NCBI RefSeq assembly: GCF_963676685.1
Contig: NC_092353.1
Coordinates: 8,494,001-8,558,000 of the forward strand
DNA from: Mytilus edulis
Taxonomy: Eukaryota
Direction of reading: 5' to 3'
DNA: 64,000 nucleotides
Within the stretch, counting starts at the first letter, position 1. Every line of letters begins with the position of its first letter. The notes under the pieces were generated by a model. That model worked only from the letters and a program-made list of their open reading frames with translations. It was not told where the DNA came from and did no database searches. This document shows, one piece after another, positions 1-64,000 of this stretch. A program made the translations under genes and the position numbers.

Positions 1-889
1 CATTGTTCTAGTAAAAAATAACCAATAAAGATGCCGAGCAAAACGAGCCAATTTTGTTAGGGTCTAGGCAATTCATTTCCAAAAATGTGAGAAAGAAAGT
101 TTTTTTCCGACTAAAAAGGGGCCATACTATTCTATTCCAAAATAAACCCACGTGAGACCCCCATCCTAAATCTATATAACGTTACTCCTATTAATTTCTG
201 ACTGTGGGATATTTTGAGGAAGACGCACTGTACGAATTCAATGTTCAATGATTAGAGTAAAGAGAGGTGGTACAATTGCTAATGAGAGAACTAACCAGCA
301 AGGTTTGAACAAAGTAGATGTATGCACTGATGGGCAACCGTGCCGCGGCCTTTAATAATGACGAGAGAGAGAGAGAGAAAAAAAATACAATGCAAATGCC
401 CGACAGGAAAAATATGAAGCAATATATTAAACTTGGGAAACTAATGTTGTTTAGCCTAATTGACAATAAAACAATGATTCAGGAAAATTGATCGAATACA
501 CGACCTCTCGCAATGTAAGCAATGATATTATATATATAGTTCTTATCTAAATTATAGGACTTTAATTTATATTTGTCTCAGAAAAAAGGTAACTGCAAAT
601 TACCAGTTTTGTGTCAATTGTAGCAATAAACTAATAATAGTTACCAACATCTAAAGTATGTGTTAATGTTTATTGCATGGATTTCTTTCTATTAGCATTA
701 AGGATCATAAATATTTTCCACGACTACATTGTACATTATTTTGAACTAAGATCAACTATGGCTACACAAATGCTCCTCGACGAAAATAAAAAAAAAGATG
801 TGGTATTATTGCCAATGAGACAACTAAGAAAGCATTTATTATTTGAAAAAAAAAATGATATATGCTCCATTTAATTTTTGCGTAGTGAA

Positions 890-1101
890 AAGGTGGGGTA
901 GGAGGGGTCCTGATTCCGAATTCCCGGGCTTAAAGACACAAAATCCCGATCGCGGTCCAGATTTTAAATAAAGTTAATTCCCGTCGATCCCAAATTAGAA
1001 AAAAAAAGAATTCCCGGATCCCGAAAGGGTCAATCCTGAAATCCCGAACTTAAAAACACCCGATCCCAAAGACCCGAAAAAACCCCTATACCCCTCCCCT
1101 C
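890..1101. mobile_element. Small MITE-like element with internal ATCCCGA repeats
   Basis: aggtggggtaggagggg ... ccctatacccctcccct imperfect inverted ends; about 9 tcccg motifs inside. Confidence 0.5.
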
Positions 1102-1739
1102 TAGTATGAAAATGCTTTTTAAATTAATAAAAACAATCATTTATCTCGGAACAAGTCGATTGTCTTTTTTTTAAACTCAATGTTGAAATAACGTTTACCC
1201 AAATTATTAATTGTGTTTGTGCAAGAATTATCACGTTAGACATGTTAGAAATGATACAAAAAATTCAAGTACTGTAACATAGAATAAATCGATAATGGTG
1301 TGCTTTAAAAACACCCATAATTGTACCTCATTACTACCGTGACGTCATGTTAAAAATCGAAACGCTAAAATATTTCTCTAAGAGGCAATAGTGCAGGAGA
1401 ATTGAATTAAAAATAATAATATTTGTGAGAGTAAGAATATTGGAAAATATTGGATTATTACACAGAAACCGGTAAGGTTTTTTTCTATTTCTGAAGTAAG
1501 CTCGAGTGAATATCCGTTCGACTTTGTTGACGGTTGCGAAATGTGCTTGGTCACAGTCATATGGTTTCATTTTGACTTATAGAGAGGTCAGAGAATAAGA
1601 AATCGTAAATATTGAAAAATTAGTAAATAGCGAATGACGATATTCATTCCACAAGCAGTGTGTGAGCGTCCTTATATATACACTTAATTTTATTATTATA
1701 CAAATGTGGACTACCCTTCAAAAAGGCCCCACAATTTAT

Positions 1740-2520
1740 TTTTAAGGAATGTGTTTACAAATATTGATCAGATGATGCGTAGTTGAGAGAATTAGAATGT
1801 GTATTTCCTTTATTTTTAAATTTAAGAGCAAGACGATAAGAGAAAAAGAGAAAGAATAAGCACCTTCAGAAGTTACAAGAATCACTGAAGATTCACAACC
1901 ATTCAGGACAACGAAACTGGAACAATCCTTCACCATTTCAACTATTTTCTCTGTTTCATTTGACATTGGTTTAGGTGCCGGCCCACCACCTGTTTGCTTT
2001 GAATATTTGTTTTTTTCAGCATACTGTGTTTTTGCCTTTGATTGCAAGTTTTGCCATTTGGTTTTAACTTCTTTGCCTGTGCGACAATGTAACCCAAGAG
2101 CATTGATTTGGCATGCTATGGTCTTCCAGACCCCTGTTTTCTGTGCATTTGTAATGGCGTTGGTCAATTTGCTTCTTATTACAGTTAAATTTTGTTCAAC
2201 CAGTTGCCTGAGTAAGGAAATTTCTGATGAATCCCAGTTTGATGATTGTTTTTTTCTATCAGCGTCTACTTGGTTCTCCATTTTGATTCCGTACAAAATT
2301 CGCGAAAATGCACGCGAATAAGGGAACTGTTTTAGAACCAGTTGATTCTGGATTAAATAATACTTAAAGTTGTTAAATAACACTTAAGTAATTGAAGGCG
2401 TAATTAAGCTTTGAGCAACAGATTTTAAACTGTTGTTTAACTAATTATTATTTAAGAAGTTAAGTATCATTTATCTTTTAAATAATGTTTAAATTAAATG
2501 ACGTTTGTGCAACCCAGTCC
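1740..2520 (-). mobile_element. PIF/Harbinger transposon remnant carrying the Myb/SANT ORF
   Basis: Myb/SANT ORF plus a Harbinger-like terminus (minus strand GGACTGGGTTGCACAAA at 2504-2520); no transposase or second TIR found. Confidence 0.5.
1864..2281 (-). CDS. Myb/SANT-like DNA-binding protein (Myb_DNA-bind_5 / Harbinger-associated), probably the first exon of a truncated transposon gene
   Basis: MENQVDADRKKQSSNWDSSE..LL...W..IA..INA.....RT..EVKTKWQNL......TGGGP trihelix pattern; ATG at 2281; possible donor GAAG|gtgctt at 1864. Confidence 0.75.
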
Positions 2521-2599
2521 AGAATAATTCAGACTGGTCGAGTAAATATATAGGCCATTTCAGACTTTTACTGGTTTGTAGTGTTATAGAGACTAATAC

Positions 2600-3275
2600 A
2601 AATAAATCTCAAAAACAAAAACAATTACAAAGACAACAACACATTAAATGACATAGACCAACACCCAGTCAAAAACAAAGACAAACAAACAATTACAAAA
2701 AGCCAAACACAACCAATCACAATACCTTAACACTAAATATATGAGAGAAACAACAAATCAATCACTAGATAACACAACAAACAATCAATCACAAAACAAA
2801 CACGCAATTTTAATGTCTAACGTAAATGATTCACAAAGAGTAAAAAACGGTCAAGAACAAAGGCTAACATAACATCACAAAGACAAACCCACAGCGAATC
2901 ACAACGACAAAAGCAAAACCAATCACAAATCCGAAAGAAACACACAACCAATCGCAAAGACAGCACACACAGTCAAGCACAAAGACAAAACACAACTAAT
3001 CACGACGACATGTATAATCCAAATACCAACACGTTCAATCACAACATCCAACACGAGATAAATCACAAAGACCAACAAAAAGGAAATCACAAAGGACAAT
3101 CACATAATCAAAAGGACCAACACAAATGTATCATCAATACCAACTTAACCAATCACAACACAATCAAACATTATCAATCACAAATAATACAACAGAATTA
3201 GTCATAAATGAAAACATAATAAATCATGAAGATAAAAACACAATCAATAGCGAAGACAAACACCTAACTAAATAT
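2600..3275. repeat. A/C-rich low-complexity degenerate repeat (aatcacaa motifs)
   Basis: Recurrent (c)aatcac(a) motif in a G-poor tract. Confidence 0.6.
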
Positions 3276-4619
3276 AATCACCATTACTGGAGACTTGAAT
3301 TTGCGTATTCCTTTTCAACCATATCATGCAATTTCTATCTTTTAACGGCTGATATATAAAAAAAGGAGTTCGGTAACTCCATGCTAAATTATAAATCCAC
3401 TTAAAGAAAAACTCGACCATAATATTTTTTTTATAGAAAATCGTAGAATTGGTTTTAACTGCAAAATAAATTAAACTTAAAATTGCTTATTTTTGTTTCA
3501 AATTAACGGTATTTCTATGTACTTTATGTTGTTTCCTTCACTGGTGGTAAGCGGATGGTCGTAACTTAAAATAACGACCATACGAAGATTGGAGACAACT
3601 CTAGGGATCAGTTTTTCTTTTCCGATTTTCTTGCAGTAAAAGGTTCATTTGAGCGTAACCTCTTGTCTCATATACACTGTTCGTGAGTGCGTTTATATTG
3701 AAACCAAATTTGATACATACAATCATTCCAATTTTCGTAAAATAGTCATTCAAAAATTCAAGCATGATGGTCGTAACTTTAAATGTGTGATGGTGGTAAC
3801 TTCAATTATAGTATTTTGGATGATGATCGTAACCGAGACAAGATGGGTGAAACTTTTAAAGATGACCGTAACTTTTTTGTTTATCTTTTAAAACAAAAAA
3901 GTTTTATTTATATTATATGTCGTCAGGAAAATGTGTCCACAAATCCGAAAGTTAAGCAAATATCCGAAATCTCGACCTCAATTTACACAAAAAGAAGCAC
4001 ATGAAGGTATATTTTTATTACATACTTAATTTATCAATTATAAAATAGCCTATATGCAAATTATTGATCAAAATTTCATCCTGGAATCAAAGCTGTATCT
4101 TATGTCCATAAAGATGACTGATACTCGAGTATTTAGGCGATCGTTTTTCGAAGTATTTTATAGTACTGTGCACGTAACCATGTTAATAAACTCTGAGTTG
4201 AAGCAAACAGTTCCGTCTTTCAATATTATCCCGGCTACATGCTACTCATACATGTATTTGATTCCATTCTTAAGTTCAGTGTGTATAGTGGATATCAGCG
4301 TCGATAATGTATCAACAACCTCCTAATTTCGAAGCTAACACAAGGTTATTTGCGACCCGGTTGATTCAGAATTACAATCCATGTCAAGAAATCATCACTC
4401 AAAACTCATATGGACCTTCTACGGCATCCATCAGTGGTTACCGATTTGATTTCATTCAATAAATAATTTTTTGACCTGCATGTATGAAGACGGTGATGAT
4501 ATAGATATAATTTTTATTGCAAAATTACACCCATAAGGGTCGAGCAATATAATGTAATATAATGTAATGCAACACAATATATAGAATAATAGAGCACATT
4601 TTATGACATGAATTGTCGA

Positions 4620-5650
4620 AATACTTCGGTATTTAGTTTTTCTAACGCGTTTTGAAGCCCATAGAATGTCTAAGACAGTAACACTAAATCATCTTCGAAA
4701 CTGAGAGTTTGGATACTCGAAGTATAAGGAACTGGAGGGTTACAAGTTTCACCCAAAACTAAATGCAAATCAGTAATATGACAATTAAAACTATAGGCTC
4801 TCAAGAGCATGTGTCGCTCACCTGACTCCTTTTGGTTTTTGAAAATCATATGAAAAAAAATATAAAAAAGTAACAAAACTTGGTCCGTACTTCATAAGGA
4901 ATATTCATGCCATATTTGGTTCTAAACCATTCAGGCGTTCTCTAGCAAAAGTTCAAAATGTAAAAAGTTGACGTCGACGACGGGCGACGGCCGCCAAGTA
5001 ATGAAAATAGCTCACTTGGTTCTTCGGGCCAGATGAGCTAAAAAGTAGGATTTAAACTGTCCCTTTGTCTTACACCTCTAATAATTTGGAAAAAGAGTGT
5101 GTAGTACTAATTTTCAGTGCGGATTGTGATATACATGTTTTGCAAAATAGCATGAAATTTCACACTAACACCATCATTTTTCAATTTTTACAACATGTCA
5201 TCATGCTAAACATAGTCAAAAGTACTACGCAAATCTACAAAACAAGCTTTCAACTCATTTATTAATCTTTTGTAAACTTTAAAAATCAATATTAAATGTT
5301 TGAAAAAGACTTATAAGCTGCTTTAGTATTATTAGAGTTAAATAAGTAATTGTCTTATTTTTTTCCAAATGTTTGGTGACAAGAGTTTTTGAAACAAATA
5401 GGCCATCAGACGTTCTATGATTTGAACGAAATCCAAAATGATGACTGGAGAACCTATACTTATAATGCTTTAACAATTTGTCTTTTATTCAAATAGAGCT
5501 ATATAGTTTTGATAGACAGTTTAAAATAGAAATACTTCTATAATTGCATATGTCTTTTTTTATCTTCAGACTTATGGATTACAACAATAAAAGCTTTCCT
5601 TCAGCTGGTGGGAGAAATACCAGCTAATAAAATAAGATTAAACAAATATT
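4620..5650 (-). mobile_element. Non-LTR (L2/CR1/RTE-like) RT fragments
   Basis: FGFRSNHRTSDGLFVSKTLV (ORF 5279..5476) and LSFEDDLVLLS (YADD-box-like, ORF 4670..4876); interrupted by a Helentron-like fragment at ~4900-5045. Confidence 0.6.
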
Positions 5651-6925
5651 TTCCGTTTCGCACTGAACATGTACCCCATCTCTTCATCCCTTTTACTTTT
5701 TATTATTTGGTAAAAACAACTTCACATATATATCATATAATATATTCATATAACAAAGGACACGTTTAAAACTATTGCCAAGCCTTATTCGGTCCAATAC
5801 ATTAAAACAAAATCGGAATTTTTATATTTCAAAACTTTAATCAAAATTAAAAAGAAACAACACTAATATTTGAAAACTTTTAAAAATTTTGAATTCATTA
5901 AGTTGTACACTGACCGAAATTCTTTATGACACGTTGTATGCAAAAATAAAAATAAAACTTCATAAATATATCATATCATATATTCATATAAAAAAGACAC
6001 GTTTAAAGCTCTTGACTTGCTTTATTTAGTCCTATTTAATAAAAAAAAAAAATACGACTATCACAATTTTAAGTTACGACCATCATCAACATATTTGTTG
6101 TTTTAATAATGACCATAAAAAAATGGATAGGAGGTCTCAGATGTTAAATTTGAACCAACCGCTTTATCAGAAAAATTACACTGGTTATATTGTAGTTTAA
6201 CACACACTTATTTTGATCATTGAGAAGCTTAATATTCCTTTAACAACACAACGTAATCAAAACGTTGAGCTGATTTTACAGAGTTATCTCCCTGTAGTGT
6301 TAGGTACCACCTTAAAGGTCTACGTGAAAAAATTTCATTTAAAAATCGCTAGACAAGTCATTCACGTACCTGATACATTAAGAAAAGGCAGGTAAACGTT
6401 AATCGGATAATGTCCAATCACATTTCAGACCAAGAAGGCATACTTGCTACAACCATTGATAATTTGACATTTATGTAAGAGGTCAAAACATACAGCATGC
6501 ATCTTGTAACGTCAGACATACATTTTGTAGTTTTGTTGCTTCTCTCTCGAAACGAAAGAATACAGATGTGTTGTCTCCAAATTCGACGTGTTGTTTGTTG
6601 TCAAGTTATTTTTAACTGATGAGTTTGAATATCCCATCTTTGAAATATTATTATAGTATTTTTTTTAAAAATGTAGTGAAAACAGTCAATGCAGATTCAG
6701 TCTTTTTGGAATGTGGGAATATAACGTGTAAGAACGGTGCCTCAGACGGTCTTATACAATGCCGGTGATAAACTGGTCATCAATTGTGCTGCACGTCTAA
6801 ATACATACTATGATCATCGTGTAAAACAAATCGTCTTACTTATCCATTTTGACGGGTCATGTAATGAATATTCAAAGAAAAGAATAACTGAGTGACTGGT
6901 CTCATGCAATGAATTTCAATTACAG

Positions 6926-9900
6926 ATGCTGTATGTACAGGTTTACCAGTGGAATTACAAGGCAGCACGTGGGAAGATTCTGTCACCAAGCAAACATTTA
7001 CTTTTGGAACCAAAACATTAAAAGGATTTTCGTTCTCATACATTGGGACAAGCTTTAAAGATTTCACCTGTACTGATAACACCGATAATGTATATGTCTT
7101 TGGGTAATGTATTGTTTGTTTTATTGTGAGTCTCATCAGCCTGACTCACTTACTCATATGAAATGCATTTTAAAAATCGTATAAGTAATCCAGTCTTATA
7201 ACATTGGATAACACATGACTTTCCATCTATAATACTTTTTTTATTAACCAACTAAGTACATTATTGCCAAAAATTATATATTTTCTGTAATGGCCCAGTT
7301 TTTCTGTAATGACCCTGTTTTTTCTGTAATGGCCCTGTTTTTCTGTAATGGCCCTGTATTAATGCCCGGTTTGTCTGTATAAAGCACAGTTAGGTTTTGT
7401 AATAAAGTTAATAAAATTAAATTGTAAAGAATATAATACTTTTTTGTATTTTATTTAATTTAGTAACCAGCAACCAACATTAAAGAACCATACATGTATA
7501 TAGGGATCACTGTTCATCCTGTTTTTCAACACATAACTTCTGTCAACTTAATATCTTTGATATTTGGTATATTAACACATATACTTTTATTCAGTTGGTT
7601 AATAAATGTATTAAAAAATGGGTGTTTTTATAATGGCTCTGTTATATGTCCTCGATCAGTAATAATGGCCTCGGATGTCTGTAATGGCCCTCGGCGTTGC
7701 CTCGGGCCATTACAGACTTTCTCGACCATTATTACAGACCTTGGACATATAACAGAGCCATTATAAAAACACCCATTCATTAATACTATAATATTGTATG
7801 CAGAATATGATGTTTTTTGTATTCCTTAGTGTTTTCATGTAAGTTAACATCTTTATTTTTGTACGTTAAACATCTGAGTTTTTTAGTAACAAATAGTCAG
7901 AATAATGCTGCAATTTATTCTGTTTGAAAAAAAACCTGTTAATAAACGTTGTGCTTCCACATGGATTTTCCTCTTATACCATTACATGTTACATTCATAA
8001 GGCTTATATCTAAATACCAAGAATATTAGAACCAAAACAAACTATGTGACGTTTTTTGCAACAGTTAACCGAGTTATATAACGGAATTACAAGTATCAAG
8101 TAAGTTTTAAGATTGCTGTATAGCCTAGCACTTTCATCCATCTTGTCGCGACTATAACGTTGTTTTGGGTTGAGAAGTTCTATATACATATTTATCGAAG
8201 AGTGCATTTGGAGTTCATCTTGGCACAAGATCCTCCAATAAACCTGTGTCAACAGTAACAACAGTGTTAACTCCACATACACACTGAGGGACAGTCAAAC
8301 TCCTAATTTGAAAATAAACTGACAACGCCATTGCATGAAAAAAAAGACAAAAAGACAAATGATGGTTAACAAGACACAATATAGAAAACTAGAAGGACTA
8401 AGCAACACGAACCTCACCAAAAAATGAAGGGGAGGTCTCAGATGCTCTGGAAGGGTATGTTCATGTTATTACAAACCCGGTAAATAGTATAATTCGGTAG
8501 GTCATATTCGTGAAAAGGGAACAGGATAGTAGTGAGGAACATATTGAATATCATCTGTGAAACGGATATTCAATAAATGTTACATGTTAATCAACTCATG
8601 ATAGCGTCCGTAAAATTTACAAAAGGATGATTCAACTTCACTATTTGGAACTTTTGATTGAATATAGCTTCCTTGTGAGCAACAACTTGCTATCAAGGAA
8701 ATCATGATTGGAAATACAAGCCCCGGAATATCGTATCAATTGGGAGATATATACTCGGTATGAAGGGGCTGCTGGAATGTTGCTTCATAGAAATGGAAAG
8801 TTCACAATTGAGAAGCTGAAATCTTTATTCGTAACGTTTGGTATGTAAATGACCCTCATTGTCAATTCCTAGATGTAAGTCAAGATATTAGGCATCTTGA
8901 CTGAGAACATCACGTATATAGCGGAAAGTACCTTTTTATGATATTGTTAACTTCTTCCAATCAAGTTCCTGTATAAAGCACCCTCAAAATAACAAAAGAA
9001 CAAGTCTGACAAGAAACGAGACACAATAGGTTCCAATCAGAATGCTGAAATTTTGTTGAAAACACGCCCCCAAAACGTAACAAATATGTTGTCAATCAAG
9101 AAATCAATCATCTTGATAATGTTAGTTTCAGCGAATTTTTTGTTTGAATCAGAGTGATTCTTTACAAAGTAGGATTTATTCATCCCTAAGGCAAGATACT
9201 TGTAGCTACATTGATAATGTATTTTATGACACAAATCAATTCCAAATCTTTCAATTTAGTCTATGAACTGGAAGATGAAAGAGTCTTAGATTGCATGTAC
9301 TCTAAAAGATCTTTAGAATTGTTAAGTCTTCACCTCTAATTCATGCCACCTCATGCCGCCTTTGAAACAACAATAACTGATAAAACAGATGTTAATAATT
9401 TCGAAAGAGGTTTCCTGGAGCACCTGGAAGACCCAGCACTATATCGTTGTTCGCAATTACACCTATGTAGTTCAAGAATCTAATACAGTTATTGAAGATC
9501 AATTAATTCATCTTTGATTGAAATTCCAAGAAGGACAGAGAACATACCTATGATTATCCAGGATTTACTATTTGGAAAGTGTCATACAAGCCAATTTTGC
9601 ATAGGTACTATTTCTGTACTTGAAATCTGTAGTACTGAAAATTTACCCTTTGATATTTAGTACTATTTTTTTACTTTAAAATTATTGTACTATGTACGTA
9701 CCTGTATTTTACAGTACTTGATTTGTAATTAAAATTTTGGTACTGAAATAATACCAAAAGCGATCACAATATTCCATGTTTTAAAATCATAATATTAAGA
9801 GATTTGAAGTAGACATACCATTAAAATGCTTAAAATGTAACGTTGTAACCAAAAATATATAGTACTTAAATTTTCAAATACAAATCAAGTACTGTAGATA

Positions 9901-12900
9901 CAGTTACCTTAATATTACAAAACCTTTAGAGTAACAAAATAGTACTGAGTATGAAAAGTAGATTTCCAGTACTACAGATTTTTGGTACAGACATAGTACC
10001 TATGCAAAATTGGCTGTGTACGGTATATATTGATGTTCCAAGTGAATTGTCAATACCTTATTCAAGACGACTATACTTGTAATTCTCAAATTAAAAAACA
10101 AAACTAATGTCGATAAGGTAATTAATTAATTGAAGGTTTGCGTTATAACAAAAACATAGGGAGAAATATTTAAAAAGTTGTCTGGCTCTAATACGCTTCA
10201 ATAAAAATGTTCCTAGTTTTTTTCTTCTTTAGAAGTGATAACAGCCATTCCTCACCAACCGGCTCAGCTGAGTACTTTTATCTGTGTATGAGGATTATCA
10301 AAGTTACTCACGATTTATTCTATTATTACTTATTAGCAGGTATGGTGAAATCTTAGTTAAATTATAATTCAAAAACCGCTTCTATAAATTAATGTGTACG
10401 CAAACAGATAAATATCGATTGATTGATCGATCTTTGGTGTTTAAACGCCACTTTTTGCACAGCATTTAGGCTATTTTGTTGCGGCCAGTTCTTATTGGTA
10501 GAGGAAGCCAGAGTGCCCGGAGATAACCACCGACCTTCGATAGGAAAACTGACAATCCTAGTCAATTAAGATTGGAGTCAGGTGCACCTCAATGAATATC
10601 GAAAAAGATACGCTAAACACAAAGAGAATATATATCACTTCAAATATAACGATTTAAATGATTAATGAGGTTCTTTTTGGTGTAAATGACAAATCAGTGG
10701 ATCAGAAAAATGTTTTTTTTTAATATGAACATATATAAAAAAGACGATGTGGTATGATTGCCAATGAGACAACTCTCCATAAGATACCGAATGACCCACA
10801 AATTAAAATTTATTGGTCAGCGTATGGCCTTCAAAAATGAGCAAAGCCACATAGTCAGTTATAAAAGACCCTGAAATCAGAAATGTAAAACGAGAAAACT
10901 AACGGCTTATCGTATGTACAAAAATATGAACGAAAAAAACAGCAATCAACGACAACCACTAAATATAGGCCCCTGTCTGGCTGGAACATACACACATAAT
11001 GTGGCGGGTGTTAAACATGTTAGCGAGATATCTACACTCCTCCTTACCAGCTTAGATAGTGGTATTACAGTACAACATAAGAACTACTATAAAAACCAGT
11101 TGAAAAAGGCTAAACTCATCAAATGGATACAAATAATAATACATATTAAACACGTAAATGTGATAGGGAACTTAAACATCCCAATACCAATACATGGTTA
11201 CTGACAGCTAGTTCAAAGCCAACAACAGCTTATATAAAATAATCATGCATCTTAGAATCAGTACACAATCGATCAACCGAAGAATTCAGCGTAAAAACGT
11301 CATAAACAGATAAACCATATGACCTTGTGAAATGCCGATACACAGTAAGTGCATGCATATTAGAACACTCAGTCTGGTAATTAAATAGAATTGACACTAT
11401 TATTAACAGAAACATAAAAAGTAATGGTTTAGTATGAACTTCAACGAAAAAGCTTATTTTTCGGCGAAAAAGAGAAACACGGTATCAAGTGCATTTACTT
11501 TTGAAGGCAAATCAGGTCTGAAAGTCAATTTCTGATGAGTATAATGATCGAAATCCTCCAAGGGATATCGATAAGTTGGGTTTTATATACGATTTAAAAA
11601 GCTATGTCCAAATCCCGAAATTCATTATTTCAAAATGATAACCCAAGTGAATATATAGTACACTTAAGAAAAACATTTACTAAGATAGATATTTCATATT
11701 TATCAGAACATGATTTTATCCCCACCACTTATTGACTATCGGGTTATGCATGTTAAAATTTAAAGAAAGCCATTCATCTAAGTTATCATACATTTCGGTT
11801 TCAGGGCTAACCGAATTCAAAGGGAAAGCTCGATTGTAAATGTTGATTTTCCTTGTTAATCTCGAGCAATAGTGACACAGTCATCATTACACACATATAA
11901 AAAAAAAATGTAAATTGGTTCACCCATCATATCGACCGGAAGTCCAAAAAAACAAATAACACAAAGAAAAAAGACTTAAGGTCAAGGAAAAGTAATAGGA
12001 TGTGTCACAGATTCTGGTATAATTTTACATAAAACTTTGGATCGCTGAAATATAATTGAAAATCGGAGAAAATAATGCCTTTATCTCTTTTTTGTCTGAT
12101 ATATAACACGATATTTTAAAGAAATGGACATGTCACAGAAGATTTATAGATAATTTAAGGATTTTAAAGAGAAAAGGCGGTATCTCTGCACACCCTGTAT
12201 ACCTTTTATGGTCAATGTGTGTTTCCAGGTACAAACAGTGGTACCATTCCGAATGTAAGAGCTATCTCGTCAACCGTAACGCAGACTGTCGCCAGCACCC
12301 TTTCAACTTGTCATTTCTGTGAAGATATAACTTCGGATGAATCTTTCCTTCAGAGATCGGATGGTATTTTAAATATTCAATATTAAAATGAAAAGATGTT
12401 CCAATTCTACGATACTTGATTGAAAATATTGATACTGTTTTATTAAAATTTGATCTAATAACATTTTCTGCTTAATCAACGTGTCAACATGTATAAATAA
12501 TTATTTTTCGATTTCAGATTTTTTTACAAATAATTGTTTATTTCATATTTAGTCTGAGCATCCATCTCTTTTGATTCGAAAATTTCTAGTGAATCTTATA
12601 TGTAGATGACATGCGCATTATATTTTGTTTTATAATTGAAATACAGTTAATGGCTCTGGGACACCAGTAACAGCAGATGCATTATGTTTACCGTGCACAA
12701 AGACACAGGCAGAGTGTGATCACTCAGGTAATTTACCTACCACCATAAACAATATTCTATTTGATGTACTCTAAAGGGCAAATAAACTCATCGTAGATAC
12801 CAGAATTGAAATTTTATATTTGTGCCAGTAGCGCGTTTCCTTTACAAAAGACTAATCAAAGTGATGCTCTAATAAAAAACAAAATAAAGGCCAAATAGTA

Positions 12901-15900
12901 TGATGCTTTTGACACACAAAAATATGCACGTAATGACTAAATTGGACCAAAACATCAATTTCTTGTATAAGCTTAGTATCAATGTTTTTTTTCTCATTTG
13001 AATTCGTTCACATTTGATTATTCATTTGTATGCCATATATAACTAATTTAATATTATGAGTTTTTACATTGCTTAAAGGAATGATGTGACCTGTTATCAG
13101 ATCTGTATTGGACTAATATATATTTCACTCTTTGAAAAGCTCTGTTCATTTGTATTAGCTTATTTACATTTCAATTAATACGTTGTACGTTTGCATTTTT
13201 GCATCATCGGCAAAGTTAAACTGAGAGGAACTTGACGATTCCTCTTAAATATGCCTTTACATTCAAAACAATCATCTTTACAACAAAGCATATGTATTTA
13301 ACAAGCCAAACAAGCATAAAGTATATGATTCCTCCCGTCATGCTTTAATTCAGTAGACTGAAAATATTTCAGATAGGTTGGATAATGTCATTTTATAAGA
13401 AATCTCTCAAAACACTTATGTCCTCATTGCAGTCTTTTTTTTATCAATTGTGTGTTATTTTAGTTAATTACGACTTAACTCTTACTATTTACAACTAATT
13501 CATTCTGAATAACATTTATTATGAACGACTAAAGCAACACATTTAAAAGCTAAGTATTCGTCAGTACCGAAATACATGAAGTATATGTACAAAAACATAA
13601 AAATCAAAGGTAAGTACAACTTTTGATTGATATTGCAAATCCTAGCCATACTATTTTTTTTTATATAATTACAGGGACCAGTATGGGGACATCTTCAAGT
13701 TCACCAAGTAAGACAAAAACACACAATTGTTTTATTTTTTTCTTCTTTGAAATCACCGAACCTCAATATATATAGTCACTGGGCTAATACCAGATTATAA
13801 TTCCAAAGACTCAGATATCACATTATAATGCAGTAAACAACTTTCGAGTTCGATGCATTTCCGTCAAAAACTCTGGTTTTAGTGAACGTCATTTGTGCGT
13901 TTAGGGGCGTCGTCACTTCCATTCTAATGTTGAACGAGTGGTTGGAAAACTATAATTCTATATTATACGAAGTTATTCGGCAAATTGTATTCTCAAAATT
14001 GACAATCAGCACTGCTGTCATTAGGGAATTGTCATTAAGTACCTACAGAACAACCATTATTTCTAGTTCACAACGACGATCACTTAGACGCTTGATGAAC
14101 GTTAATAGTGCAGGGATACAGCCGAGCCTTCTCTATCTGGTAAATGACGTCATAAAGGCGCGCATAAGAGTGTTTTTTCTGGTGATGAATGAACTCGAAA
14201 GTGGTCTATTCTTTTGTAAGGGAAATTTTCATTAGTCGGTGACAAATATTTTAAAGGGTTAGATTTTTCGTTCCACTAACCACGAAAGCCATCATTTCGA
14301 ATTTTTTATTGGTTTGCAATTTCTCAAAAGCAAACAAGATGGTCGCATTTTATGCATCAAAATCTTCTTTTTGTCAATTTTGACACAATTCCATAGTAAT
14401 ATTCATGTAATTGTTATAAAATACACCAAATGACAAAATTACAAACCTTATGTCGATTTTTATCCAATTCTTAGAAATATACCTGTGACGTCACTTTTTG
14501 TGGCGTTGATATAATAATTATTTGTTTGACACACAGTTCATAATTATTGTATGTTGTGTGTGTGTGTGTGTGTACTGTCCTAGATTAGGTATTCGTTGTT
14601 GTTCTGTTTAACACGTCGAAATGTACTATTATATTATCTATTTATTGCTCTGTCCGAAGTACTATTGTTCTTGCATTTATTAAACATTGTCATAAGCGCT
14701 TGGGTTGGCTAGCCATGAAACAGGTTCAACCAACCTTTTCTTCAATATCCTGTATCAAGTTAGGAATATGGCAGTTATCTTATAGTTCATTTATATATGT
14801 TGCATTGTCGTTTGTTTTTCGTTGCACTTCAGTGTTTCTGTTGTACCCCTCTTATAGTTGATGTGATTCCCCCGAGGTTTTGTAACTCGGATAGTTTCCT
14901 CTCAGACGTTTATGACTTTTGCATAGTAGTATACTACTGTTGTCTTTATTTGAAACCACGCAGTAGCGTAGGAAAATTATAAATACCTCTCGTTTTTATG
15001 TTAAACATCAAGAGTATACATATGACGTTTCATTGTTACAAATATTATTTACTTTGTTATGTGGAATTAGAATGGAGATAACTGTATTGTATTTTAAATA
15101 AATAAACTGAGTTCGCTTCGTACAACTTGATTTTTCTGTCGCAAATATCCGTTTACCTAACACGTTACGCGTCTCTAGGTACACTCAATTCGCGACAGTA
15201 AAATCTACGTTTTATGTAGGACACGCTTAAACACAATATGGTTGTCTTCAAATTTATCCGTAGTATCATGCATTATAAAGTATGATTACCTCATCGAATG
15301 ATCTTTAATAATCATTATCAACTGCCAATACAAATAGCTCTTTATTAACGTTTATGTATGGAACGTCAAAGCTGTCTTATTACGCTCATATTCATTATAT
15401 GGTATGCATTTACTTTTATATGATGTGCACTTGTAATAATATGATGTACAAATACTTTTATTTGATGTACAAATACTTTTATATGATGTGCATTTATTTT
15501 TATATGATATGGAAATAACATATATGATATGGAAATATCCTATATGTGAATTATTGTGTTGTATGACATGAAGTTATTCTGTAAACACACACACACATAC
15601 ACATAGTAGTACATAATGATTTACATATATATTACCAAATGCATTACATATATATCAGTACAACATTTATTACAAATATAGTAGAACATCATGAATTACA
15701 GCTCATTCAGCGGTCAACGACCAAGATAAACATATAGATTTATTTGTCAACTAAGACATGTTAGGGCGGGAGCCTCAGTATAATGAATATTGTGTTATTA
15801 AATGAAAATGTACCCGATCTGTTAAATTGCAGCTCTTTGTTTACAAAAATAGAAAACAGAATTGTACTTCCTTTTTGTTTTTTAAAAATTCCAGTTCTCG

Positions 15901-17120
15901 ATTCTATACTATAATGTAAAATCCTAAGTTATTGTAAATACTTTGTCATATTGTCGATATTGGAATGCATGATTCCTATTTCGTAAAGTAAATGCAAATG
16001 TTATTAAGCGAGGCCCAAATAACCTATTAACTGTCAATTATCTTGCAAGAACAAATCTTGTGTTTTCTATATTATTTTAGATTCAGATCATCGTCCAGTC
16101 TCTTATCAACGTCCGTTCCTAAAAAAGACGTCCGAATCTGACGTCCCGTTCTCAAATAAGTGTGCTTTATTTTAACCCTTTAAAAATCAACGTCGAATGT
16201 GACGTTATGAATCGCATAAACGCTGATTTGAAAGCTACAAAAAGACGCCGATTAGAGGCACATAAAATTAGCCGTCAATTCTGTTATTCATATGTTATTG
16301 TGCTGTCAGATTTGGACGTCGATTTGAGGAACGGTCGTCAATTATAGGCCAGACGTCGATCTAAGTCTTTTCGTTGATGTGTTTCCCTCGGTTTTAGTTT
16401 GTAACCCAGATTTGTTTTTGTCTGCTATCAAACAGCGGTATACTACTGTTGCCTTTCTTTACACACACATACATACATATATATATATATATATAATTAT
16501 GTATGCGATGTTTAAATACGCAGCCTCTGTTTTAATAATTTTATTGAGGCAATCGTTCTCGTAAACTCATATATATCACAATTGTCGTCACCGTTAAAGT
16601 TTTATAATTGTGCAAGTTCATATCGCACATTGTTATTTTTATTTGAAGCATATAGTTTCAGTCTCTGTTGTAATTACTGTGGATTCATTATTTTCGTTGG
16701 ATACCAATTTGTCGTGGATTTCGTCGGTACAGTTGAACCACGAATTTAAATGTTCAACGAATAACAAATTTGCAATACACTTGAATGCAGATATTAGCAA
16801 AACCACGAAATCGAATATCCACGAAAGTGTAAGTTTTCCTCAATCCAAGAAAATTGGTTCCCACGAAAATAAATGGATCCACAGTATGTCATGTTTAATA
16901 AATGTTTAGAATGATGCAAGCGTCTTAACTGATGTTTGGTTTAACTTTTTTATTGTATAAATTTCAAGATTGTGATAGTTTAATCAAAGTAGACTGATAT
17001 GATTCATTCAACATGACAATCATACTGATGAAGGATATCTGTTATCCGAAATATTTATAAATAATTACATTTATAGTTTCCTTTTTTTGTTATTGATGTT
17101 GTTTTGTACAGCTTTTAGGC

Positions 17121-17173
<53 letters not shown>

Positions 17174-20100
17174 TACGTCTGAGTCAGTGACAACCCTACA
17201 ACAGATGTATCCATCGGATCGCCATCAATGATGGTGATACATGGCTGTGTACATAATGTATATGCAACTCGTCTAAACATCAACCCAACAATGTTAGATC
17301 TGTAAATTTGCTTTCGCATGCACATTTACAGATNNNNNNNNNNNNNNNNNNNNNNNNNNNNNNNNNNNNNNNNNNNNNNNNNNNNNNNNNNNNNNNNNNN
17401 NNNNNNNNNNNNNNNNNNNNNNNNNNNNNNNNNNNNNNNNNNNNNNNNNNNNNNNNNNNNNNNNNNNNNNNNNNNNNNNNNNNNNNNNTATGTACACAGC
17501 CATGTATCACCATCATTGATGGCGATCCGATGGATACATCTGTTGTAGAGTTGTCACTGACTCAGACGTACTTATATATATATATATATATATATACAAC
17601 TAGTCTAAACATCAACCCAACAATGTTAGATCTGTAAATTTGCTTTCGCAAATTTTTGGTTCTTCCCTCGCCGGGATTCGAACCCATGCTACTGTGATAT
17701 CGTGACACCAAATCGCCTGCACTGCAGCCGTCCCGCTAGACCACACGACCACCTGGGCTCTCAATAAAGAGCTTTCGCTGGCCGTGTGTTACCTTTCCTC
17801 GTCAGTTTTAATCTAGCGGCGTACTACAGTACATGATATATAAGGCATGAAGATGTTATTGTTACAGATCAGCTAAATTATCTATAGTAAAGGATCCTAC
17901 AAATTATATATAATTTTTTGATATCACTGCAATATAAAGTGCATCTATCATTCGTTATTTAAATACAATTTCAAGATTAAAGGGAGAACATTTCATGAAG
18001 TAATATGTGTAAAGAAGCTCAAATAAGCTAAAAAAAAAGATAACTTTATAAAAAGTCAAAGTAAAAATTCAAATCACCTACTTTTACATTAATATCTTGC
18101 TCAATATATGTTTATTTTTTGTACTGTAAAAGTTGTCTTATTTCAGTGGACTGGTGGGAAATTTTATTGATAGTTTTAGCAGGCATAGCATTATCAATGA
18201 TAGTTGCCATAATAATTCGTCATGTATATACACACCACAAAGTTTCAAAAATAGGTAAGAACATAACTCTATATCTCTCCTTTAGACACTGAATATCTAA
18301 AAGGCGTTTCTACACCTATTGATATTTTGCTAAAAATCTGTTTCCGAACTTTTGATATGAAACCAAAATCAGGTTATGGTCCTTCCGTTTTGATTTAGGT
18401 CATAATGAAATATCCTTAATTTTCAGTCCGTCATTTTGCCATTCCGTCATTTCTTCATTCGCAAACAACAGTTTGAATTTACATCTGGTACCATCTGCTG
18501 ATTTATGTCGAAATTATGTTTTGGCATTTTTCCAATCGCCATCACATATTGAACTTATCTTAAGTATGATAGTCTACAATGATTAATGACAGACCGATTT
18601 TTCATTTGGCTCCGCTATGCTGGATTTTGTCAACATAATGAGCTTTGGACTCTGAAAATTTCAACTAATATAGATGGATTTATTTGTTTACGTGTTACAT
18701 ATTTGGTTTTCGGTCATTTTTTGTAAATAAATAAGGCAGTTTTTTCGTTTGGTTTGTTTTTCACTTGTCGTTTCGGGGCCTTTTATAGCTGACTATTGCT
18801 CAATGTTAGGGGCCGTATGGTGACCTATAATTGTGAATGTCTGTGTCATTTAGTCTCTTGTAGAGAGTTGTCTCATTGTCAATCATAACACATCTTCTTT
18901 TTTATATTCAAGCTTTTTTGCTAACGGGGCCATTCTGGGCATTCTTACATATCTATTTGTAAACGTGTGACGAAAATTTTTACGCAACCGTGTTTGACTT
19001 CAAACAGAAAAGGCTGACCAATATGCATACATAAAGGCAACAGTAGTATACCGCTGTTCAAAACTCATAAATCTATGAACGAAAAACAAAATCGGGGTAA
19101 CAAAATAAAACTGAGGGAAACGCATTAAATATTAGAGGAGAACAACAACACAACATTAAAATGTAAAACACACAGCAACGGACTAAGCATTAGACAAAAT
19201 CCGATGAGAATAACCAATATAACATCAAAACCAAACACATGAATTTGGGATAGAAATACACATGTAAATACGTCTAGGGTCCCCTAAGTAATGAATAAGC
19301 ATTTTATAAGAAAGCAAACATAAGTTATTCAATATTATCCGATGTTTTGAAAGCGCCAAAGTCAGCGTCACGCAATTCCAAAATATCTGCACAGACCGGG
19401 GATGCAAGAAATAAAACTTTGTTTGGTAGGGCTCGTTTGAAGATATTTAGTTTTCGTACTTATATGAGTCACACGACGGGTGGCACATGTAGAGCAAGAT
19501 CATTTTACTTTTCTGAAGCACCTGGCATCACCGCGTGTTGTTATCTGGGTTCTTTCGAATATGTTTAGAAAAAAACTTGAGTATAAATGTATTGATTTCT
19601 ATGAAATTACATCATAAGGATTTATATCATAAAAGGAAGGTTTGGACTTATTTATGGTGGTGAAACCGTGATTAATTTTGGATCAAAAAGCACAAAAACT
19701 CAATCCTTTCTCTGGTTTCCGAAGAATAAAATTGAGAAAGGAAATGGGGAATGTGTCAAAGCGACAACAACCCGACCATAGAGTAGACAACAGCCGAAGG
19801 CGGCCACCAATGAGTCTTCAATGCAGCGAGAAAATCCCGCACCCGGAGGCGTCCTTTAGCTGGCCCCTTAAAAAATATGTATACTAGAACAGTGATAATT
19901 GACGTCATACTAAACTCCGAATGATACACAAGAAACTAAAATAAAAATCATATATTGTACAAGACTAACAAAGGCCAGAGGCTCCTGACCTGGTACGGGC
20001 GCAAAATAGCTGCCGGGTTAAACATGTTTATGAGATCTCAACCCTCCCCTATATCTCTAGCCAATGTAGAAAAAAAAACCAAACGCATAACAATTCGAAC

Positions 20101-20843
20101 ATTAAAATTCAGTTCAAGAGAAGTCCGAGTCCGATGTCAGAAGATGTAACGCTAACATGGTTAAGTGGGGCTTGTTTGAAGATATTAAGTATGCAGACAA
20201 TAACTTAAGAATCAATGTATAATTGTGTATGTTATTGTTACACCATATATTTAAAACCACATAACGGAGGTTGAAGGTTGTTTATTCTTTAGTTTTTTAT
20301 GTTGTGTCATGTGTACTATTGTTTGTCAATTTGTCTTTTTCATTTTTAGCCATGGCGTTTTCAGTTTATTTTCGATTTATGAGTTTGACTTATTTCAAAC
20401 GGATTTAAATAATCTTCAAATATTTGTGTAATTCAATTTGATAAATCTTATAGTGTTTAGAATGTTTTATTTTGTTTTCAATTGAGTCCAAATAAGAGTG
20501 CAAAATTATACTTAGATTTATTTTGATTAGCTGTATCTAATAATGTATTTGGATGCTACTTTTGTTTGACCATTTTTCAAATCGGTTTACATCAGTATAA
20601 CAATCTATTTTGTGTTTGTTTTAAATTAACAAAAATGTAATGATGTGTCTATTAAAGCATGATTCCTCTATCATCCCTTTTCCAATGTTCCCTAAACTTC
20701 ATAAGATGTCAACCGCGATGCATGGCGAAATAAGTACATTGTATAGATGATAGTTAAACAAATATTTTCTCTCAATTTCCTTTGTTTGTGTATCTGATTA
20801 ACTCTTCCTTATTGTTTCTAACATTTCAGGGGTGCAGAAATGA
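6926..20843 (+). CDS. Uncharacterised Cys-rich single-pass (type I-like) membrane protein, 7 exons identified (~218 aa plus an unresolved leader)
   Basis: Phase-consistent exons: 6926-7103 (DAVCTGLPVELQGSTWEDSVTKQTFTF...FTCTDNTDNVYVFG), 10233-10339 (..YFYLCMRIIKVTHDLFYYYLLA), 12229-12363 (..TCHFCED..), 12647-12727 (..ALCLPCTKTQAECDHS), 13675-13707 (GTSMGTSSSSP), 18147-18254 (MDWWEILLIVLAGIALSMIVAIII TM + RHVYTHHK), 20830-20843 (GVQK*). All GT-AG, no internal stops. Confidence 0.8.
8284..10075 (-). mobile_element. Penelope-like retroelement RT fragment with 3' end, decayed
   Basis: ORF 9037..9234 IIKMIDFLIDNIFVTFWGRVF; degenerate PAYGVYISQLIRY region ~8720-8790; 3' sequence shared with 53700-54005. 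Confidence 0.7.
9587..10018. mobile_element. Palindromic MITE (~430 bp)
   Basis: AGCCAATTTTGCATAGGTACTAT ... ATAGTACCTATGCAAAATTGGCT; the arms stay complementary far inward; nested in the Penelope fragment. Confidence 0.8.
10738..11340 (+). repeat. Dispersed repeat family B (aagatgtggtatgattgccaatgagacaactctcca...)
   Basis: Partial copies at 795-826, 18700-18905, 24950-25028, 38800-39150, 40890-41140, 45155-45200, 50025-50168, 57180-57740, 63575-63668. Confidence 0.7.
15405..15546. repeat. ~21-22-bp degenerate tandem repeat (tttatatgatgt...)
   Basis: About 6-7 units with atatgatgt/atatgatat cores. Confidence 0.65.
16677..16884. mobile_element. Tc1/mariner-type MITE
   Basis: TA|CTGTGGATTCATTATTTTCGT ... 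ACGAAAATAAATGGATCCACAG|TA. Confidence 0.8.
17124..17171. repeat. (TA)n microsatellite
   Basis: About 24 TA units; a second tract at 17573-17596. Confidence 0.95.
17334..17488. other. Assembly gap (155 N)
   Basis: Run of n characters. Confidence 1.
17662..17760 (-). ncRNA. tRNA-derived (Pol III promoter) sequence within a repeat; not a canonical tRNA
   Basis: Minus strand GCCCAGGTGGTCGTGTGGTCTAG (A box) ... GGGTTCGAATCCC (B box, T-loop); spacing too long and acceptor stem poor for a functional tRNA. Confidence 0.65.
19727..20150 (+). repeat. Dispersed SINE-like repeat family A (aaaattgagaatggaaatgggg...)
   Basis: Further copies at 43820-44140 (minus), 37260-37520 (minus) and 45978-46050 (plus). 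Confidence 0.75.
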
Positions 20844-23628
20844 GATAAGAGTCTGTAATCACGACATCACCACGAAAAACACCAGTAACAGCAGGACGGT
20901 TAAGTTTCATTGACGAGTTGATATAAAACTGTATACACCATCCTTCATTCTCTTATATATCTATTGACATGCATATATTTTTTTTATTTTATGCTGTTAT
21001 ATGTTTTCGCGTCATGCCAAATATTTTGCTATCTTGCCGTCTTTTATTAATTGAATGTTATTCTACTAAATAGAAAACTAAAAAAAGCCTTCAAAAGAAA
21101 CACATGTGTGTACTCTCCTTTTGGGAAGCTGTATTATTAGACAATTTAGGCGAAAAAAATGAAAATAAGTTTTTATAAATGTCATGCATTCGAAGTTTTT
21201 AGTTATTAGTTCGCAAAATCAAAAATTTAAACACATAAAACGAATGGAATACAACTGTCACATTCCAAACATGGTACAAAAAGTTATGTTCTTATAAGAC
21301 GGGTTTTAAACGGCAGACTTTGTATTACCAGATAGTTCCTTATTCGAAATTAATGTTTATAATACCTGTTCGATCAAAGAACGTGCACAGATAGTTGAAC
21401 AACCTCTATATGATACTTATATAGTGTTCTCTTATATATTGTATTGCGATTTCATTGTCTTCCCAACTAGCAGATTAGAATATAGATTTTAGCACAGAAA
21501 TGGCTACTTGTTGGTTAAATCGCAAAGGACATTCATTAATTCCTTTCATATATTGGTTTTTTTTAATGATTAATGAACCGGTCTGGAGAATAACTTTCAT
21601 GTTTGTTTAACTACATTTCTCTTCTTTTATGGTAGATCATAAGTATATATTCTTTGATATGATATTCGTATACTTTGCCAAACTGAAGTTATTACTTTGC
21701 TTTTTTCAAAAATATAATAAAAAGTATGGGTCAACGTGCTATTTTTACAAGCTATGAGTCGTTGAAAATTGCCTACATTTGATAAGATTGTTCATAAAAA
21801 AGTACGTTTGTGTGCATAAAAAAATTCTATAAGATAGAATTTTCATACAAATTGTGAGAATAAAGGTTTTATTATATGTTTTAAGAAAATAAAAATAAAA
21901 AATGGTGTCACCGAACTTGTTTTTTTTTATACAAGTAAAAATAAAAATTTCACTATCAGTCCAGTATATTTTTATTATTAAAAAAGTTTTATTCAATGCC
22001 TGTACCAAGTCAGGAATATGACAGTTCTTGTCCATTCGTTTTTGATGTGTTTTGTCATTTGAATTTGCCGTGTGATTATGGACTTTCCAATTGGATTCTT
22101 TTCTGAGTTCAGTATTTTGGTGATTTTCCTTTTGAATGGCTTATTCTAAAATAATGATTCTAAAAACAATAACAAAAAAAATGATATTTGTTTGAATTAT
22201 TTGAATCACCAATTTTTCTTTATATAAATAAACAGTCTAACTATTTAATTGCAAATCTGTCTCCAAATTTGCAGATTTGAGCAAATAACTAGACCGATTT
22301 TGTCCTGCGATTGTAAAATCCAAGATGGTGGTATGCCATGAATCTATCTTAAGTAGTGTTTGCTACAAAAGCAGGGTTTAATAATAAAAAAACGATATAC
22401 TTGCATATCTGATGACCAATGATGTATAAGAACCGAAACAGTTGAAAACCTATATGACAAAAAGGACATTAGAATAGCTTGTTTGAGTCATGATTAAAAA
22501 CGTTGCTTCATTTCCTTAAACTTTAAGCTTACTATGTATGTAGTATTCGCAATATTCTGTTTTATTTTAATCCAGCGTGAAATTAAATAAATTAGAATTT
22601 CGTTGACATAATCTCAATAGTTATCACAATGAACGATCGTACATCAAGTTTTGAATATTCTGTTTCTTCAAACATTATATAACAAACCATGAAACTCTAA
22701 CAGCATCCAAACATATTTAAGTTATCATCTCTCATGCAACGAATAATCACTACAAGTCTATATAACTTCTGTTATATAACCTTTTGATATTACAGTTGTT
22801 TATAATCGTTTAAGAAGCAATCACAGTAAAACCATTAGGAAATTTTAATAATGCTTAAGATTATCAGATAAACAGTTGAAAATGTTCTTAGTAGTTATGG
22901 CAACGATTTAATTGTAAAATACATCATTTGTATTAGCGAAACGATGGGAAAAAAAATAAGCCTTTAACAATCTTTTTTTCAAAACGGATACTTTCTTTTT
23001 TTTAAAATACATATATATTTTGTAAATTCCGTGATAGGATAGAATTAATTCAGCTAAGTCTTCCTTTTAGTTTACAGGGTGCATTTGCAGTGATATTAAA
23101 ACTATTAAATAAATGAAAGCCAACACAAATTGTTAATTGCATGATCTGGGATCGTTTATCAATTTCCTATGCAAAGCAACAAAGGATATATCAGGCTTTC
23201 TGTTTCAGATATTCTATTATATGATAGATTTGCATATTGATTCGACCACCTCGTTCAATGCTGGTTAATGTGCATATGTTGTCTATAGTGAAGAACTACG
23301 TCAGCAGTGGTTTTCGTCACATCCTAATATTTTATTCAAATATCCGAGATGTGGTGGTTACAGCAAAGATTTCACTTAGAAATATTAACAAATTCAAAAA
23401 TTGTTCGATTTAATCAATGAAATATTGCATAATTAACCTATTAATTATTGCAGACAGAATGTTAATTCGATATTTTATGGTTTTTGTTCTGTCGTTTTGT
23501 TTCTGCTATATTGAGGTAAATCCTCATTGACTTTTATTCGAATATTGACAAATTCAATTACTATTATTTGTTATACAACGTATCATGTAATATTGGTTTT
23601 GAAGAAGAAAGATATACATTCATGACAT

Positions 23629-23797
23629 TGTGGAGGTTAAAAGTATGATATTTTCGCTAATATAAACAAATACTTCTGTTCAGCCATAACTTTTAATAAC
23701 ATCTCAAAGAGCCCCCAGCGACGTCACTGTAGTCGCCAACGTCGCCAATGGTAATTTACAAAGTAAGGAACATCGTTATCCTGCAATAATTTCGACA
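23629..23797 (-). repeat. 3' LTR of BEL/Pao element (169 bp)
   Basis: TG...CA termini; preceded on the minus strand by GCGGCCCCCAGTA at the PPT position. Confidence 0.93.
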
Positions 23798-23989
23798 TAC
23801 TGGGGGCCGCAAAAAGTGAAAATTATCTTAAATTTCACATTAACTGTCCATATTTGTAAATAAATCAAATTAAAAAAGTATCTATCTCCATAAATGAACT
23901 ACATTTAATTAACTAAGTTATTGTTCACATAAATGAACAATTTGAATTAACTTTGAAAGTCCTTTGGAAAATTGCTAATCTTCTTCATC

Positions 23990-26900
23990 ATTTTCGTCTA
24001 CATTGGCTGTCCACTTCCGTATCCTCTCCCGGGCCTTGATGCTCGCATTTAGTTTCGGTCGAGTACTCCTTTGCGTTGTGTCTTCATGTTGCTCGTCAGT
24101 ATGATCGCTTGTAGCATCAGAATGTGTCCCCGATACCTCCAACGGAAATAGTTTTACGATTGGTAGGGATGTCTCACCATTGCTTGTCTGTATCCGTGCT
24201 GCCCGTATAAGTCCATCATTGCCTCTAATAAGTTCATTTACTATACCCAGTTTCTAATTGACTCTAGGCGATTCGTTATGTATTTGAACTATGTCTCCAA
24301 TATGAAAAGATTGTTCGTTTTTCCCTAAAGATTTGTGAAATTCGCGCAATGAAGTTAAGTATTCAGACTTCAATCTGGTCCAGAAGGGTTGTATTAATAA
24401 AGTTTTTCTGTGTGCACATTTGTTGAGTTCTTTATGATTCATATAGGTTGGATCGATGAATTCCTCTATGTCTATTTGCGGATATGGCAATGCTGATATT
24501 CTTCTATCATACAAAAGATGAGAGGGGGTTACAGTCTCGCAATCTCTGATATCTGATGAAAAATATGTAAGTGGCCTGTCATTTAAAATTCTTTCTATTT
24601 CTGTCACGCAGTCTGTAGAGTTTTATATACTAACTCGAGTTCGTTCAAGTGTCTTTTTCAAGCTTGTCTTTGTTAGCGCAATAAGTCTCTCCCGGAATCC
24701 ACCATACCAAGGAGCGCGTTTTGGTATGAACTTCCATTCTATTCCTCGTATAGACAACGTTTCTTTTAGTGTTGCCGATTCACATACTTGTTTTAGTTCC
24801 TCTGCTCCTGCAATGAAAGTAGTTGCATTATCAGATATAAGTGTCTTAGGTATTTATTTGCGACTTACGAAACGCCGGAAAGGTTGAGCAAACGAATGTT
24901 CGGTTAGGTTCGGAACCACTTTTAGATGAACGGCTCTGTTAGAAGCGCATATGTTTACTTTTTTAAAATTGTTATTTGGATGGAGAGTTTTCTCATTGGC
25001 ACTCACACCACATCTTCCTATATCTATATATGTGATTTTGTTAAAATTCTATTTTCGTCTGTTACAAGTAATGCTCCTGTAAAGTCCACTGCAGTGACTG
25101 TAAAGGGGGGTGCTTCCTGTAATCTGATTTTTGGTAAAGGTGGTGGGTTTGGTACAACGTACGATTTTCATTCACTTTGCGGCAAATAACGCATTTGCGG
25201 AGTAATTTCTTTGCATACTGTCGAATAATTGGTATCCAAAACGTTTGTCTAATATAGGTGACTGTAGCATGCATTTCACTATGAAGTAATTGTTCGTGTG
25301 CATCCAATACAATTAGTCTAGTTAACAGATGATTTACCGGTATAAGGTACGGAAATTTTGCTGATTCTGGTATTTGTGCGTTGTGTATTCTCCCGTTTTA
25401 TCTGATAAGACCGGATTCGTCTAAGAAAAGTCCCAATTGTTGGACTCTTGGTACTTTATTTGTGTTTCTGTATTGTGCTCCTCTCAAATATGACATTTCA
25501 TCTGTATACGTAGACTCTTGACAATCAAAAATTCTAGTATTTACTGCTGTTTGAATTTCATTGACCTCCAGTGGTCCGCTTTTCCTGGAAATCCTATCCC
25601 GTCTACAGTTGCGGATAAAACGGATGACATAGGAGGTAATACGTAATAATTTCATGTAAGATCCATAGTTCCTAATATCCAATATATTTGTTACACTGCC
25701 TAGACTTTTTTGGTGTGTCCCATCCAAGTTGTCCAATTCCTCTTCATTTTCTCTGTCATCTATCAGTGACGTCAAAACGGTGTTTTTTGCGCTGTTTAGT
25801 TCTGGCCATTTTGTTCTATCTGTTAACCAATTTGGTCATTTCCGCCAAAGTATACTCTGGTCAAATTTTTCAATTGTAAGTCCTCTTGTAAGAAGATCTT
25901 CCGGGTTGTTATCAGCAGGGCAATACCGCCATTTGTATGGATGCGTCAATTTTATTATTTCCTTTACTCGATTGGCTATAAAACGTTTCAATGTCTTCGT
26001 ACATGTTAGCCAATGAAGAACAATGCTGCTATCTTACCAAAAAACAATTTTTTGACAATTAAGTGTTGAATGAAGATGTGCAGCTAGTCGTGCAGTTCAC
26101 GTTGTGGGAGGGTTAAACATTTGACTGGTGCTACTCTGGTTTTCGCCATTACTGAAGTTGCTTCGTTTTCGTTAATCAAATAAACTGCTGCGCCGTACGC
26201 TTTTGGACTTGCATCTGTAAATACATGAAGCACTAATTCTGTTGATGTTGATGGTTTGCTAAAATAATATCGAGGAATTGTGAATTGTATTGCCTTTTCC
26301 AAATCTTTGGTCAAATCTATCCAGTGGGACGTAGTCTTTAAATTATCTTGTACAAGTTCGTCCTAATCTAATCCACATTTCCATAACTCTTGTATCAGGA
26401 TCTTCGCTCTAATTGTAACCGGACTAAGTAAGCCTAGTGGGTCATAAATCTTTGAAAAATATTTCAAAACTTCTCGTTTAGTTACATGTTGAAGTAGTTT
26501 CAGTGTAGGAATTTCACGCTTAGGGTATAAGATTTCGTCGCTTCGACTGTTCCACAACAATCCAAGTATTTGTGTATACTTATCCGTATCTAGGACGTTT
26601 TCTTCTATAGCTAATTGTAGTAATTTAGCACTGTTTGAACTCCACGATCTCAAGTTGATTCCAGCTCCAGCCATCAAGCTCCTTTCTTCTTTGAAATACG
26701 TAAGTAAATCTCCCTCTTTGTTCATACTAGACAATATGTTATCAACATATATATCTCTTTCTAAAATTCTAGCTGTTTCACTGTTTCCGAATAGTTTCAA
26801 ATGTTTCTGTATTGTGGCGTTGAGTATAGAGGGCGAAGACGTCGCTCCAAATAACACTGCTGTGAACCTTTAAGTTTTCAGCTGACTACCTGGATTTGAA

Positions 26901-29311
26901 GGGTCACTAAGCCATAAAAATCGGGTAACGTCTCTATCTTCTTAGCTCAATCCAACATATAAGACAGCTTTCTCATTATCAGTACATGTAGCAAACTGGT
27001 TGGCTCTAAACTGTACTAGGAGTTTTGTCAAGTCATTTAATTTTGGTGGTGTGTCCATCAGACAATCATTTAAACTTGGATGACTTGGTGATTTACGACA
27101 ACTGCAGTCGTATACTATTCGTATAGGAGTTGTGCTAGATTCCTTGTGTATAGGGTGGTGTGGAATGTAATGAATTTTCCCGCCGTTTTGTTCTTTTTCA
27201 TCTACTGTCTCAACAAATCCTCTTCGTTCCTGTTCGGCGATTATATCTCCATACTTCTTTAGTAGTTTAGGATCTTGACTAAGTTTCTTAATAACGTTCT
27301 CTGTTCTTCTTCTTGTGACTGTATAATTTGATGGTAGTTCGTAATGTTACTGTCGTTTCAATGGCAATTTTGCAAAGTATTCATTTCCTTTGAGTTCAAT
27401 CCAAGTGTCTTGATATGTTTCCAAAAACTCCGTATCGTCTTCGTCTGTTTCCATCGAGTTAATACCAATTGATTCCAATCTCCAAAATGTTTCTATATTA
27501 TGCTCCTCCGTTCTTATGAGAAACAAGAATATTAAAAATGCTAGTACCCATGAACGAGTTATCCCTCTTGTCACTTACTGGACCGGAAAGTAAGAAATCT
27601 AACTTTGACCTCACGGCGGTTGCATCATTTCCTCGTATGACTTCATCCTCATCCAGTAGTCTACTCGGATTAATAACGATATTTCGAAAGTCTCTTTTTC
27701 AGCTAGACCTAATCACTACTTTACATTAATATTTATGACCCATATTATTTTACAGTGTCATTTCACCCTATTACTTGCTATATGAGACATAAAACTTTGA
27801 GAAATAAATTTGGAAGGGGTATACAAAAAGTTGGAAAGTAACACACTAAGGACTATATTCTTGGACAACGAAAATCAAAGGACGATAACTGTGTGCTCGG
27901 ACCATATGCTGTTGGCTGTAATTTTTATTTTGCACGCTTTGTCTACTCCTGTCATAATCGTGGTTCTTGCTGTTGAATTGGCGTACAGTACACAGACTTG
28001 TGTGGTGTCTTTTGTTGCAATTTCGGCATTAGTGTTTTGACTTACATTCATTTATACGATGTGTTCCAAGTCAGTTAACACACACTGTCTCGCGTTTTAC
28101 AATGTTCATGCGTGATGCTGGATCAGATACAATCGCGCAATGCGCTGGTGCGTGTACATCGCGGCACAATACTCAAGGTTTAGTGTCTAAAATCTGGCGT
28201 ATATTTCTTGTATTCAGAGCTTGATTTTGGCGGGGTTTTGTTGATTTAGTTCCGGTAAAGAAAGATGATGTACTTGGTAAATTGTTAGAAGTTTCAGTGT
28301 CTTGTCCTGCATCAATTATGTTTATTTCATTGCAAATACTTTTCCGGAGGTCTAGTAAAAACATTTCTCTGTTCCATGTTCACGGGCAAGGTTTTTTTTT
28401 TTTAAATTTCTCTCGGTAATTTATTCAAAATAATTAATGTAATGTAACATACCAGTCTTGTGATTGGCCTAAAGATTCTAGCCCTCTTACATAAGTTTCC
28501 ATTTGATCATAAAATTGTCTCAAGCTGACAAGATGGTTTCGTATTGATGGAATTTCTAATAATGCTTGTATGTACGCTTGCGTAATTTTGTGTGTTTGTT
28601 CGAAACTTTCCTTCAATGAAATAATGGCGTCAGCTGCGTAGTTTGCATTAGTAAGTGCAAAAGTTGAATGTTGCGTAATGATCCATTCTGTAACTGTGCT
28701 TTGAGGTAATTAAATTTCTGGTTCAAAGAAGGGTTTAAATGTATGGCGCATTCATACGAATCCCAGAAAGTTTAATTTGCCACTCTAATATATTCCCTGT
28801 GAATATCGGAAGTGAGAGTTTGGGTAAGTAGTGATTCTGACTGCTTGCGGATACATACGGATTCATATTAGTACTTACTGTGTTACTAGCTTGAGAGAAC
28901 TGATTTTGGGATGACTGCGTGCATGAGTTTAGTGTGAGGTTTACTGAGACGAACGGTTGATGTTCAACATTTAATATTTGCGATGAAGTTTCACTCTGAC
29001 GTGTCTTTGGTGTGGTATATATGAGTATCTTGAATAAAATTTCTTATGTGTCTTATTTTTGTCGCTACCGTAAAACAATACTCATCTGAGTCTAGAATTT
29101 TACTTTCAATATCTTCTGCTTCCGCTAGGTTGAGTATCTGCTCATTCAAATTGTTCAGTATATTTTGCTTCTGGAGAAGGTTTTCAAATGTTGCAGTCAA
29201 TTCTTCTGTGTCGAAATCTGTATCTTGCTTCACTGCATCTATCTTCCGAACAAGTTTTGTAACAGCACTACTGTGCACGGATCGTATCGACTTGAGCTTG
29301 CATAAATCCAT
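23990..29311 (-). pseudogene. Fragmented gag-pol polyprotein of BEL/Pao element
   Basis: ORF pieces 28991-29311 and 28434-28616 (gag), 26363-26857 (RT), 26084-26314 (RNase H), 25398-25775, 25062-25307 (integrase Zn finger), 24254-24607 (integrase C-terminal part). Confidence 0.9.
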
Positions 29312-29329
29312 TGGTCACGGTACTATAAA

Positions 29330-29493
29330 TGTGGAGGTTAAAAGTATGATATTTTCGCTTATATAAACAAATACTTCTGTTCAGCCATCACTTTTAATAA
29401 CAATTCAAAGATCCCAAGGCGACGTCACTGTTGTCGCCAACGTCGCCAATGGTACAAAGTAAGGCACGTCGTTATCCAGCTATAATCTCGACA
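29330..29493 (-). repeat. 5' LTR of BEL/Pao element (164 bp)
   Basis: Direct repeat of 23629-23797 with about 14 substitutions and one 5-bp indel (hand count). Confidence 0.93.
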
Positions 29494-31224
29494 TACATTA
29501 ATAGTTTGAGTTTGTTCACAGCAATACCATTAGATATGAAATACAATTTCTAGAAGATATGTTGATATAAGTCATGCATAAATATGTTCTTTTTTCGAAG
29601 AAATTTATAATCAAGTGCACAGGTGTAAATAATTTTTAATACAGGCCAAACTTTACAGCAATTAATTTAAAAAGTGTGGTTAGTAAGACTAAAGTATGCC
29701 CTATATTTTGATCATAGTTAATGCTGGTAATGCTCTATTAATTTGCAAAAGTATAGATTATTCTAAATACTAAGGATTTGCTTATACCAAGCATAAAGGT
29801 TGATTACCTTAGTCGTATTTGGCACAACAATTTGGATTTTTTTTCCTCAATGCATTTCAACTTTATACTTGTTTGTATTTCTAACTATCTGACCCGAGTG
29901 TCACTGTTAAGTTTTATGAGGACAACATGCGCGTCTTGTGTATCAAATTTTGAAAATTGAACAGTTTCCCTTATGAAACAAGAAGAAGTCATTCTTTTTA
30001 CAACGTCAAAAATCGCGCATACACATTTTGATAACCCACTTTATAGAATTAGGAAAAATAGCAATTTTGAGCTTTGTTGTGTTGATATAATAATGTATAT
30101 ACTATATCTCCTTTGTTTCCATTCAAAAATCGGCTATATAGTTATAAATAAGTTAAGAAAAAATTGTCACATGGAAAAAATAATGTCTTTAATATTAATT
30201 TGATACATTATATACAAGGGACTATCACATTTATATTTAGGGTAAACAAAATGTATCATTACAAATAGTTTTACCCTCAGTTCGAATGAATGCATATATA
30301 ATTGGTTTACAATACGATTGTATTGCATGACAAACAAAATAATCATTCAACAAAAGAATTAATATGAAATCATAAAAAAAAGTTCCATCTTTAAAGTGTC
30401 AAACATCTCTTAAATATACAAACAGTGACTACTGCTTATTTTGCATATACATGTATCATACATACAGTCATTACTTGTTACACATATGTCTGAAATCAAA
30501 ATATACCAAGGTATTTTGAAGATAGTATTTCTTTTTAACAAGTCCGGATGATGTTCGTCTCTCTGCTACTTTTTTTACTGATTAAATTAACAAATAGTAT
30601 ACAAGATAATTGTGTAGGAATAACATTCAACACAACTCATCCACGGACAAATATATTAAAGCCCATTATTGACGACCATGCACTTCTTTATTTCGGTGTA
30701 TGTTTACCAATTATTCTTTCAAAACATTCTGTAAAACAATAGTCTTTGTGATAGTTTAATTCAGCTAACCCACGACAGTCTGTAATTTCTTGATGTCTGA
30801 AAATAAAACAAAAAAAATATAAAGACTTAATTCAAAAATTTTCTTTCCGTCTATCAGTCGTTTTATCTGTCAATCTTGTAAATTTAAGGTTTAAATGAAA
30901 TATTACAATTTATTGGTATACATCTTATAAACCTTGAGTAAAAGTAATCTTTGATATAACATTATACTAAGTTTGAATTGTACATTATACAATATTTCAT
31001 CTTAATCGGACAAGTTGACACTACACGACATAAGCTATTTCATGTAGGAATTTTGTTTTTAATTAAATTCCTCAAAAGATTCCAAAAACAAACTTTCATT
31101 CCATTAAAAGTTTAATGAAGCAATAAGGTCATCCTCATCGGCGATCACCATCCGCTTTTATAAGGTGGTTGTGTTGATAATTCTAATTTTGTACATGCTT
31201 CTTTTTATAACTATTTCGATCTGA

Positions 31225-31268
31225 GCGTCACTGGTGAGTCTTATGTAGACGAAACGCGCGTCTGGCGT
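31225..31268 (+). ncRNA. Minimal type-I hammerhead ribozyme motif (Penelope/retrozyme type), core A6 mutated
   Basis: GCGTCA-CTGGTGA-GTCT(tatgt)AGAC-GAAA-CGCGCG-TC-TGGCGT: stems I, II and palindromic stem III all pair; the consensus core is CUGANGA. Confidence 0.75.
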
Positions 31269-31518
31269 ATTAAATTATAGTCCTGGTACTATCTGAGCAA
31301 TTTAATATAGATTTGTTTTATTCGTCGTTTTTCATTTTACCATGTATGTACCGGCCTGTTATCAAGCTTTGAGTTTTAATTCTTCCCGAATTTTCACCAG
31401 TATACTTTTAACACTTTCTGGAGTTACTAAGTGTATTTTATAGTTTCATATTCTCACAAGTTAAGGTTACAAAAGAATTTCCTATACCTTATTTCTTTCA
31501 CACTTACATATTGTTAAT

Positions 31519-34500
31519 TTAAATAAAAGTCCGCGTCTTCAGATTGGCCCTCATTGGTTTGTTGTATGGATATTCATCTGAACTCATTTGGTTACCTTGT
31601 TAGAAAAAATAAAAAGAATGTTCTTTTCTACCTTGCCTGACAGAATCAGACTCATCATTTCTTTTTCCATTTATAAAAAAATTAATTTTTAATGTGTTAG
31701 CTTTTTCTTCCGGAAACAGACTGCCAGACTGGCAAATCTATGTCCTGTCAATCGTGTTTATTTTTCAAAGCTGAAGTGGCTTTGGATACATACACTTTCT
31801 CAAGTGGTATTTAATTAAAAGTTGGGATGGTCTACGTATACCTTGGGATTTTGCATTTAATTGCATACGGATAAGACATGATGCTTTTATTAATACCCGA
31901 TTATATGAATCCTTTTTAACGTATATCAAATTCAGTAATCATAACAGTGTAACTAGTAAAAGATCAACTTCAGGACCCCCGCAGTACATCATTACAGTGG
32001 AAAATGAACTTCAGACATATCACAGAACCTGACTTTAGTATAACTAGTGGAAGATGAATTGCAGTCCCATCGCAGTACCTAATTTATTTATAAGTTCTTG
32101 TGAAGTGTTGACATGCTAATATTATACTTCAAGAGGAACGCTTATTTATTTGCTTGAAACTTGAGAAGCATCTTCGTAGATTTCGAGAACAGCAATGATA
32201 TAGTTTCTTATAAGTCGACATGCTGTTTTATGTATTCTGGCTACCTAAATAACATTCAAACACATAAGTCGAAACAACTGACAACACCATGGATGAAAAC
32301 ATAAACGACTAACAGATGAGCAACAATTCACAAAACACAACATGTAAAACACAATAATTAGTTACATAAAACTCAAAGACAAGACGTGATAACTAGTGGT
32401 CCTGAAAAGTGAGCATATCCAGCTCCACTTGCGGTACCCGTCGTGTTGCTCATGTAAGTACAAGCCACTAGTAGCACGATTTCAGTCTGAAATAGTCGTT
32501 TTGGTCTGATCATATCTTAATCAACTGGATTTACCGCTGGAAAAACTTCAAGACTTTTCAGACCGTTAAGACGCCGTTCCGATCGATAGTCTCATCAGGT
32601 AAATCAGTCCGTTAAGGCATGTCAAGATAAACAAGACTGAATCTCCAAGCGAGCTGTTTAGATCCGTTACGACGGTGTCATACCAAAACAGACCATGGAT
32701 ACAAAATTACATTAAGATGCTGTCAGACCGTGTTCAGTCGTGTTCAGATTTTAATAATTTGGACACAAAACGGGTGAAACTTTCCCAGTGTTTATCAGGG
32801 GTTGCTCCCCTTTAAAGAATAAAAAAAAAATTAGAAAAAAAACCCAGTTTATGTTAACTGAAAATCTACCATGTCCACTTAATAAAAAAAAAGAAAATAA
32901 TAAATTCTAATTCTTACTTCTTCCTATTAAATTATTTAACATTTTCTTTATTAAAAAACATAAGCAGCTCAAAGTCATACTGCTACTCAAACCGCTGCGA
33001 ATTGAGTTAAAAATCAACAGATTGCCGAAATAATATTTATTTATTTAATAAAAGCATCTGAAATTTTATATTTATGGTTTAAAAGTGATTGCAAATAAAT
33101 GATTATGCAATTACAGACTGGTGCTGTGGTGAAAAATTTGCCAATTTGACGTTACAGATCATTTTTATTCCCTTAAAAATTACGAATGTCGGGATAAACA
33201 CTTGAAAACGTGATCTAAATATGTTTAATTAAATGTTTGATGTAACTTTTTTTTTAAATATTGTAAATAAATATGCATCATCATTTAACTTTTTATGTTT
33301 TGTTGATAAATTTCATTTGAGTTATTGTAAATTTGAGACGGGGAAAAACTATAGCTATGTATGTCTTTTGTCGTTTTCCGTTTATTGTCATGGTATTGAT
33401 CGTTCATTTTTGCCATAATTGTGCGTTTGATTTTTCCATCTTTATTTTTAATTGTGTCTATAATCAAGAGCCTTCTATAACTATTTTACATACCAGATTG
33501 AGATGCCTTCGTTAAAAATACAGTTTGAATATTATTGCACAAGTTTGTGAATATTTAAAATAGGGCGTTCAGGAAAACAAAAGTCGCTATATTGAATGCT
33601 TGTAAAACTCCGTTACATGTGGTACACTCATATTTAAATACCTTTCTGTTAAATATGAAAGTGTAAAAACAGTAATTAAAATCCGCCTGAATAGTGACTA
33701 TCTAACTTATTTTTCAAATATCGAATACACAAATAAATCTCTAACCTATCCACGCTTGCAATTTGTTTTTACTGACAGGTGTCTGATGGCATTCGATTGG
33801 ACATCAGTTTGATGTAGGCGTAACAATTCATCACATGTATCCAATCAGCTGTTTTGTGTGCGATGCCATACAGTCCACATGGATAAGTTTTTTTTATAAT
33901 GATTGCGAACAAAATTATTCGTACAGAATATACATACACTATAAAACACGGTGGCGGATATACCGGGGTATAGGGGGCACGTCCCCCCCAGTTCATGTCA
34001 CCAAAAAAATGTCTAACATTATATATCATTGCTACTGTATCTTCTTATCTAGAGCGGAAATTAATCACAGCTTGATTTGACTTCTTTAACTGGCCGTTAA
34101 TTACACCCAATTTACAATAACCTTGACAAATCTCACTACTAGCCTGGTTGATAGACTGCTCGACTATCTTCTCTACTACTTTAATATTTATTATTGTCAG
34201 TTGTGTCCCAGTGAATTCTTCAGAAAACTATTTCGTGACGCTTCGAATACCAGATAATTGATTAGTTAGCTTGGCCGTATAAACTCGTCATTGAATTGAT
34301 AAGTCATTGTTATATGATAAAAAACCTACAGATAAATTTCATTTGTCTAACTGGACAGGGCATGATATTGGTATCCATCGTATGTCCGAATTATAAATAA
34401 ACAATCATTTGAATAAAATAAAGAAGATGTGGTATCTAACGAGATATAAGGAGTTCTTGGTTTTATTTACGTCAATAATATTGCAAACAAACAACGTTAA

Positions 34501-37500
34501 CATAAATACAACCAAAAGACATCGAAAGAAAATTGAATTTTTCGTTTTGCAGTTCAAACTATAATTTTAAGTATAAAGAACAGTTATATTATAACTATAC
34601 CACGCAACAAGTTCTCTGGTTCCATGTCATAGTAGAGTGAAAATGGCTCACTTTCATTTGACCTTTAAAGAGGCAGAATTTGTTGATGCAGATTTTGAAA
34701 ATAATGATAAACAATATATAGCAAATACAATATTCATAAAAAAAGAATTCAAACAGTAATCACAGCTTATTAGTGAGGGTGTAAGGGAAACGAATTTAAC
34801 AACCTATCTGGAAAAGTTATGTAAAATACAAAATTATGTGTTATAAACCTTAGGGGCGTTAGCTGTTAAGCTATGATTTCTGTTTGAATTCTTTTTTTAT
34901 GAATATTGTATTTTGCTATATATTGTTTGCTGTATATTGTGTATGTGTTATATACACATTAGGGGCGTTAGGCTGAATGTGTGTGTCCTTATTACACCAA
35001 GATAATGCAGAACGACAAATTGAATAATTCAGGACAGGGGCTTTCAATACTAACGGATTCCCTGTTTAGTACATGTAGGAGATCTTACAGCAATTTGATA
35101 ATATGCTATTGAAATGCAAGTATCCAATGTATGTATCGACAACTTTGCGTAAAAAAGAAATTTTGATAGAAAACAAAGACACTTTTCCTTGCATAATTTA
35201 ATCTTGAATAATTGAAAATTATTATAATTTATGGGCATTTTTTTTTAACATGTTACACCACAGCCAAACTTTGTATGTTTGCATAACATATACTTGTACT
35301 GTTTGGAGTAACATAACAATTAGACGATATAGGTTAGAAAGTCACATAAAAAGAATTAAAGGACAAAACGTTATTATATGGATTGTTTTTTTCGGAAAAT
35401 GTTTTTTTTTTGCAAATATTTTTTCGTTACTGTTTTTGTACATACATTAGACCGTTAATTTTCTCGTTATATATAGGATTGCATTTATACACAACAACAA
35501 TTCAGACCTGAAGTTTCAACAAAGAAGAAAAAGGGGTATAGCTTGCTCCATGGAATATATGCTCTTTGTTGAAGGCTGTTCACCTATATTTGCTAACTGC
35601 TACGATATTTGATTTCTGGTGGAGATTTGTATCAATGATAATTATACATATGCCACATCTTTAATATAAATTATCTCGCCATTTAGTTATTGAAGATGAC
35701 AGACATGCATTGTCATTGTGAGGCTTAAAATTAAGATTTATTTAGAGTTTGATTGTACAGGACTACTGGAGATAGATGTAGGGTGTTCATTAAGGAGACA
35801 CAGATTGAATGCAGTAACATGACCAGCTTTATGTACTATGGCGATCTTGGTGGTGTTTAGACGCACCACCTTGTAAAATAAATAACAAGTTTAATAGAAT
35901 AACTCGCACAGAAAAAAAACCAGCTCCTACGGTAATAGTAAACTAGGACATATCAACAGAAAACGAATTAAAGCAACCGACATTAAACAAAAATATGCAT
36001 GTGTTAACTCCGCTTCATTTCTGTGGATTGTCTCAGTGGCTATTATTCCACATCTCCTTACTTTTTTAGGTTACGTTTAGGATTTTCCGTTGCTAATTTT
36101 TAAATACAAAAAACATTTTCACACGGTGTTCACAACATTTTAAGGTTAAATGTATGGCAAACAATTTTGTGTGTATACAATTAACATACGTCCTTGCAAT
36201 ATACATAAATAAACTAACATATATTAAAACATAAGCAACATATATAGACGAATAATTTATTAGTTTCTCAATAAAACATTAACAGAAATAACGAATCAAC
36301 AGACGATTTAATCTTTAATTACTTTTTTTATTTATTCGAAAGATATACTTTAAATTCTATTAAATAAATATATATATATTAATATAAAATACATTATCAA
36401 GCAGAAGGGGCGTAAATCGTGTTATCATACTGGCATACTGAACGGATCTAAACATGGTCTGACAATTTTTAAAGTTTTTTTTGAGGTTTGGTCTGTTTTG
36501 GTCTGACACCGTCGAAACGGATCTAAACAGCTCTCTAGAAGATTTAGTCTTGTTGATATTGACATGCCTGAACGGACTGATACCTGATGAGACTATCGAT
36601 CGGAACGGCGTCTTAACGGTCTGAAAAGTCTTGACGTTTTTCCCTAGCGGTAAATCCAGTCAATTAAGGTATAATCAGACCAAAATGACCGTTTCAGACA
36701 GATATCGTGCTACTAGTTAGCCAAGTGATAAGTATAATTCGGTTGGTCACATTTAAAGAAAAGAGGAAGGGTTTGTGGCCACTAAAACTGGTAAGTATAA
36801 AAATGATTACACATGTAGTCGTAGATGGATAGCACAAACCACACCTCTTTGGGGAGTTATATATTATAGTGATATATATTGTTTGCTTAACCTACTGGTT
36901 TTCATATATAATCTCTATATTCCATCTCGTAGAGACATAACTCGTGAATGTAACAATGTAACCAGTACAGATGCTCATGTATAGCAGTAAATTTGAATTC
37001 TAAAGCAGACCAAAAGTGCAAGAAGGTGTAATGCAGAATTTCAGTAGAAGTTTAAACACTCATTGTCGAACAGCACTTTATCTTGGCCTTTTAAACTATA
37101 AGCATATGAGCTCTCCATTCTAGGATATAATTATAACAATACGTCATAGTGAAAACGGTACAGTTTTAACCGTACACGGAAATCGCATTGTATACATTAA
37201 CAGAAATACAACCTTTTTATGCTTTAACATATGGTAAAACATGATGATCTAGTTTGCGCCTGTCCCACGTCAGGAACATCTGGCTTGGAAATGTTGTTTG
37301 ACTTTTTATTTTAGTTCATTTATTTATTTCTAAGTTCAGTATGACGTCTATTATCACTTAAAAAGTACACAGTTTTGTTAAGGGTCCAAGCTGAAGCACG
37401 ACTCCCGGTGCGGAATTTACTTGCTGTGTTGAAGATCCATTAGTGCCCTTCGTCTGTTTTTTGCTCTAATGTCGGGTTGTTATCTCTAAGGACAAATTCC

Positions 37501-40500
37501 CCATTTCCACTCTCAATTTAATTAATGACACTAGAACAAGTTTAAACATACCTTTAAAATCAAATCTGTACTGTAAACCAGAAGACTACGAAAAGAATAA
37601 TAAAAAGATTACACAGTTTTAATGTACAACGACAGGCATGAATATATGTCGGATTGTTTACCCAGTACATTGGAACTCATTCACTGTAAATAAAAGATGG
37701 CAGATACAATCTATTGTTTTGAAAATCATGCATTTGTATATTTCACACAACTATGACTTAAAGAGGGGCGAAAGATCCAGATGCACCTGAAAATAATCTG
37801 ACAACGCCATGGCTAAAAATGAAACAGAAAAACAAACAAACAATAGTACTCAACCACAACAAAATAAAAAGTAAAGGCCAATCAACAGGAATCCCACCAA
37901 AACCTGGGACGATCTCAGGTGATCCGTAATGTTCAGCAGATCCTGATGTATTTGTGGCACCCGTCGTGTTGCTTATGTTAGTACAGACTCTGTAATAAGT
38001 ATAATTCTGTAGGTTAAATTCGTGAAAAGGAAACGGAATTGTAGTAACTACTCAATTTTTATATGTAGGTCAAGATATGATGAAGATTTTTAAGTGAGAA
38101 GACATCATCTTTATAGCGAAAAGTAAGGTTAAAGGATGCTGCTTACTTCTTTTGTTTCTTCTTAAGAAGTTCCTGTATGACTAACCTTCAGTAGGGTAAA
38201 ATACATACTATTAGCAAAATGTATTTGTACTAATTGTACATTGGTGAATGACTTTGCGTTTGTAGTTATCCTTGGCGTTCGATATCATTACTTGTCAGTT
38301 TTATTTGCAGAAATCATCATCATTGAAATATAAGACGCGTTGATAAATTCAATATTTTTTTTGCGTTTATGATTTTAGCGTCACTGATTAGTCCTTTATA
38401 GACAAAACGTGTGTCAGGCGTACACAATGTGGATCACGGTTAACTTAAATTTCAATTGTGATTCATATGATGACATTTTTAAGTTGTTTCTTAATCGTGC
38501 AGACATGTAAATTTTTCACAAACCTGTGTTTTACTGCTAGCTTTTAACATCGAGTTTGATCTGTATCTATGCACCGCTCTCCTGATTCCTTCGTGTAACT
38601 AAAATGCAATAAAACACTGAATGAATAAGTAAGATTATATGTCCTCTTTCAGTTTTTTCATGAATTATGAAACAAAGAAGGGTGTATGAACTATGTTGTC
38701 ATAAAAAAAAATGTACTACTTTTCAATAAACGATCAAACCTTAAAAGGAAAGGAGATATAACTGCAAGTACTTAAAGATATACGATCTTATATTGTACTG
38801 TTACACCAATATTTTAGGTTAGGAGGAGGGCTCAGTGCTCACAAACCTGTTTAACTCCGACACATTATTTGATTGCATGTACCAATCCATGAGTTAGTTC
38901 GGTGGCTTTGTTGGTTCATATCTTTTGAATTTGTTACCTAAATTGATTTGTTATAATCTAGGCCGTTAGTTTTCTCAATTTAACTGTTTAAAATTTTTCA
39001 TGTCGATTCTTTTTTAGCTGACAATACCGTATGATGTTTTCTCATTGTTGAAGGCCGTATGGTTGCCTTTAATTGTTTGAATTTACTCAATTCAGATTTT
39101 GATGGCTAGTTGTCTCATACGCAATCATACCACATCTCCTTTTTTTTTTTTATATTAACCCACCATTTTTCGGAAATACCTGCTTCAGGTGAGGAATATG
39201 GCATTTGTTTGGTTTAAAGTTTAACGGTTGCTTGATATAGTAGAATTTGTAAGTTGCTATTAAGTGTCCCTTTTCAAATTTGTTTTCAATTGTTTTGTCT
39301 CGAATTTAACTGAAGAGACATACGGTGTTGATATCGCATATGGCGCAGTTAATTCTTACTGGATGGTGTAGAATCAACAAGTCGTCAATATGAAACGTTT
39401 TCATTACATAATTCTTCTGAACTCACCTTTTTATTTGAAACTGCTTCTCTTATAAATATAATAAATCCCTGAAAATATATTAAAGCAACAAAAAGACTTA
39501 AAAACAGATAAGTCAAATTGATCAGATTGTATTGCCTATTGAAATGCAGATCGAGTACCAAAATAAACGGTACTCTTAATGTTTTTAAAATTACAAGCCA
39601 ACAAATTAAATAACCCTCAGAAACTGCAGCTATGCATGTCACCCTGCATACAGGAAGTCGCGTGTTAAAGAGTAATGACTCTTTTCCTAATTTCGTTTTT
39701 GAATTAGCAAGACGATTGTATATCAGATTTTTTTTTTTATATATTTTTAACGTTTTAGTCGTTTTTTCGCTGTGTTGATCCATATAAGTTTGAATATCAT
39801 TTTGGTATTATCTGCCTCCCTTTTAAGTTGAACCAAACTAGCTGCTGTGCTTTGAAAACGTTATTTCAAAATTCTGCGTTTATTACTTTTTAAAGTTAAT
39901 ATATATTATTTTTTATAAATCGTTAATTCGTAATTACTGCTTTTAAAGAGCAACTTAATATATAGTAATATAAATAATTATATATGAATATATACCTGGA
40001 GGGAAGTAGAAATACCAAATAAATACTGAAATATGATTGTATCTTCATTATATGCCAGAATTCCAAATAACCATGATAGTCCCAATACTGGTATTAATAC
40101 AGCCATACATTTAACACCCGCTCTATAAACAATAAATACATCTTTACCTATAGAACTACTATATATAGTAGTTGATCTTTGATGACGCACTTATCAAGTC
40201 ACACACTAAGTCTCGGTCCCATTAGAGTTCACGCGATGCCATCAGTTTTTACGTCCAACGTCAAGATGTATTATGGCATAAAAATGTCCACCCGTGCATT
40301 TTGTCGCCTGTCTTTCCATTCGTCCGTTAAAACGATAGCCCTGATACGCATGTAATGTTACAACGACATTAGGATTGACTTGAGAACGCTTTCTTTTGTT
40401 GTCACATCGTACTTTAAAATGGCATGTACTAGCTAAATTGAGCTTAGATAACTGTTTTTGTAAACTGAACACTTTTGTTGGTATTGGTGCATGTAGAATA

Positions 40501-43500
40501 TCTTTTGATTTTTAAAATTCTCGGCTCGACTCTTTATAGAACTTTTAACAGACATAGCTGACACAACATGCATATGGCTGAATAGGAACATTCTCGTGCA
40601 TATTTTTCAAAAAGATATTCGAATTAAATACTTGCTCAATAGCCAATTTAATTATTGCAACAGGTACTCTTGGTGCAGCTGTTATTTTTTTTTATCTTGA
40701 TTTGTCTCTTCGAAATCACATTTTTACACAATGTTACACTAACACTAATCAATGATTAAGGAACTTCGATTACCTTCATTTTAGTTTTGCAACATTTCAA
40801 TATTTTATCATCAAATACAATAATTAAAAAAAATAAAAATAAAAACAGGATAGAACAAGGCTGTGCAAACCATAGATATTTCTGATGTTTAGTAGTAGTC
40901 GTTTGTTGATGTGGTTCATAAGTGTTTCTCGTGTCTCAGTTTTTATATAGATTAGATCGTTGATTTTCCTGTTTGAATGGTTCTACACTAGTCATTGTTT
41001 GGGGCCATTTACAGCTTACTGTTCGGTGTGAGCCAATGCTCCGTGTTAAATACATTACTTTGACCTATAGTGGCTTTGTTTCTCAAATTGTGACTCCGAT
41101 GCAGAGTTGTCTCATTGCCAAGAATACAACATCTTCTTATATCTGCACAAAGGAAAATATCTATCATGCTATAATTAGACTTATTTACTTGAAACAGACT
41201 TAGCCTACACTAAATACAAACCTGACTTTTTTCTTTAATCTTTCGTTCATCATAGCATTTGTAGAATAGATAGCTTTTAATACAACATGTATTATTCCTA
41301 TATTAATCTACAATCAGGGAATATATATCAACAAAATTATGATAGATGATAATTTGTTGATTACTAGCAAGTCATTCTTTCAAAGAAAAATGGCCTTGGG
41401 ACGAAATAATTATGTCAAACACAAAATATTACAGATGTTTCTATCTAGAGATACCAAGCGCACTTTTAAAATTCAGCAGCCTATACAAATAGGAAATACA
41501 ATGAGCAAGCGGAAAAAGCAAAACAAGGCAAAAAATACCAAGTCGACATGAAAACGTTAAGATACAGAGGACGGGATTGTAGTTACGATATGAGAGAAAA
41601 AAAAGCCGTGAATTACAAAAAAACAGTTTTTGTTTGCGTCTTTTGTCAATTTTACGATCATCTTCAACTAAATAGTTTTCCCCTTTTAGTCTTTGTTCAA
41701 TTTAAATGTTTCAAGAACTATGCACAATTTCAAATCCAGGGCCTTTCCCTTTGGCACTCCACGGTACTTTACCAAAAAAGCACCGTGGCACTCTAAGGGT
41801 TAAATAAAGAAATAGTTGGCATTAGTCTAGTTTTATCCTATCCAGTACTATAGAAAGCCAAGGTTGACAATGATTTTTCGAGGGGTACCAATCGCTCTGT
41901 CACCCTCTCAGCTAGGTATTATTTCATTTATAAATTGATTAAAGCATCAGTGGTATATGTCTATGTTTATGACTCAGAAATTCGTTACTGCAACGAAATG
42001 TAAAATTGATTTCCTACAATTTTTTAAATTCAAGGGTTTATTTGATTCGACCCGTAAACATTTGCAAATGGATGTGAGGTACTATGATTTTGATGGAATT
42101 GTACATTATAACTGACCAACTGTTATAAATGTTGGGGGTTTGAATAGCTATGAACTATGTTTAGCCCACTGTTTGCTATTGAAAAAGCCTGTACCGATTC
42201 AGGAACAGACTACTGTTTTACAGAATCTGTAAATAAACTTACCAGTATAATAAGTAAAGCAGGTCCAACAAAGGCCATAAATACAAAATTATTTGTGCTA
42301 AGCCAGCAACTGTAAACATATAATACAAAAATCAAATAGAGACACTTTAAGACTCTTTGAAAAAAAAACCAATTTAATTGTGTTCACTTGAAAAGGAATT
42401 GTAAATGTATGTTCATTTCTGTAGATATATTTTTCGAAACTGTACACGGAGTAATAGGAAGTAGAGTACATATGTACGTCAGAAATAAATTATCAAACAA
42501 AACAAACACAACTGTATTTGTTTTTTGTTTTTTTTCGTAAGTGTGTGTGTGTGTGTAGTTCCTTTCGATTTTCATTTAAAATCAAACATTTATCTGAGTT
42601 GATTTAAAATATTATATATCTCATATTATTTGTGTGTATTGTAATCGTATTTAGGTGTAATACCACCGACTCATGGAACGTCACATCCGGTTGAATACGA
42701 AAATAGGTCGAAAAAATATTCCCTTGAAATTTACAGTTGTAGGTAATTAATCCTACATTGTATTGTAGTAAAACATTTCTGTTTTTATAAAAATATGTCT
42801 TGGGTATTTCAATGCACCATTATTTTTTTTATTTGAGGTTTCTATAGAATATTTTGTAAACTTATGGTTACATGTTTACTTAAGCTTGTACACTGGTTAT
42901 ATAAGGGAAGTATTTGATTGGTTAACTTCCAGTGTTGAGATAACTGAATTTTTTTTCATTTCTAAAAGCAGAATTTGACCAGTGTAAATATATAGCTTAA
43001 AATTAATCTTAAATTGACGATTCAATTCTAATCAAGTCAAACACATGTTTTAACTATATTGCTGATTCATGTGATCAACATTAAATCAAAACATATAAAT
43101 TCTAAATCCTGGTTAACTAAACAACAAAGAAACATGATGTAAACACGACTATATCAAACCATTGAATAACAAACGATTTTTATTGTTTGAAGTTAAAGTT
43201 TGTAAAACACAGGCTGTTAAATAGATCAACTATAAAACACTTTTCATTTTTTATTCTTATTCATACTAATTTATACATACTATTTTTCGGAATGATATCC
43301 TTTAAGGCGCGTTACTCCGAGAGTTATTCCTACAATCACCAACGGAACGCCTGAAGAAAACAAAATGTGTTACTGCCTACTGTATTATTTGTATGCATAT
43401 GATATTTTTCTTTAAATCAATTCTTTACATACATGGATAGAAATAGTTGAATCGAACCTATATTGTTTTAAAGTGGGGATAACATTGATTTGATCAAACT

Positions 43501-46500
43501 TTGAATATATCAAATACACAATTAATCAGAATTCATATATTGACTCGCATCTACAAATTGGCTATGGAGTCGCTGCAGCTTTACGACAAAAAGGGGGATT
43601 TTAACTTTCCAATTTCTTACTTTCAATTTTGACGAAGCAACCTTCAAATTGCTGCATATATGCAGTTCATCTTTCCTAGTTTTAGTCGTCTTTTAATTCT
43701 TACATTTTTTTTCTCGGTCTTACTTTGGTTTATTAAGAAAGATTGCCCATTCAGTATATTGGTTTTTTTTTAAATCATTTATGTTAATTACCAATATTAT
43801 AATTTATAGTTTCGGCTTCCTTTTACTTTTCTACATTGGTTAGAGGTATAGGGGGAGGGGGGAGATCTCACAAACATGTTTAACCCCGCCAAAGTCAGGA
43901 GCCTCTGGCCTTTGTTGGTCTTGTATTATTTTAATTTTAGTTTCTTGTGTACAATTTGGAAATTAGTATGGCGTTCATTATCACTGGACTAGTATATATT
44001 TGTTTAGGGGCCAGCTGAAGGACGCCTCCGGGTGCGGGAATTTCTCGCTACATTGAAGACCTGTTGGTTGCTGTGGTTTTTTATTTGGTCGGGTTGTTGT
44101 CTCTTTGACACATTCCCCATTTCCATTCTCAATTTTATTCCTTTATTTTTTACATTTGGTAAACTTTTAAATGGAACATAGTGTCTTTTTACAACAATCA
44201 CCTTTTAAATTAATTATGTACTAGTCAGCTATTTTTTATACAACAAGTAAGCAAAAATGTCAAAAAAGTATATTCTTACCCCAAGCAAATGGTAAATAAA
44301 AGCGTACTTCAGATTTTCTCTTGAAAACAACGGTCACAGATCTAGCTACTGATATTCCTTCACATAACATGAGAAAGAATACAACCAAAAACACGTAATG
44401 TAGAACAGCTGTTACTATAATACAAGCAATCTGAAACAGATATGAAAAATTTATCTGTGAACGTTAACTTAAAAATTTAAAATACAATAATTTTGCTGTT
44501 CTAAGGCAGTATTTATAAGGCAGTTCTTAATGGGAGTTTGATATGATCTTTGTTAACGTATTTTACTGTTTCTCGGCATGCCTGTCCATTGCAGGACACG
44601 ATACTCTGTTTCAATTACTAGGCCTGTTTACGGATATTGTGTTATTGAAATTTTCTGTTACAAAACTTAAAAAAATAATTAAAATATAGGAATGTATGTC
44701 CCTCATGCAAAGCTCTGATTCCTGGCCTTGCTATGGCTATACTTTATTGACCTTTTTTTTTTTTTAAAGCTCTTCATCTTTTCAATAAGCTTTGAATTTG
44801 CAAATATGTTGGTCTCACTGAAGAGAAATTGATTATCGAAATGCGTATCTGGAGCTGTTAACATTGGAACCGATTACTAGTATGTAATTACCCTATAAGC
44901 TAATATGACTGATATTGGAACATGTGGAATATATGAACTACATGTTACCATATTTATCATTATAATTGTAACAATACTCACATCATTGTCTGTGACGGTT
45001 GTAGAACTTAAGAACACAGAATATCCAATGATCAATACAACACACATATTCGATAAAATAACAGTCCATTCATTTTTAACATACCTAAAATAGTGCGTAC
45101 ATATTCAACTATCACAACTATAAAGTATAATCAAAGAAAATACATGTATAAAAAATAAGATGTTGTTTGATTGCCAATGAGACAAATCTCCACAAGAGAC
45201 GCATACATTTAGACGGAACATTAAATTCTATCGAAAAAATCAAATGTCTGCATCATTTTATCGACTACTACACAATGTATATAATAGATAAAATAGGTAA
45301 AAACTAAGAATCCTTGACAGATGATTATAATGTAATTTTACCAAATTGTATTATCATATATAACATGTATAAACGTATTCTTGTTTTTCATGCACATTAA
45401 TTGTTATGTTAACGTTGTATATAACGAGTTTCATGTATTTGCCTTACGGAGTTAAAAATCAGTTTAGATGGATTAATTTGGTCAAACCATACTGCAACTC
45501 CGGAACCAAATTATTGGAGCACTCATAATGCAGATTAATCCACACCAGAGTTTCGGACGCACCGATTTCATAGAGTGTTATTTCTATTTGAAAGGATATC
45601 AATGTTCTATGAAGTATGTGACAAATTAACATTTTTCAATTGTAGTATAGCAAGGAATCTTTTTAGAAGACCTTTTGCTTCACTTTTAAGATTTCTGAAA
45701 TGGTGTTGTATTACTGTCTAGTTAGTTAATGTCCGTTTTTTTTCTTTTCTTAAACTGCTTTTTTTTTTATTTGTGCACACATTTGTCTGAATAAAAATTC
45801 CTTTCTATTGTGTATTCTGATACAATACGCGTGTATTATTCTGTCTTTTTAATATCTCACCTCCAGAATATGTAGTAAGTAATAAGGGTAAGAGTACACC
45901 CTAATATTGATAGTCCACATCCAATAAACGTGATAATTTCTAAGGCTATCTGGTGTAGGTCTGTCTAAAATGTACATAAAATTGAGAATGGAAATGGGGA
46001 ATATATCAAAGAGACAACAACCCGACCATAAAGCAGACAACAGCCGAAGCCCATGTAATTAGGCTTCGGAAAGGATGTTGCATTGCTCTCTAGTTTTTTT
46101 CTTCTTTTATCGTAAACACAATTTGTTCTGTGCAGACATTTATCTGCATAACAATTCCTTTCTACAGTGTATTCTGACAAAATACACGTGTATTATTCTG
46201 TCTTTTTAAAATCTTACCTCCAGAATACCTCCGAATAATATGTTTCTTATTTATTGAATGAAAATATCTATGTTTTCTTTAAAGTGCATACAATGTTTTG
46301 AGAATAAAATAATATATTAAACATTGCTTAAAACCAAATAATGACACAGGTATATTAGGATTTTGAAAGCAACACTTCGCGTTTTAACTTATCCATGGTA
46401 TAAATGATACCAGGGTTGCGTTCAATATCGTAGCAGCTACATATATTTGTGCTTCTAAACGAGTAGCTAGTCTAGCTGCTATCAATATATATGTAGCAGA

Positions 46501-49500
46501 TGGGCTAGCTACAGTTCAATAGTTATAAATCTACGTAGCACTATGTAGCCGATACGATGTTGAACGCAACCCTGGTTGATAATTAAGTCCGCAAAATTCG
46601 AGTTTTATCAACAAAGGACACTGGTGTTAGAATCAATACAGCTGAAAGGCGAAAACCCCAAAACGAGGTGCAAGAGCAAAAGTTCACAAAGAACATGCTA
46701 CACCTGCCTACCAGATACCGTACTTGAAAATCAAAAGTTTCCTTCGTTCTGGTTTCCTAAACAGAAATTTCAAACAAACCTAATAAATATATTTTTTTGT
46801 AGATCTAAAAAATCGCTTTGGATGCAGGAAATGTATAAGTGTTTTTTTATTAGAATAATATAAGAAATTCTTAGTCGTCAACAGGTTTTTTCATGAACAC
46901 ACAAGTTTGTGTATGCGCATGTAATGTAAATAAAACTTACAACTTCAAAATCGCTAGGACTCATCAATATAGCAAAATTTGTTAAATGATTGCATGTGCA
47001 TGTAGAAACAGTATATTCAGTCTTTTTGAGATAACATCCACTATTAGCCCAACTTCTAGCGCTGAAATAATAGCCACATTTAAATCGAGACATAATGAAA
47101 GTTCAGATCATTATTTAAAAAATCTTGAAAAGGTTAAATTATTTTATTTATTTTTCAATCTTCATAAAGATTTCAAGATCAAAATTAAATTAAGTTAAAA
47201 TAATTTTCAAACAGAAACATGAATATCCGGGTCATTTGAGATCGACAACGCGATACAGTTCAACCAGATAAAATTATTACTCAGATACCGTTTACATCAT
47301 TTTATAATTTAAAAGACAGGAATAATTACAAAATTGTCATGTTAGATTGAAATAAAAAGTACAATATCATACATATAGCGTTGTCTTAAAGAATTACAGA
47401 TCTGAAAATCAGTTTAATGCATAGACTTAAAAGGTATAATACGAGATATCCAGGTACATCTTTAGACAGGAGCTGATATAATGGTAACGATAATAACGGT
47501 TGGACAATGGCAATACAGTACATTATCTTACCTCCTATACATTTCTAGGAATACGATTGGTTAAAAGCGTCCTCATGGAAACCGTGTATATTTAATATTA
47601 GGTTAGTTGGGAGGCGGGGCTTATTTCATACACGGTAAGTAGTGGAGTTACGTCCCTTTATATTCCATATAAGGTAATAAGGAGGCCGGGCTTATTTCAT
47701 AAACGGTTAGTAGTGGTGTTACGTCCCTTAAGAAAAACAAAACAGTACTGAGAAAAAATCTTAAGGGTTTCGACAGACGAAGAAAGTGATGATAAAGTGA
47801 AATAAATTCATAAAACACATTTAAATCTAACAAGTTGTCATTGTTGGCATCTGTTTTTTTAGGATCAAAGGAAGTAGTTTCTAAATGATGTTAATGCTAA
47901 CTGTATTGAAGACTTGCTCATTTTGATAGGTTACTAGTCTAAATTAAGATAGTCGGTAAGATAAATTCGTTACATAGTGTGCTAGTGATGTAATACGGTA
48001 TATATGGGGTCAGTAAATTCCATATGGGGATTCGAGCTTCGCTCTCACCCTATATGGAATTTACTGACCCCATATATACCGTATTAGGTCACTAGCACAC
48101 TATGTAACTAATATTACACCAGCTATTATTTTGACTAAAACATATACCTGAAGTTCCAATATCCACATGATATCTTGGGATCTGTGAATGGCACCTGTAG
48201 TTCGGGAAAATAATATGATGTAAATAACAATAAAATTCATGATAAAACTGGCAATAACATAAGGATAGAATATAGTAGACGATATCGACAAACTCACATT
48301 TGACTTTAACTTTTTTTTTCATTGGATGTATTTTATTTCTTAGAAATATTCATCGGATACCAAAAAAAAATATAATCCATTTACACGATACAAGTCAAGG
48401 TAAACACAACTAAAACTTCACGAATCGCAAAATTTTTCAACAGAAATATACCAGGTACGTCGACAAACCAGTGTTTTGTTCTTTGTAAAACATTGCATAA
48501 ATTTAATGTATTGGAAAAGTTATATCAGCTATACGCTTTCCTAACACGTGAACATTGATAAAATCTATTTTAATTAAACCGTGCTATTGACATTGGACGT
48601 TAACCTTTAACAGTTGGGACTAATGTGTTATGCCTTTGTTTTGTAAATGTATTGCATTTCTTTTTAAAGATTTGTCTTTCTAGAAATCAGGTCTCGGTTG
48701 TACAATATAATGAGGGTATATATGGAAACACGTATCGTTCTTACAAAAAAGAAGTTATACGTTTATGTTTTTAAATATTATCCTTTCAAATTACTATATG
48801 ATATACAATATGTGTGTAATGATTTATTTCAATCACTTAACTCTTTAAACGTGAAAATTATTGTTCACTTAGATATATGCAATACTACTAAAAATAAGTC
48901 AGTGTACAATTTACCTTTTTATTTTGTTCAAATCTGATTGTAATATTTTCTGTTAAGATGTGAATAGCTTGGCCAAAAGATACGGAAATCACGTCAGAAC
49001 CAACTGATCTGAAACAAACATGTTTGCCTTGATTTCTTAAGTTAAGACATGTTTTTTTGTAACCTCACCGGTTCAGACAAACTAAAGAAACAAACATATT
49101 CTGTCTTGCAATTGTATAAATATGCATAGGAATAAACAGTCAATAACCCAACGTCCTTTTAAATAGTAATGAGTTTTGATAATTAGCGATTTGTTCATAA
49201 ACTTAAGAAAACACGATGGAAACAATTGTAAACGTTTTCTTCCTTTTTGGTTTATAAATCAATAAATTTTAAAATATTTTTTCCTCGAGCATCACTCAAA
49301 AGCCATTAATAGTAGAAATGCAAATATGGCGCAGAAATATTGGTACCGTTTTTGTTTTTAAACCTTTTTTTTCTATTAAACACAGCTTACAATAGATCTT
49401 TAAGCGAAAAAGCAAACAGAAATTCTAAACAAACAAAAGACTCCAAACTGATGTGCAAAAAAGAAGCCTACCTATATTCGAGTTGATCCGAATCGCTCAG

Positions 49501-52500
49501 TCAGAGTTCGTTATACATCTTTCAAAGCGCTTCGGACGCATAGAATTATTAAACGTGTTGTTGTCAACATTTCACAATATCCATCGTCCGTCATATTTTA
49601 TTAGATAACTACTGCTTTTTGTGGTAATATTTAAAGAACCTTTAGCGATTAAAAAAACGTTTTCAAATTGTTCCGATTCGAATTTTGATAGAGATTAAAT
49701 TTCATAAAATTGAACGACAAGCTAACAAATGGATATATAAACTCATAAATCAATGACAATGTGACAATACATTGAAAATATCCCCAGAAATACAATCATC
49801 GATGTAAAAATTACATACATTGTAATACAAAAAAATGACTGATCAACAAAAATTCAACCAACCGGGATTGATCTCAAATGCTCCGGATGGGTATGTTGTT
49901 GAATAAGATGGTTCCCACATGGCTTACACTTATTGTAAAGGAAAACCATTAATCTTAAAGCGGTATGTCATATGGGTGCAGCAAAAATAAAAAAAAAAAG
50001 CAGAAATACACTGTACGAAAAAATAGATGAGATATGACAATGAGACACCACTCCACCAGTGACCAAATGACACAGGTTTTAACAACTATAGGCTTGGTAA
50101 AATATATACACCATAGTCAGCTATAAAGGCCTCAAAATAACAAATGCAAAACTACTTAAACGAGAACCACTGAATTCGATTCCTTCAATAGAAGAAAGTC
50201 ATCAAATATTTAACTCTATATGAGGAAGTTACTGTTAGTTAACGATGTTAAAGTACGTTTTATATGGGGACGAAGTCCCCAATTACGGTAGAAAAATCAA
50301 TAAAAAAAAAAAAAAAAAAAAAAATCGGGAAAATTTCCCGAACTTTTCATTGTACTAATGAACTCAAAATCGTTAACTTTTTTTTCAGATCTACTTCCGT
50401 TTCCGGTCTTCTTCCGTTTCCGATCTTGTTTGCATGAGACTTTGAATAAAATGTATATTTATCAACATATAGGAAGGAATTAAACACCTAATCATTTTTA
50501 ATAATTGTTTGATATGAAAAAAAACGTTACCTGGATAACAGCGTTTCTTTGTTTACATTGAATATGACGTCATAACTTAAATAACGTCACAACTAAATCC
50601 CTAACAACAGAACCATTATCGGAAAACGTTACGGCATTTCCGTTTCTTTTATCAACATGTTTTATTCAAAAAAAGATACAGACTTCGTCCCCATTCACAG
50701 GTTATGCCTGCCTCATATTAAATACAAATAAATGGATTTACCTAACTTAATATAGTAGAAGTTAAGTAATGTACATACCTATTTGGTGTTCTTGGAAGTA
50801 TACCGGACAATGTTCTGTAGAGGGCAGCTGTGTAAAGTGTATCTAAAAAATATATAATATATTATGAGTGTACAGTAATCAATACCTCAAATAAATTTAC
50901 GAAAATCGTAAATACTAGTATATTTAAATTTCAAATCTTTTACCTCTTTAAGTTTAAAGTCTGAGCTGTTTGTGGTTATTATAAGAAGCAAAGTAATTAT
51001 AAGAAAGACAACGAAGGAAATACTAATTCACAATGATGATGCCTGCCCGTTATTTATAATACTATACACATGGAAAAAAGTATTGCAACACCTTGATTTT
51101 TCAACAATTGAAAAATCAGCCTCTTTTTTTGGATGATATATAATAAGATATTTGTATAATATTATTGAAACATAGTTTATGATAACATTGGCATTGAAAC
51201 GAACAAAAAATGTTTAAAAAAAAATGATTTATATAACCACAATTTTAATAACAAAATGAAGCGTTTTTTGTACAAAAAACTGCATTTTACAACTTTGACT
51301 GTAGTCGAACTTTACAATGTCAGACATTTCAAAATTAATCTTCAGATGACTGTTCACATCATGGTTGATCGTTACACGCCAAAGAATTAGTACTTTGTGC
51401 GCAGCCTCCATTCAAACGGATAACCGCATCTTAACGTCTTCTGATTCCTGCCAAAAATCGACTAATTTGTTGCTAAGGTAGCAGCAACCATTTCTGATGA
51501 AGGGCATTGTTTATTTCATGATGTGTTTGAACTGGGGTGTCCTTTCGCGCACTTCCCGCCCAATAGTGTCCCATATATGCTCGATATGGTTCAAATCTGG
51601 GCTACGATCCGTCCACGGAAGATGACCCGAATTCCATTGGAACAATGAATCTTCCTCCATGATGCTAATTTTCAATTTTAGCGAGATCTGCACTACATTG
51701 GATACGGAAAACTGTGTGTCTGTTCGTGAACAAAGGTCTCCGAAATGGTCTTATCGCACGATAACCAGTAGCGATGAGTCAATCTCGAACAGTTCTTGTT
51801 AAAAGGTCCCTGTATGCCAAACACTCTCTTTTTTGGATTGTATTGTATGCAAGGGATTTCCTTCTGACCAACCTTTTTTATGCTTGATTTTCCCTAGCAA
51901 ATGGTATAGAGGGTCTTCTTTATTTCGGAAGGTCTTTAACATCGTTTAGTGCCATTTTTAATTCTCAAAACGACTTCTAGTGGAATGGTGATGACCAACA
52001 ATACGTGCAGTTATTACAGCGACCTCCTGCTTCACTCATGCTGATAATCTGTCATCTTGCTGCAGTTAAGAGTTGTCGATGACCCATTACAAGGTGTCAA
52101 TCACATAACTTTAAAATTTTGGTTATTTAAAGTGTTGAAAACAATGAGGATGAAAACACCTGTTTTGCTGTTTACGGGTACAGTAGCTGCATGTGCAGAT
52201 AAAAACTTACCGAGTCGATATTTATTGATTAAACTCAGGTGATACTTAAATAATGTTTAAGTAGTTCTATTTTACCAAATTATATCACAAAAAAATAAAA
52301 AGTGTTTTTTTAATTTCAATTTCAGTTTGGTGTTGCAATACTTTTTTCCATGTGTATATATAAATTCAATAGACATAAGACATATATTAAACTTCATGCG
52401 ACAAGCAAGGATTTTTTTTAGTTTTTTAGTTTTTTGTATTGTTTTTTCATGGATTCAATCAATTTGTCGATGTAGTTTCGGAAGAACATAAATGAATTTG

Positions 52501-55500
52501 TACGAGTCATATTTTTAAGAGAGTAAGTGTAATTTAAAGTTGTGAATATACATGTATCAATGCACTCATCTTCTAAATTTACTTTTCAATCAAAATGCAT
52601 TCTTGTATTTTTAAATATTCTCATAGTTTATTTAGTATACATTAAGTTGAAAAAAAAACATTTCGTTTTAATTATATATACCTTGTAGAGATGGTTGATT
52701 TGCAAGAACTAATTTTGAAATCGAATTTGAATCTGGCGGGAATGAAAGTTTCTTCTTTAATGTTGAAACCTCTATAACTAAAAAATAAAATTCCATTCAT
52801 TTTGTTGATGAGTAACATTTAATTGATTTCATCATATAGAATAAAAAAACCTTTTTTTTTTAGTTTTTAATATTTTAATAACCACACTATAAGCATTTAG
52901 ATAACGAACACTGTACTACTTTTATACTGTATACATTTTTGTAAGTACCCAAATAGACAGTTTATCGTCATAAGTATATACATTTATACTTTTCTCGATA
53001 CCTTTAATTCAGCGTTCTAGTTTGAAAACATAAAATAAGACTCAATATAATGACATTTAAGTTATCGGCGTCGGAATATGTATATAGAATAAACATACAT
53101 TGTCTCGAAATATCAATGTTATTTGTACAAGGCTTAGAAACAGGTAGAACGCGAGACTGTGCCGAGCATTTCTACCTGTTTCGAGCCGAGTACAAATAAC
53201 AGATTGATATTTCGAGACAATGTATGGTTATTCTTTATATACTGCAACTCTTTTAACTGTTCAAAATGAAGTATTTAGGGTAAAACCCGTCATTCTTTAA
53301 TTATGAGCGGACAACGTAAAACCTGTATGTTTTATTGACGTCATAAATAAAACTCTACGGAAACACATTGTCAACGTCATAAACAAGGTGATATACGGTC
53401 AGTGACTGTATATCACACATGAATATACAGTCAATGTAATTTGACTGCTCAAATAGCACAGCTGCAGTACATATCTTCCTGCATACGGGGTATATATCTC
53501 CCAATTGATACGATATTCCCGTGCTTGCATTTCCTATCATGATTTTCTTGATAGAGGTTTGCTGCTCACAAGGAAGCTATTAAACCAAGAGTTCCAAATG
53601 GTGAAGTTGAAATCATCCCTTCGTAAATTTTACGGACGCCATCACGAGTTGGTTGACCGTTATGGAATAACCGTTTCACAAATGATATCGGATATGTTCC
53701 TTACGTCGTAACTACAATCCCCTTCCCTTTCATGAATATGACCTACCGAATTAGACTATTTACCGGATTTGTAATCACTTAAGCAACACGACGGGTGCCA
53801 CATGTGGAGCAGGATCTGCTTACCCTTCCGGAGCACCTGAGATCACCCCTAGTTTTTGGTGGGGTTCGTGTTGTTTATTCTTTAGTTTTCTATGTTGTGT
53901 CGTGTGTACTATTGTTTTTCTGTTTGTCTTTTTTATTTTTAGCCATGGCGTTGTCAGTTTGTTTTAGATTTATGAGTTTGACTGTCCCTTTGGTATCTTT
54001 CGTCCTTCTTTTCCTATTATTCGGTTTTGACTGATGTAGATAAATCTAGCAAAACTTTAGACGAATATAATTATTACGTGTCATTTTCATATTTTGATGA
54101 TCCAATTTAATCTTGCAAAGTAAGAGTTTTCGTAAATTAAAATACTACTGATATGTGTATGCGCATACAGGATCATTTTCTTTTTATCAGTTTATGGTTT
54201 GTTTCACATGCATTACCTATATAGTAATATGTATCATTGCTTGTATTCATGTAGTTCAGACAGTATACTAGACAGTGTGCTTACCTAAGTTTGTTTTGTT
54301 AATGATTACGGTTTCATTAGGTAGTAAATTCTTTTGAACGAGACTACCAAGACTATCTACTATTCCCATAATTTTTGATGCACCTTCGTCGGATTGGTCC
54401 TGTAATGATTTATATGATATCATTTTTAATGAAATATGTAAAAAATATAAACTATTTCAAATCATTTATGATAAAAAAGGAAAATGTTTGATTTCGTCAT
54501 TGTCATCTTCAAAAACAAGAATCAAATTTCAATATTCAACGTAACTATATGGAACGTTCACAATTGAGAAGCAATCTATTTTGTCATAAAATCCTGTTTT
54601 TAAACGACCATCATTATCTATATCCAGATGTAAGTCAAGATACTTCACTGTGTCTGTTGTATCCTTTATTTCATGTTCGATGACATAGATGCGTTCAATT
54701 AGTTAACAAATTTGTATTCATTAAGTGAGAGAACGCCATCTATATAGAAGAAAATAAAGTTAAAGGATACAACTAACTTCTTTTCCTTCTTCCTGATATA
54801 TTTGTGAATGAAGTCAGTTTCATATAAATAAAGAAACAACTCGCAAGCGGAAAGGCACAGCTGGTTTCCATGGGGATGCTAATTGATTATTGAAAAAACG
54901 TCCTATTAACGTAGGAAATGTAGTGTCAGTCATCAAGTGCCACATGTGAAGCAGGATATGTGTCCCCTACCAGAGAACCTGAGATCACCCCCGTGGTTTG
55001 TGTTAATCTATAGTTTTCTATTTTATGTTTTGTACAGTACTACTATTTGTCTGTTTATCTTGTTTCTTTATTAACCATGACGTTGACAGTTTTGTTTTCG
55101 ATTTATGGTTTGTATGTCCTTCTGGTATCTTTCTCTTTGATAATGTATCAAAGAGTTCTTTATTTGAAACAGAGATATTCAGAACAAAGTAGAATGTATC
55201 CGTCCTGAAGACCAGACGCTTATATATACGTTTGTCATTTGTTCTAATGAGGCTAATGCTTGCAATAGAAAAGCTTCGTTTAGATGTAGTAAAAACCATA
55301 CAAGAAATTGCTCATCTGATACAAACTTTACCTCCGAATTAACTTCATTCCAGCTACCGCTATTATCTGTATCCAAAACAGAATTTAGAACATCTCCGAA
55401 TTTCTGAAATGAAATTTGATAAATATCAAATTAATCTATAATATTTTGTTGTTAGATATGGACGATTTATACCACTGTTTGTTTATGTCATATTTATTTC

Positions 55501-58500
55501 CTTAATGAGCTTTTTAATTCCACAATATTAGGTTGCAAGATTATTGTACCTTTTATCGACCATTAGTACACGTAATGCATCTTGTACTGTTTTGGCTTAA
55601 GTATATCATATTTTTGTATTGGTTATGTTTTTACTATTCAATAATTGGTGTGAAATCCTTTAAACTTTAAATGAAAACTTGATGATAATAAAAATCCAAT
55701 ACATGTATGTCATCATCATGATGAGACATCTTTCCCCATTAAACATGCTTTGTCCGTTTTAGTCATGAGACTGATATTGAAATACAAACAAATTGCGGGT
55801 TTTCAGTCAGTACTAAATGTACATAGATAATCCTGTTCAGATGACATTTACATTCATGATACGTTTGGCTGATGAAAAAGATGGAAAATTTACCTCGGAA
55901 TCCACAGACGCATTTGCCGCTGTCCCTATGTCAATAATATCAGTCAGAATAGTAGTGGTATGTTTCAAATCTCCAGATGTGGGAGGATTTTCTTTCCCTA
56001 TAGTAGTATCTATAATATCCAGTACGCCAGTTATACCTTCTGCTACCTTCATAGGATCAGTGATGTTTCTAAGAGTATTCACCTTCAATATAAATACTAT
56101 ATACAATAATTTTGTTAAACATAATGGTATAAAAGTGTCAATGAGTCAGTTGGTGAGGATTTCGATATGACTTTAACTTATTGTTATATTAGAATTGAAG
56201 TGAAAAGGGAGTTGATTTATATTTGTAATACCTCAAGTATCTGTTATAAAAAAAGAATACATGCATAAGATACAAAAAATAATTGACAACTTAGCAATAG
56301 GTATAATGGCGAAATCAGTCAACAATTACCGCTTCTGATGTTTCATGAAGTACCATATTAACACATTCTATATACACCGGATCTACCCAATCACCGTTGT
56401 CGTTGCATTTTCGAAAGGCATTACCTACAAGTAAGCACAAAGATCAGTAATAATCATAGGTCAGACTTTACAAATTATTAACAAGTTTCTGAATTAATGA
56501 ATTACTTAAAATTAATAATCATGAAGAAAAATTATGATTATGAATTACAAGTTCATAAACAAGAAATCTGTTTGTTTGTAAGGCTAAGATTATTTCTACT
56601 AATTAAAAGAAAAAACAATCCATGTTTTTGTATATGCGTATGTCTGGTAGAAACAGTACTGGTATATAAATGTAGCTGAATGCCAATATCATCATTCTTT
56701 ATATGTTTGCATTACTAACCCTTCTGTTCTTTTTCTTTAACCGATCAGCGGGCAGAAATGGGAAATCATTGAATTATGATGAAGAAAATATTTCATTACA
56801 AATATATTACTCGAATTTGGTATTTGAAAAAGCATTCCCCTCCCAAATCAACAATGACAGTTCAAATATATATGATTCATAGTGCAACCTAATGTGTGGA
56901 CTGACTGTCATCTTTTTCATTTTAATAGGATCAGAATATTCGTATGTAACGTGAAATACCTGTATACCCAGGCGGACTTTTTTGTGTGTCTTTTTGCATT
57001 TTAATAGGAACAGAATATTCATATGTTACATGAAATACCTGTATACCCAGGCGGACATTTTTGTGTTTCCTTTTGTCCTGCTGCTATATGTGACCAAGTT
57101 ATATTGTTTAATATTTCTTCTGGACAATAAGCTGCAAAAGATTCATGTTAGAACTATAACTATTTTTTATTAATGTGGATTGGAATTGAAAGAGCTGTCA
57201 GTTACTGTGAGTACTTTGAGATAAATATAGTTTGCGTTATTTCTGTTGGTAGGAATGTAACCATACCCGGTTACATCTGGTAAGTGCTTTTGCTAGATAT
57301 TTTTTTTCCTGCATTGTATTGATGAGTTATACGGATTTTAACTGACTTTCATAGTTTGTTCTAATGTAAGTGTTATGTTATCACACTGTAACATCACTGT
57401 CCAAGGTTCGGGAGACCGTTTGGTGCCTCAATACATGTCTTACGTTACCATATTCCGTTTCAGACTGTCTGAAGGCATACGTTTGAAGTGCAGTGGCTGT
57501 GGCTGCTTCATACATGCATGTCTAGCGTGTTGTGTTTTTTGTAAATTGTGTTGTCATAAATAAGCTGTTTGTTATCCATTATTGATTTAACTCATATTTA
57601 TTATGTCAAAAACTTTTATAGCCGACTAAAAGGATGTTTTTTCGCATTGTTTAGGTCGTACGATTGCCTTTAATTGCTATCAACAACTTCATCCGAACTT
57701 TGGTGGATTCTAGTTTCATTGAAAATGATACCACATCTCTAGAATGTTTTAATGTTTCTGTATATTACATTGATATTACTGATGTATGTTTATTGTATGA
57801 ATGATCATAGGTGTTCTGAAGGGTATTACTATCTAGGTTTAGTTGTTACCTGTTTCGTAATGATCATGGCATGTAAACATTTATGAAATGGTAACTTTAT
57901 GTGATGTTTCATTTAATGAAAAGATCATGGTATAATCGATAACTAAATTAGAAACATATTTTCGGCATCTATTTATCATACAAATGAAATTAGACTATTT
58001 TTTACCGATTTTGGCAATAAACTGTGATTCACATCATCAACATACTTTCACCAGAATAAATCTGCTATTAAAAGGGTGTCCATATGATAACCTACAACCT
58101 GTCGGTAAACTGAATTGCCGAAACGTACATAAAGGTAGCCAAGGAGAAAATGTTCAGCTTTAGTTATCTCGTCAAACCTCCAGTATTGTTAGCATAATTA
58201 CCATACTCCTTAGAGAAATCGGCTGTATATAAGTTATTTCTCTAAAACATCCATCGAATGTTTAAGATTTTAAATCAAGTAAAAGTAAAATCCACTATTT
58301 GCATATGATTTATTTCAAAAACGAATGATAAGTTCCTGAAATTAGCTAAAGAACATTATTAGTTAAACCCTAACTTGAAAAGTTATGTACTATATATGAA
58401 ACGACATACCACGGTTTTTATAGTTTATCTGACCAATACATAGAAGCCATATACTTTTATTATCTGATCTGTGGTAGTGAAATAATTATATTGAAATTTT

Positions 58501-61500
58501 GTAATTTCCATACATTTTGTATTCAAATATACGGATAGTCATGCATAGAAAATATAAATGTTCAACTGCAATTTCTTGTTCTAGAGTAGAATAGATATAA
58601 CTATTATAATTGCATTACTCATATTTACAAATAAATTCAGTTACCAAGCATGTAAAGTTCCTGTAGATTTGTGCAGTGATGACTAGTATCATTTTTATGC
58701 CCCACCTACGATAGTAGAGGGACATTATGTTTTCTGGTCTGTGCGTCCGTTCGTCCGTCCGTTCGTCCGTCCGTCTGTTCGTCCGTCTGTTCGTTCGTCC
58801 GTCTGTCCCGCTTCAGGTTAAAGTTTTTGGTCAAGGTAGTTTTTGAAGTCCAATCAACTTGAAACTTAGTACACATGTTCCTTATGATATGATCTTTCTA
58901 ATTTTAAAGCCAAATTAAACTTTCGACCCCAATTTCACGGTCCACTGAACATAGAAAATGAAAGTGCATGTTTCAGGTTAAAGTTTTTGGTAGTTTTTGA
59001 TGAAGTTGAAGTCCAATCAACTTAAAACTTAGTACACATGTTCCCTATGATATTATCTTTCTAATTTTAATGCCTAATAAAAATTTTTCATCCAATTTCA
59101 CGGTCCGTTGAACATGGAAAATGATAGTGCGAGTGGGGCATCCGTGTACTTTTGACACATTCTTGTTCAATGTAGATTTTCGAAAAACAGAAGTTTGCGT
59201 TATAATAAAATAAAATTTATACATTTTGATATTTTGAAAACCTTTTCCTATTGATTTTTTCTACATCAATTTTCAAACGGCTTTTCCCGAGGCAACAGTA
59301 ATAAACTATATCAAAATCTCATATACTCATTCGAAAATAAGGTAAATAACCATAACCATAACCGAGGAAATAACATTAACTCTTAAAGTAGTATTACCTA
59401 ATGTGTCGACAGGTAAAGAGTCGTCTGCTATGCATGTATATATGAAATTTCATTGATTCTGTTATGTATGTAATTTTGTTTCATACCTTTTTCAAAACTG
59501 TCAGAAATTATTGAGTGTCTTACCTGTTACAACTTTTGTAGATGTTGTAATCTTCAGAGGGGATGACGTTGTAAGTTGTACGGACGTTTTAGTTTCTATA
59601 TTGTGTGTTGTCGTAACATCCTTTGAAGTAGTTAAAGGTGATGTCGTTGTCTCCTTAGTTGATACCGTTGTCGTTACATCGGGAGAAGTAGTTAAAGTTG
59701 ATGTCGTTGCCTCCTTAGTTGATACCGTTGTCGTTACATCGGGAGAAGTAGTTAAAGTTGATGTCGTTGCCTCCTTAGTTGATACCGTTGTCGTTACATC
59801 GGGAGAAGTAGTTAAAGCTGATGTCGTTGTCTCTTGAGTTGATACCGGTGTCGTAACATCGGGAGAAGTAGTTAAAGTTGATGTCGTTGTCTCCTGAGTT
59901 GATACCGTTGTCGTTACATCGGGAGAAGTAGTTAAAGTTGATGTCGTTGCCTCCTTAGTTGATACCGTTGTCGTTACATCGGGAGAAGTAGTAAAAGCTG
60001 AAGGCGTTGTCTCCTGAGTTGATACCGTTGTAGAAACATCGGGAGAAGTAGTTAAAGCTGATGTCGTTGTCTCCTTAGTTGATACCGGTGTTGTAACATC
60101 GGGAGAAGTAGTTAAAGCTAATGTCGTTGTCTCTTGAGTTGATACCGGTGTCGTAACATCGGGAGAAGTAGTTAAAGTTGATGTCGTTGTCTCCTGAGTT
60201 GATACCGTTGTCGTAACATCAGGAGGAGTAGTTAAAGCTGATGTCGTTGTCTCTTGAGTTGATACCGGTGTCGTAACATCGATAGAAGTAGTTAAAGTTG
60301 ATGTCGTTGCCTCCTTAGTTGATGCCGTTGTCGTTACATCGGGAGAAGTAGTAAAAGCTGAAGGCGTTGTCTCCTGAGTTGATACCGTTGTAGAAACATC
60401 GGGGGAAGAAGTTAAAGCTGATGTCGTTGTCTCCTTAGTTGATACCGGTGTCGTAACATCGGGAGAAGTAGTTAAAGCTGATGTCGTTGTCTCCTGAGTT
60501 GATACCGTTGTCGTAACATCGGGAGAAGTAGTTAAAGCTGATGTCGTTGTCCCCTGAGTTGATATCGTTATTGTCGCATCGGGAGAAGTAGTTAAAGCTG
60601 ATGTCGTTGCCTCCTGAGTTGATACCGTTGTCGTAACATCGGGAGAAGTAGTTAAAGCTGATGTCGTTGTCTCCTGAGTTGAAACCGTTGTCGTAACATC
60701 GGGAGAAGTAGTGAAAGCTGATGTCGTTGTCTCTTGAGTTGATACCGGTGTCGTAACATCGGGAGAAGTAGTAAAAGTTGATGTCGTTGTCTCCTGAGTT
60801 GATACCGTTGTCGTAACATCGGGAGAAGTAGTTAAAGCTGATGTCGTTGTCTCCTGAGTTGATACCGTTGTTGTAACATCGGGAGAAGTAGTGAAAGCTG
60901 ATGTCGTTGTCTCCTGAGTTGATACCGTTGTCGTAACATCGGGAGAAGTAGTTAAAGGTGATGTCGTTGTCTCCTGAGTTGAAACCGTTGTCGTAACATC
61001 GGGAGAAGTAGTGAAGGCTGATGTCGTTGTCTCTTGAGTTGATACCGTTGTCGTAACATCGGGAGAAGTAGTTAAAGCTGATGTCGTTGTCTCCTGAGTT
61101 GATACCGTTGTTGTCGCATCGGGAGAAGTAGTTAAAGTTGATGTCGTTGTCTCCTTAGTTGATACCATTGTTGTCGCATCGGGAGAAGTAGTTAAAGCTG
61201 ATGTCGTTGTCTCCTGAGTTGATACCGTTGTTGTCGCATCGGGAGAAGTAGTTAAAGCTGATGTCGTTGTCTCCTTAGTTGATACCGTTGTTGTAACATC
61301 GGGAGAAGTAGTGAAAGCTGATGTCGTTGTCTCCTGAGTTGATACCGTTGTCGCATCGGGAGAAGTAGTTAAAGCTGATGTCGTTGCCTCCTTAGTTGAT
61401 ACCGTTGTCGTAACATCGGGAGAAGTAGTTAAAGCTGATGTCGCTGTCTCTTGAGTTGATACCGGTGTCGTAACATCGGGAGAAGTAGTTAAAGGTAGTG

Positions 61501-63954
61501 TCGTTGCCTTTTTAGTTGATACCGTTGTCGTAAGATCGGGAGAAGAAGTGAAAGCCGATGTGGTTGTCTCCTTAGTTGATACCGTTGTCGTAACATCGGG
61601 AGAAGTAGTGAAAGCTGCTGGCGTTGTGTCCTGAATTGATACTGTTGTCGAAACATCGGGAGAAGTAGTTAAAGCTGATGTCGTTGTCTCCTGAGTCGAT
61701 ACCGTTGTCGTAACATCGGGAGAAGTAGTTAAAGCTGATGTTGTTGTGTCCTGAATTGATACTGTTGTCGAAACATCGGGAGAAATAGTTAATGCTGATG
61801 TCGTTGTCTCCTGAGCAAATATTGTTTTCGCCAAAGTTGATGCTGTTGCTGTTTCAACCAGCGAAGATATACTATCTAAAATTGATGTCTCCAAAGTTGA
61901 TGCCGTTGTTGTTCCAACTGGAGAAACGGGAAAAGTAGTTATAGCTAATGTTGTTGCCTGCTGAGTTGACGCTGTCGCTATTTCCACCGAAGAATATATT
62001 ATTTCTAATATTGTTGTCTCCAAAGATGATGCCATCATACTTAAAGCTAATGGTGTTGTCGCCTGAGTTGATGCTGTTGCTGTTTTAACCGGAGAAGATA
62101 TTATATCTAATATTGTTGTCTCCAAAGATGATGCCATTGTTGTTTCAACGGGAAAAGTACTTATAGCTAATGTTGTTGCCCGCTGAGTTGACGCTGTTGC
62201 TATTTCCACCGAAGAATATATTATTTCTAATATTGTTGTCTCCAAAGATGATGCCATCATACTTAAAGCTAATGGTGTTGTCGCCTGAGTTGATGCTGTT
62301 GCTGTTTCAACCGGAGAAGATATTTTATCTAATATTGTTGTCTCCAAAGATGATGCCGTTGTTGTTTCAACGGGAGAAACATGAAAAGTAGTTATAACTA
62401 ATGTTGCTGCCTGCTGAGTTGACGCTGCTGTTGTCTCTATCGAAGAAGTACTTATAGCTGATTGGATGGACTCCTGATGTATTGATGATGTTTCATCGGG
62501 AACATTTGTTAAAGCTAATGGTGTTGTCGCCAAAGTTGATGCTGTTGCTGTTTCAATTGAAGAAGATATTATATCTAATATTGATGTCTCCAGAATTGAT
62601 GCCGTTGTTGTTTCAACGGGAGAAACGGGAAAGCTAGTAACAGACCATGTTGTTGCCTGCTGAGTTGGCGCTGTTGCGGTTTCCACCGAAGAAACACTTA
62701 TAGCTGATTGTATGGACTCCTGATGTATTGATGATGTTTCATCGGGAACATTAGTTAAAACTAATGGTGTTGTCGCTTGAGTTGATGCTGATTCTGTTTT
62801 AGCCGGAGAAGATATTATATCTAATATTGTTGTCTCCAAAGTTGATTCCGTTGTTGATTCAACGGGAGAAGTTGTTATAGCTAATGTTGTTGCCTCCTGA
62901 GTTGATTCTACTGTTTTTGCAACCGGAGTTGTATGAGATGCAGTTGTCGACTGAGTTGATGCCGTTGCTATATTATCGGGAAAAGTAGTTGTAGGTAATG
63001 TGATTGTCGTCAAATTATTGACAGTAGTTTCAGTTGTGGTCGTTGCAGTAGACCCAGGAAGAACTAGACATAATATACACAAAAGAATAGTTATGTCAAA
63101 TATATATTTGAATTTATTGCTGAATTATTGAAATTTGGATACCATTTCTGAAGATTTTTGACTTATATGGATTGTATGCGTGTGTTTAGACCACCCCTTT
63201 CACCAGTTAGTTATCCCATTGAAATTGGCTGCAAAAGACGTACTACTTCCGTATTGAATTAATGTGTAATTTAGGTAACTGGTATAATATATTACACGAC
63301 TACTTCATTATTCAAGTTTGAATAACAGTAAAATAACAAAAATACCGAACCCGAGGAATATTTTATACGGAAAGTCCTTATTCAAATAGCAACATCAAAA
63401 GCTCAAACACTTCAAACAAATAGATGATAACTTTTATATTCCTGTCATTTTTCTAATCTTAAGATGATTGATGAAAACTGGTTTAAAGCAAGCTAAACTT
63501 CACATTTATATGACAGTAGCATACAAATCTTTTACCATATGTATGTTTATACCTTTAACTGCTGTATATGTAACTATGTGACCCCAAGTTGCTAATGTCC
63601 ATGTCATTTATTTGGTCTCTTGTCGGGAGTTGTCTCATTGGCATTCATACCACATCTTCTCTTTTATAAACAAGCCAGGAAGACACAAAACACAAGATAA
63701 AAGGATACCAAGACTTAGCTAATACAGCATCACAACAAGGTTATAATTCATGTAAGCCGGTATAGTAAGAAGGTTCTGGTGAACTTGCGGCATCAATTTA
63801 CATTTGACTTTTCCACTTGTATCTTCACTTATTACAATTACAGAATCCTGCCGTATAAGTAATTATAATATATACCTGTAACTGTAATTATATTCACAAT
63901 CATAAATGTACAAGGCAATGTAAACACTCTCCACATTTTCTGCGGCAAGAGCAT
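31519..63954 (-). CDS. Adhesion G-protein-coupled receptor (mucin stalk + HRM + GAIN/GPS + 7TM), ~24 coding exons, ~1,850 aa
   Basis: Phase-consistent GT-AG exons (minus): 63876-63954 (MLLPQKMWRVFTLPCTFMIVNIITVT, signal-peptide-like); 59524-63063 (mucin); 59398-59424 (microexon, tentative); 57039-57131 and 56330-56424 (HRM: YCPEEILNNITWSHIAAGQKETQKCPPGYTGNAFRKCNDNGDWVDPVYIEC); 55894-56082, 55332-55403, 54285-54399, 52682-52777, 50779-50842, 48915-49008 (GAIN); 48148-48194 and 46941-47061 (GPS: SCGYWNF..WANSGC..CTCNHLTNFAILMSP); 45861-45964 (TM1); 44982-45084 (TM2); 44280-44430 (TM3); 43281-43350 (TM4); 42243-42309 (CWL, TM5); 41222-41307; 39996-40122 (TM6-7); 39427-39468; 38524-38598; 37552-37585; 31519-31595 (ends KTRTFI*). 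The microexon and the last two exons are less certain. Confidence 0.92.
32466..36718. mobile_element. Non-autonomous CACTA (EnSpm/CMC)-type DNA transposon with ~230-bp inverted termini
   Basis: Left end CACTAGTAGCACGA, right end TCGTGCTACTAGT(T); 3-bp TSD AGC (32463-65 and 36719-21); 32466-32695 is the reverse complement of ~36490-36718; splits a Penelope-type 3' sequence. Confidence 0.85.
37764..38180 (-). mobile_element. Penelope-like 3' fragment, decayed
   Basis: Reverse-complement similarity to 53700-54005 (ggcacccgtcgtgttgc, gacaacgccatggctaaaaat). Confidence 0.6.
39427..45964 (-). CDS. aGPCR 7TM region (8 exons)
   Basis: ALEIITFIGCGLSILGCTLTLI (TM1), ACIIVTAVLHYVFLVVFFLMLCEG (TM3), AWGVPLVIV (TM4), YCWLS..FVGPALLII (ECL2/TM5), VLIPVLGLSWLFG (TM6), FQYLFGISTSLQGFIIF (TM7): 7tm_2 (secretin/adhesion) signature. 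Confidence 0.93.
43820..44140 (-). repeat. Dispersed SINE-like repeat family A copy
   Basis: Reverse complement of 19727-20070. Confidence 0.75.
46409..46576. mobile_element. MITE with 24-bp TIR and 4-bp TSD
   Basis: tgat|ACCAGGGTTGCGTTCAATATCGTA ... TACGATGTTGAACGCAACCCTGGT|tgat; internal tagcta/gtagc motifs. Confidence 0.8.
46941..47061 (-). CDS. aGPCR GPS exon with autoproteolysis site and tethered agonist
   Basis: WANSGCYLKKTEYTVSTCTCNHL|TNFAILMSP in ORF 46878..47093; tatttcag| acceptor and |gtaagt donor. Confidence 0.95.
50258..50720 (+). mobile_element. Helentron/HINE-like non-autonomous element
   Basis: ATGGGGACGAAGTC ... GACTTCGTCCCCAT sub-terminal IR, 5' hairpin ggggacgaagtcccc, internal A-tract, 3' short hairpin. 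Confidence 0.6.
51067..52354 (-). mobile_element. Tc1/mariner transposon remnant
   Basis: Perfect 26-bp TIRs CACATGGAAAAAAGTATTGCAACACC with TA TSD; degenerate transposase motif RSPDLNHIEHIWD in ORF 51511..51693. Confidence 0.92.
53478..54005 (+). mobile_element. Penelope-like retroelement 3' fragment (RT thumb + 3' UTR), little diverged
   Basis: PAYGVYISQLIRYSRACISYHDFLDRGLLLTRKLLNQEF...KFYGRHHELVDRY read in frame to the stop at 53711. Confidence 0.75.
54550..55140. mobile_element. Penelope-like fragments: RT piece (minus) joined to a 3' UTR piece (plus)
   Basis: 54550-54930 resembles 8800-9110 (minus-strand GIPMG and YIDD-like regions); 54937-55140 resembles 53795-54000 on plus. Confidence 0.6.
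55894..56082 (-). CDS. aGPCR GAIN-domain exon
   Basis: Part of ORF 55837..56106 (VNTLRNITDP...TSGDLKHTTTILTDII...VDSE); donor GAG|gtaaat; phase 0-0. Confidence 0.85.
56330..57131 (-). CDS. aGPCR hormone-receptor (HRM) domain, exons 57039-57131 and 56330-56424
   Basis: C-P...W...G...C-P-P-G...G.A.R.C...G.W.....C pattern of the family-B HRM domain; canonical splice sites. Confidence 0.88.
58692..59167 (+). mobile_element. Helentron-associated non-autonomous element (HINE/DINE-1-like)
   Basis: T-run, then ATGCCCC...GGGGCAT sub-terminal IR, (GTCC/GTTC)n microsatellite 58744-58808, two ~160-bp internal tandem units, 3' stem-loop ending cttgtt. Confidence 0.8.
59524..63063 (-). CDS. aGPCR mucin-like Thr/Ser-rich stalk exon (3,540 bp)
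   Basis: Lies inside ORF 59501..63082; acceptor tgtctag|TT, donor ACAG|gtaaga; phase 1-1; no stops over 1,180 codons. Confidence 0.9.
59600..61815. repeat. Coding 60-bp tandem repeat (VNTR), ~37 units of TTSPDVTTTVSTQETTTSAL
   Basis: 60-bp lines align in register from 59641 to 61320; one 3-bp-shorter unit near 61350; more divergent related repeats continue to ~62950. Confidence 0.97.
63876..63954 (-). CDS. aGPCR first coding exon (signal peptide)
   Basis: ttcttgcag|ATG CTC TTG ... ACA G|gtatat; hydrophobic 26-aa leader; phase-1 end matches the next exon. A 5'UTR exon must lie beyond the window. Confidence 0.75.
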
Positions 63955-64000
63955 CTGCAAGAAAATTTCAATTTGTCAGAGCATTCACTTATATGTTGAT

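What the first reader, a model, noticed from the sequence alone, without database searches (positions are those of the whole stretch)
6926..20843. Hidden 7-exon gene for an uncharacterised Cys-rich single-pass membrane protein, absent from the ORF track
Seen: seven GT-AG exons join in frame (intron phases 2,1,1,1,1,1) into an ectodomain with 8 Cys (C-x-G-L-P...G-S-T-W-E-D-S...F-T-C...Y-L-C...L-F-Y-Y-Y...C-x-x-C...C-x-x-C...C), a Ser-rich linker, one TM helix (WWEILLIVLAGIALSMIVAIII) and a short His/Lys-rich tail. Inference: I cannot assign the ectodomain to a named functional family; it resembles uncharacterised invertebrate-expanded cell-surface domains and could be a receptor or ligand. It faces the adhesion GPCR tail-to-tail.
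Basis: partly seen in the sequence, partly recalled or inferred. Interest (0 to 1): 0.7.

Follow-up and report, generated by a model that had tools for sequence, protein, structure and literature searches.

The report
Mussel lipocalin-like cell-surface binding protein
This is a real, expressed mussel gene, already in the databases as 'uncharacterised', with membrane-anchored and secreted splice forms; its outer domain is predicted to fold as a lipocalin-like barrel and likely acts as a binding head, and two adhesion receptors elsewhere in the same genome are predicted to carry the same module at their tip.

The parts
6926..7103 (+). Coding exon 2 (residues 22-81): Cys25, conserved Trp37 strand, first half of the barrel, Cys70. 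Coding exon 1 (signal peptide, 64 nt) is outside the window at G000:C10:8483105-8483168.
10233..10339 (+). Coding exon 3 (residues 81-117): long hairpin with invariant Cys99 and the YYYLL strand
   Evidence: joined to the next exon in RNA contigs of 2 of 4 runs
12229..12363 (+). Coding exon 4 (residues 117-162): conserved Arg127, variable loop, Cys144/Cys147, last barrel strand with Arg159; skipped in database isoform X3
12647..12727 (+). Coding exon 5 (residues 162-189): one N-glycosylation sequon (N163) and the Cys175/178/185 tail
13675..13707 (+). Coding exon 6 (residues 189-200): Ser/Thr linker
18147..18254 (+). Coding exon 7 (residues 200-236): transmembrane helix and most of the 16-residue His/Lys tail; cassette exon skipped in the secreted form
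   Evidence: skipping seen in 1 of 4 runs
20830..20843 (+). Coding exon 8: last residues and stop, shared by both forms
39996..63124 (-). Neighbour, not part of the gene: mapped span of an adhesion GPCR (mucin stalk, HRM, GPS, 7TM), one unit of a four-copy array; its ends were not mapped

Best explanation
The gene encodes a small exported mussel protein whose ectodomain is predicted to be one disulfide-locked lipocalin-like barrel that likely acts as a binding head for an extracellular macromolecule, held on the cell surface by a single helix or released in soluble form when splicing skips the membrane exon. Shown: exons, expression, the TM-skipping junction, homology and family architectures. 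Predicted: signal peptide, fold, and disulfides 25-70, 99-147, 144-178, 175-185 (from conservation and co-loss, not from coordinates). Inferred: that it binds a protein or matrix partner on its surface rather than a lipid inside; that the 16-residue tail does not signal, so the membrane form is a tether or co-receptor and the soluble form a decoy or ligand.
Confidence: 0.5

Rival explanations
1. A membrane-anchored lipid or small-molecule binder, working like APCDD1 or a classical lipocalin, with the secreted form as carrier.
Against: No sequence link to the mussel's own APCDD1 exon (profile against one sequence, probability 0.07%; a weak test). The barrel is compact and has a disulfide-tied insert before the last strand that may cap it (inferred).
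Confidence: 0.25
2. A structural or mucus/coating component that is cross-linked or metal-bound through His-rich tails and has no specific ligand.
For: The two C9 paralogues lack a TM helix and end in His-rich tails; many homologues carry mucin or collagen stalks.
Against: This gene's His residues are in the predicted cytoplasmic tail and are absent from its secreted form.
Confidence: 0.1
3. A protease or complement-type inhibitor: the barrel docks on an enzyme, as potempin E and OmCI do.
Against: Scores are tied with many unrelated barrels; no inhibitor motif was identified.
Confidence: 0.1

Closest known systems
RefSeq XP_071137652.1/53.1/54.1 (M. edulis) and LOC143048575 (M. galloprovincialis), uncharacterised
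   Same: The same gene: 217 of 217 residues identical to XP_071137652.1; same three isoforms in both species.
   Different: Nothing in sequence; the records carry no domain, fold or function. The M. edulis record is likely built on this same assembly, so it is not independent genomic evidence.
Pfam DUF7043 (PF23070) / DUF7044 (PF23071), usually paired with DUF7042 (PF23069)
   Same: P0016 (E 2.4e-32 to this protein) passes the DUF7043 cut-off on the aligned domain, 37.9 bits over two stretches against 27; P0070 and P0071 pass both DUF7043 and DUF7044. Atlas top hit is a mollusc DUF7043/DUF7042 cluster, score 0.91.
   Different: This protein hits none of them at E <= 5. It has one barrel, no DUF7042, a three-Cys tail instead, and a short linker.
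Calycin superfamily, outlier lipocalins (Tp0751 closest by structure)
   Same: Predicted eight-stranded meander barrel; conserved Trp in the first strand and Arg/Lys in the last.
   Different: About 10% identity; no PDB sequence match at E <= 0.001; insert of about 40 residues before the last strand; membrane anchor; cavity not tested.
APCDD1
   Same: Single-pass protein with a lipocalin-like barrel ectodomain (PMC10193966, passages).
   Different: APCDD1 has two barrels; the mussel has a separate APCDD1 gene on C5 with no detectable similarity.
Adhesion GPCRs with shuffled N-terminal domains (HRM-GAIN-7TM core)
   Same: N-terminal domain shuffling is the described rule for this class (PMC12716839, passages); the C8 loci fit it.
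   Different: The window's gene is not a GPCR. I found no report of this barrel as a GPCR head (searches; listings only).

Membership tests
DUF7043/DUF7044 | Score over the Pfam cut-off for the protein itself | tested here: not met
   0 of 4 orthologue proteins hit at E <= 5; the window's locus is not among 14 DUF7043 matches in the genome.
DUF7043/DUF7044 | Significant homology over the domain to proteins that pass the cut-off | tested here: met
   1 of 53 homologues passes DUF7043 (P0016), 3 more hit below the cut-off; P0070 and P0071 pass both models; P0093 (E 8.6e-110 to the family profile) passes DUF7044.
DUF7043/DUF7044 | Link to the intronless DUF7043-DUF7042 genes on C6 | tested here: inconclusive
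   Profile against one of the two, a single sequence: probability 0.9%; weak test.
DUF7042-paired architecture | DUF7042 domain after the barrel | tested here: not met
   Absent here; present over the cut-off in 7 of 53 homologues.
Calycin / outlier lipocalin | Eight-stranded antiparallel barrel | tested here: met
Calycin / outlier lipocalin | SCR1 Gly-x-Trp and SCR3 Arg stacked on the Trp | tested here: inconclusive
   Trp37 25 of 25 and Arg/Lys159 22 of 25, but the Gly is not fixed; stacking not checked without coordinates.
Calycin / outlier lipocalin | Hydrophobic ligand pocket | not testable with these tools
   Model coordinates are not supplied; no binding assay.
APCDD1 | APCDDC (PF14921) match and two tandem barrels | tested here: not met
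   No Pfam hit; PF14921 matches only C5 (2 places); one barrel in the model.
APCDD1 | Structural match to the APCDD1 barrel | tested here: inconclusive
   Fold lists show only the top 50 rows.
Adhesion GPCR (the two C8 loci, not the window gene) | HRM, GPS and 7tm_2 exons | tested here: met
   HRM 38.7 and 40.6 bits, GPS 25.4 in both, 7tm_2 up to 32.8, all over cut-off; no GAIN hit on the 1 GAIN-region exon scanned.
Adhesion GPCR (the two C8 loci, not the window gene) | Barrel and GPCR exons in one transcript | not tested

The most novel reading that the evidence does not exclude
This barrel is an unrecognised, exon-shuffled recognition module of molluscs, a calycin counterpart of Ig or lectin heads. 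It is used alone in tethered and secreted forms (this gene), on mucin, Sushi, EGF and collagen stalks, and as the ligand-binding tip of a new kind of adhesion GPCR (two C8 loci). That would give DUF7043/7044-type domains a first functional context.
Probability: 0.4. Interest if true: 0.62.

Novelty: new variant of a known kind. Interest (0 to 1): 0.38.

Why it matters
The gene alone is one more annotated but unstudied mussel protein. Its value is as a minimal, single-domain handle on an invertebrate domain family for which my full-text search found no paper. A built-in soluble isoform makes it easy to express and test. If the C8 models hold, a lipocalin-like barrel joins the set of adhesion-GPCR head domains, and the family's ligand becomes findable through a receptor read-out.

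Tried and rejected
Raw RNA reads, 4 runs, about 6-18% of each read: swamped by intronic repeats, near-zero depth in the bin of the 12229-12363 exon, no junction of this gene among the rows shown; uninformative. No run was on record as an RNA holder. Per-exon and whole-protein Pfam scans: only chance TM hits. PDB by sequence: 1 hit at E 0.15. Foldseek on PDB and on viral models: none at E <= 0.001. APCDD1 is not listed in the top 50 structural rows. The two-domain model was poor in its second half (mean pLDDT 62). The profile comparison is not independent because the two alignments share four sequences. Synteny with adhesion GPCRs as a family rule: rejected for the closest paralogues; no barrel match at the other three units of the C10 array. 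Independent support for the C8 fusion: none among 53 homologues, none in a search of long proteins that scored only 7996 candidates and missed known long homologues, none in metagenome contigs (1 distant locus). Positive selection from the divergent RNA contig: 9 of 11 changed codons are non-synonymous, which is near the neutral expectation, so not claimed. Literature: no paper holds the DUF names or Pfam numbers or six accessions; searches listed nothing on this family. Supplementary tables are not searched and could list these genes in expression or proteome data. Earlier scan notes: nothing relevant.

Full report
Observation. A search with the first exon returned four Mytilus proteins. The joined product is 217 of 217 identical to the end of XP_071137652.1, a 239-aa uncharacterised M. 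edulis protein. The missing 21 residues and one base, a predicted signal peptide, are a 64-nt exon at G000:C10:8483105-8483168. The 17.8-kb first intron holds a DDE transposase and a Myb/SANT frame, the pair typical of Harbinger elements (name recalled). So the gene has eight coding exons and is annotated, not hidden.

Expression and isoforms. Raw reads were uninformative. Contigs from 4 runs of 4 studies cover exons and not introns. They show 12363>12647 in 4 of 4 runs and 12727>13675 in 3 of 4. Loose ends, compared by eye, show the 10339>12229 join in 2 of 4 and a direct join of the linker exon to the last exon in 1 of 4. The last is the TM-less 203-aa isoform modelled in both species. Inclusion of the TM exon and the 7103>10233 junction were not shown by RNA here. 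A third database isoform drops residues 117-161, which would remove the last strand and two Cys; it may be noise.

Family. The protein has no Pfam match. A full scan gave 55 relatives at E <= 0.001. Every named one among those looked up is a mollusc: Mytilus, three oysters, scallop, a freshwater mussel and a periwinkle (20 of 53 new hits were looked up by name). One of 53 passes DUF7043 on the aligned domain, 7 carry DUF7042 behind it, 8 Sushi, 5 EGF, 3 collagen. The Atlas independently ranks DUF7042/7043 mollusc clusters first (0.91; 0.84 for a homologue, a lead only). In an oyster protein the barrel alternates with DUF7042. The window protein is therefore a stand-alone form of the first module, with a three-Cys tail in place of the partner. 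One barrel exon finds 32 matches in this genome at E <= 1 (23 at E <= 0.001), 17 of them within C8:54.8-55.5 Mb; matches are not gene counts. The closest paralogues are on C5 and C9, and their database proteins are 46-60% identical over the domain.

Mechanism. Inferred, not shown. The barrel is nearly always the outermost module (51 of 53) on stalks of very different kind and length, which is how recognition heads are usually displayed (general knowledge). Here the stalk is 11 residues and the tail 16, with no signalling motif that I recognise. I read the membrane form as a tether or co-receptor and the spliced soluble form as its decoy or ligand (0.5). A lipid-binding role like APCDD1 (PMC10193966, passages) remains the main rival (0.25) because the cavity could not be measured.

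The GPCR question. The neighbour is a real adhesion GPCR on the minus strand, one of four tandem copies, at least partly separated from this gene by a Pao-type retroelement at about 24-29 kb. No barrel exon lies in the fetched part of that array other than this gene's, and the C5 and C9 paralogues have no 7TM match within 100-kb regions. The adjacency is likely chance.

A stronger link. Two 7TM genes lie inside the C8 barrel cluster on the same strand as barrel cassettes. These cassettes have the same intron phases as the window gene. At the first locus a signal-peptide exon, four barrel exons, a short mucin exon, HRM, GAIN-region, GPS and 7TM exons chain into 24 AG/GT exons and 878 codons without a stop. 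At the second, 22 exons give 801 codons, and the last barrel exon ends 806 bp before an in-phase HRM acceptor. I chose exon ends by hand from the two-copy comparison, correcting three boundaries, and did not map the final exon. HRM, GPS and 7tm_2 pass their cut-offs. No TM exon of the single-pass type lies between barrel and HRM, and the signal-exon scan found none in the first gap and one weak candidate in the second. Against: phase-1 joins are generic for extracellular modules, no database protein shows the fusion, and no RNA test was left. The other 23 of 25 HRM matches do not coincide with listed barrel matches, so the fusion would be local and recent. I put it at about 0.65. Head-domain shuffling is the described rule for this receptor class (PMC12716839, passages).

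Verdict. Observation confirmed; interpretation partly supported. A known, annotated, unstudied gene; a new variant of a named domain family with a newly predicted fold, an RNA-supported secreted isoform and a testable receptor lead. Interest 0.38.

Noticed in passing
G000:C8:55217408-55265126 and 55292126-55323338 (L025-L036): Two predicted barrel-headed adhesion GPCR genes, each preceded by a further barrel cassette; both GPS motifs lack two of the usual four Cys (consensus recalled) but keep the His-x-Thr site.
   Followed up: partly
window 12229-12727, run X5: A contig at depth 26 has a divergent copy of the 12229-12363 exon (16 differences, clustered in the variable loop) preceded by the end of the next exon; likely a tandem duplication of these two exons in another allele or paralogue, not resolved.
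   Followed up: partly
P0002 (XP_076078436.1): The M. galloprovincialis RefSeq model has C147F at an otherwise invariant Cys.
   Followed up: no
L009:7434-9123 (+) and window 1742-2383 (-): DDE_Tnp_4 transposase pieces and a convergent Myb/SANT frame inside intron 1, a Harbinger-like element.
   Followed up: partly
window about 23900-29400 (-): Fragmented Pao/BEL-type retroelement (Peptidase_A17, integrase zinc finger) between the two genes.
   Followed up: no
window 59501-63124 (-): A 1207-codon Ser/Thr mucin exon of the adhesion GPCR with about 37 copies of a 60-nt unit.
   Followed up: no
G000:C10:8429648, 8538308, 8605400, 8664260: Four-copy tandem adhesion GPCR array with 85-100% identical TM3 exons; MAM and mucin exons lie upstream of the first copy (L013).
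   Followed up: no
L011:1670-1990, 6126-6524 (+): Multi-exon rhodopsin-type GPCR upstream of the gene.
   Followed up: no
G000:C9:70285440-70322638: Two tandem paralogues without a TM helix that end in His/Arg-rich tails.
   Followed up: partly
G000:C6:62910965-62913034 and 76465541-76467622 (L016, L017): Two single-frame (about 690 codons) DUF7043-containing genes, apparently intronless.
   Followed up: partly
window about 17236-17900: Repeat region with strongly strand-biased read depth (up to about 860) in three stranded libraries; reads likely come from other copies.
   Followed up: no

What the first reader, a model, noticed from the sequence alone, without database searches (positions are those of the whole stretch)
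31519..63954. Complete adhesion GPCR whose whole distal ectodomain is a ~1,180-aa mucin stalk with no folded adhesion domain
Seen: the signal peptide splices directly to a giant Thr/Ser exon, then HRM-GAIN-GPS-7TM; no EGF, Ig, lectin, TSP or cadherin exon was found in the flanking introns. Established: aGPCRs are activated by release of the Stachel after GPS cleavage; here HL|TNFAILM is intact. Inference: a very long O-glycosylated rod on a cleavable GAIN could act as a shear, mucus or glycan sensor on a mucosal epithelium, a mucin-GPCR hybrid architecture.
Basis: partly seen in the sequence, partly recalled or inferred. Interest (0 to 1): 0.7.

Follow-up and report, generated by a model that had tools for sequence, protein, structure and literature searches.

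The report
Mussel adhesion receptor on mucin stalk
A blue-mussel gene encodes an adhesion-type G-protein-coupled receptor whose outer end is a bare 1,180-residue threonine-rich repeat stalk, likely grown from the short linker of a neighbouring gene copy and predicted to act as a sugar-coated lever that would switch the receptor on when pulled, a design already proposed for human ADGRG4.

Summary
The gene is real: 23 coding exons (63954-31519, minus strand) give an unbroken 1,846-aa protein: signal peptide, 1,180-codon Cys-free Thr/Ser exon, HRM, GAIN with intact HL|TNFAILM, 7TM. It is one of four tandem Mytilus paralogues. RefSeq truncates this copy to 586 aa but already annotates the same layout for the neighbour. 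Contigs from a probable RNA run show the signal-peptide-to-stalk splice, best for paralogue-3-like transcripts; the stalk-to-HRM joint rests on public models only. Added here: the fourth paralogue has a MAM domain and a short linker whose DNA matches this 60-bp repeat (73% over 168 nt), so the stalk likely arose by MAM loss plus repeat expansion; stalks are 1,180, 556, 543 and about 200 aa. The concept is not new: mucin-like stalks gave the family its name, a ~2,000-aa stalk acting as a shear sensor is proposed for ADGRG4, and a Littorina receptor has the same head-less layout. Function, tissue and glycosylation are untested. The scan noted variable Thr-rich stalks on aGPCR-like receptors before, on other DNA (unchecked). 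Verdict: new member of a known kind, interest 0.3.

The parts
63876..63954 (-). First coding exon, predicted signal peptide (aa 1-26); ATG directly follows a splice acceptor
   Evidence: hydrophobic stretch 10-28; conserved in paralogues 2 and 3; donor used in contigs of runs X1 and X2
59524..63063 (-). Mucin-like stalk exon, 1,180 codons, 51% Thr+Ser, 6% Pro, 110 acidic vs 23 basic residues, no Cys
   Evidence: acceptor at 63063 used in X1 contigs
59607..61815 (-). 60-bp (20-aa) tandem array, 36.9 copies, 90% matches
   Evidence: 35 units listed, about 90% pairwise identity at every lag
61823..62905 (-). Older 246-bp repeat, 4.6 copies, 81% matches, in the distal stalk
56330..57131 (-). HRM (hormone-receptor motif) exons 57131-57039 and 56424-56330, four Cys (1209, 1232, 1244, 1258)
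   Evidence: Pfam PF02793 on P0002 E 2e-8 and P0004 E 5e-7
46941..56082 (-). GAIN domain, 8 exons (56082-55894, 55403-55332, 54399-54285, 52777-52682, 50842-50779, 49008-48915, 48194-48148, 47061-46941)
   Evidence: Pfam GAIN E 6e-12, GPS E 1e-10; model with six helices and a beta-sandwich, Foldseek to BAI3 GAIN rmsd 2.8
46962..46988 (-). GPS cleavage triad H1520-L1521|T1522 and tethered agonist TNFAILM
   Evidence: consensus H-L/I-S/T and TxFxxLM in PMC13197933 sections 9-10
39427..45964 (-). Seven-transmembrane domain, 8 exons (45964-45861, 45084-44982, 44430-44280, 43350-43281, 42309-42243, 41307-41222, 40122-39996, 39468-39427)
   Evidence: Pfam 7tm_2 E 2e-42; model vs ADGRD1 rmsd 2.0
31519..38598 (-). 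Cytoplasmic tail exons 38598-38524, 37585-37552, 31595-31519; ends T-F-I, a class I PDZ-binding-type end (motif recalled)
   Evidence: same tail in RefSeq P0001 and P0004; last exon conserved in paralogues 2 and 3

Best explanation
This is an intact Mytilus adhesion GPCR gene whose distal ectodomain is a head-less 1,180-aa Thr/Ser repeat stalk, likely derived by loss of an ancestral MAM domain and expansion of a 60-bp linker repeat, and predicted to work as an O-glycosylated lever that would pull on a self-cleaved GAIN domain and expose the tethered agonist. Shown: exon structure, open frame, domain order, GPS and Stachel consensus, purifying selection, DNA homology of the repeat to the linker of the MAM-bearing paralogue. 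From family knowledge: cleavage at HL|T in the ER, non-covalent retention of the N-terminal fragment, activation through TxFxxLM and W6.53. Inferred: O-glycosylation, a rod of about 0.3 micrometre (1,180 x 2.5 A, pitch from PMC10687090), and drag from flow, mucus or lectin binding as the stimulus.
For: Open, phase-consistent 23-exon model. Signal-to-stalk splice 63876-63063 with GT-AG ends in 3 contigs of run X1. Stalk-to-HRM joint in 6 public models of the cluster (P0002, P0003, P0004, P0006, P0007, P0008). dN/dS 0.32 and 0.36 for HRM+GAIN, 0.17 and 0.13 for 7TM against paralogues 2 and 3. G6.50, W6.53, Q-G7.50 and the TM3-ECL2 cysteines are kept; model pLDDT 83 with GAIN and seven helices. 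Repeat vs paralogue-4 linker: 72.6% over 168 nt, E 3e-23; protein unit beat 200 of 200 shuffled units; signal-peptide exons homologous (70%, E 8e-4); no MAM remnant near paralogues 1-3. HRM+GAIN tree of 30 rows puts MAM-bearing P0013 outside both groups at 97/92; P0013 is 52-58% identical to all four copies, which are 67% or more to each other. Stalk of 660+ aa also in M. californianus.
Against: No functional, tissue or glycosylation data. Two raw-read RNA runs (6% and 18% of each read) had no depth on either exon. The two joint contigs that can be read carry paralogue-3-like letters; contigs matching this copy only stop at the acceptor, so the splice is indirect for this copy. RefSeq does not join stalk or HRM1 to this copy. 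With no head domain there is no obvious anchor for force, unlike ADGRG4. The end of TM7 has changed from conserved F-H-C/T-x-L to R-E-A-V-S in paralogues 1-3, which may alter coupling. Direction of MAM change is not firm: a 13-row quick tree left it unresolved (support 6) and the 7TM tree places paralogues 1-3 outside the MAM-bearing rows. Variant codons among repeat units were 13 synonymous to 34 non-synonymous (one unit out of register), as for near-neutral drift.
Confidence: 0.5

Rival explanations
1. The stalk is a glycan display for lectins or microbes: binding of a host lectin, particle or pathogen adhesin to O-glycans, not fluid shear, triggers the receptor (an immune or feeding-surface sensor).
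For: 604 potential O-glycan sites; ectodomains diverge faster than 7TM among paralogues (91% vs 98%, 83% vs 95%); the same idea is speculated for ADGRG2 in tuft cells (PMC8105302, passage).
Against: dN/dS stays below 1 in HRM and GAIN, so no sign of an arms race; no ligand or expression data.
Confidence: 0.2
2. The protein is mainly a membrane-tethered, sheddable mucin (glycocalyx spacer or lubricant) that uses GAIN cleavage as transmembrane mucins use SEA cleavage; signalling is secondary or altered.
For: Single giant PTS-type repeat exon with variable length, no head domain; charged residues at the end of TM7 where 12 of 13 outgroup rows have His and 12 of 13 Cys.
Against: 7TM under strong purifying selection (dN/dS 0.13-0.17); Stachel, W6.53, G6.50 and G7.50 intact; model still forms TM7 and helix 8.
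Confidence: 0.15
3. Stalk length is near-neutral: after duplication the repeat drifted by unequal crossing-over, and the receptor responds through HRM/GAIN or a small ligand regardless of the stalk.
For: Stalks of 1,180, 556 and 543 codons in close paralogues; paralogue 2 lost the start of its stalk exon and one run splices it out of frame; near-neutral codon variation among units.
Against: Frame kept across 3.5 kb and in every copy examined; a long stalk persists in M. californianus; long S/T stalks recur in 13 non-Mytilus mollusc relatives among 123 proteins surveyed.
Confidence: 0.12
4. The model is wrong for this copy: the stalk exon belongs to a separate transcript or is skipped, and the receptor starts lower, as RefSeq has it.
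For: RefSeq XP_071137679.1 starts in the second HRM exon; the stalk-to-HRM joint was not tested with reads.
Against: The RefSeq start lacks a signal peptide and cuts HRM in half; the stalk exon is phase 1-1 with donor conserved in paralogues 1-3; the M. galloprovincialis model of the same copy joins stalk to HRM (P0002).
Confidence: 0.04

Closest known systems
ADGRG4/GPR112 (PMC10687090, passages; PMC13197933, passage)
   Same: Very long Ser/Thr mucin-like stalk above HRM-GAIN-7TM; shear-sensor hypothesis already in print.
   Different: ADGRG4 has a dimerising pentraxin head and a predicted SEA domain; this protein has neither, and its stalk is a young near-perfect 20-aa tandem repeat in one exon. 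No orthology shown.
ADGRG2/GPR64 (PMC8105302, passages)
   Same: Ectodomain described as strongly O-glycosylated and mucin-like on a cleavable GAIN.
   Different: Its S/T region is far shorter and it lacks HRM (both recalled, not from a call); 7TM less similar than ADGRD1 or ADGRL3.
ADGRL (latrophilins) and ADGRB (BAI): HormR-GAIN-7TM receptors
   Same: HRM directly before a six-helix GAIN; RefSeq names the gene 'L3-like'; sequence hit ADGRL3 E 8e-53, fold hit BAI3/BAI2 GAIN.
   Different: No lectin, olfactomedin or thrombospondin domains; ADGRD1 scores as well (E 2e-55), so the name is a best-hit label.
RefSeq XP_071137680.1 (neighbour, P0004), M. californianus 'mucin-22-like' P0007, Littorina P0039
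   Same: Stalk directly on HRM-GAIN-7TM with no other Pfam domain.
   Different: Shorter stalks (556, 660+ partial, 437 aa); P0039 sits with SEA/Ig-bearing Littorina relatives, so its layout likely arose separately. All are uncharacterised predictions.
Transmembrane mucins MUC1/MUC16 type (recalled; SEA role in PMC10687090 passage)
   Same: One large variable tandem-repeat PTS exon above an autoproteolytic module.
   Different: GAIN instead of SEA, seven helices instead of one.

Membership tests
Adhesion GPCR (class B2) | Secretin-family 7TM domain | tested here: met
   Pfam 7tm_2 145 bits vs cut-off 20.6; seven helices in the model, rmsd about 2 A to ADGRD1
Adhesion GPCR (class B2) | GAIN domain next to TM1 | tested here: met
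   Pfam GAIN and GPS above cut-off; fold match to BAI3/BAI2 GAIN
Adhesion GPCR (class B2) | GPS triad H-L/I-S/T with four Cys, and tethered agonist TxFxxLM | tested here: met
   C1489, C1504, C1516, C1518; H1520-L1521|T1522-NFAILM; consensus from PMC13197933
Adhesion GPCR (class B2) | Actual autoproteolysis and Stachel-dependent G-protein signalling | not testable with these tools
   needs expression assays
ADGRL (latrophilin) subfamily | N-terminal lectin (and in vertebrates olfactomedin) domains (recalled) | tested here: not met
   no Pfam hit and no Cys in the distal ectodomain; none in flanking DNA
ADGRL (latrophilin) subfamily | 7TM grouping with ADGRL | not tested
   no ADGRL row was in the trees (one search held ADGRB and D1-like rows only); pairwise scores to D1 and L3 are about equal
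ADGRB (BAI) subfamily | Thrombospondin repeats and 7TM grouping with ADGRB | tested here: not met
   no TSP1; the two ADGRB rows form their own branch apart from the Mytilus clade
ADGRG4 type | Pentraxin head and SEA domain around the stalk | tested here: not met
   stalk exon runs from signal peptide to HRM with no Cys and no Pfam hit
Mucin (PTS) domain | Long Pro/Thr/Ser-rich tandem-repeat region | tested here: met
   51% Thr+Ser, 6% Pro, 36.9 x 60 bp
Mucin (PTS) domain | Dense O-glycosylation | not testable with these tools
   no predictor or glycoproteomic data available

The most novel reading that the evidence does not exclude
The four-gene array is a natural ruler series: after shedding its MAM head, one mussel adhesion GPCR lineage turned a linker into a variable-number repeat rod (about 200, 543, 556 and 1,180 aa) that sets different force thresholds for tethered-agonist release, with a rewired TM7 end, so that a bare glycan rod with no ligand-binding head is enough for flow or mucus sensing.
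Probability: 0.12. Interest if true: 0.62.

Novelty: new member of a known kind. Interest (0 to 1): 0.3.

Why it matters
It corrects a truncated public model (586 aa against 1,846 aa) and records, in one locus, how a folded head can be traded for a mucin rod by exon loss and repeat growth. If the stalk alone transmits force, the paralogue series offers matched receptors (83-91% identical HRM+GAIN, 94-98% identical 7TM) that differ mainly in stalk length, a ready test of whether ectodomain length tunes adhesion-GPCR mechanosensing, which is proposed but not settled for ADGRG4. Otherwise it is one more lineage-specific mollusc adhesion GPCR.

Tried and rejected
Run search: no RNA holder listed on record; small shares not used as evidence. 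The stalk-to-HRM joint and the downstream joints were not tested with reads. A block shared upstream of all four paralogues looked like a first exon but is a dispersed repeat also present in an intron of this gene; rejected. A donor site conserved in paralogues 1-3 at C10:8568277 is a candidate 5' exon with a stop two codons before the donor; not confirmed by reads. 'VSHTGTS-stop' at 38185 was considered as last exon and dropped for the RefSeq tail conserved in paralogues. Higher-order periodicity in the 60-bp array: not found, identity 89-91% at lags 1-16. Positive selection on the ectodomain: not seen, all dN/dS below 0.6. Three rows (P0008, P0040, P0045) were left out of the trees because my GPS pattern did not match; the 30-row 7TM tree is a quick tree only. 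AU test of stalk-only rows as one clade in 7TM gave p 0.048, borderline. Literature: seven searches listed no paper on this gene or on mussel mucin-stalk adhesion GPCRs; I saw only listings for those not named as read; the library lacks most subscription papers and no supplements were opened. No complex prediction was run.

Full report
Observation. The window holds one 3.6-kb open frame on the minus strand, inside which lie a 60-bp array (36.9 copies, 90% matches) and a 246-bp array. Reading the splice sites gave 21 exons from 63954 to 38524, all AG/GT, phase-compatible and stop-free. Order: signal peptide (26 aa), stalk exon (1,180 codons; 604 Ser+Thr of 1,179, 110 acidic, 23 basic, no Cys), HRM, GAIN, H-L|T-N-F-A-I-L-M, 7TM, short tail ending T-F-I. 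Pfam supports GAIN, GPS and 7tm_2 on the RefSeq fragment of this gene, HRM on its orthologue and paralogue, and nothing on the stalk. An AlphaFold model of residues 1261-1846 (pLDDT 83; pTM 0.51, so the GAIN-7TM orientation is uncertain) matches solved GAIN and aGPCR 7TM folds.

No hidden head. Neither flanking intron holds an in-frame symmetric exon of 60 nt or more under my filter. 115 homologue N-termini found nothing in the introns and only a stop-ridden opposite-strand repeat upstream, while recovering the MAM exons of paralogue 4. The signal exon starts at an acceptor, so an upstream exon exists; one X2 contig carries 211 further letters there. In paralogue 4 the upstream exon adds 10 codons after an in-frame stop; in paralogues 1-3 a conserved candidate donor is preceded by a stop. 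That candidate is unconfirmed.

Transcript evidence. Of four runs laid on 62906-64000, X1 (RNA by guess) has three contigs skipping exactly 812 nt with GT-AG ends. The two that can be read differ from the window by 8 letters, including a paralogue-3 codon; contigs with 1-2 differences stop at the acceptor and do not enter the intron, which fits the same splice for this copy but does not show it. X2 shows a joint to 63228 with paralogue-2 letters, which is out of frame. The two raw-read runs had no exon depth in the 6% and 18% read. The stalk-to-HRM joint was not tested with reads; it stands in six public models.

Public record. The gene is Mytilus edulis RefSeq XP_071137679.1, modelled as 586 aa starting inside HRM. 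The neighbour XP_071137680.1 is already annotated as signal peptide, stalk, HRM, GAIN, 7TM. A genome search finds four close copies within 250 kb and 20 more distant TM3 matches elsewhere (lower bounds).

Origin. Paralogues 1-3 have stalk exons of 1,180, 556 and 543 codons built on the same 20-aa unit. Paralogue 4 has signal peptide, three MAM exons, two Thr-rich exons (50 and about 150 codons), then HRM. Its second linker exon matches the window repeat in DNA (72.6% over 168 nt, E 3e-23) and in protein (0 of 200 shuffled units scored as high); its signal exon matches that of paralogue 3. All these modules are phase 1, so exon loss keeps frame. A more distant relative, P0013, also has MAM and a short linker and falls outside both groups in the 30-row HRM+GAIN tree (97/92) and by identity. 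Against this, a 13-row quick tree left the fork open and the 7TM trees put paralogues 1-3 outside. I put MAM loss at about 75%. All copies are under purifying selection. Synonymous distance between paralogues 1 and 2 drops from 0.13 in the ectodomain to 0.04 in the 7TM, and intron identity rises from about 85% to 93-96%, suggesting gene conversion of the 3' half (inference).

Mechanism. By family knowledge (PMC13197933, abstract, sections 9, 10, 64 and passages read) the triad predicts cleavage in the ER, and TxFxxLM with W6.53, G6.50 and G7.50, all present, predicts tethered-agonist activation. A glycosylated stalk would reach about 0.3 micrometre at the 2.5 A pitch quoted in PMC10687090. I commit to a lever that transmits drag or binding force to GAIN (0.5). 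Rivals: glycan display for lectins or microbes (0.2), sheddable tethered mucin with altered signalling (0.15), neutral repeat growth (0.12), wrong model (0.04). One unexplained feature: paralogues 1-3 carry R-E/D-A-V-S at the end of TM7 where 13 outgroup rows have no charged residue at the first position, His in 12 and Cys in 12.

Comparison and novelty. Mucin-like stalks gave the family its name (PMC8421042, passages). ADGRG4 has about 2,000 mucin-like residues and a shear-sensor hypothesis (PMC10687090, passages). The ADGRG2 ectodomain is called mucin-like (PMC8105302, passages). Among 123 proteins held, 21 have an S/T run of 150 aa or more, 13 of them from other molluscs; Littorina P0039 has a 437-aa stalk with no Cys directly on HRM. 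The protein meets the tested aGPCR criteria, fails the ADGRL, ADGRB and ADGRG4 head-domain criteria, and was not tested against ADGRL by tree. Seven literature searches listed nothing on this gene. Earlier scan notes had nothing near this place and one unchecked report of variable Thr-rich stalks omitted from gene models in another organism.

Verdict. Real, intact, under-annotated; a new member of a known kind with an unusually long and clean repeat stalk and a traceable origin. Interest 0.3.

Noticed in passing
L035:8334-9533 (minus; C10:8443533-8442334): A single 400-codon Cys-rich exon with its own signal peptide lies inside paralogue 4 just before HRM; RefSeq uses it as an alternative first exon in M. 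galloprovincialis (P0009), giving one receptor two different heads (MAM or this). No Pfam hit. Could equally be a nested secreted-protein gene.
   Followed up: partly
L007:2781-5273 (minus; paralogue 2): A deletion removed the acceptor and start of the stalk exon. RefSeq M. edulis uses an in-frame cryptic acceptor; run X2 shows an out-of-frame one giving a 35-aa peptide; the M. galloprovincialis model starts without a signal peptide.
   Followed up: partly
window 39427-39468: TM7 end changed to R-E-A-V-S in paralogues 1-3 by several substitutions in adjacent codons; paralogue 4 and M. californianus keep F-H-T-V-L.
   Followed up: partly
P0007 (M. californianus): Ectodomain 82-83% like paralogues 1/3 but 7TM 87% like paralogue 4, switching within the GPS exon: ancestral state, gene conversion or a fused model.
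   Followed up: partly
window 23978-29314 (minus): Broken frames resembling reverse transcriptase, RNase H and integrase of a BEL/Pao-type retrotransposon (label recalled, not searched).
   Followed up: no
window 1745-2383 (minus) and L040:8608-9123 (plus): Myb/SANT-like and DDE-nuclease-like frames facing each other, as in a Harbinger-type transposon (labels recalled).
   Followed up: no
L028:4522-5688, L029:5326-6252, L032:6260-7480 (minus): Cluster of long single-exon frames resembling Cys-loop ligand-gated ion channel subunits (label recalled).
   Followed up: no
L019:1685-4249 (plus): 855-codon single-exon frame resembling a Toll-like receptor, with a second similar start at the end of L020 (label recalled).
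   Followed up: no
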